A stretch of 64,000 bases of DNA from Heterodontus francisci (lineage: Eukaryota). This document shows positions 1 to 64,000 of the stretch, in pieces. Both the position numbers and the translations under genes were made by a program. How positions within the stretch are numbered: position 1 is the stretch's first letter; the number at the start of each line of letters is the position of its first letter. The notes below the pieces were generated by a model. That model searched no databases. It was not told the origin of the DNA and saw only the letters and a program-made list of their open reading frames with translations. The stretch covers positions 24,660,601 to 24,724,600 of the forward strand of contig NC_090413.1 in assembly GCF_036365525.1 (NCBI RefSeq), written 5' to 3'.

Positions 1-84
1 TGTTAATAGGGTGAGATGAAGAAGGGGGGGGGGGGCGGGTAGGAGGCTCACGTGGAGCAAAAACACCAGCATAGACCACTCTGC

Positions 85-890
85 GCCTGCATGCAGCAAG
101 ACCTGGACAACATTCAGGCTTGGTCTGATAGGTGGCAAGTGATATTTACACCACACAAGTGCCAAACGATTACTATCTCCACTTGACATTCAATGGCATG
201 ACCATTGCGGAATCCCCCACCATCAACATCCTAAAAGCTACCATTGAGCAGTAACTTAACGGGACCAGCCTTATAAATATTGTGGCTAAAAGAGCAGGTC
301 AGAGGTTGGGAATTCTGCCGCAAGTCATCTCCTGACTCCCCAGTGTCTGTCCACCATCTACAAGGCACAAGTCAGGAGTGTGATGGAATACTCTCCACTT
401 GCCTGGATGGGTGCAGCTCCAACAACACTCAAGAAGCTCGACATCATCCAGGACAAAGCAGTCCACTTGATTGGCATCCCCATTCACCACCTTCAACATT
501 CACTCCCTTCACCACCGATGCACAGTGGCAGCAGTGTGTACCATCTAAAAGACGCACTACAGCAACTCGCTAAGGGTCATTCGACAGCCCCTTCCAAACC
601 CGCGACCTCTACTGCCTAGAAGAACAAGGACAGCAGACGCATGGGAACACCACCACCTGCAAGTTTCCCTCCAGGTTACACACAACCTTAACTTGGAACT
701 ATATCACCGTTCCTTCACTGTCGCTGGGTCAATATCCTGCAACTCCCTTCCTAACAGCACTGTGGGTGTACCTACCTCACATGGACCACAACAGTGCAAG
801 AATGCAGCTCACCACCACCTTCTCAAGAACAATTAGTGATGGACAATAAATGCTGGCCTAGCCAGCTATGTTGACATTCCACGAATGAAT
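85..890 (+). mobile_element. 3' fragment of a CR1/L2-group non-LTR retrotransposon (RT C-terminus plus 3' UTR), degenerate
   Basis: Translates in broken frames to QQDLDNIQAW...EYSPLAWMGAAPTTLKKLDIIQDKA, LINE RT C-terminal motifs; same family recurs at 28510-31205 and 11768-12050. Confidence 0.8.
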
Positions 891-2176
891 TTGTTGCGAA
901 CACTATAATACCATTAGATACCTATTCAAAAATTGTTTCAGCTGTGACTTCAGAGAAAGGGACAAGAAAACAGACGCACAAGAATAACCCCTTTAGAGCC
1001 TGGTGTTGAACAAAAAAACTACTGCTAGTGTACATGCTACACAGAGAACATCTCAAAGATGAGAGAGAGGAGTTTGATGCTGCAGTTTTTCAAGCAGGGC
1101 TATGGGGAAAGAGTAGGGGAGTGAGATTTATTGGAAAGCTCTTTTAATGAGCCGGCACAGACACGATGGGCCGAACCGCCTCTTCTGTGTTGTATCCAGA
1201 ATATGGAAACAATACGGGTATATCCAGTTCAGCACATACACGCAACTAGGAAAAAAAAAAGCCTCGAATCCCAAAACCGTGCTGGTACTCAATAGAAGCC
1301 TTTGATAAATGGCTGTTTTGTTTACAGGATTACTAAAGGTGTGTGGGAGTCTCTCGGATTACTGCTCTGTGCAACTCCACTTCATACCACTGAGCATTAA
1401 AAAGAAAATCAGCCACACCAAAACAGGTTCACGGTTCTCCGCCAAACCTGCCGAGAGAAACTAACTTCCAAACGAGAGAAGCCAAGCCCACTGGTCAGCA
1501 GAGGTAAAATCACCCAGACAAACGTCGAAATTCAGCAAAAACCCTCCCAATATAATTGCAGCCAATCTTTTACTTAGTTGTCCATTCATCCCCCCCCCCC
1601 CCCACACACAATAGTGGAAAGCGCCAACACAAGGCTTTAAAGCAAATTAGCTTCGTTTTTTTCAAAAAATGTGATTTGGAAAAAGCTCCAGTATTAGTGG
1701 GGTTGTGTCTGTGTGCCTTTTATAATGTTTGTAGACAACAGAAAAAGTACAGCGATCAAGGGCTGAGTATCTCCCCTAAAATAGTCACTTGAACAAGACT
1801 GGAAACTCGATTCCTTCACAACTCAAAAGAGTCAGTTCTCAAACAACAATTGAAAAAAAATCCCAACAAATCCTTTCTACCTGGCAAGGAGTGCTGAAAG
1901 TGTCTCCCTTTACTACAATAAATACAACAACACACAAGAAGTGAGGAAGAAATAAAATAAAAACAAGTTTTGTTAAAAGTTCTGAACTTTTAAGAAATTA
2001 ACTGGGATCAAACTTTTTTTGTTTTAAAAAAAACTTTCTTGGGTCGGATCTCAAAGCGACAAACCTCGCGATTCTCTCTCTCGCATCCTCCCCAAATACA
2101 ACACGGCAGAAAATTCGCCATCTCCCTTCCCATCAACATCTTTATTCCTTACTTTTTTTTAAAAAATAACACTCAC

Positions 2177-2200
2177 CCAAAGCTCCGAGCCCCACTCCAT
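2177..2200 (-). CDS. TRIP10: First coding exon (MEWGSELW) of an F-BAR protein of the CIP4/TRIP10-FNBP1-FNBP1L family; the rest of the gene lies beyond the left window edge
   Basis: Minus strand reads ATG GAG TGG GGC TCG GAG CTT TGG then gtgagt donor (2176-2171). Matches the 24-nt first exon MDWGTELW (TRIP10) / MSWGTELW (FNBP1, FNBP1L). Acidic residue 2 and linkage to GPR108 favour TRIP10. Confidence 0.8.
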
Positions 2201-2530
2201 AATGCTTTAACTTCTCCTTAATTCTGGCTGGCAAGGAGGAGACAAATAGACCAGGAGACGCTTTCAGCTTCTTTTTTTGGGGGGGGGGGGTTCTTTTTGG
2301 TTTCCTCTCTCGGCTCGTCCGCTCTCTTGTCCTATTTTAAATTTTGATTGTGAAAACTCCTCTTTTATGAATGAGGTTGCTGGGTTTCTCCACAAGCTGT
2401 AAACATTTCCCACTCCCCCCCCCAGCCTCTGGTTAATTTCAAGCTACCACTTTTTCCCTGCGCTGCGCAGACTGCGCGTCACTGACACCAACTCGCCTCC
2501 AAAAAAAGCTCAACTGCGCCTCACTCCAAT
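2201..2530 (-). promoter_or_regulatory. Probable 5' UTR/proximal promoter of the TRIP10-like gene
   Basis: Non-repetitive, locally CpG-enriched stretch (e.g. GCGCTGCGCAGACTGCGCGTC near 2460) directly upstream of the ATG exon; TSS not definable from sequence. Confidence 0.45.
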
Positions 2531-3047
2531 CTTCCAAGGCACAGCAAGCACCCCTAACTCCACTCAGTCTACCTACGATGCAAGGGTTGGCTTCTGGTTG
2601 AGCGTTGCCTGCAATAAGGTGTACAAGGCTGATGCTATTGGAAGGAACACCCTCCTCCCCTCCCCTCCCCTCCCCTCTTCAAGGCGATTCACTTTCAGCA
2701 GTGCAAAAGAGGTTGTGTTACAACATGTACTTGCATTTACATAGCGCCGTTAACAGAGTAAACCGTCCCCTTTTTTTCTTTAATAAAAGCTAAATACTGC
2801 AGATGCTGGAAATCTGAGTTTTTTTTCTTTACTCTGTATCTAACCCTTTTTTTTTGTAGAGGAAGCTTTACTCGATCTCACCCCTTCTTCTTTCTCTGTA
2901 TCTCACCCTTTTTTTTAAGGAAGCCTTTCAACTCCAGGCCCCTTTTTATATATTATTTGTCGAGAGGGCTGTAAACCGTCCCCTTAAGGCGCTTTAAACT
3001 CAATTGGCCACTGAGCCATGTACGGAGATATTAGGACAGGCAGTTTC

Positions 3048-3443
3048 CCACTCCAGGACTTGAGCACAGAAACCTAGGCTGACACTCCCATTGCAACACT
3101 GCGCTGTTGGAGGTGCTGTCTTTCAGATGAGACTGTTAGACCGAAACCCGCATCTGCCCTCTCAGGTGGACATAAAAGATTCTATTGCACAAATTTGAAG
3201 AAGGTCAGGGGCGTTCTCCCCATTGTCCTGGGCCAATATTTATCCCTCAACATCAGTATCAAAATACAAGATTATCTGCTCATTGTCACATTGCTGCTTG
3301 CGGGAGCTTGCTGTGCAAAAATTGGCCATAGCGTTTCCTACATTACAAAAGTGACTGCACTTCAAAAGTACATATTCGGCTGTAAAGAGCTTTGGGACGT
3401 CCTGAGGTTGTGAAAAGTGCTATAGAAATGCAAGTTTATTCTT
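3048..3443 (+). mobile_element. Deu-domain SINE (SacSINE1-like), 5' truncated
   Basis: GAGGTGCTGTCTTTCAGATGAGAC...TGTCCTGGGCCAATATTTATCCCTCAA core and 3' tail GCTATAGAAATGCAAGT; many copies in window. Confidence 0.7.
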
Positions 3444-3554
3444 AAGGGCCGAATGGCCTTCTGTGCCTTCAGACTATAAGAAGTATTTTAAAAGAGGAGA
3501 GAGAGGTAGAGAGTTGGAGAGGTTTCGGGGAGGAATTCCAGAGCGTGGCAACTG

Positions 3555-5262
3555 AAGAACAAAGAACAAAGAAAATTACAGCACAGGAACAGGCCCTTCG
3601 GCCTTCCAAGCCTACGCCGATCCAAATCCTCTATCTAAACCTGTCGCCTATTTTCTAAGGGTCTGTATCTCTTTACTTCCTGCCCATTCATGTATCTGTC
3701 TAGATACATCTTAAAAGATGCTATCGTGCCCGCGTCTACCACCTCCACTGGTAATGCGTTCCATGCGCCCACCACCCTCTGCGTAAAGAACTTTCCACGC
3801 ATATCCCCCCTAAACTTTTCCCCTCTCACTTTGAACTCGTGACCCCTAGTAATTGAATCCCCCACTCTGGGAAAAAGCTTCTTGCTATCCACCCTGTCTA
3901 TACCTCTCATGATTTTGTACACCTCAATCAGGTCCCCCCTCAACCTCCGTCTTTCTAATGAAAATAATCCTAATCTACTCAACCTCTCTTCATAGCTAGC
4001 GCCCTCCATACCAAGCAACATCCTGGTGAACCTCCTCTGCACCCTCTCCAAAGCATCCCCATCCTTTTGGTAATGTGGCGACCAGAACTGCACGCAGTAT
4101 TCCAAATGTGGCCGAACCAAAGTCTTATACAACTGTAACATGACCTGCCAACTCTTGTACTCAATACCCCGTCCGATGAAGGAAAGCATGCCGTATGCCT
4201 TCTTGACCACTCTAAACACCTGCGTTGCCACCTTCAGGGAACAATGGACCTGAACACCCAAATCTCTCTGTACATCAATTTTCCCCAGGACTTTTCCATT
4301 TACTGTATAGTTCACTCTTGAATTGGATCTTCCAAAATGCATCACCTCGCATTTGCCCTGATTGAACTCCATCTGCCATTTCTCTGCCCAACTCTCCAGT
4401 CTATCTATATTCTGCTGTATTCTCTGACAGTCCCCTTCAGTATCTGCTACTCCACCAATCTTAGTGTCGTCTGCAAACTTGCTAATCAGACCACCTATAT
4501 TTTCCTCCAAATCATTTATGTATATCACAAACAACAGTGGTCCCAGCACGGATCCCTGTGGAACACCACTGGTCACACGTCTCCATTTTGAGAAACTCCC
4601 TTCCACTGCTACTCTCTGTCTCCTGTTGCCCAGCCAGTTCTTTATCCATCTAGCTAGTACACCTTGGACCCCATGCGCCTTCACTTTCTCCATCAGCCTA
4701 CCATGGGGAACCTTATCAAACGCCTTACTGAAGTCCATGTATATGACATCTACAGCCCTTCCCTCATCAATCAACTTTGTCACTTCCTCAAAGAATTCTA
4801 TTAAGCTGGTAAGACATGACCTTCCCTGCACAAAACCATGTTGCCTATCACTGATAAGCCCATTTTCTTCCAGATGGGAATAGATCCTATCCCTCAGTAT
4901 CTTCTCCAGTTGCTTCCCTACCACTGACGTCAGGCTCACCGGTCTATAATTACCTGGATTTTCCCTGCTACCCTTCTTAAGCAAGGGGACAACATTAGCA
5001 ATTCTCCAGTCCTCCGGGACCTCACCCGTGTTTAAGGATGTTGCAAAGATATCTGTTAAGGCCCCAACTATTTCCTCTCTCGCTTCCCACAGTAACCTGG
5101 GATAGATCCCATCCGGACCTGGGGACTTGTCCACCTTAATGCCTTTTAGAATACCCAACACTTCCTCCCTCCTTATGCCGACTTGACCTTGAGTAATCAA
5201 ACATCTGTCCCTAACCTCAACATCCGTCATGCCCCTCTCCTCGGTGAATACCGATGCAAAGT
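3555..5262 (-). mobile_element. CR1 (HER1-like) LINE, 5' truncated, uninterrupted 531-codon RT frame (3635-5230)
   Basis: RT motifs PGPDGI, NYRPVSLTS, DFSKAFDKV, GVPQGSVLGP, KFADD, RPHLEY; CR1-type 3' UTR and short tandem-repeat tail (AAGAACA units on + strand at ~3555). Confidence 0.95.
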
Positions 5263-5345
5263 ATAGTCACCAATGGTAATGAAAATTGGGGATGCACAAG
5301 AGGCTAGAGTTGGACAGCACAGAAGTCTTGGAGGGTTATAGGACT

Positions 5346-5693
5346 GAATCATAGAGTCATAGACAGATACAGCACTGAAACAGGCCCTTTGGCCCACCGA
5401 GTCCGTGCTGACCAACAACCACCCATTTTATACTAATCCTACATTAACCCCATATTCCCTACCTCATCCCCACCTCCCCTCAATTTTCCTACCACTTACC
5501 TACAGTAGGGGCAATTTACAATGGCCAATTTACCTATCAACCTGCAAGTCTTTGGCTGTGAGAGGAAACTGGAGCACCTGGCAGAAACCCACACAGTCAC
5601 AGGGAGAACTTGCAAACTCCGCACAGGCAGTACCCGGAACCGAATCCGGGTCACTGGAGCTGTGAGGCTGTGGTGCTAACCACTGCGCCGCCC
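5346..5693 (-). mobile_element. HE1-like tRNA-derived V-SINE
   Basis: Minus strand GGGCGGCGCAGTGGTTAGCAC head, V-domain GGAGTTTGCAAGTTCTCCCTGTG, CR1-like tail GGGCCAAAGGGCCTGTTTCAGTGCTGTATC and (TATGACTC)-type end. Confidence 0.85.
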
Positions 5694-5859
5694 TTAATGA
5701 GTGCAGATAGGGAGGGGCGAGGCCATGGAAGGATTTGAAAACAAGAATGAAGAATTTTAACACCATACATCTAGGGACAGCCATCACCAATGGAGAAAAT
5801 TGCTGATCGCGTTCAACTATGAGTACAGTTTACATCAACTAGTCCTGTAGTCCAATAAG

Positions 5860-6240
5860 CATAGAAAATGAAGGGGTGATCTAACTGGGGTGAGTAAGAT
5901 GATTCAAAGATTTGACTGGGTAGATAGAGAGAAACTATTTTCTCTAGTGAGGGTGTCCAGAACAAGGGGACATTCCCTTAAAATTAGAGCTGGGGTGATG
6001 TCAGGAAGTGCTTCTTCACACAAAGAGTAGTGGAAATCTGGAACTCCCTCCCCCAAAAAGCTGTTGCAACTAGGGGTCGATTGAAAACTTCGAAACTGAG
6101 ATTTTTTGTTCGGTAACGGTATTAAGAGTTACAAAACCAAGGCGGGTAGCTGGAGTTAAGGTTCAGATCAGCTATGTTCTAATTGGATGGCGGAACAAGT
6201 TGGAGGGGCTGAATGGCCTCCTCCTGTTCCTCTGTGTCCA
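5860..6240 (+). mobile_element. Old CR1 3' end remnant
   Basis: Degenerate ...FFTQRVV.IWNSLP coding end and 3' UTR GGGGCTGAATGGCCTCCTCCTGTTCC. Confidence 0.7.
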
Positions 6241-6947
6241 ATGCTTCAATGGAAGCTGGTAGCTTGCCAGCACCCCAATCAAATGTCCACAATGGTCCTT
6301 ATGTTTGGCTTTAGACAGTGTCAGCAGGTTATCTGACAAAGAAGGAATCATAGTTGCGCTCACCCCCTGCCCTCACTTGACAACCACACGCACTCATAGT
6401 TGCAGCACTGAGCAGGCCAGAGCACGTTGGCTGAATGTTGCCCCTCCCCTGGGATGCAGAGACGGAGTACATCAGCCTGGCTGAGACCAGATGACTCAAC
6501 TCAGACTGAGAATCAAACCAGACTCCATCCTGACCAGCAATGACTAAGGATCATTTCTAGCATTGCAGTTACCCACACACGTCCTCATTTACAGAATCTT
6601 ATAGCACAGAAGGAGGCCATTCAGCCCATCATGTCTGTGCCAGCTCTTTGAAAGAGCTATCTAATTAGTCCCACTCCCCTGTCCTTTTCCCAATAGCCCT
6701 TCACATTTCTCCTTTTTATTCAATCCCCTCTTGAAAGTTACTATTGAATCTGCTTCCAGTACCTTTTCAGGCAGTGCATTCCAGATCACAACAACTCGCT
6801 GGCTAACAAAAATTCTCATTTCCTCCTGGATTTGTTTGCCAATTATCTTAAATCTGTGTCCTCTAGTTACCGACCCTCCTGCCGGTGGAAACAGGTTCTC
6901 TTGATTTCTTCTCAATTTATTGATGCTTTCTTTTTTTTTTAAAAGAA

Positions 6948-7440
6948 AAAACTTGCATTCATAGAGTTTTCTTAACCTCAGGCCATCCCAAAGTAATTCA
7001 CAACCAATGAAGTACTTTTGAAGTGTAGTCACTGTTGTAATGTAAGGAAACCCAACTACCAACTTGTGCACAGCAAGCTCCCACAAACTGCAATGAGATA
7101 AAAGACCAAATAATGTTTTACTAATGTTGATTGAGTGATAAATATTAGCCAGGCCATCTGGAATAACACCCGTGTTCTTCTTTTCATAGTGCTGTGCGAT
7201 CTTTTATATCCATCTGAGAGGACAGGCAGGGCCTCATTTAACATCTTGTCTATTTGTATTATTATTATCCTATTTCTTGTGTTCTTATTATCTGGTGGGA
7301 AGCAGCTCAAACAGTGCAGCACCCACTCAGTACTGCACCAGAATGTCAACCTACACAATGCTCTCAGGTTTCTGATGTATGGGTTGAACCTACAGCCTTC
7401 TAACTCAGAGGTGAGTGAGAGTGTCACCAACTGAGCCAAA
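6948..7440 (-). mobile_element. Deu-domain SINE (SacSINE1-like), older copy
   Basis: Reverse complement of the 3048-3443 family including tRNA-like head near 7440. Confidence 0.65.
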
Positions 7441-8497
7441 CCTGTTGCTAATAATATTCTCTAATACTTGCAGGTCAGGAAGCATCTATGGAGAGAGGAA
7501 GGTTGGGTTAACGCTTCAGATCGATGACTTTTCCTCAGAATCCTGCGTTGTTGGCTTTAAATTATGCTTTGTGGGTTATATCAGAGGAAACAGCTATCAT
7601 TATCAGATGTAACCAGTATGGCAGTTCTGCTGGTTTGATCTATTTGATGGTGTTTCCATTTTGTAGTAGGGATGAGGAGTGTTGAGTTTGTCTATAGAAC
7701 CATCCCTCCTTTGAGGGTGAGAAAATATCAGTCATACACGGTGTGATAGAATTCCCACAATGAAATTTCTTTTAAACCTTCAGGATGGGGGTAGGGAGGG
7801 TATACATAGATCAACCAGAGCACAACTGAGCAGCCCAAGTACAAGCAACCAGAACAGATAACCTTACACCAATGCAGCCTTTAGTCCACAATGAATTTGT
7901 TTAAATTATGAGTCCAGACATTTTAAGCATTTTTGTATCGCCCTTTTACTTGCTTTGAGAATGTCGCATGTGTATCCCTCCCTGCCCAGATTGGTCATCA
8001 GCTGCCAGTCTCCTTATTCTTTGCCACTGGAATGTGGGTGCTAACTCTCTGTACATCTTCAAGACAGAGCTGGAGCAGTTTCTGATTGGTACAGAGATCG
8101 TGTCATATAGAAGAGTCAGTAGAAATTACATTTGGCACATGCGATCTTCTGGACTGATTTTGATCAGAGGGGGGCAGAGTAGACTTTTCCTGGAATATTT
8201 CTTTCCCCTATTGGCCCTGGGTTTTCCCCTGTTTTGTTTTGTCTGCCCCAGGAGATTACATGGCTGTGGGTAGGGGAAGGTATTAAGTGTCTAGTCACAA
8301 TGCTCCGGCCATCATAAGTATGTGCTGGGCTTGCTGGTCCTTTCCTGCCTGTTAATTTTGCATGTTCTTGCTCAGTTCTGCTGTATAATATGGAAACCAA
8401 ACTGCAGAAGTTGTAGAAATCTGAGATGAGTTTCCCACCTCCAGCAGACACGGTTTCTCCCTAGCTACTCTGTCAAAACTCTTCATGATTTTATGTA

Positions 8498-8765
8498 GGG
8501 CAGCACAGTGGCGCAGTGGTTAGCACCGCAGACTCACAGCTCCAGGAACCCGGGTTTGATTCTGGGTACTGCCTGTGCGGAGTTTGCAAGTTCTCCCTGT
8601 GACCGTGTGGGTTTTCGCCAGGTGCAATTGGCCATTGTAAATTGCCCCTAGTGTAAGTAGGTGGTAGGGAATATGGGATTACTGTAGGATTAGTATATAT
8701 GGGTGGTTGTTGGTCGGCACAGACTCAGTGGGCAGAAGGGCCTGTTTCAGTGCTAAATAAATAAA
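8498..8765 (+). mobile_element. HE1-like V-SINE with internal deletions
   Basis: GGGCAGCACAGTGGCGCAGTGGTTAGCAC head, B-box-like GGGTTTGATTC, V-domain and GAAGGGCCTGTTTCAGTGCT tail. Confidence 0.8.
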
Positions 8766-11523
8766 TCACATTTTTTTCACCCAAAGGGTGGTAGGGGGTC
8801 TGGAACTCACAGCCTGAAAGGGTAGTCAAGGCAGAAACCCTTAACTCATTTAAAAGTGGTCTGAATATGCACCTGATGTCCCGTAACCTCCAGGGATACG
8901 GACCAAGTGCTGAAAAATGGGATTAGGTTGGGTGGTTCATTTTTCAACAGGTGCAGACACAATGGGCAGAGTAACCTCCATCGGTGTGGTAAATTTTCCT
9001 ACATTTTCTAAATATTCAAAGTATCTGAAGAGGAGGAATGTGCAGGGATACGGGGAGAGAGCGGGGTAGTAGCAGTACGTGAATTGTTCCTTAGCAGGGT
9101 TAGCACGCACACAATGGGTCAAATGGTCTTCTTCATTGGTGTAACGATTCTATGATTCTCAGCCAGGCTGAGTGTGGGCTCGACACAACATCCCAGTAGT
9201 GTCACAAGTAAAGTTCTGGGGTCGTTACACCTGTTCAGTTGTAATACAGATAATCTACATACTTTCCTTAGTGTTAAATCAAGAGGGGTGGGAGGAGGCT
9301 TGTTTGGAGCCAAAACGATGCAGTTGGATTGAATGGTCTGTTTCTGTGCTAACCTGATGATCATATAACATTACCACAGAGAACAACAGAAAAGCTGTTG
9401 TGGAGTGCGTAGAGATTAGAAGATCCAACATCCACAACTTACAGCCTCTGTTTTCTCAACATCTTCTGAAAGGATTCACAGACAGAAACATCACATTACC
9501 CGCTCTCTAACCTTACCAAATAAACCCTCAGGGAGAATCACTTTTCTTTACTGTTCCATATCCTTTTCTTTTTAAATTTTTTTATTCCCTTGTCTTCTAC
9601 CACTAGCTCATAACAAATCCTTTTCCCAAAGTAAAAATATTAAAAAACCCAATGTGTATTTATATAGGTCCTTTAACTCAGTAAAAACGTCCCATGGCTG
9701 AGCGTAATCGGATTTTAAAAATTAACACTGAGCCAAAGAAGGAGATACGATAGTGCACGGTTAAAAGAGGCAGGTTTTAAAGGAGAGTCTTAAAGCAGGA
9801 GAGATTTAGGGAAGGAATTTCAAAGTTTAGGGCCTAGATAGCTAATACAACCACCAATGGTGGATAAAGGAAGTGGGGATGCACATGATGTCTAATTCAG
9901 AGGATTGTAGAACTTCCCTCACAAATGGACCATCTAATCGGAACAGAGGCGATTGGGGAACTGTGCCGCTTACCTAAGGCACTTGCAATCAAACTCAAAG
10001 CACACTGATGAGATGAATGACTCCCCCTCTGCTGCCTGTAAGGACTCCATGTGAAGTGACAAAATTCCCAGTGGACGGGGGCCTACAGTGTGAAACTGCC
10101 CATTATTCAGCTCAAGTTGCCGATCCCACTCGTGGCTGCTGGAGAATTGGAGAATATAATGTGCCAAAGGCATATAATCTACTGGCTGCAGTGTGTCTGA
10201 AACGGGAGAGCTTGGTGCTGACACTCGGTGTGTGAAATGGGAAGTTGCAATATTCCCCATGACTAACGTTCCTTACCTGGCTAGGACAAATATTCAGGTG
10301 ACAAAACAGATTTGCAAAAAAAACAGGTGCAAAAATAATTTACAAGGATGACAACTGTGAGGTTACAACTGTCAGGAAAGGATCAACAGGCTGGGTCTCT
10401 TTTCTCTTGAAAAGAGAAGGCTGAGGGGTAACCGGATTGAGGTTAAAATTATGAAAGATTTTGATAATCGAAAGAGAGGGAATGTTTCTAATTGTGGGGG
10501 AAGAGTGAAACTAGATGCGCTCAACATAAGATAGTCATTAAGATATTAAATAGGGAATTCAGAAGAAATTTCTTTACCCAGAGAGTGGCGAAAATGTGGA
10601 ACTCGCTACCACAAGGAGCAGTCAAGAGGTATGGTGACATAGCAGTTATGTTACTGGATTAGTAATCTTGAGGCTTCGACTAATAATTCAGAGGCATGAG
10701 TTCAAATCCCATCACAGCAGCTGGGGAATTTAAGTTCTAATAAATTAATCTGAAATTTAAAAAAAACTAAATTTTAACTCAGTAATGGTAAGTGCTGCTG
10801 TGCTTGACTCAACTTCCCTCTGAAGTGGCCTAGCAAGTCACAATGACATCAAACCATTACTCAGGGCAACTAGAGCGGAGCATTACATTCTGGACTAGTC
10901 AGCGAAGCTCGCCTCGTGAGAATTAAAAAGAAAATTAGACTTTGTTAATTGTAAGTTAGCCGCCTGTATTTTTCAGTGTGACAGTTGGCTAATTTTCAAA
11001 ATTTGTGGAAGATTTGTTTTGGGTTCCTTCGCAAGTAACACAGCCATTTGGCACAAAACCAGGAAAATCCCAGGCAGGGAATGAGATAGCTGAGCTCAAC
11101 AGGGCGAGCATTACAATTGGGACTAAGGGCCTTGTGCCAAGGACAGGAAGTTCTACCACTTCTGACTTCTACCAAATGGACCTTTTGCTGCACGGTACAT
11201 TTGTGTGAATTTCCAGTAATGCCCCAAAAGTCGAATAGTCTGCCTGGGCTGACACACAGAACATGAAGGGCGCTGCACTATAAACCAGCATGTTTGAGGG
11301 TATATTGTATAATAATTAGTACTTCCACAGATATGTTTGGAATTTACTGGAAGTATTAATTAGTGTTTTTATGCATTGAATATAATCTGGTGAATACATG
11401 CTAGTTGCTATGTACTATATAAAATTGATTGTTTAACAAATTTAAAAAAGCCTGAAGCTAACATTTTCTCAACTGGAATATTCATTGTTGCTTCCGAAAT
11501 TCAGACAGTAAAATGTAAAATCT

Positions 11524-11539
11524 GCGCCACCTAGAGGTC
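11524..11539 (-). promoter_or_regulatory. Candidate CTCF site
   Basis: Minus strand GACCTCTAGGTGGCGC closely fits the CTCF core CCASYAGRKGGCRS; lies in apparently unique intergenic sequence. Confidence 0.4.
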
Positions 11540-11767
11540 TGTAATAGTAGTGCATGTGTTCCCAATAATCTAGTCCATGCAGGAATGCAACATCAGATCT
11601 CTCACACAAATATGTGTTTTTATTTATCAATGTTTCTTTCTTGCTCCAGCTTGGGTACAGTTCAACAGGTATTCATTGTCCTTTGGTACTTGGCTCTAGT
11701 GGCTATTCTTTGTGTGAGCTTCAGCAGTAAGCATCAGCTGGCTATTCGACTACAAGGGCAGCACAAT

Positions 11768-12050
11768 TTCTTTTTATTCATGGGATGTGAATGTCTCTGA
11801 CAAGGCCAGCATTTGTTATCCATCCTTAATTGCCTAGAGAAGGCAGTAGTGAACCTGCTTCTTGAAAGGTGCAATCCATGTGGTGTAAGTACACCCACAG
11901 TACTTTTAGGGAGGGAATTCCAAGTTTTTGACCCAGTGACAGTGTAGGAACGGCGATATATTTCCAATTCAAGATGGTGTGTGGTTTGGAGGGGAACTTG
12001 CAGATGGCAGTGTTTTCATGCGTCTGCTGCCCTTGTCTTTCTAGGTGGTT
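11768..12050 (-). mobile_element. 3' end fragment of the CR1/L2-group LINE family seen at 85-890
   Basis: Reverse complement of 610-890 region. Confidence 0.7.
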
Positions 12051-13232
12051 GAGATGAGACTGTTATTCAGAGCATGACCCCTCAGCTCATTTTCCCCTTG
12101 CTCCTCCTTTCAGCACCCCTAATGCCTGCCCAGAAGGTAAGATAAAGGAAATAAATATTGAAAATTAACAAATCACCTGCAATGTGGTAAATACACTCTG
12201 CTGTGTTAGCAGGTTAATCAGGTTTGGAATGTAAGAAATAACCTGTTGCATCTAGGGGTGGGAACGTTGAGAAAGCACTTGTAACATCTCACTCACTGCC
12301 CCTTGATGAGATGATCATGTAACTCAGTCGAGAGATCCAACCCGAGACCTTCTGGTCAGTGCAGCTGTGTTAAATGTTGTCATTAACAGCTGAGACATCA
12401 AAGGTACCTGCTGTTGCAATGAAACATCCAAGAAAAATTAATTGTTACCCTGTAATTTCTGCAAGTTTAGGTAGAAATGAATATGTTTACAAGGATTAAT
12501 TATACCCTTGTGTAGGTATGTACTGGTTAATCCCCAATGCTTATTGAAATGTGCAATGATTCAGAAGCCAAATTAAAAGGGATATAAAAAATCTGAATGA
12601 AATGACTAGTTTTGACATGATGCTTAAAATAGTTTCCTCTGTTGCATTTCCATAGAACTTAAAACCAGGTTGTACCAGCTACAAAATGAGTCTTGTTCTG
12701 TGGGTTTGAGTTCTGCTTAATGAGCAGCGATGGCCACTTAACATGTTTAATTTTCACCCCGATCATTATCCTTCCTGACCCGGGGAAGCAGGTCGACAGG
12801 TGGAGATTCACCCATGGGTACAAGTCACAGGCACCGATCTCCCTCAGTTACAAATAGCCCTGAAAGCTGTCCGATTAGCACAAAACTCCAACCGATTCAC
12901 AAATATATTTCAGGGAAGGGAAAATGCCACCCCTACGTGGTCTGGGCTTTGTGAGCCTCTCTAGTCTACACACTTTTAATGGGCTCTGAAGTGGCCTAGC
13001 AAGCCACTCAAACCGTAAAAATAGCTGAAGTCGGCCCATCATGGGATGGGCAATATATGTGTGACCTTGCCAGCAATATCCTCATTCAGAGAGCAAATTA
13101 AGAAAAAGGAATGGTAAACAGTACATAACTTTTTGATTGTTACTAAGCAAGGAAAAACAGGATGCAATTAAATACAAATGAAAAGGCGCAAAAACATGTC
13201 ACAGTCACAATCAAAGGAATGTCTACTCCACT

Positions 13233-13238
13233 TTTATT
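13233..13238 (-). promoter_or_regulatory. Candidate DR1 polyadenylation signal AATAAA
   Basis: TTTATT on + strand ~415 nt past the stop codon, followed on the minus strand by GT/T-rich sequence. Confidence 0.45.
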
Positions 13239-13651
13239 ATATCATTACTGTAAACAAGGCAACTTAGTCTTCAATTACTGAACACATTAATAAAATCCAC
13301 AAAGTATATGTTCAACAGGAACTTTTAACTGTTTAACACTTTACTCCAATTAACCAAAATCTTACGTATATAAAAGTCCATTTTTATAGTCTGAAGGACC
13401 ATACACATACACTGTCCAGCTCAGACCGTGTCACGCTTTTAACTCTGTTAAGTCCAAACGTACAATGGTATCTTTTTTTTTTCCATTTTAGGCTAGTCTG
13501 TTTAAAATTTCACAACCGGCACTTCAGCCTTCAGCCGCAGATAGGGGCAGACACCAAGCGATGACCATCTGCGCCGCCATTTTGGAACGCGGTGGGAAGC
13601 GAGTAGAGGGGAGCAATTTAGAAAAGGGAGTGAGACAGCCCAAGCGATACC

Positions 13652-13789
13652 TTAGATGTCCTCCTCCTCTTCCTCGTCCTGTGAGGAGCCTGCCTTGTTA
13701 GCAGTTGCTGCTGCAAGCTGTGCCTGCTGGGCAGCTTGTTGCATCTGTAGCCATTCCTGCTGTGCCAGTTCTGCCTGCTGCTGTCGAGC
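13652..13789 (-). CDS. DR1: DR1 last coding exon (ARQQQAELAQQEWLQMQQAAQQAQLAAATANKAGSSQDEEEEEDI*)
   Basis: Acceptor ttttctctcag, phase 0, TAA at 13654-13652; matches DR1 C-terminus. Confidence 0.93.
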   Translation of the reverse strand, partial: ARQQQAELAQQEWLQMQQAAQQAQLAAATANKAGSSQDEEEEEDI

Positions 13790-14254
13790 CTGAGAGAAAA
13801 CGGACAAAGTCAGGTTGGTTCAAATCAAATCTCTTTTGTGTGTAGGGTGGGTATCTTAGCAGAAAGTACACTATATCTAGATTCTGCATCCTTTGAGTTA
13901 GGGAGGGTGAAGAAAAATCAGTTCTGGTTTCCACTCCAGCATGTGTCTGGACTGGGTCAGGTTCGACACTCACCATCAAGACCTGTGCACGCACATTGGA
14001 GACTTAAGCGAAGTATCAGAGAGGCTGATACAGTGCAATCCTACCTCCCCACAAGGAGGTGACGCTTTCAGGATGGGAGGGGAGAAAATCCGTGAGAAGG
14101 AGCCACCTTGGTCTAGTAGACCCGCTATAAATTTAATAACTTCTTCCAATTTTCTCCCCTACATCTGACAGCTAGGACTCCTGTGGGGATTCAGTTTCAC
14201 TGGCACTTGTGAGCACTCTGGTACCTCATCCAAGTGGATACACTTCAAGGTGTC

Positions 14255-14660
14255 AGCCATGGCTCAGTGGGTAGCACTCTTGCATCAAAGTCAGAGGTTA
14301 TAGGTTTGAACCCCATTCCAGAGACTTGAGCACGAAATCTAGGCTGACAGTTCAGTGCAGTACAGAGGGAGTGCTGAACTGCTGGAGGTGGCCTTTTCAG
14401 ATAATGCAAAAGATTCTTCAGCATTATTTTGAACAGCAGCGTGGGAGTTCTCTTTGGTGTCTCAGATAATACTTATCCCTCATTCAACATCACAGATTAT
14501 CTAGTCATTATCTCATTGTGGTTTATGGGAGCTTGCGGTGTTCAATTTGGTTGTCGTGTTTCCTACATTACAATACTATACTTCACATGTACTTAATTGG
14601 CTGTAAAGCGCTTTGGGACATCCTGAGGTTGTGAAAGGTGCTACAGAAATATATAGACGT
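14255..14660 (+). mobile_element. Deu-domain SINE (SacSINE1-like)
   Basis: Head GGCTCAGTGGGTAGCACTCT and tail GTGAAAGGTGCTACAGAAAT. Confidence 0.7.
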
Positions 14661-17269
14661 TTTTGGTCTTTAAACAGCACTATAACTAAATCCTATTCTG
14701 TCCCCTTCTCAAATTCATTTTCCATTCTGTTTCCTTGACTAGTGATGAGGGACAAAAACTCAGGGATTTCCCCCTCAGATTATGGGGTCAACTGCAGGAT
14801 TCCTTGCAGCGACCTCTGCTCTCCTCCAATGCTGGTCTCTCGCACATCCTTGATTTTCATCGCTCCGCCACTGGCGACCGGACCTTCAGCTGCTAATGCC
14901 CCAAACTCTGGGACTCCCTCAATAAACCGCTCCACATCTCCCTCCTTTAAGCCTCTCCTTAAAACCTACCTCTTTGAGCTTTTGGTCACCTGCCCGAATA
15001 TCTTATGTGGATCGGTGTCAAATTTGTCTTGGGTAATTTTACTATGTTAAATACATTATATAAATGCAAGCTGTTGTTGAGATCAGACTAGGAATCAAAC
15101 CTACATCTGTATGAATCAGTAGCCCATCAGGCAGTGTAGTTACATACATAGCCATCGGTCAAATCCTTACAACCTATAATTAAGAGGCATTTAACCAGCA
15201 TGGTACCAGTTGACTACCAATACTTCTAGCTAGTTGCTAGGGTATCAGATCAGTTTCATTTAGACGCTTCTCAAAGATCTGGAATGGACTGGAAAACTGA
15301 ATGTCTGTCCCATTGCTGAGTAAAGCTCCACCTTGGTACTGCACCCATGATTCACAATTTAACCTCAACAGCAGTACAATTCCCCGCTGAATAGCTATAC
15401 ATCCTGGAAAAGGAAGCTGGACTTCATACGAGGGGATTTGCATGGAGGGCACTGGTTAGAGATCACTGCTAAAATTTCTTCACATCACAATAGGAAATCA
15501 CTTTCACAATTCCAACGAGCAGAGCAAAGCTCTGTTTCACCAAGGGGGACAGAGTGATTTGTGAGCTCCTTTTTAAGGTTTATAATGGAGTAAATTCACT
15601 GTGGAACTGGGCCACTCAGACCAGCAAGGTCCCATGTTTGATTCCCCAGTCTATGCTAAGTTTGCTGATTCCAGCAGGGTTGGTGGTTGAAGCACTACAA
15701 ATTCTCTCTGCGTGCCTGGGCTGGAAATTAAATTGCAGATTCACTCAGCAGCTACACATCACTATCAATGGCTCATAGTGGTATGTGTGGACAACCAAAT
15801 ATCTTGCTGGTGCTTACTGTCTTCTCAGTACTATCATCACCTCCAGCCTCAGCTTTCCAAAATGCTCTTCTTGCCAGCTTCCACAAATAACATCAAGTCC
15901 AGAATGCCATGACCCATGGTGCACCCACTTGCAATTCTTCCATGGCTTTCTTGACCACAAGACCCTTACGTCTAACTCCCTCCATGGTCTTGCTTGAGTC
16001 TATCTCTGCTATCTTCTCTGGCCACTTGTTTCTGCATAAACCCTCTGTTCCTCCGACACCATATGCTTATGATTCTCTGTTCCTTTAGTTACTACGTATC
16101 CGGTTGATGTGTTTAAGGGGAAGCTAAATAAGTACCTGAGGAAGAAAGGAATATTGCTGATAGGCTGAGATGAAGTAGAGATGGGAGGAGGTTTGTGTGA
16201 AACATAAACACTAGCATAGACCAGTTGGGCTGAATGACCTATTTCTGTGCTGTACATTCTATGTAAACCCCATCTTCTGGAACATCTCCGCCTGCACCTC
16301 CCCCCCAAAAAAATTCCTCTGCCTGGCCGTTTCCCTTTCTGTTTTCAAAAGCCTCCATTTACTTTGATTATGCTGTTGGCTCCCCATAACCCCAAAACAT
16401 TTTCCAGCTCTCTGCTCCTCCTCTTCCTTGCTCACTCAACATCCAGCTTTCTGCAAGGTTTGGACTTTGCTCTGTTCGTAAGGTGCATTATAGACATGGT
16501 TGGTGTTGGCATCTCAGCTGACAGGTAAAGAAACTGCCATTCGGGTGAGGCACTAAGACAGAAGTCAACACGAGCAGGAAAGGGGAATGTTTGGAAAGGG
16601 AGAGTGGGGCTGTGCCCACAGTTCCTCATACAGTAAGTCCTCATCACTGCTGGACCACGCAAGCCAGGAAGAGGTAATGCGAGGTTGGGGAGGAAGAGAG
16701 GGTGAAAAAGCAACAAGCAGAATTTAGACAGACAATCTCCATATAGGTCCAGTCAGCCCTCACATTTACCTCCTGGCAACCATTTACCACAGACAGGAGC
16801 CTAAAAGCCAGTCATTTTATCATAGCCTTAAGTGGGAAATGATGCATGGCACATCGATCTAAACTGGAGAAGGATATGAGTGCACTAAATTTATTTTTAA
16901 AAATGGCAAAATAATTTAGAACAGTGTCTGACCCAGTTTCCAGCACCATGCACCACAGATAACAGTTCTGTTATGGCAGATGCACAGTTGCCTTACTGTA
17001 TAGTTATGTGGTCATCTGAATAACATGGAAGAAAGCAAGTTTGTGGTGTTGATAACGGCTTGTGGACTCCAGAGAGTCTGGCTGCTAAGCAGAAAATAGA
17101 GTTAAAGGGAAGCTGTATTCAGAGTAATGGCCACAAATGGAATACAGGATGTCATTGTTTGGGTGCTTTCCAGAGTTTGTTACAGCGTTAAATGTTTTAA
17201 AACTTTGTGTTTCAGGTACTGAAAAGAAATATTTGCTGATTTGTTAGACTGTTGACCTGACATCTAGTC

Positions 17270-17830
17270 CTGGATGAGCAGAAATTTCCTGCAACTAAAT
17301 ATTTTGAAGACCAAAGTCATTGTCTTCCACCCCCGTCACAAACTCTGTCCCGAGCACTGACTCCATCCCTCTTCCTTGTCACTGTCTGGAGCTGAACCAC
17401 ATTGTTCGCAAGCTTGCTGTCCTATTTGACCCCAAACTGAGCTTCTGACCGCATATCCGTTCTATCAAAATCGCTTACTTCCACCTCTGTAATATTGACC
17501 AACCCCACCCCTGCCTCAGCTCATCCATGTCTTTGTCATCGCTACATTTGATGAATCCAAAGCAAGCCTGGCCGGCGTCCCATCTTCCATCCTCCACAAA
17601 CTTGAACTCATCCAAAATCCTGCTGTTCATATCTGAACTCGCACCAAGTCCGTTCACCCATCACCTCTTTTCTCACTGATCTACATCAGCTCCTGGTCTG
17701 GGAACACTGATTTAAAAGTTTACATCCTGGTTTTCAACCTCTCTTCCTCTCTCGTCTCCTTTAAGATGCTCTTTGGCCAAGCTTTTGGTCACCTCTCCTC
17801 CTTATGTGGCTCGCTGTCAAATTTTATTTG
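17270..17830 (+). mobile_element. L2-like LINE 3' remnant
   Basis: Degenerate WM..NFLQLN...KT...AYFHL.NI and LELIQN L2 RT C-terminal motifs. Confidence 0.6.
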
Positions 17831-17834
17831 AAAA

Positions 17835-18620
17835 CATACGAACATACATATGAATTAGGAGAAGTAGGCCATTCACCATTCAATAAGATCATGGCTGATG
17901 TGTTTCGAATTCCATACTCCGATCTACCCCTGATATCCCTTGATTCCCTTGTTGAACAAAAATCTATCTCCCTCCGCCTTAAAAATATTCAATGACCCCG
18001 CCTCCACCACCTTCTGAGGCAGAGTGTTCCAAAGTCACACAACCCTCAGAGAAAAAATTTCTCCTCATTGGTCTTAAAAGGGCGTCTCCTAATTTTAAAA
18101 CAGTTCCCACTAGTTATGGACTCACCCACGTGGAAACATCCTTTCCACATCCACCTTGTCAAGACCATTCTGGATCTTAGATACCTCAATCAAGTCTCCC
18201 CTCACTTTTTTTAAACTCCAGCGAAAACAAACCCAGTCTATCCAACCTTTCCTCATAAAACAACCTGCTCATTCCAGGTATCAATCTAGTAAACCTCCTC
18301 TGACCTGCCTCCAATGCATTTACAGCCTTCCTTAAATAAGGAGACCAAAATTGCACACAGTATTCGAGATGTGGTCTCACCAATTCCTGTATAACTGAAG
18401 CATAACATCCTTACTTTTATTTTCAATTTTTCTCGTGATAAAGGACAGCATTCCATTAGCCTTCTTTATTACCTACTGTACCTGCATACTAACTTTGTGA
18501 CTCTTGCACTAGAACACCTAGATCCCTCTGCACCTCAGAATTCTGCAGTCATTCTCTGTTTAAGTAATACTCTGCTTTTTTATTCTTCCTGCCAAAGTAA
18601 ACAACTTCACATTTTCAGTG
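17835..18620 (-). mobile_element. Old CR1 3' fragment
   Basis: VRPHLEYCVQFWSPY...QRRFTRLIPG in ORF 18186-18383 plus CR1 3' UTR. Confidence 0.85.
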
Positions 18621-19930
18621 AAGTGCTTTGGGATGTTTTATTAAGCTAATGGCATTATATAAATGCACGTTTATTGTTGTATGGCATTCTTTCCAACAAA
18701 TACAAAGACTTTGGAGAGGGTGCAGAGCAGATTGATCAAAATGATATCAGAGATGAAGGACTTCAATTGTATTGAGAGACTGGAGAAGCTAGATTGTTCT
18801 CCACGGAGCTAAGAAGGTTACGGAGTGATTAAATAGTGTTCAAAATTATAAAAGGGTTTTTGTAAAATAAATAGGGAGAAATCATTGCCACTGGGGTTGG
18901 TAACCAGACAACACAGATGGCAAAAGAATCAGAGGGGACATGAAAGATTTTTTTTTAAACATAAGTAGTTATGATCTGGAATGCACAGCCTGAGTGTGCT
19001 GGAAGCAGATTCAATAATTAGATAAATTCACAAAAATTAGTAATTTAGCAGGGCTATAGGAAAAGAGCATGGAAGTGGGACTAATGTTTTTCAACAGCTG
19101 GCAGGCACATTACGATGAATAGCCTCCTTCTATACTGTGTGATTGTATGAAATAGTTCTGCTTCACCAAGTCAACAGATATCCACCAGAAACAACACACT
19201 CACTACTCCCAGAAGTTTAAAAGGAAATGATGGACAGAGTAGGACTGATACACAGTGTCCACTACATCGGACATTTCAAACAAGCACAGTCCCCTGCAAA
19301 AGAAAAACCCATTGGGATGCTTCCAAGAACTGTGTGTGCTCCCGTCTGGTGCAGAAACAGGCTGGTGTTGGGAGCACTGAAGCTCACTTTCTTCCAATTC
19401 AGTTTCTGTTGCAAAAGCTCAAAAATCTCATTAATCAACTTGAGGCCTAAATGCTGCGTTATCATCCAGTCAGCTTTGTTTCCACTGAGAACCAAGGTCA
19501 GGGGTCCATATCAATTGTGCACAATACAACCAAAGCCGACTCAGGCATTAGGCAAGAGAAATAAGGAAATACTGATTAAATGTGAACAAGCTCAGATTTT
19601 AGTCTGATTGTAGGAGGAGAGTAAGGGTGGTACGAACATACGAACTAGGAGCAGGAAAGGCTATTTGGCCCTTCAAGCCTGCTCTGCCATTCTATAAGAT
19701 CATGGCTGATCTGCTTATGGACTTAACTCTACTTTCCTGCCTACCCCTGATACCCTTTGACTCCCTCGTTTGTCAAGAATATGTCTACCTTAAAAACATT
19801 CAATGAGCCTGTCTCCATCGGTCTCTGGGGAAGAGAGTTCCACAGAAGAGCTCCAGTATTGAGGTGCTGGGGAAGAGTTATAGGAGAGGTAAAACGCTAT
19901 ATGTTTCAAATACTAAGCAACTTTCCTTAC

Positions 19931-20094
19931 TTTTGCAAACAACTCTTGCTGCTGGCGTAGCAGTTCCTCTTCCGGTATCCCGAGGTTCTCCAGGCGAGAG
20001 CTGGCCTTCCTCCTTTCGAGGGCAACTGTCTTGCATTCCCGCAGAACCTCCTTTACTTCAGTTATATATGATCCAAAGCCGAGGCTTTCCAAGG
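19931..20094 (-). CDS. DR1: DR1 second coding exon ((A)LESLGFGSYITEVKEVLRECKTVALERRKASSRLENLGIPEEELLRQQQELFAK)
   Basis: Acceptor ctacag, donor gtaagg, 164 nt, phase 1 to 0; near identical to DR1. Confidence 0.95.
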
Positions 20095-22584
20095 CTGTAG
20101 TACAAGGTAACACAGAAAGAAGCTTTTAACATTCCCGTTGTTACTCTCAGCTTTTTGTGGGGAATTAATTTAAACCCAACAAACTGATTTCAAAATCCTT
20201 TCACATCCACATTGAGGATTCGTGTTAAATGCAGAACCAGTTCTGTTGTTTCATTTTAAATTAATCTCATTCATTGCTGCATAATATTTCGTCTCTCCTG
20301 AATACAGACTTCAGTTATGGAGGTTCCACAGGTTTCAACTATCCTTCAGTACCTCGCCCAACTGGCCATTCTGGGTGTGTGATCTTAGACAGTATCAGCA
20401 TACCATTCTGAGGACAGTACAGCCAGGCTAGATCCCTATCCTCACAGGAGGAGTCACCAACTAGCAGTCTGGAGTGGGAACACTGGCTGATCGTTTTATC
20501 TCCTTAGCCTAAAGACACAAACTAATTTTAGTATCTTACCCACACAAAAAAATTGTGAGGGGATTGGTCGTACAGGTGGAGCTACGAACCAGTTAAAAGG
20601 CGGGTTCGATCCCATGATCTTCATGCTTCCTTCCTCAGCCATGCAGCCTTTGGGCAGCGCTAAGCGGAGGCCACTTTCTGACCCAGAAAAGCAGAGGGGG
20701 AAAACCTGGGCCAAATTGGAAGTTTGGCAGCTAGTCCCGACACCTACTCTTGACTTGATAGATGGAAAAAAGAAAACTTACTCAAAAGACCCCTCACAAA
20801 CATCAGATTTAAAAAATTCAAAAATGAACACTCATCTTAACCCTTGTTGTGTGTCAAATATTAACGCTTTTCTGAGCATCAGATATTAAATCTATTTAGG
20901 GCTCACATTCTGTAATATGACTGATTCAATCTCAGATAGCCAAACCATGTGGACACCAATTTAATAGATTTGTTCTGGACGCATATCCAGGGTGAAGGTA
21001 ATCCCCCTACAACTCAGCGCAACTTTGTACCTTCCTGCTCTGAATAGATCAGCTACTCACTGAATAAACTATTGAGCCATCAGGCAAAATATAATCCGAT
21101 AGGTTTTCCTCAGTTGCCAATATTCTATGATGGGGACACCATGAGACATGAGAACTCTGAAGAGGTTTGCTTTTCAATCCAATTAATTTACCACACTACT
21201 GCACTAACAAGCCATGTCACAGAATGAGTACTTCCCCATTTTAAACCACAAGACAGGCAAACATCAAAGTCAAGCTCCATCTTGTGCACCTACTGGACAT
21301 CCACCAAAGACTGATGCTGACACAGACTTGGCACGAGGTTGTTGATCAATTTGTTTTGATAATGCCACAGGATCCAAGGACATCCAATGTGAACAAAGAA
21401 CTCACCTGTCCTGGCTCTTTGAGAGAGTTGTTCTTAGTCCTACACTCCCGGTTTTTAGCCCATCACTCTAAGTTCCTCATCCTCAAGTACCTGTCCAACT
21501 CCCTTTTAAAATTATTGATGGAAACAGCTTCCAGCACCTTTTCAAGTCGAGCGTTCCAGATCCCAAAAACTCTCAGTGAAACAATTTCTCTTCATCTCCC
21601 CTCTAGATGTGTTGCTAATGAGTTTCTCACACACTCTCAGCAGGAATCATCGCTCAGCTATCAACAACTTTCGTCATATAATGTTAAGGTTCTGACAACA
21701 CTTAACAAAAGGGAGGGGTGGTAGAGTGCTGGAGGTAGGTGGGAGTGAGAAACTTATTGTTTAGGCCTGGGAATAGCTCATCAGTACACAGCATGTGTAC
21801 AATCTGTGAGCTCACAAAGAGATTAAACAAAAAAAAAAAAAGAGGCTGCAGAATTTGACCCAAATATAAAGAGTTATTAGAATTCAGGATCGTTCTCTGG
21901 TCACAGTAAGTCACTCAAGCTTTCAGACAGGGTGACAAAAGAAAAGCCCACAATAACTCAGTCAGGATTGATTTTAGTCGTCCTCAGCACCAGTGGCTTG
22001 GCAGCATTGCAGGCCGCTGCTCACAGGATGTGCCATCTAAAACTCTGCAGGTTACAATCACAAGTGTCAGTACAATTCCAAAGATGAATTTCACACTGTT
22101 TCCTGATCAAGTGCAGCAATAACAACCTTTTCACTGAGTGCAACAGCTCTTTGCCTCTTGTAAGGAACTAGCACATTGCAGAGCTCATGATTTACTGTAA
22201 AATATAGTCATCATTTGTAGACTAGAATTACAGCAATGCTCAGAGGTGAAGAGAATTCCATTATTGTCTTTTTCTGAATCAGCAGAAGCTTTGTGGGACT
22301 ACCTGGAAGTGGGGGCAGTAAATGGTGCCAACCTTCTTCATGTATATGTCAGCTTTCCTGTGCAGTGTGGCACTGATCACAGCATTTTGATTCTCAGTCT
22401 CTGCTGTTAGCTGATCTGAGCCAAGGCAGTAGTAAGCGCAATATAACTAAAGCCAGTGCCCTTCAGGTACATCCTCGCTTCCAACTGGAGAGAGCATTGT
22501 TTGTGGAAGTTGGGTAGGGCATCATCAACTTTTCATACAATAACCTCCTGTACCTTACTACCTAACAACACACACATTAAAAAA

Positions 22585-23005
22585 AGACTTGTATTTATAT
22601 AGAGTATTTCATGATGTCTCAAAGCTAATGAGGCACTTTTGGAATGTAGTCATCGCAATATAGGAAACACTAAACAAGCTTGTACACAGCAAGCTCCCGC
22701 AAACAGCAACGGAATAAAATGACCAGATCATCTATCATTCACCAGGTGCTGGTTGAGGGATAAATATTGGCCAAGGCACCAAGGAGAATGCTTCTACGAA
22801 TCGTGACTGTGGGATCTTTTATGTCCACCTATGAGGGCAGACGAGGCCTCAGCTTAACGTCTCATCGGAAAGACGGCGCCCCCAAGAGTGCAGTACTCCC
22901 TCAGTACTGCACTGGTGAGTCAGCCGACATGAAGTCTCTGAAGTCGGACTTGAGCAAACAACCTTCTCACTCAGAGGCAAGAGTGCTACCTGCTGAGCTG
23001 CAGCT
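22585..23005 (-). mobile_element. Deu-domain SINE (SacSINE1-like) in DR1 intron
   Basis: Reverse complement of family consensus seen at 3048 and 14255. Confidence 0.7.
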
Positions 23006-23127
23006 GAAGAATGGTCATGCAGGTGAGGTATCATCCTCAAACTTTAAGAGGCACATGAAGGCAAGGGGAAAACTTAATAAAATGTTACTGAACTTCCACA
23101 GTGGTTTCCTGACTTTAAATCACATAC

Positions 23128-23350
23128 CTTGCATGATATGCTCTGGTGAGATGGTTTTCTTATCAGACTTATTGCAGATTTCATTAGCTTCGGAGGATAC
23201 TAAATGAATAAATTCAGTGCAGCAGCTCACCACCATTTCTCTGGCATCATTCGCTACCCTGACATTTGGTAGAATCTGTTTGATAATCTTGTTGATGGCA
23301 GCTCTTGGAATAGTTAAGTCATCATCATTATTACCTGAAGCTGAGGCCAT
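23128..23350 (-). CDS. DR1: DR1 first coding exon (histone fold, MASASGNNDDDLTIPRAAINK...ISPEHIMQ)
   Basis: ATG in good context (ACTATGG), 223 nt, donor gtatgt at 23127; H2B-like NC2-beta fold sequence. Confidence 0.95.
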
Positions 23351-23789
23351 AGTTCTTTATTTCACATAAACTGTTGTTGGAAGTTTTTTTAAAAAAAAGG
23401 CAATTTCTCCAAACGAGGATGGTATGTAACAAATCCACGTAAAATTGATCTAATGACACTGAACAGTGTTTAATCCAGTAGGATGTCAAAGCCAAAATAT
23501 GGTGAACATTTGGTTTAAAGATTAAGGAAGGAATTAAATATGATGTTGCCATCCTGGAGAAAAAGGCAAAAACATCAGATATTAAAACATAAAATTTCAG
23601 CAGTAAAAATCAAATGCACATTCATTAACTTTCACAAAGAAACAGGGCATTAGTAAGAAAAATTGGCTACATTCTGACTGCAGCAAGAGGGCAAAAAGAC
23701 CTAGTAAACCTCAATGGACTAAGGGGGTAGATCCACTGGGGGATGCAGGTTAACGATGGCCCCACGTTTAAAGACTGGTCTGATTTAGC

Positions 23790-24155
23790 TCATACTCATC
23801 CTCGTTTTCAAATCCATCTATGGCCTCACCCCCTCCCTATCTCTGTAACCTCCTCCAGCCTTACAACCCTCAGCGATCTCTGCACTCCTCCAACTTTGGC
23901 TTCTTGAGCATCCCCGATTTTAATTGCTCCATCATTGGCGGATGTGCCTTCAGATGCCAAGGCTCTGAGCTTTGGCGTTCTCTCCTTAAACCTCTCCCCT
24001 CCTTTAAAACATTCCTTAAAACCTACCTCTCTGACCAAGTTTATTACCACCTGCCACAATATCCACTTATGCGGCTCGGTTGTCAAATATTATTTGATAA
24101 TGCCTTGGGATGCTTTATTACATTAAAGGCACCATAAAAATACAATCTTTGTTGT
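23790..24155 (+). mobile_element. L2-like LINE 3' remnant between the DR1 ATG exon and promoter
   Basis: LILVFKS...PPYLCNLLQPYNP.RSL...SFKTFLKTYL motif typical of L2 3' coding end. Confidence 0.65.
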
Positions 24156-24242
24156 TGATCTAAATTGGGGGTGTGAAAACAACTTGAGGAGGTGGATTGT
24201 GAAGGGAGGGGAGGAAACAAATACCCTGCAGCAGTCACTTAC

Positions 24243-24440
24243 ACAAGGGTCCACCACCCAGGACTAGGGTCAGCACCTTAAATAGACAGAGTGGTGGGGG
24301 GAGAGGGCGCTGGAGATTCAGTAACAACCCCCAAAGCTCCTCCAAAACCCAATCCTACTGAAAAGGACGAGCCCACCGCCACCCTCTCGCAGCTTTTACC
24401 ATCTTTTTGTCACTCCAGAACCTGCTCCATTACCACCGGA
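24243..24440 (-). other. DR1: Putative non-coding first exon of DR1
   Basis: GTAAGT donor on minus strand at 24242-24237, just downstream of ETS motifs; pairs with pyrimidine-rich acceptor before 23553. 5' end is a guess. Confidence 0.5.
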
Positions 24441-25157
24441 AGTCGCCGCCAGCACCACTTCCGTTTCCAGGGGTAACGGATTTTTTTAAACTCTATCTTT
24501 CCCCGCTTTAATATTCCTCACTTTTCCTTTCTTCCTTATCCCTTTAATAATCTTCCGGATTTTTTTATAAATGTGCAAATTTAAAAAAAGAAAAAAATCT
24601 GTTTTCTCGTACTGCATTCTGGGAGTTGTAGTTTCATTGCTCGCAGACGCCCAGTCACTCTTTTTTAAATTCTGAAATTATTATTTTATAAATGTTATCT
24701 AGTCAAATTGAAACCGGTTTAAAAATCTTAATGCAGTAATTTAAAATAAAAAAAATTCGCGGGATAAAAAAGTGCTCGTTGTTGTTGGCGCGCAACAACT
24801 TCTGGGAATTGTAGTTTCTTCCAATTTATGTTTTTGCAATCTTGTAAATTCCATTATAAGATTTAATTTGTTTGTTTTAATTAATAAATAAGAAAATTAA
24901 AGCTTTTCTTCATTTGTTTAGTGTCCTTTAAAACAACCAATTTTCTCCTTGGTGGTGACTGGGCTACAAGATTCCGCCCTTTTAAGGCGGGGCTAACACT
25001 CAGACTCTCTCTCATAATTGGTGGACTGGTGTACGTCGTGTACAAAGTGTGAGGCCACTATTGGTCAGCCGGCACGTCGATCGGCTGGAAGCCGCGCCGC
25101 TGATTCGTGCGCTGAGCTGCCAGTCGCAGGCGCCCTGCCGCTGCTTCCGGTTGTGTG
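24430..25157. promoter_or_regulatory. Bidirectional promoter shared by DR1 (-) and GPR108 (+)
   Basis: ETS motifs ACCGGAAGT (24435) and CTTCCGG (~25144), two ZNF143/SBS motifs (24613-24633, 24800-24816), E2F-like TTCGCGGGA (~24756) and TTGGCGCG (~24785), GC box (~24986), inverted CCAAT boxes (~25017, ~25060). Confidence 0.75.
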
Positions 25158-25247
25158 ATGATGGCAGGGAGAGGTGCTGAGAGTTTGCTTCTGCTATTTC
25201 TGTTCCTTATTGAGGCCTCAGCGCGGATCCACCGCCTCACACTTAAA
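25158..25247 (+). CDS. GPR108: GPR108 exon 1 (signal peptide, MMAGRGAESLLLLFLFLIEASARIHRLTLK)
   Basis: Hydrophobic leader followed by RIHRL; donor gtaagt at 25248. Start could be ATG 25158 or 25161. Confidence 0.9.
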
Positions 25248-25741
25248 GTAAGTGGTCTTCGGGATTTGGGAATGCCAACTTTAGTGGGTGTCAGTGCAGT
25301 TGGGAGGCTTTCTCCCCCTCCCCACTGGTCCTGGAGGCCTCCACCTGGCCCCAATATTTTGGGGGTTAAGGTGTTTCCCTTGTCCTAATGTTGGTGAAAA
25401 TTTCCCCGATAAGTTCTGGGGCTATTTTGAGGGTTGATTAACTCTCCATTGTCTGAGTCACTAATTATATGGCAATGATGAGGAGTGGGGAGACAGGAAC
25501 AGCCATCCTGGGCGATGATGCCACTCCTTTCCCCACATTAATCAAGTAGCAAATATGTCATGTCACCTGTATCTGCAGTGTCCTACTCTGCAGTTGTAAT
25601 CAGGACTTTGAAGACAATATTTACGCAGCTATGTATATAGCATATAGTAACTGATGCTCAGTCAATTGTTAATTTTCAATCTGAGAACGATAGATTGTTA
25701 ACCAAAGGTATTGAGAGGCAAGATATATGGAGTTTGGTTGC

Positions 25742-26087
25742 CATGATAGAGTCTTAGAGAGATACAGTACTGAAACAGGCCCTTCGGCCCACCGAGTCTG
25801 TGCTGACCATCAACCACCCATTTATACTAATCCTACATTAATCCCATATTTCCTACCACATCCCCACCTTCCCTCAATTCTCCTGCCACCTACCTGCACT
25901 AGGGGCAATTTACAATGGCCAATTTACCTATCAACCTGCAAGTCTTTGGCTGTGGGAGGAAACTGGAGCACCCGGCGGAAACCCATGCGGTCACATGGAG
26001 AACTTGCAAACTCCGCACAGGCAGTACCCAGAACTGAACCCGGGTCGCTGGAGCTGTGAGGCTGCGGTGCTAGCCACTGTGCTGCCC
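25742..26087 (-). mobile_element. HE1-like V-SINE
   Basis: Closely similar to 5346-5693; inserted in a CR1 3' UTR remnant. Confidence 0.85.
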
Positions 26088-26229
26088 TCTTATTGAATGG
26101 TGAGCAGGCTCAAGGGGTTAAAAGGTCTCCCCCTGTTCCTGTGTTCTAGCTGAGCAAATAATGCTGCATCACTTGCATGTCATTTGGTTCATTCTGACTC
26201 TTGGGGAAAACATTGTGAACCACCACGGC

Positions 26230-26816
26230 TTACATTTATATACCTCCTTTAATGTTAGCACAATGTCCCTACGGTCGTGATTGTGAAACAAAATTTGATA
26301 CTGAGCCATATAATGTTAGGACAGGTGACCAAAAACTCAGTCAAATTCTAAGGAGCATCCTGAAGGTGGAAAGAGAGGTTCAGGGAGAGTTTAGGGCCCA
26401 GGCATCTGAAGGCACAGTTGTCAGTGGTGGACTGAAGGAAATCCCGGATACTCAGGCCAGAATTGGATGAGTGCAGATGTCTTGGAGGGTTGTGTGGCTG
26501 GAGGAGATTACTGAGATAGGGGAGGGTGAGGCTATGCAGAGATTTGCAAACAGGGAAGAGAATTTAAATATAAGGTGTTGCTTAACAGGGTGCCTGTGTA
26601 GGTCAGCGAGCACAGCGGAGATGTGTGAACAGGATTTGGTGCAAGTTAGGAAATGGATAGCAGAGTTTTGAATTACTTCAAGTTTGCAAAGGGTAGAGCT
26701 AGGAAGCCTGTATTGGAATAGTCAAGTCTCCAAGCAGTAAAGGCATGGGTGAGGGTTTCAGCAGCAGATAAGCTGAGGGCAGAACGGAGTGTGGCAAAGT
26801 TGTGGAGCTGGAAGTC
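26230..26816 (-). mobile_element. L2-like LINE remnant (continues at ~28044-28130 after the RTE insertion)
   Basis: Reverse complement of the L2 3' sequence seen at 17270 and 23790. Confidence 0.6.
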
Positions 26817-26828
26817 GGCAGTCTTAGT

Positions 26829-28031
26829 TTCTTTCTTTTGGGCCTCCTTATCTCGAGAGACAATGGATACGCGCCTGGAGGTGGTCAGTGGTTTGTGAAG
26901 CAGCGCCTGGAGTGGCTATAAAGGCCAATTCTGGAGTAACAGGCTCTTCCACAGGTGCTGCAGAGAAATTTGTTTGTTGGGGCTGTTGCACAGTTGGCTC
27001 TCCCCTTGCGCCTCTGTCTTTTTTCCTGCCAACTACTAAGTCTCTTCGACTCGCCACAATATAGCCCTGTCTTTATGGCTGCCCGCCAGCTCTGGCGAAT
27101 GCTGGCAACTGACTCCCACGACTTGTGATCAATGTCACACGATTTCATGTCGCGTTTGCAGACGTCTTTATAACGGAGACATGGACGGCCGGTGGGTCTG
27201 ATACCAGTGGCGAGCTCGCTGTACAATGTGTCTTTGGGGATCCTGCCATCTTCCATGCGGCTCACATGGCCAAGCCATCTCAAGCGCCGCTGACTCAGTA
27301 GTGTGTATAAGCTGGGGATGTTGGCCGCTTCAAGGACTTCTGTGTTGGAGATATAGTCCTGCCACCTGATGCCAAGTATTCTCCGAAGGCAGCGAAGATG
27401 GAATGAATTGAGACGTCGCTCTTGGCTGGCATACGTTGTCCAGGCCTCGCTGCCGTAGAGCAAGGTACTGAGGACACAGGCCTGATACACTCGGACTTTT
27501 GTGTTCCGTGTCAGTGCGCCATTTTCCCACACTCTCTTGGCCAGTCTGAACATAGCAGTGGAAGCCTTACCCATGCGCTTGTTGATTTCTGCATCTAGGG
27601 ACAGGTTACTGGTGATAGTTGAGCCTAGGTAGGTGAACTCTTGAACCACTTCCAGAGCGTGGTCGCCAATATTGATGGATGGAGCATTTCTGACATCCTG
27701 CCCCATGATGTTCGTTTTCTTGAGGCTGATGGTTAGGCCAAATTCATTGCAGGCAGACGCAAACCTGTCGATGAGACTCTGCAGGCATTCTTCAGTGTGA
27801 GATGTTAAAGCAGCATCGTCAGCAAAGAGGAGTTCTCTGATGAGGACTTTCCGTACTTTGGACTTCGCTCTTAGACGGGCAAGGTTGAACAACCTGCCCC
27901 CTGATCTTGTGTGGAGGAAAATTCCTTCTTCAGAGGATTTGAACGCATGTGAGAGCAGCAGGGAGAAGAAAATCCCAAAAAGTGTGGGTGCGAGAACACA
28001 GCCCTGTTTCACACCACTCAGGATAGGAAAG
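26829..28031 (-). mobile_element. RTE-clade LINE, 5' truncated, open RT C-terminal frame with C2H2-like finger, 12-bp TSD
   Basis: GVKQGCVLAPTLF, LLFADD, FTYLGS, RRLRWLGHV, CSTCGR...GLYSHSRRC; short 3' UTR ending in A-rich (GAAA) tail; GGCAGTCTTAGT duplicated at 26817-26828 and 28032-28043. Confidence 0.92.
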
Positions 28032-28509
28032 GGCAGTCTTAGTAATGGTGTGGATAAGGGTAGGAAGTTTATCTTGGGGTCAAGTATAATGCCAAAGTTA
28101 CATGCAGTCTGGTTCATCCTCAGACATTTGCAACTTGTCATCAGTACTGTTATTCAATTAGGCAAAAACTAAAGCCAGAAAGTAAGCTTCCTTTGGTTGT
28201 AAAGTGTACTGATGACACAATGTAGTGAGGTCATCCCAGGCCCTCTTCTTGTGAAGTGTGTGTGCCTTTTTGTCATGTTTGTATGACCAAAACAGTGCTG
28301 ATTTGTTGTTGGGTAGAGTTTCACTGGTACCCCACGAGTTGTACACCACCGTGCCAATGTTTCATTGTCACATGCTTCCCAAACAAACTGCAAGTGCCAA
28401 TAGGAATAAAAATGGAAAATGCTAGAAATACTCGGTTCTGATGAGTCATAGACCTGAAATGTCAACTCTGTCTCTCTCCACAGATGCTGCCAGATCTGCT
28501 GAGAATTTT

Positions 28510-31205
28510 TAAAAATTCTTTCATGGGATGTGGGTGTCGCTGGTTAGGCCAGCATTTATTGCCCATTTCTAATGGCCCTTGAGAAGGTGGTGGTGAGCTA
28601 CCTTCTTGAACCATTGCAGTCCATGTGGGATAGGTACATCAACAGTGCTGTTAGGAAGGGAGTTTGTAATATTTTGACTCGGCGACAGTGAAGGAACGGC
28701 GATATAGTTCCAAGTCAGAATGGTGTATGGCTTGGAGGGGAACTTGTAGGTGGTGGTGTTCCCATGCATCAGCTGCCCTTGTCCTTTTAGTTGGTAGAGG
28801 TCGTGGTTTTGGAAGGTACTGTCTATGGAGCCTTGGTGAGTTGCTGCAGTATATCTTGTAGATGGTATACAGTGCTGCCACTGAGAGTCACTGGTGGAGG
28901 GAATGAATGTTGAAGGTGGTAGGGTGCCAATCAAGCAGGCTGCTTTGTCCTGGATGTTGTGGAGCTTTTTGAGTGTTGTTGGAGCTGCACCCATCCAGGA
29001 AAGTGGAGAGTATTCCATCACTTTCCTGATTTGTGCCTTGTAGATGGTGGACAGGCTTTGGGGAGTCAGGAAGTGAGTTACTCGCTGCAGAATTCCCAGC
29101 CTCTGACCTTCTCTTGTAGCCACAGTACTTATATGGCTGGTCCAGTTCATTTCTAGTCAATGGTAACCCCCAGGTTGTGGATAGTCAGGAATTCAGCGAT
29201 GGCAATGCCATTGAATGTCAAGGGGAGATAGTTGGAATCTCTTTTATTTGAGATGGTCATTGCCTGGCACTTGTGTGGCACAAATGTAACTTGCCACGTA
29301 TCAGCCCAAGCCTGAATGTTGTTTAGGTCTTGCTGCATATGGACATGGACTGCTTCAGTATCTGAGGAGTAGCGAATGGTGCTGAACATTGTGCAATCAT
29401 CAACGAATGTCCCCACTTCTGACCTTATGATGGAGGGACGGTGTCATGCAGGCTCCCGCCTGCAAAGAATGAGGAGTATTATTTTTGTAATTTGAACATT
29501 GATTTTAAACTGTTGCTGGGAAGAAGAGAAGGCCTGTTACAAGGGCTGCCAGACACTGAGCTGAAAAACATTTGCATACTAACAGACAGTGTTTGTGGAG
29601 ACAAAGGACATGACACATACAACCCACAATGGATTTTGATCACTAGACATTGAAGGTGCGAGGAAGAGCATTTCAGAGACTGCTAAGGTGATACAATCCA
29701 CAAAAGCCAGGAATGGTTAAACCAGCTGGTCAAATGACTAACTGGCTGGTCCAGGGTTTTTGAACTCAGACTGCTCCTGGAGTGAGAAGACCTCTTCTGT
29801 CTGCTCCCATCTCTTTCTCACAAGCCTCTGGACCCACTGACGACACATGAACTTCAAGAGAGAAAAGTCTCCTACATCGAACAAGGTTTAAGAAGAATAC
29901 TGGGCCCCAACGAAAAGCAAGACCTACCTACAATCAAGAACTTTACAGTGAGCTCGAAGAACAGTAACCAAAACCATCTTCAGATATTACCTCAAACTTT
30001 TCCACTTTATTTTCTGTCTCTATCTGCATGTATGTATTGCGTATACATGCTAGCGTGGGCATGTCTCATATCCATAGGCATTAACCGAATTAGAGTTTAA
30101 GAAAGTTCAGCTTTTTTTCTTTAAACCTAAGAAAGCCTGTTTAGCTAGTTTCTTTGCTTATAATTGGAAGTTAGTGAACAAGGATTCAATAAGGGAGAGC
30201 TAAAAAACAGTGTGTTTAAAATTAAACCCTGCTACAGTAAGACCAGGTGAAGTCTGTGAGGGAACCCTAGACCCCTTTCTCACCTGGTTGTAACAGAAGG
30301 TCATTGATGAAGCAGCTGAAGATGGTTGGGCCTGGGACACGACCCTGAGGAACTCCTGCAGTGATGCCCTGGGACTGAGATGATTGACCCCCAACAATCA
30401 CAACCATCTTCCTTTGTGCTAGGTATGATTCCAGTCAGTGGAGAGTTTTCCCCCGATTCCCGTTGACTCTAGTTTTGCTAGGGCTCCTTGATGCCATACT
30501 CAGTCAGATGCTGCCTTGATGTCGAGGGCTCTCTCCTCACCTCTGGAGTTCAGCTCTTTTGTCTACGTTTGGACCAAGGCTGCAATGATTTCAGGAGTTG
30601 AGTGGCCCTGGCAGAATCCAAACTGAGCGTCAGTGAGCAGGTTATTGCTAAGCAAGTGCTGCTTGATAGCATAGTTGACGACACCTTCCATCACTTTGCT
30701 AATGATCGAGAGTAGACTGATTGGGGCGGGGCGGGGGGGGGTAATTGGTCGTGTTTGATTTGTCCTGCTCTTTGTGTATAGGACATACCTGGGTAATTTT
30801 CCGTATTGTCAGGTAGATGCCAGTGTTGTAGCTGCACTGGAACAGCTTGGCTAGGGGCACAGCCATTTCCAGAGCCCAATCTTTGGTACTACTGTCAGAG
30901 TCCATAGTCTTTGTAGTACCCAATGGCCTTCAGCCATTTCTTGATGTGTGCTGTGAATCGAATTGGCTGAAGACTGGCATCTGTGATGCTGGGACCTCAG
31001 GAGGAGACTGAGATAGATCATCCACTTGGCACTTCTGGTTGAAGATGGTTGCAAATGTCTCAGCCTTGTCTTTTGCACTGATGTGCTGAGCTCCCCCATT
31101 GTTGGGGGTGGGGATACTTGTGGAGCCGCCTCCTCCTGTTAGTTGTTTAATTGTCCACCACCATTCATGACTGGATGTGACAGGACTGCAGAGCTTAGAT
31201 CTGTT
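28510..31205 (-). mobile_element. CR1/L2-group LINE fragment (RT region, many disablements) split by a solo-LTR-like insertion
   Basis: FVDDCTMFSTI, QQDLNNIQAWAD, EYSPLSWMGAAPTTLKK, KLCSPVTSSHEWWWTIK in broken frames. Confidence 0.85.
29442..30295 (+). mobile_element. Solo-LTR-like element (854 bp)
   Basis: TGTCA...TAACA termini, flanking 5-mers GACGG/GAAGG, interrupts a colinear LINE; ATTAAA near 3' end. Confidence 0.7.
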
Positions 31206-33209
31206 ATGTTCCAGCATTTCGGTTTTTATTTCAGATTTCCAGCATCTGCAGTATTTTGCTTTTGTATAAGTGCCAATAGGACTGAGAGAACTATGTGAGT
31301 TTAAAAACCTGCTAGACCTCATGTTCACCAATCTACCTGAGAGATTTATCTGTCCATGACCGTATTGGTGAGAGTGACCACCGCACAATTTGTGTTACAC
31401 AGTGAGATATGGAATAATTAATAGTGTACCTGGTATTAAATTACAAATTTTAAATTATTGGATAAGGTGCTGGTTCCCCCCCCCTCAGTTTTTTTGGCGG
31501 CTTCTGATACTAGGGTGCCTTTCCAGCGAGGAAGAGGAGGGGCCTGGGAGCTCTTCACTACCTTGCTGAAAATGCCAATTCATTCATCCTAAACTTGAGT
31601 GATGGCAGGCTATTTTAATGCAGGAGAGCTCATGTTGTCCTCGCCTAACATTGGGCACAAACTAATTCTGACTGAAGTGGGAATCCATCAGCCCAGCCTG
31701 CTGAAGGCAATGAGTGACACCTTTCTGCCAAATGCCCTTTTATGCTTTCCTGGCCGGCCCCCCCTACGTAAACTTGATCTCATCCATAATTCTTCTGCCC
31801 GTATCCTAGCTGACACCCAATCCCATTCACCTCTCATGCCCTGTGCTCACAGACCTACAGTGGCGCCTGGTTTGGCAATGCTTCAATTTAAAAATTCTGA
31901 TCCTGGTTTTCAAATCCCTCCATTACCTCATTCCCTCCCTATCTATGTAACCTCCTTTCTCTCTACAGCCCTCTGTGAACTCTGCACTCCTCCAATTGTG
32001 TCCTCTTGAGAATCGCCAATTTTCATCGCTTCACCTTTAGTGGCCGTGTCTTTCTGTCCAGGCCCTAACTCTGCAATTCTCTTCCTAAACCTCTTCGCCT
32101 CTCCACCTTTCCTTGTTTAAGATGCTCCTTGAAACTTGTCAGTGGAGATTTCCGCGAATCTGGCATCTGATGCAATGCCGCACCCTGTACAGGGGATCTG
32201 TGGTGACTGAGCAGGGCAATGAGGCTCTTTATCCAATCAGGTTGGAAGATCCTCACTGAGACACGGAGTCCAAACCAGGGAGTATAAAGCAGGAAATAAA
32301 AGTTAGATTTAAATCATGTACAGAAAGGGAACTGCAGATGGGATTAAGGGACAGAGATAGAAGAAACAGACAGCAAAATGTAAAGTTGTTGTAATATTTA
32401 AAAAAAAAATCTCCAGCATTCATTTTCTTCTGAGAGAACCAAACATCGCAATTGTACAATGAATTCTCCAGGGCCAGAGAGGTTGTTCTGCAGTCATCAC
32501 TTAATATGCCACTGAAACCTGTCTTATTTCTGAATGCAATAGCTCTAACTTTTTTTTCAGCCATTTTTAGCACCGAACTAATGGGTAAGTACCCAAGTTC
32601 ACATCATTTCAGTCATTTCAATGCCATGTCTACCAGTGAGGACTGCAACAGTGCACCCTGTGGAGGAGCAAGAGTATCTCTGATAGCAAATTCTGGATTT
32701 CTGTGTTTATCTGCACACATGCAAACACCAGAAGTTTCTGTCACGTTTCTCCTGCTGAGGGACCCACCGTTAATAGTACAGCAAAATCCAGAACTTCCTG
32801 ATATGGTTAGAGAATGTGTTTGGTAGTACTCCTGTGGAACACCCTAGGATGTTTTACAGGATTAAGGGTGCTATATAAATGCATATTGTCATTTGTCCTA
32901 GACACAATTCCAATCTTAGCTTTTGTTCAAACACTTCTTTCGTCGTGATATGGTAAGCCCAGTGTAAGGTTAATGCGACCTTTCGAGAAAACTATTTATG
33001 TTCATTTATTTCCACACTGTAAAATTCTGTGTAGTACAGTGAAGGTTTTCAAACTTTCCTGTGTGTGGATTTCTTGCAAATATTGCCATGCTTCTGGGAA
33101 CCCTCAGTCCTAACTTCTGAAAGACAATGTCTTCTGGCCATGAGAAAGTTATGCTATCTTAATAGAAGAAATGTATAATCAGTTAGCTGCAATAGAAGTA
33201 ATGCACTGA

Positions 33210-33590
33210 TAAGAACATAAGAAATAGGAACTGGAGTAGGCCATACTGCCCCATGAGTCTGCTCAACCATTCAATAAGATCATGGCTGATCATCTACCTC
33301 AACTCTACGTTCCTGCCCTATCCCCATAATCTCTTGATTCCCTTAGTATCCAAAAATCTTCACTCTTCGTCTTGAACATGCTCAACAACTCAGCAACCAC
33401 AGCCCTCTAGGATAAAATTGCAAAGGTTTACAACCCGCTAAGTGAGGAAATTTCTCCTCATCTCAGTCCTAAATGGCCGACCCCTTATCCTGAGACTATG
33501 CCCCCTAGTTCTGTACTCTCCAGCTAGGGGCATCAGCTCTGTCAAGCCCCTTAAGAATTTTATACATTTTAATGAGATCACCTCTCATTC
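33210..33590 (-). mobile_element. Old CR1 3' end
   Basis: AAGAACATAAGAAATAGGA tail and CR1 3' UTR/coding end in reverse. Confidence 0.75.
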
Positions 33591-33694
33591 CTGAAGAGGT
33601 CGATCCAGGTCTGGGCACTTGTGGAAATGACTTTGTGAATTTCTTGGTTCTCTTGCAGATTGACCCCTTGGGTAAGGGATCACAGTTTTGAAAA

Positions 33695-34146
33695 GGGGAG
33701 GCGGTGGCGTAGTGGTATTGTCACTGGACTAGTAACCCAGAGACCCAGGGTATTGCTCTGGGGACATGGGTTCAAATCCCACCACAGTAGAAGGTGGAAT
33801 TTGAATTCAATTAATACATCTGGAATTAAAAAGCTATCGATTGTTGTAAAAACCCATCTGATTCACTAATGTCCTTTAGGGAAGGAAATCTGCTGTCCTT
33901 ACCTGGTCTGGCCTACATGTGACTGCAGACCCACAGCAATGTGGCTGACTCTTACATGCCCTCTGAAATCGCCTAGCAAGGCACTCCGTTGTATCTAACC
34001 ACTAGCACTGTGGGTGTACCTACCCCACATAAACAGTGGTTCAAGAAGGCAGCTCATCACCACCTTCTCAAGGGCAATTAGGGATGGGCAATAACTGCTG
34101 GCCTGGCCAGCGATGCCCACATCCCATGAATTAATTAAAAAAAAAA
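33695..34146 (+). mobile_element. tRNA-derived SINE with LINE-derived 3' tail
   Basis: A box TGGCGTAGTGG, B box GGTTCAAATCC, 3' ~140 nt match the LINE 3' end at 755-890, A-rich tail. Confidence 0.75.
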
Positions 34147-34209
34147 TGCTATGAGGTGTAGTGAGGCATGTCTCTTTGGATTAACCACATTTTCACTTTT
34201 TTGTTTTAG

Positions 34210-34326
34210 GGTGACACGCGATCAAGAATTCACTTGAATACTTTTGGCTTCTACACCAATGGGACTTTGGAAGTCAACCTTACAAGTCTTCAGTTAAGAA
34301 AAGATATTGACAGGGATAAGATTACA
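34210..34326 (+). CDS. GPR108: GPR108 exon 2 (GDTRSRIHLNTFGFYTNGTLEVNLTSLQLRKDIDRDKIT)
   Basis: ttttag acceptor, gtgagt donor, 117 nt; conserved LNTFGF motif. Confidence 0.92.
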
Positions 34327-35239
34327 GTGAGTGGTGTTTGAGTGAAATGCAATATAGCTTAGGAACTTAATTCAATGCTGTGCCACAATCATGATCTTAC
34401 AGTACCTGCAAAGTCTTTTTTCCTCTCCCCAATCTTTCCTCTACTGAAGAACAGTGCTTGTAGACAGTTCGACAAATGCTCTAACTTGGTTCGGCTCCTT
34501 CAGGAGGAAGAAAATTATGCTTTAGTACTTTGCCCCAAGTATCCATTTCTTATTCATAGCCATACTAGTTCTTTCAACTGGGACGGGGTATTGGAACTGA
34601 GCCTGATTCTGTTATATCTACATATGTGCACCGTGGCGGGGTTTGAGGGGGGGCAGTCACTGAACAATTGAGGTTGGAAGTATAACTTCATACTTCATTA
34701 GTTGTAGAACTCCGATGGAAACCAACTGGTTCAGAACAGACTGGAGGCTAGATCCAGGAACTTCTGATCTGCATAGCTCAGGACAGTAACTGAGAGTATA
34801 CTTACCCTTAGGAGCAATCAGCGGGACCCCCTGTTGCATTTCATACTTTTAAAACTGTTGAATTGAGATGGCCTGGGAACAGGAATCTTGTCATAGAATC
34901 ATAGAGCTATACAGCACAGAAACAGGCCCTTTGGCCCACCGTGTCTGTGCCGGCCACCAAGCACCTATCTATTCTAATCCCATTTTCCAGCACTTGGCTC
35001 GTAGCCTCGTATGCTATGGTGTCACCTATTCTTACCCTATGGAGCACTGTAAGCCAAGTGTAAAGAGTTACAGTATGAAGTACCAGTTTCAAGGGCAGTA
35101 CATAAAAGAATCTTTACCAACACAACAGCTGATGGAAAAGGGAAAACTGCAAATGCTTTAAATCTGAAATATAACCTGGAAATGGGGAATTGGCACCTGA
35201 AAGGGGGGGGGGGGGGACTTTGATTTTTACAGTTCCTTT

Positions 35240-35640
35240 CATGACTTAGATCTAGAGGTCCCAAAGTTCTTTACAGCCAATCAAGTACTTTTTGAAGTGT
35301 AGTCACTGTTGTAATGTAGGAAATGCATCAGCCATTTCGTGCAGAGCAAGCTCCCACCAACAGAAATGTGGTGGTGACCAAATAATCTGTTTTAGTGATG
35401 TTGGTTGAGGGATAAATATTGGCCTGGACACTGGGGAGAACTCCCCTTATCTTCAAAATAATGCTATAGGATCTTTTGCATCCACTTGAGAGGGCAAATG
35501 GGGCCTCGGTCTCATGTCTCATCCAAACGCCGACAACCTCCAGCAGAGCAGCACTCCCTCAGTACTGCACTGAGGTGTCAGCCTATACTTTTGCACTCCG
35601 GTCTCTGGAGTTGGACTTGAGCCCACAACCTTTTGACTCA
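35240..35640 (-). mobile_element. Deu-domain SINE (SacSINE1-like)
   Basis: Reverse complement of family consensus. Confidence 0.7.
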
Positions 35641-36326
35641 GGAAAGAAGATAGGTTAGCACTTTGCAATGACCTTCATCAAGCCTGCAGGTGTTTGAAGC
35701 TCCTGTGATAAGGCTAACATGGATAAGCAAGAACCTGCCGCAGAAGGGAAAGAGAGAGCAGAGGTCTGGCAATGCCAGGTAGCAGATTTTTTAAAAGCTG
35801 TAAAGATGTGTTCAGTACTTGAAAGTTTACAAGTTGTGCCAAGGTGAGGGGGGGGGGGTGGTTGGATGGTGCGTGGGCACTGGAGAGATTTAAAAGACCA
35901 CAGTGAGCCAGTCCTAACGCAAGGGTAAACAATAGAACATGTTGCAAGTGGGAGAATCAGGAAAATAGTGGCGACAGCTAGGCTTCTATCCCCCCTCCCC
36001 ACTAGATGACCTCTATTCTGTACTCAACAGGATCTCTCAGTAATGCTGTTTTAAATTGGTAGGGTGCAGGATTGGACCAGACCCTCACAGCTCTTTTGCT
36101 TCAGTGTGCTGCCTGTATGACATTATTGGACAATGCAAATGCGTGGATAGTTCTGAGGTATCAGGTGTGCTGTGGCTTTAGGAAAGGCATCAAGAATTTT
36201 CTAGTGGAAGTACTAGGCAAGATTTCCCATCCATTGACTAGATATACAGTAACTGTTTTTGACATCTGTTTTATTACTTTGCTAATGTGTGCTTTCTCAC
36301 TCTCTCTCCTTTCGCATATATATCAG

Positions 36327-36377
36327 ATGGGGTTTAGCCTTTCAAAAACGAAGACTGATGGTGTGGTTGCCTACACA
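36327..36377 (+). CDS. GPR108: GPR108 exon 3 (MGFSLSKTKTDGVVAYT)
   Basis: 51 nt, AG/GT flanks, conserved GFSL. Confidence 0.9.
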
Positions 36378-36848
36378 GTGAGTATTATTAAAGAAGTCAC
36401 TATGTAGCTCCTTTTTATATGACATGAGCTGAGATTTAGATTTTGTGCTCAAATCTCCCAGTGCGACTTGAACCCACAGCCTTCTGATTCGGAAGGGTGA
36501 GTGCTACCACTGAACCATGGTTAAAGCCTTACCAAACTGGTGAAATGGTTAATACAAGCCTTCTAAACTCACTTGTTTGACTCTGTTTCTTGTTTCCCCT
36601 ATCCCGGCACCCATTTTTCCCCACTTTAAGGGCACTGTCTAAATTCAATTTGTCGCTTCTGTTGCTTTGTCCACTTTGCAGGCTGCTGTTCTTTCAGGTG
36701 GGACTCTCCAGCTTTGATGAAAGGTCCCATCTGAAATATAAACCTCCCTTTCAGATTCTGAAGACGTGCTGTGCAGTTATGATGGTAATTGAAAATCTTT
36801 TGCTATTTGCATTTCTGGCTCGAGTAACAAGATGTTCTTCTGACATAG

Positions 36849-36940
36849 GTAGATGACTCCGATAAATGTTTGCTGGACAAATACAATGTTTCCTTCGGGG
36901 AGTCCCTCACCCTCTTTATCTTTGATCTGAAGCAGAATAA
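36849..36940 (+). CDS. GPR108: GPR108 exon 4 (VDDSDKCLLDKYNVSFGESLTLFIFDLKQN)
   Basis: 92 nt, donor gtaagt, conserved lumenal Cys; phase fits neighbours. Confidence 0.82.
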
Positions 36941-38096
36941 GTAAGTATTTCCTGATGCTGAAAATTCTCTCTCTTCTGCGGGGATACTTCACTTGCTTTC
37001 TTGTAACTTTTGAATCAGTCGGGTGCTAAATTTGGCTTCCTGTGGAGAGAAGGTTTGTTCTTGAGGGCTTCCATCTTACAAACCTTAAGCCAACAAATGC
37101 TATGTTAGCTGCACTAGGAAATGCAAAGGCGCCAAATTGCCTTGTTTTGACAACACTGATTTGGAAACAGCTTAACAAAAGGATCTACATCTTAGTTTAA
37201 AACCAATGGGGCATTCCTGTATCTTTAAGCCTAATCTTAGTATGTGTGATATGATTTGACTGGGGGAGTGTGCGTTCTTAAACCTGCTGATCAGAAAGAA
37301 GCCTGAGGGGAAACACTGTTGTCCTTTTGAGGAAGGAAATGTAGTCCATAGATTGTGTTAGCTGACGTCACTAAGCTCTGTGCTTTTATTTCAGCAGTGG
37401 TTACCTATGTGGGTTTAGAGAAGCCATAAGAATGTCTTTCTTTTCCTCCTCAGCCACACTGATTGCTAGAACCTCAGAGACTCAACATTGTCACAATCCG
37501 CCCACTAGCCCTTCTTCATGCTTTAAAATCCTGTATCTGAGGTTTATTAACTTGCGTGGCCTCGCGGTTAATCCTGGTGAATCTGGTTGTGGCGGCGATT
37601 GAGCTGCTATTTAATGTGGTTCACCTAAATCTGGCAATGGATAGCAGGCCATTTGTGCAAGGGGTGTGCTCAAGCTTACGGCTTATGGAGCAGGAAATTG
37701 TCCCTGGGGAATGTGGGGCTGGGAGACCACAAAGGAAGGTGAGTGCAATGGTGTTGAAAGGCAGAAGCAAGGTAGATAAAGATGGGGAAAGGCAAGAGAG
37801 TAGAGTAGACATCATTTGAGCAAGCTCTAGCTATATAGATGCTAAGGAAGTGGAAAGTTAGCAAGATGTTAAACAGGACGAGTAAAAATTGTCAATCTAA
37901 GGGAATCCATCCTAAACCAGATGTAAAGCAGTGTGCAGAGTATAAGTAGAGGTATTGATAAAACAGAAAATCTTGAATAATAGTAACTCAAACATTGGCT
38001 ACAACTGAGCCATCTTTGGAAATGAAATATTCCTCAGTATAAGGAAAGAAAGGAAGGATTTAAATGGAGAAGAGGTCCAAACAGAATCCCTTTGGA

Positions 38097-38304
38097 TAAA
38101 AGCAAAATACTGCGGATGCTGGAAATCTGAAATAAAAACAAGAAATGCTGGAACCACTCAGCAGGTCTGGCAGCATCTGAGAAAAGAGAAGCAGAGTTAA
38201 CGTTTCGGGTCAGTGACCCTTCTTTGGAACGTTCCGAAGAAGGGTCACTGACCCGAAACGTTAACTCTGCTTCTCCTTTCACAGATGCTGCCAAACCTGC
38301 TGAG
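38097..38304. mobile_element. Short palindromic non-autonomous element (Penelope-like termini) with 14-bp TSD
   Basis: 74-bp arms (38157-38230 / 38231-38304) with 4 mismatches and no spacer; AGAATCCCTTTGGA at 38083-38096 and 38305-38318. Confidence 0.75.
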
Positions 38305-39705
38305 AGAATCCCTTTGGAATTGAAGTGAGGAAGAACAAGGAATTGGTCGCATTACTGAAAGTAAGTTCTAGACTGCCAAACCATGGAAAGAAAATTGAAA
38401 TGAAATTTGTAGCTGTATCTGAAGCACATATTTACAATTGAGTTATAATTATAGGAGATTTTAATGACTCAGAGGTACCAGGATATGGAAAATGCCTGTG
38501 GTGAGAAGGGAGAGATTTTATATTTTTGCAGGTATGTTCTACATTGTTTTCTCAGTCAGTATGTTGCTACTTCAACAAGGAAGTATTACCTGACCAGATT
38601 CTAGCTGATGAAGCAGTGCAAGTAGGCAACCTAGATGTAGGAGATCATTTGGAAAGCAGTGACCACAATGTTATTTGAGAATAAAGGTACTAGACTGTGG
38701 AATAAAAGTAAATTACAGTGTGATTTAAAAAAAAAAGACTGCTGGTCTTCAATAGTCAAAGGAGGGGTAGAGTTACTGAGATGAAAGAGGCAAGGTTGTT
38801 GGAGAGATTGAAGGAATAGTGTAAATTCTAAATAAGTACTTTGCCTATGTTATTATGGAGACGGTAGACCTTTAGGACTGTGAATAGAGAAGTCAACGAA
38901 GGTTATTATTCAAAGAATGGTTCCAACATGGATATAGAGCACCACTCACCATATCTTTCTAGTCCAAAGAATTGCCTTTGACCCCATTCCTTGCTTTCTG
39001 CCTTCCCACCGTCTAAGAAAAAAATGTCTTTGCTCTGAGTGTGGGTAGAATGTGAAATTTGCTACCACAGGAAGTGGTTGAGAGAAATAAGTTAGATGCT
39101 TTCAAAAAGAAACTATTGATGAGTACAAGAAAGAAAGGGGATAGAAAGCTATGCTGAAAGGCTGAGGTGAGGTAGGTGGAATGGGAGGAGACCTGTGTGG
39201 ACTATGATCACCAGCAAAGATTAGTTAGGCCATTTCTGAGCTGTACCCACCTCTATATCCATGTGGCTATATTCCCATGCTAGTCAAGAGCAGTGTTCCC
39301 TGTAAGTTGCGATCGTGCAGCAACCCGGAAGGCAGCACGCAGACTGTTTGCAAGTTATCCCCTTTAAGATACGTGTGTGTGTGAAATTTGAAGGTACTGC
39401 ACATTCAAATGAATGGGCCACGCACTCCGAATAAAATTTAGAGGGGACATTGGTCAAGAGAAGAGTAAAGTGTTAAAGTTTTTCCAAGGTTGGAAGATGT
39501 TGGGAGTGGCTTCACTATAACTTGTCCCTGGTTCAGTAGGTGCAGGTAGCCATCAGCAAGGTACCAGAGTTCTGGGATTGTTTTCCTGCGTGGGTCACCT
39601 GCTTTCATGAAAGGTGGATGAAAAAAATTGAAGGGAGAAAGATGTCGAATGGTGGATCAGTATTAGTTGAGCTGAAAATTAAATGTTGAGGTTATTTTTC
39701 AACAG

Positions 39706-39872
39706 AGTTTTTATGCAGAAACAGGGCCAACAGAAAAAGCTGTCAATATCTGGACCGGATTATCGAAAGAATTCTGAAGCCAAAGATGCAGCAAATGTGA
39801 AGAAAGATAACAGTCAGACAAAGGCCAAAGAGCCAAAAGGAGATGATCAGAAGGAAAAAGATAATAAATCTG
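39706..39872 (+). CDS. GPR108: GPR108 exon 5 (VFMQKQGQQKKLSISG...KEKDNKS, charged linker)
   Basis: tttttcaacag acceptor, gtaatg donor, 167 nt, phase 2 to 1. Confidence 0.82.
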
Positions 39873-40561
39873 GTAATGAGCTATATTTGTACCTCACCTG
39901 TTTTCCAACACTCAACAGAAATTAAACTAATCAGAAAAGCTCTGATCTGAGCTTTACTCTCTCGCTACTGCTTCTGTTGGGGTTTGTAGTGATTTCTTTG
40001 AAGCAGTGTTGATTTATTTGGCGAAAACTTGAAGGATTTTCTTTTTGAATCTCCTAAATGATATTTGCATTGCTATTTAACAGGACCATATTTTTAAAAG
40101 TTCAATGCTCCTGTCTTTAAAACTTGCACCAGTGACCTAGTTTATTCCAGCAGCCGACCCATTGACAATGCGAGAAATAACATGCAGCAGAGAGTTGCAG
40201 ATGTCATTACCTCCCACCAGTGTCGTATGGTTTCCCCAATTTGATCTGGTGCTATATTTTGACACACAAGTGGTGTGGAATTCCTCAGAGCGTTAAAAGC
40301 AGAGACCAGCTAACTGTCTTCACTGTTGTGAAGTTTTTTATAAAGATCCAGGTTCTCTTTGGCACAGTAATCTACCGTTTTTGGGGACAAAGTATTATGT
40401 CAATCACTTTCTCTGGTAATGCTATCGTTTTAATGGAAGTAATTGGTTCTAATTAACCTTTTCAAAAATTATTATTTTTTTGTTTATACAGCAGCCCCTT
40501 CAAAGTTAATTCATCGGATGACTAGCTTAGCGATGTTTTGACATTAGATGTAATAAAAAGA

Positions 40562-40975
40562 AAGAGCTCACATTTCTATAGCGCCGTGCATGACCTCCGT
40601 GTCCCAAGTCTTTTACAGGCAATGAAGCACTTTTGAAGTGTCGTAATGTAACAATGCTACAGCCAATTTTTACACTGTAAGGTCCCACAAACAGCAAGAC
40701 CAGCTAATTGATTTGAATGGCGTTGAGGGATAGGTATTGGCCAAGACAATGGGAGAACTCCCCTCATCCTCTTTGAATAGTGTCACTGGATCTTTTACGT
40801 CCACCGGAGATCGCAGACAGGGCCTGGGGTTAATGTCTTATACCAAACATGACACCTCTAAAGACGCGCTCGCTCAGTACCGTACTGAGAGTATAAGGCG
40901 AGACTCCGTACTCTTTGGTTGCGTTTGGGTTTAAGTCCGCAAGCTTCAGACTCGGGTGAGTGAGAGTGCTGCTGT
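40562..40975 (-). mobile_element. Deu-domain SINE, old copy
   Basis: Degenerate reverse complement of family consensus. Confidence 0.6.
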
Positions 40976-41547
40976 GGAGCTAGGCTGATGTCTATACTAT
41001 AGCAGCAAATCTTTGAGGTTTGGTGGATGCTTTAAGTCATATAGGGCCTTTATCGTGTTCCAAAACTTCTCATACTGATATATATTCAGTAAATTACTTT
41101 CAATTTCGGCTGCTATTTTGTGTGTGAGCATTGGCTGTTCCAAACCTCACTGGGCACTGGATCATGAGTTGGAATGCTAACTGACTTTCCTTCATAATTT
41201 TCTTTCTCCTTCTCCTCCTCCTCCCCCCATTAACCCCAGACTGATGAAGCTGGGAATACTGTGGCAAATTGTCACATCCCCCCCCCCCACCCCCACTTTT
41301 TGGAGGGGTGGGTGGGGGGTGGAATTGGTGAACTGAACACAAACCGGAGATTGAAACTGAGACCTAGCTAATGTATGGCATTGTGCATTTACAGACCAAG
41401 GGAGCTGTAGGAGCTTGCTGATTAGCTTTTACCTCACTTGTCCATATTGTGACGTGACCAAAGTTGCTGGTCTGACCAGCTGTTCTCATCAATTTGGGTG
41501 AAATTTTGTGAGACATGACTTCATGCTGAAATTCTGTTTCATTTAAG

Positions 41548-41630
41548 GTACAAAGACCAGAAAGAAAAGAGAGGCACCTCAGAGTCAGAGCAAAGATGCA
41601 GCCAAAGGACAAGTGGAGCCCGTTAAAGAG
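41548..41630 (+). CDS. GPR108: GPR108 exon 6 (GTKTRKKREAPQSQSKDAAKGQVEPVKE)
   Basis: 83 nt; supplies the phase 1 to 0 change needed between exons 5 and 7; acceptor ctgtttcatttaag, donor gtcggt; composition like exon 5. Confidence 0.72.
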
Positions 41631-43241
41631 GTCGGTCTGTGCAGTGCTGTCGTGGAGTCTGATGCGTGAGACAAAATTCCACTTCACAAGGAAAAAATGA
41701 TTATTGTGTGGGCCAAGTGGCCTCTTTTTTGTGCCGTAAACTTTCAATGATTCTAACAAATGGTGTTGCATCTAGCAACCAGGAAGTAGCTAAACTGAAA
41801 ATAATGGCCCTGATCTTAGTAAAGCAATATCAGGCTAGTGAAATCACTTCTCCTAACGATTGCTCACAGTGTGTCTGAGGAGATACTGCTCTATCCTATT
41901 GTAATGTACAATATGGTATTAGCGCTCATGATTTTGTGATTGAATAAGTCAGATTAATGTTTTTGTTGATGCCTTGGGGATGCAGGCTCCAGTTAAGTGG
42001 GTGGAAACTAAATGGCAGTTATTAGGAGGGAGGGTGAGCCTGCGAGGTGGAAACAAAAGGAAGGGTATTGCAAGTTGCCATTGCTAGGTGCTTTATCAGG
42101 GGGAGATTGGGAGTGGGGATGGGGGCAATATGGTTGTTTACTGTGCGTTGGGAGTGTAAGAATGATAAGACATGGCATGGCAGGGGAAGGGAGTGGGAGA
42201 GGCAAACCGTAGAGTTACAAGCCTGGAGGCTGTGAAAAGGGGCTTGATAGCATTTCAGGTAGTTGGGTCTCCCAGTCTGGTGACGGAGCTGGAAATTGTT
42301 TCAGTAAATGAGCAACAGCAACATCTACCTTGGAGAACTTCTGGAAGGTGATTAGAGTGAGTTGGTAAGTTTAATTTTCTTGGAAGTAAGTGTTACATCA
42401 CAGGAAGTCGTAGAATCATAAAAATTTAGGGCAGAGAAGGAGGCCATTTGGCCCATCGTGTGTCAGTGGCCGGACTTAAGTATTGCGGGTGTCTATGAAC
42501 ATACACGCACATTATACATTCATAGGGTTTGGGGAGATGCTCCATTCTTCTTTACTCCGCCATCATAATTCTGGTAGATCGAGGGCAGTTGGAGCCGGAA
42601 CGCGACATGGAGCAGGAATAGAACCTGATTTGTATGGCACTGTACAGCATAATAGAGTGCCACTGAGAGGGAAGCACCATTTAAAATCATTAATGCAGGT
42701 TATTATTGAGGCAGGGTATTGACATCGGGACACTGAAATTGTGTTTTTCTTGTGATTCTAATGCATTGCTCCTTTTATAATGGAAAATGAAGATGCAGGG
42801 GGATCGTGGGTTGTAGGAAAGAACTTACATCTTTTACGACCTCTTGACGTCCTAAAGTGCTTTACAGCCAATGGATGCACTTTCTGAAGTGCAGTCGCTG
42901 TTGTAATGTAGGGAGATGCAACAGCCAAAATTGTGCACAGCAAGAACCCACAAACAGCAATGTGATAAATATCAGAATCATTCTTTTTATCAATGCTCAT
43001 CAAGCGGAAGTTGCTAAAGCTGACTGAGCCCTGAGGTCTTGGGTGTTTGAGTCAGACGCTGTGCTGCTGGATGTAACAGGCACCCTTTTGGTCTCCCTGC
43101 ACCCACCCCCCACCCCCCTACTCCACAAGACTAATGAGTTGCTTCAGTAGCAAACCTGTGAATGATAGTTCTGTTAGCAGTTTGGATGTTCAGCTGGTGC
43201 TAAGTGTTCTCCAATATCTGGTATTGAACTTCTTTCCTCAG

Positions 43242-43310
43242 AAGAAGAAAGCAGAAGTGGACCAGGAGGTTTTTGAACTAAAAAACGTGAAAGGCATCTA
43301 CAACTTCAAC
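43242..43310 (+). CDS. GPR108: GPR108 exon 7 (KKKAEVDQEVFELKNVKGIYNFN)
   Basis: 69 nt, tctttcctcag / gtaaga; conserved YNF. Confidence 0.85.
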
Positions 43311-43411
43311 GTAAGAATCCTTTATTCTCCAAACTTAACTTAGTTGCCCCTTTGTGAAAAGTGTGGATCTTTAATGCTGATATTTAACACTCTCTTTATT
43401 CTTCTTTGCAG

Positions 43412-43522
43412 TTCTTTGTAAAGATTGTATCCCCAGCAGAGGAAGGGCTTTATACTCTCAGCTTCCACAACTGCCATAAGGCAGCTTCAGGGAAAAAAAA
43501 TGATTTTGCATTTGACATGACA
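43412..43522 (+). CDS. GPR108: GPR108 exon 8 (FFVKIVSPAEEGLYTLSFHNCHKAASGKKNDFAFDMT)
   Basis: 111 nt, conserved EEGLY.L.FHNC. Confidence 0.92.
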
Positions 43523-43909
43523 GTAAGTACATTTGATGTAGGGAGTGGGGAAACGGGAGAATTATTCTCTGGCCTCCCCAGCCAATCGGCATGAAATTTA
43601 TAGCTTTCCAAAGCTTTTTTATCAGAACCACGGCCAGTAGAGTTTAAATACCGATCAGCATTGCTCAGATTGAATGGCCTCCTTCTGTTCCTATCACATC
43701 AAGTTCTATCTCTTTCCCCATCCCACCACTGCTTTCTGTGTTCCACAAGATCATTATTTTTTTTCTCAATCCTTGGTGCTTTTCTTTCCAATTTGTATTC
43801 ACTGCAGTGATACATATGTTCCTTAAAATGACATATGCATGCCCCCCCCCCCCCTCTTTGTGATAACCACAAACTTTCCCTAATCTCATTTTTGATGGCT
43901 TGTAGCTGT

Positions 43910-44260
43910 TAGAACCATAGAAAGGTTACGGCTCAGCCCATAGTGTCTGCGCCGGCTGAAAAAAAACTAGCCGCCCATTCTAATCCCACCTTCCAGCACC
44001 TGGTCCGTAGCCTTGCAGGTTACAGCACTTCAGGTGCAGGTCCAGGTACCTTTTCAAATGAGTTGAGGGTTTCTGCCTCCACCCTCGATCCAGGCACCCA
44101 CCACCCTCTGGGTGAAAAAAGTTTTTCTTCATGTCCCCTTTAATCCTTCTACCAATCCACCTTAAATCTGTGGCCCCTGGTAATTGACCTCTCTGCAAGG
44201 GGAAACAGGTCCTTCCTGTCTATCTAGGCCCCTCATAATTTTGTACACCTCAATTAAGTC
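43910..44260 (-). mobile_element. CR1 3' end fragment
   Basis: CR1-type tail and degenerate KKNFF/FKRYLD coding end in reverse. Confidence 0.7.
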
Positions 44261-44780
44261 AACAACTGTTGGTGCAAACTACACCAGACCCTAATAGTTC
44301 GAACATATTGTTTGTTGCAGATATTTTTAAAAAATTTGTATTTTAGCCTGCATGTAACATCACAATTCTTGGCGTTCTATAACAATATCGTGTATTTATA
44401 TAGCACCTGTAATGTAAAATGTCCCAAGGCGCTTCATAGGAGCATTATCCAACAAAATTTGATACCAAGCCACAGAAGGAGATATTAGGGCAGGCGACCA
44501 AAAGCTGATCAGGTGAGATGAAATAAGGTGGGAGGAGGCTTGTGTGCAGCATTAACACTGGCAGAGATCAGTTGGGCTGAATAGGCTGTTAATTCTTTGT
44601 AACTTCATGTAGGGATCAAACCTGGAATGTTCCTGGTTGGTTCCACACTGGGCAGCACATTAACAAGCTGAGCTATTTATTGCTAATTACTGTTGTGATT
44701 GCTATTTTTTTTAAGCCTCATTCTTAACATGTACATAGACCGTTATGTCACACTTTTATATTTTAAACCTTCCTTCTTAG

Positions 44781-44914
44781 ATTGAGATAACGGCAAGAAA
44801 TCCGAGGAACTATCTTTCTGCTGGAGAAATCCCACTGCCTCTGCTGTACCTGGTCATGTCTGGGTTTTTCTTTGTTGCAGCCTTGTTTTGGGTTTCCCTA
44901 CTTCTAAAGCACAG
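44781..44914 (+). CDS. GPR108: GPR108 exon 9 (IEITARNPRNYLSAGEIPLPLLYLVMSGFFFVAALFWVSLLLKH, TM1)
   Basis: 134 nt, conserved NP..YLSAGEIPLP. Confidence 0.93.
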
Positions 44915-45939
44915 GTAATGCTCCTTCAGTGCCCAGTGTTTAAACTGCTTTTATGATGGTGCATCAGACCCTAGTTGATGCGTTGTAGAGTGCCAATGAA
45001 CTAACATTTAGTGAAATGCACATGTTTTAAAAGGCGTGACCCATGGTATAGTAAAACAAGTGGTTGTAGGGCAGCTGAGTAAAAGCAGATTTGCGTCTGC
45101 ATGCGTGAGCTGGATAGTCACAAAGATCTTCCTTGCGCCCATTGTTGTGATGATGGAACCAATTTTATTTTTGGTCGCTACAAAGAGCAATTAGAATGCT
45201 CAAACTGAAAACCAACAGGTAGGCCCAGGGAAATTAAAGCTCCCTTTAACCTACCAGACATCTTCAGGTTAAAATTCTATAAAACGTTTGTACGTTTTAG
45301 AAGAAATCTTTTATGTAATACCGAATGAGCCCATTAATATTTTTTCTCTTCACATGTTACTTTTAAAACATTTTCCTTTTATCTTGCTGCCACAGCACCA
45401 GTATTAAATACTGTCAAAATTGACCGGCAGGGAAGGTTAGGGATGGGATCGTGGCTTTGAGTTTTAATGTGTGCTCTGCTGTTGATGCAAGTTCACTTGG
45501 GCACCTTAACATTAATATTCAGTCTATCGATAAAATGAGATGCAGGTTAGTGGGGTTGGGAGCAAGGGAATGGACTTGTGTCTTAAATAAATCTCCAGAC
45601 ACCGCGCTCCAAAAAGAAAAGGCAAGTGGCAGCCCCGTGCATCAATCCAAAATAAATGTTCCATGAGGATTGTACCAGACACTGTCCCCCCCCCCCCCCA
45701 CCCCGTAAACTAAACGGGCCGGTGCAAAGGAAATGGGGAATAGTTATGTAGTGATGGTTTTCAAAAGGAGTCTTATGTTCCTGTAAGATTCTCCTTGCAG
45801 TGCATGTTCAACAAAGCTACAGGACAATATGTATGTGCTTCTTGCTGTGCCAACTTTAATCTCAATGCTATTGACCATTTATTTGAATTTCTGCTGTCAC
45901 AAACTACTTCTGCACCCTAATGATATCTGTGTCCCTCAG

Positions 45940-46015
45940 GAGCAGTGTGTTTAAAATCCACTGGTTGATGGCTGCACTGGCTTTCACCAAGTCCGTTTCC
46001 ATACTGTTCCATGCT
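45940..46015 (+). CDS. GPR108: GPR108 exon 10 (SSVFKIHWLMAALAFTKSVSILFHA)
   Basis: 76 nt, conserved VFKIHWLMAAL. Confidence 0.95.
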
Positions 46016-47766
46016 GTAAGTATAAGTCTACATATGCAGCTAAATTACAGTGGCACTGAATCTAAATCACCAACTTGCTTTCAGTTCCCATTCGGAGTAC
46101 TTTGATCAGCTCTCCCACTGGACTAGGTTTAAAGGCAGTGCCTGTGGTGCGGTACTGAGGCAGACGAGTGGTTATGATCTGGAATACACTGCGTGAAAGA
46201 GTGGTGGATGCAGAAGAGAATTGGATAAGTTCCTGAAGGAAAAAAAAAAAGTGCAGGGCTACGAGGAAAGGGCAGGGGAGCGGGGCTAGCTAAATTACTC
46301 TTGCAGACGGCTAGCACAGGCTGGACTTGCTAAATGGCCTCCTTCTGTGCTGTAATCATTCTGCGATTCCAGACCAGCCAGCACGTCCCAGGAGCAGTTG
46401 TTAGTCTTGGCAGCAAAGTCAGTCAGGTTAGGTTGCAGCAATTGCCTTTCATACCTTGAGCTCAGGCAGAGTATAAATGTATGAGCCCAATTTCCTTTCC
46501 CTAATCACCATCCAGTGACCCCCCAACCCCCCCATACTGGAAGTACTGCGTTGGTCAGGTTTGTGTATGACAGCCTTCAGTTAAATAACCTGCTGAAGCT
46601 CACTTTGTGCCCAGATGTGAAGATTGGTCACTTGGGTGAGATATCCTAGTTCAGGTGGCATCTATAAAACTGAAGCTCAGCAAGCCTTGAGGAGAAAATT
46701 TTGCCAAAAAAAAAAAATTTTCAGCACTTTGTAAAGTTAAAATGACAAGTGCTTGAAAACATCAGCGTCTCATTTTCAGTACACTTTGTGGATCACTTCA
46801 AGTAACGAGAATCACTGGTTGAAGGTTGGGAGCCGGGGTAACATGCGAGCACTCAGCAGGGCAGAGGGAATCTGGGAGTGCTGTAGGCCAGCAGGAGGAG
46901 AGAAAATGGTGGGTGGCAACATAGCTGCATTGTGCTTTCTGGAGTTGGTTCTTGAATGTGAATAGTGTATGTGGTTGGTGCAGATCACCTGGCAACGTGG
47001 ACGAGTCATACAATGTTACATTCGTACAGCCATCAAACTTTTTTTTATATAAGCGCGTGTGTGTATCTAGAGATACAGAGAAAAATATTGATTTAGATAT
47101 ATAGATAAATGAACGCATATCAGTTCGAATAAGACACTTACTGGGTGACCTGTTAATGGTATTGGTGACTGCTGACAAAGTAGCCAGCATGAATAGAAGC
47201 CTCTGTCTCTATTTCTGTGCCCACATATGGTGAATCCAAAGTAACAGATGAGGAGAAAGCTCAGAGCAATAATGGAGGACAAGTTCCAATACTGTATTCT
47301 GTGCTTCATCAGCACATGCTGTAACTATGGACTGATGTGACTGCAATGTCTTCAGGCTTTGCTTTAAGGCATTTCTAGTGGGACAGAGCAATACTTTGGT
47401 GTATGCTCACTAATTTGCCATTTACCTATGCTCTGAAGCCAAAAGTAATAGGAGCCAGCTGAGAGATGTTTACTTGACACTTCTATACGTATTTGACAAG
47501 GGATGAGGAGAGATTGAAGCACTGCAGGATTGTTCTTTTAACAGATCATACTGCCCCAACCCACTTTTATATGTATATATATTTTTTAAATAGATGAACT
47601 AGAAGCAGGATAAAAATATTGTTTCTCCAAAGTGATGGACCTGACTCAACCTATTTTATAGGAACACGCCCAACCTCTGAGAGCAACTGTTGAAGTAATA
47701 TTTGCCGTCTTATCTCGAGTTCTATATAGTGTTTTCAATCCTTAACATTAATTTATTTGTTTCCAG

Positions 47767-47840
47767 ATAAACTACTATTTCATTGCTGTTAAAGGATCAG
47801 CAATTGAAGGTTGGGCTGTGATGTACTACATTACCCATCT
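47767..47840 (+). CDS. GPR108: GPR108 exon 11 (INYYFIAVKGSAIEGWAVMYYITH)
   Basis: 74 nt, ttccag / gtaagt. Confidence 0.94.
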
Positions 47841-47984
47841 GTAAGTAAATGATAGGTTGTTTGAATGAGGGGTGGGGTGATACTGATGGTAGAGCTCTGG
47901 GCTGCTATTCAGACAGCCTTGACTTGCCATTGAATGCTGTAATTCCCGGAGTTTGGTCTCTGTTCCTACTGTTGTTGTAGAGTT

Positions 47985-48293
47985 TGTCATGGCTCAGTGG
48001 GTAGCACTCTCGCCTCTGAGTCAGAAGGTCGTGGGTTCAATCCCACTCCAGAGACTTGAGCGCAAAAATCTAGGATGACACTCCAGGGCAGAACTGAGGG
48101 AGTGCTGTACCGTCTTTTGGGTGAGATGTGAAACTGAAGCTCGGTCTGCTTTCTCAGGAGGATGTAGCCGAGCCCACGGCACTATTTGAAGAAGAGCAGG
48201 GGAGTTGTTGCCAGTGTCTTGGCCAAGATTTATCCGTCGCATAACATAAGTGAAACAGATTATCTGGTCATTGCTGTTTGTTGGAGCTTGTTG
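47985..48293 (+). mobile_element. Deu-domain SINE 5' part (3' part resumes at ~51266-51372 after CR1 insertion)
   Basis: Head GGCTCAGTGGGTAGCACTCTCGCC; tail GTGAAAGGTGCGATATATAAATGCAAGTC lies beyond the LINE. Confidence 0.75.
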
Positions 48294-51265
48294 TAGAACA
48301 TAGAACATTACAGCGCAGTACAGGCCCTTCGGCCCTCGATGTTGCGCCGACCTGTGAAACCATCTGACCTACACTATTCCATTTTCATCCATATGTCTAT
48401 CCAATGACCACTTAAATGCCCTTAAAGTTGGCGAGTCTACTACTGTTGCAGGCAGGGCGTTCCACGCCCCTACTACTCTCTGAGTAAAGAAACTGCCTCT
48501 GACATCTGTCCTATATCTATCACCCCTCAACTTAAAGCTATGTCCCCTCGTGTTTGCCATCACCATCCGAGGAAAAAGACGCTCACTATCCACCCTATCT
48601 AACCCTCTGATTATCTTATATGTCTCTATTAAGTCACCTTTCCTCCTCCTTCTCTGTAACGAAAACAACCTCAAGTCCCTCAGCCTTTCCTCGTAAGACC
48701 TTCCCTCCATACCAGGCAACATCCTAGTAAATCTCCTCTGCACCCTTTCCAAAGCTTCCACATCCTTCCTATAATGCGGTGACCAGAACTGCACGCAATA
48801 CTCCAGGTGCGGTCTCACCAGAGTTTTGTACAGCTGCAGCATGACCACGTGGCTCTGAAACTCGATCCCCCTACTAATAAAAGCTAACACACCATATGCC
48901 GCCTTAACAGCCCTATTAACCTGGGTGGCAACTTTCAGGGATTTATATACCTGGACACCAAGATCTCTCTGCTCATCTACACTACCAAGAATCTTCCCAT
49001 TAGCCCAGTACTCTGCATTCCTGTTACTCCTTCCAAAGTGAATCACCTCACACTTTTCCACATTAAACTCCATTTGCCATCTCTCAGCCCAGCTCTGCAG
49101 CCTATCTATGTCCCTCTGTACCCTACAACATCCTTCGGCACTATCCACAACTCCACCGACCTTCGTGTCATCCGCAAATTTACTAACCCACCCTTCTACA
49201 CCCTCATCCAGGTCATTTATAAAAATGACAAACAGCAGGGGCCCCAAAACAGATCCTTGTGGTACACCGCTAGTAACTAAACTCCAGGATGAACATTTGC
49301 CATCAACCACCACCCTCTTCTTTCAGCTAGCCAATTTCTGATCCAAAGCACTAAATCACCTTCAATCCCATACTTCTGTATTTTCTGCAATAGCCTACCA
49401 TGGGGAACCTTATCAAATGCCTTGCTGAAATCCATATACACCACTTCCATGGCTTTACCCTCATCCACCTGTTTGGTCACCTTCTCAAAAAACTCAGTAA
49501 GGTTTGTGAGGCACGACCTCCCCTTCACAAAACCGTGCTGACTATCTCTAATGAACTTATTCTTTTCAAGATGATTATAAATCCTATCTCTTATAACCTT
49601 TTCCAACATTTTACCCACGACCGAAGTAAGGCTCACAGGTCTATAATTACCAGGGCTGTCTCTACTCCCTTTCTTGAACAAGGGGACAACATTTGCTATC
49701 CTCCAGTCTTCCGGCACTATTCCTGTCGACAATGACGACATAAAGATCAAGGACAAAGGCTCTGCAATCTCCTCCCTGGCTTCCCAGAGAATCCTAGGAT
49801 AAATCCCATCTGGCCCAGGGGACTTATCTATTTTCACACTTTCCAAAATTGCTAACACCTCCTCCTTGTGAACCTCAATCCCATCTAGCCTAGTAGTCTG
49901 TATCTCCGTATTCTCCTCGACAACATTTTCTTTCTCTACTGTAAATACTGACGCAAAATATTCATTTAACGCTTTCCCTATCTCCTCTGATTCCACACAC
50001 AACTTCCCACTACTATCCTTGATTGGCCCTAATCTAACTCTAGTCATTCTTTTATTCCTGATATACCTATAGAAAGCCTTAGGGTTTTCCTTGATCCTAT
50101 CCGCCAATGACTTCTCGTGTCCTCTCCTCGCTCTTCTTAGCTCTCCCTTTTAGATCCTTCCTGGCTAGCTTGTTAACTCTCAAGCGCCCTAACTGAGCCT
50201 TCACGTCTCATCCTAACATAAGCCGCCTTCTTCCTCTTGACAAGCGCTTCAACCTCTTTAGTAAACCACGGCTCCCTCGCTCGACAACTTCTTCCCTGCC
50301 TGACAGGTACATACTTATCAAGGACACGCAGTAGCCGCTCCCTGAATAAGCTCCACATTTCGATTGTGCCCATCCCCTGCAGTTTCCTTCCCCATCCTAC
50401 GCATCCTAAATCTTGCCTAATCGCATCATAATTTCCTTTCCCCCAGCTATAATTCTTGCCCTGCGGTATACACCTGTCCCTGCCCATCGCTAAGGTAAAC
50501 CGAACCGAATTGTGATCGCTATCACCAAAGTGCTCACCTACATCTAAATCTAACACCTGGCCGGGTTCATTACCCAGTACCGAATCCAATGTGGCATCGC
50601 CCCTGGTTGGCCTGTCTACATACTGTGTCAGAAAACCCTCCTGCACGCACTGGACAAAAACTGACCCATCTAAAGTACTCGAACTATAGTATTACCAGTC
50701 AATATTTGGAAAGTTAAAGTCCCCCATAACAACTACCCTGTTACTCTCGCTCCTGTCGAGAATCATCTTTGCTATCCTTTCCTCTACATCTCTGGAACTA
50801 TTTGGAGGTCTATAGAAAACTCCCAACAGGGTGACCTCTCCTCTCCTGTTTCTAATCTCGGCCCATACTACCTCAGTAGACGAGTCCTCAAACGTCCTTT
50901 CTGCTGCCGTAGTACTCTCCTTGATTAACAATGCCACACCCCCCCCCTCTTTTACCATCTTCTCTGTTCTTACTGAAACATCTAAATCCCGGAACCTGCA
51001 ACATCCATTCCTGTCCCTGCTCTACCCATGTCTCCGAAATGGCCACAACATCGAGATCCCAGGTACCAACCCATGCTGCAAGCTCACCCACCTTATTCCG
51101 GATGCTCCTGGCATTGAAGTAGACACACTTTAAACCAAGTTCTTGCTTGCCAGTGCCCTCTTGCGTCCTTGTAACCTTATCCCTGACCTCACTACTCTCA
51201 ACATCCTGTACACTGGAACTACAATTTAGGTTCCCATCCCCCTGCTGAATTAGTTTAAACCCCCC
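48294..51265 (-). mobile_element. CR1 LINE with near-complete ORF2 (APE endonuclease + RT), several frameshifts/stops
   Basis: YFNARSI, SETW, FYRPP, MGDFNFP, SDHN (APE) and PGPDGI, QGSVLGP, FADD (RT) across ORFs 50888-, 50692-, 50173-, 49277-, 48369-; tail of TAGAACA units on + strand. Confidence 0.95.
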
Positions 51266-51443
51266 AAATTCTGCCGTTTCCTGCATTACCACAGTGACCA
51301 CATTTGGGAACAAAGTGGTTTGGGATGTTCTGAGGTTGTGAAAGGTGCGATATATAAATGCAAGTCTTTTATTCTTGTAACTAATGTGCAAATAGCTTTT
51401 TAAAAGGATGTTTCTCTTAAAGTGACTGTAACAATTTAAATAA

Positions 51444-51632
<189 letters not shown>

Positions 51633-53229
51633 TAGATGATGAAATTAATTCATGGCCTAATGCTTGAAAACATTGTGTGTTATAATTTTGAAATGTTACA
51701 AAGGAAATTGTTTCCTATGCCTTTATTTTTATTTTCCAATTCTTTTTCCTCAGAGCATTGACTCGGTACAGTTCCGCAGTCACTGGGCTGTCTGTTATCT
51801 TGTCAAATTGGTCATTTGTAAGCTACATACTGAGTGTCAATAGGATATTTCCCCATGAAGGGGAGCATAAAGGGGAATACCGATCTTGCCCAGTCATGTT
51901 GACTTGCCAGCAGGGCCCACTGGGCAGAGAGCAGCTGCCAGAATTGTTGGTGCCTTTTTTTCTTTTCACAACTGCTCGGTTTTCCCATCCTCTGTCAGTC
52001 AGCCCACCCTGGACACTGAAGACAGCTCTAACACCTTAAACCACTGTCCCTGTTGAGTCCACTAACTCATCACAGGGAATCAAATCAAGGACTTGGTGCT
52101 CTGCAGCACTCTGTACCACTACAGGCATTGCACCAGGCACATCCTGCCTTTGTAATGTAAACTGTCAAACTTGGTACTAGCCTGAACAAATATATCCGTT
52201 CCAAATTGATTAAAACCATTTCAGGGCAGCCATCCACTGGTGTCGAGGGCTGAAACTAATGTTCCAAAACCCCGTTGATCTCTTATTAAAATATTAGTTG
52301 TGAAAAATGCTCAGCTGATCAAGCTTTATGTTTTATATAAAGCATGATGAGTTGGATAAGAAATCTGCACTAATGCCATGCTGTTCAATTGCAGTTCTGT
52401 TGATTGAGCAGCGGCAATGACAAAAAGGTGGGTTTACATCAACAATTTTCTCCAAATGATAAGTTTCAAAAAGCGTTCCACTCCTGATTATCCCAAGGGA
52501 AGGATGTTGAACCCGTGTTGCCTGCTGATTCAAATGGACTTTAAGAATCCCATAACGCAACCGAACTGAAGAATGTGGAGGTCTTCTGGTGTCCTGACCA
52601 AGATTTCTGCATTAATCACCACCAGAAACCTAGGTTAACTGTCCAGTCATCTTGTGTCCACTGGTGTGGAATGATTGTCTCACTTAACTGCATAACAGTC
52701 AAACATGATAAAGTACTGTCTAAATCAAGCATTTTTATCTTGTTGTTTCCATGCTGTTCTTGTTTCCATACTCTATCGCTGGCAGAGGCATGGACTGGAA
52801 TCGAGTGGTTAAAAATGTGAAACTGGGTTAAAAACAATTGGTTAAGAATAGGAGATGGAGGCTTTCTGTAAATAGAAATTTTCTTGGGCAATATAAACTG
52901 GGAGCCTCAAGGATCATTGTTGGGACCCGTGCTAATTGTATGTTTTACATAAAACATAACTGCTAGGACAAGATTATGCCAAGCAGAATGTCATATTTTC
53001 TGATGATGACAAAAGAGGTGAGATAAATGAGGAAAAATGCAACCAACTGAGAAGGATTTAAATCTTGTGAGTAACTGGCCCAGTAGTTGGCAGATGCAGT
53101 TCAATTTAGTGTTGTTGTTTGGGCTGTGCTCCTGCAGTGATGGCACCCAGCTCGACTGACCAATTGTACATAGGTTTCTCAGACCAGCTGCTGTGCAATA
53201 ACTCATTCATTTAACCTTTTATTAAATAA

Positions 53230-53439
<210 letters not shown>

Positions 53440-53684
53440 TAAAGATTCTTCATGAAGCTGTGGGGATTGATGACTTAGAGAAAACACATTCAAAAAAGTA
53501 CAATATTTCCCACCTTGAACCTCTGTTTTCAAGTGATGTTATCCTGCACACCTTGCATGTAAAAGTGTTTCCCAATTTCACTCCCGAAAGATCTGGCTCT
53601 AATTTTTAGGTTATGTCCCCAAGTCTAGACTCCCCAACCAGCAGAAATAGTTTCTCTATTTACCCTATCAGATCCCTTTAATAT

Positions 53685-54745
53685 TGATATGATCAAGGTG
53701 GGAGAAATGCACTGGTAATTCAGTCCCACTTCTCCACAGGTCACAGCAGATCAATGAATTTTCCCACCTACCGAAGAATAGCCAAGTAGACTCTATTTGT
53801 TCCCTCAGAATAAAGCACACCAACCAGGTTTTTTTAAACAACGACATTATTAGAAAAAAATAATAAGTCTTAACCACGAATGGGATATATCTATATAAGT
53901 TCCTTATTACCTTCATCCTCATGCACTTGCATATACATTAAAAAAAAATCAGTTAACCGGGAAAAAAGAGTTTTGGTTTGCAGCAGTTTCTTTGAATAGA
54001 AGGGATGATAAAATAAATCAGTTTGTCACATTCTGGTAGGAAATTCTTGGGTGAGGTGTCCCAGAGTCGAATAGCCAGATGCCACTCGAAGTCTCTCCAC
54101 GCGAGGTTGATGGACAGTCTGTGATGGGTAGGCGGTCAAGCCAATTTGACGACAGCAGGCGTCACATAGGTCTTTCTGCAGGGAGCTACCAACAGGTCTG
54201 CTTTGGACTCACAGCAGCAGTAGAAGCTTTCCTCAAGTTCCAGGATTTCTTAAAACACAGGAGGAAACAAGAACCATAGTGGATGCAGGAAGTTTTCATA
54301 GATGGGAGGCAATAGGAATCTGCCACCTTTTCAAATACAGGGTTTCTTTTCAAGAGATGCAAGTTTCCTTGACAGAGAAAGGTCTTTTTCTGGGTCTTCC
54401 CCATTGATCTCCAGGCAGGTCAGAAACCGAATTTCAAATGCCTGCTCTTTGTCCAACTCGCTGTTTTTTCAAAATGGGTCCAAAATGAAAGCAAACCTTC
54501 CTGACCCAATCACATGACCAGACAGTGTCTCCCCTGTCATTCAAAGTGTTACTCTGAGGAGGTCAAAAACTCCCTGGCTGGCTTCTTTGAAATTGCTTGC
54601 TTTTGCTATTCTTGTATACAAAGTCAACATACAAAAATATCAGCTATTTGCAGATGTCCATATCCACTGAAAATCCTGTTTTTTTTTTTTAAAAAAACAC
54701 ACAGAATTCTAAGATTTTATAACAAAAATAAAACCTCTTGTCACA
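53685..54745 (-). mobile_element. Solo-LTR-like element (1061 bp)
   Basis: TG...CA termini, flanking 5-mers AATAT/AATGT, interrupts a colinear CR1 remnant; orientation tentative. Confidence 0.6.
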
Positions 54746-55534
54746 AATGTTGAAAACTTTGATCAAATAACCCTTCTCTTTTCCAGCCACTAGTCACATC
54801 CTGCCCATTATCTGTAAAGGAGTTTCAAGACATGTTATTAGCCAGAATAAATGACATACTGGTGTAGATGAAATGCTACAAGACAGAAATCATTTGTGCT
54901 GTGTATAAAATTAAAGTTGACTTAGATTTTCCCTTCATGATTTCACTGCCTTTATGGGCCCAAAGCTTAAAGTTTATAAGCTTTAAATGTTGACCAAAAC
55001 TAAGAGGCTGCAACTATCAGGAAAGAGTTTTCTCCAGAAAAGTGAGTGAGGTGTGACCTCTTGGATATCTTTAAAATTGCAAAAAGGTTTGATTATGGGA
55101 GATGTGGAGAAGCTGTTTTTATGTGTGGAGGAGACCAAAACAAGAGGCCATAATTAGAAGATAGTCACTAATAAATCCGATAGGGAATTCAGGAGAAATT
55201 TGTTTACACAGAGAGTGATGAGAATGTGGTTGTGGTGAAGAGTGAATAGCATTTAAGGGGAAGTTAGTTGAGTACATGAGGGAGAAAGGAATCGAAGGAT
55301 ATGTTGATGAAGAGGAGTGGGAAGAGACTCGTGGACCATAAATTCTGGCGTAGATGTGTTGGTGGAATGTGCTGTATTCTCGATAGTATGTGAGAAGGAG
55401 AGAGAGCTGGATGTCATTTTGTCCCATTGCACAAGCTCCATTTGATGGCAGGAAATGGGTACTGCAATAGTGCAGTTCACTGATTCCTCGTGGGTCTTCT
55501 TGGAAACTTCATTTACGATTGTCTATATATCTTT

Positions 55535-56646
55535 TGCTACAATCAGGTGAGGAGGGATGGCAAGGCTTCCCTCTTCTTCCTCCCCTTGTTTGACCACAAC
55601 AAGGTTTATTTCTTTTAAACAGTGGATGTGCTTACCAATTAAGTGAGTGTTTAACCCTTTATGGTGCTATGATCATAAAAGAATTAATTGTACAGGTTTT
55701 CTTGGGTTTAAATACGAAAGAAGTCAATTTATTGTACTTAAAAATAAAACCCGATCTAAGTAAAAAAAATAATAAACTATGCTCCAACTTTCACACACAT
55801 GTATATATGTGTGTCTGAAAGTTGGAGCGTAGTTTATTATTTTTACTTAGATCAGGTTTTGGTTTTAAGTACAACCTCTTTCGTGTGAGTGTGTATACAC
55901 ACGCATACGTTAGCGTGATGAAGAGTAGATTAATTTGATTGGATTAGAGTCCAGAACAAATAAAAGTATATACAGTCTGTGGAGTCTGGTAATTCAGTTG
56001 TCTTCCACATGAACTCGTCCTGGAGTATCTGGCTGGTAGAGGTGGCCACCTGGTTCAGGGTTTTCTTAGAGACAGTGATGTAAATGGTTTTCTCCTTGGG
56101 GTCTCTGCAACAATGATAGATTTGGATGTTTTGCAGCCCACAGACAGGGCTCTAACTTAGACCATGCCCAGAGAGAGAGAGACTAACCGATCACTTGGGT
56201 CCTGCATTGGTTAAAACACTGAAGCTTGTCTGATGTATCTGAAAGCAATTCCAAGTTTGCACACACATGTAGAGACTGTCAAATGATTGTCTCAGTGTAT
56301 TCTCGTTTGCACTTTAATGAGATCCAAGTCTAAGAATTTCAATCTATCTCTGGTCTTGTTTTCAGTGTTTACCCCTTGAGGTTCGTCTCCACTAGTGTTA
56401 ATGTTTCAAGATGGCTCTGAATGTCTTGCTAATGAAAGTGATACCAGATAGTTCATGCAAACTGCTCAAGCCATTGTTCTGGATGAGCATTATTCAGACA
56501 TGCGTCGCCACCTCAATACCTTGGAATGTGAGGTATTGCAATGCAAATTGCGGTGGCCATCTTAGCTGCTTTCTTTTTAAAAATTTACTTTAAGTTTCCA
56601 ACTGATGAATTAAAAATCATCATTCAGCATAAGTACGTTCATGATA
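55535..56646 (-). mobile_element. Solo-LTR-like element related at its termini to 29442-30295
   Basis: Minus strand begins TATCATG and ends TCACCTGATTGTAGCA versus TGTCATG...TCACCTGGTTGTAACA; TSD not convincing. Confidence 0.5.
55732..55874. repeat. Imperfect inverted repeat, ~70-bp arms centred on CACACACATGTATATATGTGTG
   Basis: TTGTACTTAAAA...GATCTAAGTAAAAA...GCTCCAACTTTCA mirrored by TGAAAGTTGGAGC...TTTTTACTTAGATC...TTTTAAGTACAA. Confidence 0.85.
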
Positions 56647-56851
56647 CTGTGCTCTCAAAAAGCAGATCCATTTTGTGGACATGTGAATTGTTCAACGGGT
56701 AGTTAGTCCTGTTGAGGTCTGTCTCCTTCAGTCCCAGTCCTATGTGGAGTTGCCTCGAGTGCTTTCTGATAAGCCCAATATTCAAGTTGCCTGGATTTAT
56801 GTACATTGCAAAAGATAATTCAGATTGTTGATTTTTTTTTTAATTTTTCAG

Positions 56852-56895
56852 GTCCATCAGGCACTTGCAGGAGGCCTCAAGCACAGATGGTAAAG
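56852..56895 (+). CDS. GPR108: GPR108 exon 14 (SIRHLQEASSTDGK)
   Basis: 44 nt, conserved. Confidence 0.94.
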
Positions 56896-57914
56896 GTAAG
56901 CTTGACGATGTCTGACCATTAAATGGAAGACGATAGCAGGTCATTCTTGACCTCAGTGAGTGAGTAACTCCATTCTTATTGATGCTATTTTAGAAAACTT
57001 GTGGCATTGAGTTGTAGGTGATACTACATTACTGTGTTACTTGTGTGGTACACTTCAACTTTTCTTTCCTTGCCATTTTTGTACATCCACGATTTTAATC
57101 ACTCCACCATTGGTGGCTGCGCCCTCAGTTACTGGGGCCCTAAGCTCTGGAGTACTTTTCCAACACTTCTGTGCCTCTGCCTCGCTTACCTCCTTTGAGA
57201 CACTCATTAAAACCTACTCTGACCAAGATTTAGGTCATCTGACCTAATATCTCCTTGTGTGCCTTGGTGTCATATTTTGTTTTCTAATGCTCCTGTGAAG
57301 TGCCTGGGGACATTTTATTACATTAAGAGGCTCTATATAAATATATGCTGGTTTTTTCCCCCCTCGTCTTGTAGCTTTGGCTCCTTGTTAGGGTATGGGT
57401 TCGCGGGCATCAGTTGCACTCTTGCACTTTGGTCCAAGCGCTCATTCTTCATGTGTGGGCTCTGATAGTGAGTCCCTAGCAGGATGTTGAACAGCTGTTC
57501 TTAGCAGGTGGCCACAGATGCATGCTTCCAGCAGATGTTGCTGATGGTGTGCTGAGGACACTTGTCCTTTCCTGCCTTAAACCAGGGACCCCGAGACCTT
57601 CTGCTGCCTTGGCCGAGATCAGCACAGAATAAAGCCTGAGGTTTTCCCGATCTGTGTGGCTCAGTTACTCAATCACTGAAGAGTTCTGATGCTCACAATT
57701 CATTTGTTATTGGGGTACCTATACCTTCCCCGTCCTTCCCCCAGCCTACCCCAAGACAGTGTGATTCTTCTTGAAACCTATTTAAAGTTTTTTTTTTTTA
57801 AATCAAGCTGCAGGAATGCTATTTCATCCTTTTCTCTGAACTCAAGTGGTAATGGACTAAAGCTCCATCTGTATATTAACCCAGGAAGGTTCCTATTCAA
57901 AGGCAGTTGTTATA

Positions 57915-58270
57915 AGAAATAGGAGCAGGAGTAGTCCATTCAGCCCCTCGAGCCTGCTCTGCCATTCTGTAAGGTCCACGGCTGATCTATCTCAACTCCG
58001 CTTTCCTGCCCTATTCAAATATTTCTGATTTCCCTTGGTGTCCAAAAATCTATCGACCTCAGTCTTAAATATACTCAACTGCTGAGCATCCACAGCCCTC
58101 TGGGGTCCAGTTTCCAAGATCACAGCCCTCTGAGTGAACAAGTCTCTCCTCATCTCAGTCCTCAATAGTCGCCCCTTTATCCTGAGACTAGTTCTCGACT
58201 CTCCAACCAGGGGAAACAGCCTCTCGGTGTTAAACGTGTCAAGCCCTCTAAAGAATTTTATATATCTCCA
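57915..58270 (-). mobile_element. Old CR1 3' end
   Basis: ERLFPLVGESRT...RRDLFTQR in ORF 57992-58342 plus 3' UTR. Confidence 0.75.
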
Positions 58271-58613
58271 TAAGATAAAGAAATTTTTAGTCCATTTGGT
58301 CTGATCATCCTGCAGTAGGAAGCCAATTTTCCTGCTCGTCATTGTGATTTATCAACACTGCATATGGTCTTGGAGTGGTTTGTGATGCCTTATAGCTGAG
58401 TATGGGACCAGTACCCACTGTGCATGCTCACTTGGAGAAGTTGCCACTCATGGACATGCACTGCAGTCCTAACCCTTTGTCCTTTGAGGAAAAAATGGTT
58501 ACGGGGTGATTAGAGGTGTATTTTGCTGCATAACTGGGAAAATTATGGAACTAGTGTAATGAAGTCTGGATTTTGATCACTAATTTTACTCTTCCTCCTG
58601 ATTTTATCTACAG

Positions 58614-58663
58614 CTGCAATGAATCTGGCCAAATTGAAACTCTTCAGGCATTTTTATGTCATG
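58614..58663 (+). CDS. GPR108: GPR108 exon 15 (AMNLAKLKLFRHFYVM)
   Basis: 50 nt, conserved NLAKLKLFRH. Confidence 0.94.
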
Positions 58664-59679
58664 GTAGGTATATGTGCTGTGTTACTGTGTGAGATGCTGG
58701 GTATGTGTTTACTATGTGGATAAGTGTGTTTTCTTTTTATCGATTTTGTCCAGGAGTGCGAGAGAACTGCTTGACAGTCCCGGATGTGGGAGCAGTATTT
58801 AAATCTCAGATGGACAAACTTAAGTTTTATTGAGAGTGAGAGAAATGTTTGGCATGGGAGAGTTAATTCAGTTATTTGGAGGCAGGTTTCACAGTGCATG
58901 GGCACGGTGGTTCCATTTGAGTTTGCTGGAGTTAGAGGCCAAGGACATCATAGAGGAGGAGCTAGCCAACCTTAGCGGTGATAATTGTTTGTTAGTTAGA
59001 TTTGAGCGACAAGTCCTTTTTTCCACCTTTTGTGGCGATGCTGATTAGTGATATTTTGTCTGAGTTTAGACCGATGATCTCATTGGGGGGGGGGGGGGGG
59101 CTGAATTTTATTAGCGCAGCGCGCTGTGAACTCGGCAGTCTTCTGACGTGGAAGCACCACCGCTGAGTCCCCGTGTTATTTTGCGTGGGGGTTCATTTGA
59201 ATGGAAGGGGCAGAGCAGCTACACCCGATGACGTAGAGGGGGCAGCCACTCCATACCTGGCAATTGTATCCACTGCCGGCGTCATTTTTAAAGGGCTATA
59301 AGCCCTTAGGAAAAATGTTAATTTTTAGAGTGATATAATGGTGCGTTGTATGTCAAAAATTAAATAAATGCTGGAGGTCCTTTCCCATCTGCACCCCCCC
59401 CCCCCCCCCCCCCCCACCAAGCCCCAAATGTTTGTTTTTGGGGCAATATCAATAAAATTAAGTTTATTCCCAACCCGAATTGCCCCGCCCACCCCACCTT
59501 CTTAACGTTTTCCCTGCAGCCCCTTCCTACCATCCCCACAGCCAGTAAGGAGTCTTTTTCCCACTTTGTCGTTGAGTATATTTAACACTTGAGATCTTTA
59601 GCTTTTTGGACTCAAAGGGAATCAAAGGTTATGGGGATGGGGCAGGAAAGTGAAAATCAGACATGATCATATTGAATGG

Positions 59680-60646
59680 GTTAGGAAAGTTGTTCTTTTA
59701 AAAAAAAAAAATGTTTTTTTTTGAGGATTCGTGTGTTAGAATTATGGACATTGGTTTATTTGGGAAAACTGAAAAAACTCCATGGATTTTTTTTTTACAA
59801 GGGTCACTGAGAGGTCTTGTTTAAAAACAAACCTTTACTGGCTGTCACATGCCTTAAGCTCAATAAGCAACAGAAACCTTGGTGATTGGGGGAGATGTTT
59901 ACAGAGAAGTGACCTGTCACGATTTATGATGGTCAGGGGGTCGCTGTTGGGATATTGTTTTGACTTTCTGGTTGGGGTGTGGCCTGTGTTAAAAAGCAGT
60001 TGACGATCAACCTGCCAAGGGAGAAACCCCCAGCTCATCTTTCCTGCACCTCTCCAAGATACCTGTGTCAGCTCCCCTTTCTCTACTTCTGAAAAACCTG
60101 CGAATCCAGAGTGGGACAACTGAAACCCCTGATGCCACATTTCTCCTGGGAAGTCTACTCCGCGATATCTCCAGAACAAACTGCTCCAGAAAAGATCCCA
60201 GTAATCTGTCTCCATGTGCCTGGATGCCCGACCAAAAGGGACAACTGACAACCTTCTAAATCATCTTTTTCTTCAAGAATTAACAAGTATTTGGCCAAAG
60301 TCGTTTTTTGTGGGTTTTTTTTGTCTAAGAGCTCTGCAGAGAAAATCTCTTTTTTTTTCAGTTAATGTATGTGTGTGTGGTGGAGGGGGGTGTGGGTTTT
60401 TAAAAAGGGAAGTTTCATATTTCAATCTGTGTGTTGATGCTTTGCTTCATTACTGGAAAAGTCTTTTTTGTAATAAATTGATGGTTTTGTTCTTTAGTGA
60501 AGAAATCTGGTTGGTGTATTTTATTCTGGGATAAAGAGTAGACTATTTGACCATATTGGTAACTGAGTAAACATTTAAATATACGTTGTGACCTGTGGAG
60601 AAGTGGAACTCAAAGACAGTGCACGCCTCTCACTTCGGACTTGACA
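59680..60646 (+). mobile_element. Solo-LTR-like element (967 bp)
   Basis: Perfect AATGG 5-bp duplication (59675-59679, 60647-60651) inside a CR1 3' UTR; ends TGACA; internal AATAAA ~60472; 5' terminal T missing. Confidence 0.65.
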
Positions 60647-60785
60647 AATGGTTGAGCAGGATCGAGGGGCCGTGTGACCTACTCCTTCTATTTCTCATGT
60701 TCTTGCGTTGTGTATTTGGGAGGTACACAGATGGTAAGTGGGCTGGAACATTGGAGGTCACTAGTCCACAATATTTATTCTGTGA

Positions 60786-60929
<144 letters not shown>

Positions 60930-61371
60930 TGACCATCTAATGGTTGAGATCAGCACTGATTTGAGAGTTGTTGATTATTTATAAACTGGGGAAGGGAAGC
61001 AATGGCGCCAGTCTTAGTCTGACAGAGATGGAGGAACATTATCAGGAGGCAGTCCTTTGCCCCCAAGCTACTGGAAATGGGGATTTTGGATTTCAACTTT
61101 TCCAAATCTTGTCAAATGTCGTAAGCAAAGTTAATGTCATATAGATGTGTCCATTAGAAAACTTGGGTAGCAATTGTGTCTGTATTATGTTCTAAAATAG
61201 TGGGAAAAAAATGGAAATTACTATAAGGTTATTGAAAAGTTTAAACTTTTAAGATTTGGCTTGTAATTTTTTTTTTTTTACACTTCTGATTATCAATTTC
61301 TGTCCAGGGAGTATGGCCAATATGGGGGCTTGTTTTCTGCCTGATTTTCTTGCCAAGGAAAATAACAAGAA

Positions 61372-61638
61372 TGGGTACTGCCTGTGCGGAGTTTGCAAGT
61401 TCTCCCTGTGACCGCGTGGGTTTCTGTCGGGTGCTCTGGTTTCCTCCCACAGCCAAAGACTTGCAGGTTGATAGGTAAATTGGCCATTGTAAATTGCCCC
61501 TAGTGTAGGTAGGTGGTAGGAGAGGATGGTGGGGATGTGGTAGGGAATATGAGATTAGTGTAGGATTAGTATAAATGGGTGGTTGTTGGTCGGCACAGAC
61601 TCGGTGGGCCGAAGGGCCTGTTTCATTGCTCTATCTCT
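61372..61638 (+). mobile_element. HE1-like V-SINE, 5' truncated
   Basis: V-domain and tail as in other copies. Confidence 0.8.
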
Positions 61639-63099
61639 CAATAAAGAACGTCTCTAAGTATAAACTTTAATGATGACTTTAAAAAAAAAAATTGTTTACC
61701 GGGGAAGGAGCCGGCCGAAGGGAGTAAGTGGCAAGATCGGGAGCGATTGACTGAGGGAAGGTAGCGGCCAGGCGGGGAGCAGACAGGCATGGGAGGCAAC
61801 AGTGAAGGGAAGCGCGATGGCAGGAGAGAGCAGGGTACTCTTGGGGATGGGATGGAGGCGGCGATCGCAGCCATTGAAGGGATTTGGGTTTAATTTGTTT
61901 TTTGTGATAAATTGAGCAGCGCCATCTTTAATACTGGCAGCTGGCTGAGACATCACAGACAGTTCAGTGGATGAGGCTGCATTTGCGCGTGTGCCAATAC
62001 TGCACCACCTAGTGATCATGTCAGCAAATGCAGCCATAAGTTAAACCCAGAGTACCACTTTAAAATATGCAGGACAATGGTACCAGAAATTAAGCATATA
62101 CATCTATGAGAAATACATTTAAATCAGATGCCAGAAGGAACTTTACACACAATCGGATAAACGTTTTGGTATAATCTGTACAGATAGGATAGTAGAGGCG
62201 GAGACTTTTGAGACTGGGAGTGTTGGGATACTAGAGAGACAAGCTTCACTGGGCCAAATATTATTTTAACGTCCATGATTTATATCACGTAAACATTAAT
62301 ATTTATTGAACACCTGACTACTGGGTGATTCCAAATGGATCTTCAATTTTCTAGGCTAAAAACCTGAGGATAGAGTTGCTGTTTTGGATGCAAATCTTGC
62401 TCAAAATTGCAGGTTTTCCAAAGTGAATTTATAGTTCAATTTTCTCCTCAAACTCATTTCATAATCGCAAACGTAAAATCTTCCGTCCACCAGCGCAACC
62501 AGGCAGCATAATAGAATGTAATTATTCTTCTTCCTTGCATTAAAATAATTCCCTGTCATATTTGAGTGAAAACTTGGGGCAGTTTTAATAGTACAGCTGA
62601 AAATGGTTTAACGCAACAAAAGATGTTTAATTGGAGTGTTTAGTCCACCACCTGTGCGTAAATCACTGCGAACCACACTGAGCCATTTAGTAGTTTCATT
62701 GGCGTGCAGTAGTCAGTTTCTTAGTAAATTAAATATTTAAAAAGTTTTATAACTCGTGCCTGTGCACATTTATTAAAAATCCCATCTTAATTTTAAGAGC
62801 CTTCTCGAAAAGTGCAGTCGGCAGAAACTCCCCATATTCGTTATTTTGATCTGGGTGCGGGGCTGTTTTGTGGGTGGGGCCATCTTCCACCATGATATTT
62901 ACTAAGCTAGCATTAAAGGTTGTGGAAACTCGATTCACACTCTACCTAACATGCAGTAGAAGTTCCTCGAACCTTTACGCTAGTTTGGGCAATTTCTGGC
63001 AAATTGCGCTGGTGAAACTAGCAGAAGCTCTAGCCCCTGATCTTTTTGGTATTTTTATATCCTGTAATTTGTGCCATTTCCTTTTTTTTTAATTCTTAG

Positions 63100-63222
<123 letters not shown>

Positions 63223-63715
63223 TAAGTAACTGGACCTGCTCCCGGTAGCAGTTGGTCAGATATCATTGTCTGCATCAGTAACAACAGTTGGGCATTTCAG
63301 TGGCTTCTTTTGGGAGGGCAGAAGATTCAACAAGAAGAATTTTTCTTTTTGCACTAATGCACAACTTGGTGAATTTACAAGCCAGTTGAATTATCTGACA
63401 CTGTGGTTCCTGTAACCTATCAAAATGCAACCAGTCTTAAGCCACAACCTACTCTTCCAATATCTCTTGACTTGTACTGTATTCTCTTCTCCCTACCTGT
63501 AGCGCTTGTCCTACTTTGTACCATCTTTTTAAATAGATAGTAAATCCTAACTCCAGAAAGGGCAGTGGAAGCAGATTCAACAGTAAACTTTCAAAAGGGA
63601 ATTGGATAAATACTTGAAGGGGGAAGAATTAGCAGAGCTGTGGGGAAAGAGCAGAGGGACTGGGCTGAAAATGGGCAGCTCTTTCAAAGAGAGAGCACAG
63701 ATGTGATGGACTGAA

Positions 63716-64000
63716 TTAAAGGCAAAAGAACCCGACCAATCCACAGTGGACCCGAGCCCGACTCGGCCCGAGTTCCTCCAATTTTGCACTAAGCCCGACC
63801 CCACTCGACCCGACCCAACCATCCCTTTACTTAACTTCCGACTGGGAAGCTCCACGAAGCTGCAGCGCATAAGTGATGACGTCACTCGCTCACTGCACAA
63901 ACTCAGTTTCGTCCCGGACTCCCAGTTCAGGTAAGTTTTATTTTTAATACTTACCGGCAGAGTATTTACCGTGTGTGTCCGGCCTGACCAGACCCGACCT
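63716..64000. mobile_element. Probable non-autonomous hAT-like DNA transposon end with CCCGA subterminal repeats (runs off window)
   Basis: Dense CCCGA(C/G) pentamers interrupting a CR1 3' UTR; second terminus not visible. Confidence 0.45.

Follow-up and report, generated by a model that had tools for sequence, protein, structure and literature searches.

Two general complexes, NC2 and ATAC, share DR1 as a nearly unvarying subunit, and to our knowledge vertebrates are generally assumed to have a single copy of it. Here we describe DR1b, a DR1 gene carried by a 64,000-nucleotide stretch of the genome of the horn shark Heterodontus francisci (hereafter, the window). Its closest described relative is human DR1, or NC2β (Q01658; 1JFI chain B; PF00808), with which it has in common the same three coding exons, the histone fold, helix 4, the TBP-anchor helix, the QA-rich region and the acidic tail. 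DR1b differs from canonical DR1 in carrying K100E, Q92R, M21I, T25I, L38M, E62D, V71I, I72M and S85T, in having one extra N-terminal residue (an insertion that one of the 11 canonical chondrichthyan sequences also has) and a shorter C-terminal linker, and in its location beside TRIP10 and GPR108. The joined protein is 100% identical to P0181, the horn shark model among the RefSeq entries named 'protein Dr1-like' in sharks, rays and Latimeria (for example P0181, P0007, P0010, P0173), but this name is an automatic label that is also borne by mammalian and salmonid copies which are unrelated, specific to their lineages and of canonical residue type.

The closest class of events is the differential retention of 17 ohnologues in chondrichthyans and coelacanth, among which wnt6b and cspg5 are named in PMC10115646. 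DR1b shares with the genes described there its retention pattern, its beta-side small chromosome and a faster beta copy, but it encodes a general transcription cofactor and not a signalling gene. Full-text literature searches, whose reach stopped short of that paper's gene lists for these 17 cases and for its 68 differentially retained ohnologues, found no paper on a DR1 paralogue. The event class is well known, and DR1b is newly added to it. DR1b is an intact and spliced gene. We consider it quite probable that it is a beta-side product of the second vertebrate genome doubling (2R) and, as predicted from its sequence, an interchangeable or near-interchangeable NC2β subunit.

The DR1b gene and its neighbours

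The original prediction had described an intact, intron-containing DR1 in the order TRIP10-like (-), DR1 (-), GPR108 (+), and the gene, order and strands proved to be as described (Table 1). The DR1b coding exons are bounded by AG and GT and join into an open frame of 525 nt (174 amino acids plus stop) with no internal stops. Assembled contigs skipped both introns, with CT..AC ends, in 4 of 4 runs examined (at most 3 samples and 2 organisms); these contigs give neither expression level nor tissue. The contig of run X19 spans 13111-13788 and then runs into exons 2 and 1, and the AG acceptor near 23554 hints at a further, non-coding exon at the 5′ end of the gene. Intron positions and phases are the same as in DR1a, the canonical horn shark copy described below. 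CpG observed/expected in the ATG exon is 0.31 in DR1b, outside a CpG island, versus 0.90 in DR1a. The H2B-like histone fold is matched by PF00808 at 83.4 bits and by 1jfi_B at 316 bits, and the predicted structural model matches the fold of 1JFI chain B (E 1.1e-17), with predicted helices at residues 82-107 and 116-159 and the QA-rich repression region present.

Table 1. Annotated features of the window
Feature	Position	Strand	Evidence
TRIP10 (CIP4) coding exon 1; 8 codons, GT donor	2177..2200	-	
DR1b 3′ UTR, at least to 13111	13111..13651	-	contig of run X19
DR1b coding exon 3; encodes QA-rich region and acidic tail, with stop codon	13652..13789	-	
DR1b coding exon 2; 164 nt; encodes helix 4 (Q92R, K100E) and the beginning of the TBP-anchor helix	19931..20094	-	
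DR1b coding exon 1; 223 nt; encodes the histone fold (PF00808)	23128..23350	-	spliced contigs, Pfam
DR1b 5′ UTR portion of first coding exon	23351..23554	-	contigs extend to 23499-23554
Likely DR1b/GPR108 shared head-to-head promoter region	24400..25157	.	CpG content
GPR108-type gene; 13 or more exons, the first at 25158-25247	25158..63222	+	Pfam GOST_TM exons downstream

The window includes no more than 8 codons of the F-BAR gene, which was therefore identified from flanking DNA, where it extends about 94 kb to the left of the window (G000:C43:24605921 to 24568724). Its exon 4 was best matched by CIP4 (2efk, 49.5 bits) versus FBP17 (2efl, 40.8), all 17 of its named or co-clustering matches were of CIP4/TRIP10 type (16 so named, 1 unnamed), and in the tree it grouped with Ambystoma and chondrichthyan CIP4 (100/99) and not with FNBP1L or FNBP1. 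The neighbour is thus TRIP10; FNBP1L in its place would have spoken against an ohnologue. On the other side, the gene is best called GPR108-type: a protein atlas comparison did not separate GPR107 from GPR108, and the name follows from family, position beside TRIP10 and the skate table discussed below. A single-exon query placed two GPR107/108 genes in the genome, one on the window contig (C43) and one on C32; a Pfam PF06814 genome search, which missed the GPR107/108 exons, returned other GOST-family genes on C3, C9 and C40 only. Between DR1b and GPR108, CpG observed/expected rises to 0.97-1.05 in the two windows that begin at 24500 and 24750, with 0.2-0.4 in the surroundings, pointing to a promoter region that the two genes likely share.

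A second DR1 gene and three collinear blocks

Each DR1 exon had exactly two matches genome-wide, one on C43 and one on C8; a genome search with PF00808 was flooded by histone genes, and its top rows alone were used. The canonical copy, DR1a, sits beside FNBP1L on C8. The shark thus has two DR1 genes and not one, and the second is found where the original prediction had proposed to look for it.

The two genes belong to larger blocks. The C43 block consists of an RDH8-like gene, GPR108, DR1, TRIP10 and an NSP gene, and the C8 block of an RDH8-like gene, DR1, FNBP1L and an NSP gene, without a GPR gene. These four gene pairs have equal order and orientation, with the RDH8-like genes upstream and oriented alike in both. 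A third block, on C32, contains GPR107, FNBP1 and an NSP gene, without DR1. On each of the three contigs an F-BAR gene and an NSP-family gene lie tail to tail. Pfam assigned no family to four NSP exon pieces, one of which was placed with SH2D3C and BCAR3 by a PDB search. When four DR1 proteins were compared by tblastn with 200 kb around GPR107-FNBP1 on C32, no DR1 remnant was found; the only matches were weak (E 0.08-0.25) and came from a single repeated element lying beyond the 25-kb gap between the two genes. The absence of DR1 between GPR107 and FNBP1, originally described for human, thus holds in the shark. Likewise, no GPR remnant was present in 120 kb upstream of DR1a. The three blocks show reciprocal losses. 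In human, we take DR1 to lie upstream of FNBP1L (1p22), and GPR108-TRIP10 (19p13) and GPR107-FNBP1 (9q34) to be head-to-head with no DR1 between.

Protein divergence and predicted function

Shark DR1b and mammalian DR1 match at 131 of 143 core residues, and the remaining 12 of 143 are mostly conservative changes. Residues 101-156 are identical to human, leaving the TBP anchor and QA region unchanged, and the shark b copy is not significantly faster than its canonical partner (9 versus 4 unique changes, p 0.27). Given these figures, the variant NC2 complex suggested in the original prediction is weakly supported. The three differences from human DR1 quoted in its favour (KIIKQIL, EMVVSCC and HIMQ) are all real, but two of the residues involved do not set the paralogue apart: shark canonical DR1 and lamprey also have the Ser of EMVVSCC, and rays, chimaera, Heptranchias and Pristiophorus have Glu in place of the Gln of KIIKQIL. 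The b copies of rays, chimaera and coelacanth do evolve significantly faster than canonical DR1, a pattern that would fit relaxed constraint as well as equivalence.

The best candidate functional change in DR1b is K100E, absent from the original prediction. Residue 100 falls within the predicted helix 82-107, at the basic end of helix 4, and opens the KRRK motif (100-103), reportedly described by Kahle in 2009 as the DR1 import signal. In a 52-row alignment, from which all residue-100 counts are taken (a regex count over 253 proteins was noisy and was set aside), Lys occupies this position in 11/11 canonical chondrichthyan, 11/11 bony, 3/3 cyclostome and 6/7 invertebrate rows, the seventh having Arg. 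Among the b copies, 18 of 19 chondrichthyan rows have Glu, making the motif ERRK, and the coelacanth has Gln (QRRK). K100E might alter the DNA grip or nuclear entry of DR1b.

This raises the possibility, which we regard as doubtful, that DR1b is of 2R origin but functionally distinct, with loss of K100, together with Q92R, weakening or re-aiming the helix-4 DNA contact or the import signal and yielding a variant NC2 or a bias toward ATAC. Near-invariance of K100 outside the b copies argues for such a role, as do M21I, T25I and L38M, which are fixed or nearly fixed in b, and the contact of helix H4 with downstream DNA given in PMC4565979. However, the Narcine b copy keeps Lys at 100 and one insect DR1 (P0152) has Glu there, so Glu100 is neither required in b nor novel for a sole DR1. 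Moreover, Q92R returns a positive charge two turns off, and the TBP anchor and QA region are identical to human. We would put forward only tentatively, and do not favour, the broader proposal that cartilaginous fishes and coelacanth run two NC2β proteins on one DRAP1, the variant with a charge-reversed helix-4 basic patch forming distinct NC2/ATAC species.

Under the preferred reading, that of a near-interchangeable subunit, the DR1b histone fold would pair with the single DRAP1 in NC2 or with YEATS2 in ATAC, and DR1b would clamp TBP on promoter DNA through its unchanged anchor helix; binding to DRAP1 and TBP-DNA, repression of TATA promoters and pairing with YEATS2 are predicted by homology, and K100E may tune its DNA grip or import. 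Only one DRAP1 was found, which argues against simple stoichiometric co-retention. DR1b may have been retained through shared dosage or split expression, helped by the promoter region likely shared with GPR108.

Origin, distribution and significance of DR1b

A DR1 tree that included cyclostomes, as the original prediction had called for, placed them outside every jawed-vertebrate copy (98/88) and recovered a b clade including coelacanth (97/90). Canonical DR1 did not form one clade, and b joined shark a at 87/78; AU tests did not reject a clade of a and bony DR1 (p 0.109), a chondrichthyan-only duplication (p 0.127) or a coelacanth copy placed with bony DR1 (p 0.203). In the F-BAR tree, the C8 gene grouped with FNBP1L (100/100), the C43 gene with TRIP10 (100/99) and the C32 gene with FNBP1 (95/93), and the flanking F-BAR pairs fit a duplication after invertebrate chordates and before the shark/bony split. 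FNBP1L and TRIP10 were sisters (94/90), and the groupings FNBP1+TRIP10 (p 0.097) and FNBP1+FNBP1L (p 0.167) were not rejected. The skate supplement of PMC10115646 lists Dr1-1 and Fnbp1l on Leri_10C and Gpr108 and Trip10 on Leri_39C, and it puts LER10 and LER39 in a single ancestral group, as 1alpha and 1beta respectively, an assignment that reaches DR1b through the skate orthologues of its neighbours and not through skate DR1b itself. With cyclostome DR1 branching outside the two copies and the skate neighbours on a published alpha/beta chromosome pair, DR1b is most likely a beta-side ohnologue from the second (2R, alpha/beta) doubling.

Since the F-BAR AU tests do not reject other groupings, the choice of 2R over the first doubling (1R) rests largely on the skate table. 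A 1R origin, which cyclostomes retaining one copy only might also accommodate, is improbable given the outside position of cyclostome DR1, the FNBP1L+TRIP10 sister pair in the best tree and the pairing of LER10 with LER39 in that table. We hold as very unlikely a segmental duplication of DR1 alone in the chondrichthyan stem, with the coelacanth Dr1-like gene an independent duplicate drawn in by its long branch. The position of b beside shark a in the best tree, the AU result for a chondrichthyan-only duplication and the length of the coelacanth branch (17 versus 0 unique changes) agree with it, but the flanking FNBP1L/TRIP10 and two NSP genes are pan-gnathostome paralogues in like order and orientation, and a chance insertion of DR1 at the exact paralogous position is unlikely. 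The coelacanth copy (XP_005994389) also has the b states at 25, 62, 72 and 105, shares a deletion at the C terminus and departs from the canonical residues at 92 and 100; Latimeria probably keeps DR1b. An assembly artefact, allele, retrocopy or decaying pseudogene, for which nothing was found in favour, is refuted by the introns and phases shared with DR1a, saturated synonymous sites between the two copies (pS 0.92; pN 0.06), spliced contigs and intact orthologues.

Among the matches listed, DR1b was intact in 19 chondrichthyan sequences from sharks, rays and chimaera, and in 7 of 7 other species with both placed, the DR1-like and CIP4 proteins came from contigs of equal length, apparently one and the same contig. 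No ray-finned or tetrapod copy was present among these matches, so the loss is wider than the mammalian one originally proposed; the extra copy itself, beside TRIP10 and with canonical DR1 beside FNBP1L, stands. We infer that the first doubling parted the FNBP1 block from the FNBP1L/TRIP10 block and the second parted C8 from C43, after which cartilaginous fishes, and probably the coelacanth, would have retained DR1b while the remaining bony vertebrates lost it.

The five-gene block also gives the ancestral gene order behind the human 1p22 / 19p13 / 9q34 paralogon. DR1b offers a clean case for asking why a duplicate of a dosage-sensitive cofactor survives while its partner DRAP1 appears single, and K100E a natural variant at a nearly invariant site of a DNA-contacting helix. 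If the two-NC2β proposal were true, a charge-reversed NC2β would mean a different promoter grip or regulated nuclear entry, and these fishes would provide a natural experiment on a complex that is otherwise invariably single-copy among vertebrates.

Structure and neighbours of DR1b

The original prediction had described an intact, intron-containing DR1 gene on the minus strand between a TRIP10-type gene on the same strand and a GPR108-type gene on the plus strand, and this arrangement was borne out: the window copy (DR1b) has three coding exons, whose 174-residue translation is identical to a stored horn shark 'protein Dr1-like' (P0181). Both introns were skipped at their CT..AC ends in contigs of all four sequencing runs examined (of 22 listed; at most three samples and three studies, two organisms, with RNA status a guess in the run record). 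DR1 exons 1 and 2 have two genome matches apiece and no more; therefore, an intronless copy cannot account for the spliced contigs. An upstream ATG opens a frame of about 73 codons (23331-23552, minus) that runs across the DR1b start codon in a different reading frame; it is probably not conserved because a 2-nt deletion at 23366 in organism B alters it. Long open frames with a reverse-transcriptase domain (PF00078) at 3635-5266 and 26885-28153, both minus, are likely LINE fragments in introns of the TRIP10 upstream region and GPR108.

Coordinates of DR1 genes and window neighbours (window positions unless a contig is named)
Feature	Position	Strand	Details
DR1b coding exons	23350-23128, 20094-19931, 13789-13652	minus	174 aa, single terminal stop
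F-BAR gene first exon	2200-2177	minus	8 codons; window DNA
GPR107/108-family gene	begins 25158	plus	window DNA
DR1a, canonical-type	C8:24007350-24060799	plus	177 aa, exons 220/164/150 nt

Three paralogous blocks and the origin of DR1b

A genome search for a second DR1 next to FNBP1L located the canonical copy, DR1a, on contig C8, adjoining that gene. The genome holds three F-BAR genes, one each on C43 (the window's contig), C8 and C32. In a 23-row tree, reduced from 38 by removing long-branch and fragment rows, these grouped with CIP4/TRIP10 (100/99), FNBP1L (100/100) and FNBP1 (95/93), respectively, so that the window neighbour is, as had been proposed, TRIP10 and not FNBP1L. FNBP1L was sister to TRIP10 (94/90), with two alternative groupings unrejected (p 0.097, 0.167). 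Gene order is RDH8-like, GPR108, DR1b, TRIP10, NSP on C43; RDH8-like, DR1a, FNBP1L, NSP on C8; and GPR107, FNBP1, NSP on C32. An NSP-family (BCAR3/SH2D3-type) gene follows each F-BAR gene tail to tail, the RDH8-like genes of C43 and C8 match in orientation, and the two GPR107/108 genes lie on C43 and C32. The names SH2D3A, BCAR3, GPR108 and GPR107 are presumptive, given by position rather than by trees. We found no GPR remnant in 120 kb searched on C8, and no DR1 match in the 25-kb gap between GPR107 and FNBP1 on C32, in agreement with the predicted DR1-less block.

Two tandem RDH8-like genes lie past GPR108 (C43:24738254 and 24762235, minus); C8 has one. Crocodile, seabird, marmoset and hedgehog models (P0089, P0092-P0096, P0098, P0099) fuse the first two DR1 exons in frame with exon 2 of FNBP1L, and exon 2 of DR1b and of TRIP10 show the same phase match. 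Residues 104-106 of DR1a, right after KRRK, are GNF (P0196; C8:24044313-24044474), which could be a species change or assembly error; ASS stands at these positions in the remaining 10 canonical chondrichthyan rows. Three separate GOST-family genes (C3:171487381, C9:111621090, C40:20894943) are likely TMEM87-type; humans have two TMEM87 genes, and one of the three may be a further retained paralogue. Histone-fold matches were very numerous (3891 candidates, 150 scored), and those on C45, C35, C28 and many unplaced contigs are likely large dispersed histone gene arrays.

Horn shark DR1a and DR1b differ with pS 0.92, saturated at synonymous sites, and pN 0.06 over 173 codons. In the DR1 tree, cyclostomes fell outside every jawed-vertebrate copy (98/88), but the b-type copies were placed beside shark DR1a (87/78) and the canonical copies did not form a single clade. 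AU tests left all three of the alternatives compared unrejected (p 0.109, 0.127, 0.203), because the protein is too short and too conserved. Dating the duplication therefore leans on synteny. The skate supplement lists Dr1-1 and Fnbp1l as Leri_10C baits and Gpr108 and Trip10 as Leri_39C baits, and group L of its Table 3 assigns LER10 to 1alpha and LER39 to 1beta, with LER31 as 2alpha in adjoining row M (PMC10115646). Given these neighbour positions and the collinear blocks, DR1a and DR1b are most likely alpha/beta homeologues of the second vertebrate genome doubling. The predicted ohnologue status thus stands as the most likely reading, but loss was likely wider than the mammals named.

The bichir model P0212, an RDH8-like gene fused to DR1, suggests that the C8-type adjacency also exists in a bony fish. 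Amphioxus DR1 and its FNBP1 homologue lie on contigs of identical size, which suggests old linkage, though not adjacency.

Taxonomic range and rate of change

In a 52-row set that also contains 11 canonical chondrichthyan sequences, b-type DR1 occurred in 10 sharks, 8 batoids and 1 chimaera; Dr1-like and CIP4 records lay on equal-sized contigs in all seven other species where both sizes are known. Coelacanth Dr1-like joined the b clade (97/90); it shares b states at 25, 62, 72 and 105, together with the b-type insertion near the N terminus and a deletion in the C-terminal part, but has canonical states at 21, 38, 71 and 85. No ray-finned or tetrapod b-type protein appeared among the matches listed (best 120 of 230 and best 120 of 614; clusters at 90% identity, the largest represented by 15 of its 405 members; no lungfish among them), and the type is likely absent from both groups.

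Relative-rate counts against lamprey showed b faster than canonical in 9 of 9 species pairs, significantly in five (chimaera, four batoids) and not in four sharks (horn shark, 9 vs 4, p 0.27). This direction is the one that the skate paper describes for beta segments, which lose more genes and evolve faster (PMC10115646).

Protein changes and possible function

The predicted DR1b model has the NC2beta fold (pLDDT 82; match to 1jfi_B, E 1e-17). The divergence from human DR1 noted in the original prediction amounts to 12 substitutions within residues 8-150, but most are conservative and residues 101-156 are identical. Since a single DRAP1 gene was matched, the same one on C44 by pattern and by protein search, DR1a and DR1b likely have a common partner. 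Judged from sequence, DR1b would most likely be nearly equivalent to DR1a in function, with split or shared expression.

That DR1b might instead belong to a variant NC2 complex with a distinct function seems unlikely, if far from negligible. K100, within KRRK 100-103, which Kahle in 2009 reportedly identified as an import signal, is the sole non-conservative, near-fixed change: lysine in 25 of 25 canonical vertebrate rows, glutamate in 18 of 19 chondrichthyan b sequences and glutamine in coelacanth. However, Narcine b has lysine there, one insect DR1 has glutamate, and Q92R puts extra charge nearby. The export signal, residues 66-80 according to PMC3442415, contains V71I and I72M in DR1b. Published work describes helix H5 as the TBP anchor and H4 as a downstream DNA contact (PMC4565979), and NC2beta also as a YEATS2 partner in ATAC (bioRxiv 2023.08.03.551787).

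A full-text literature search (titles, abstract openings) returned no publication on the DR1b paralogue, and the 12 of 24 supplementary files of PMC8455134 searched held no match. PMC10115646 and its preprint count 17 ohnologues that chondrichthyans and coelacanth retain, among which DR1 may already figure. DR1b is a real, intact and most likely ohnologous copy of a core transcription cofactor, apparently not previously described, and a further case of a known class of event, the retention of ohnologues.
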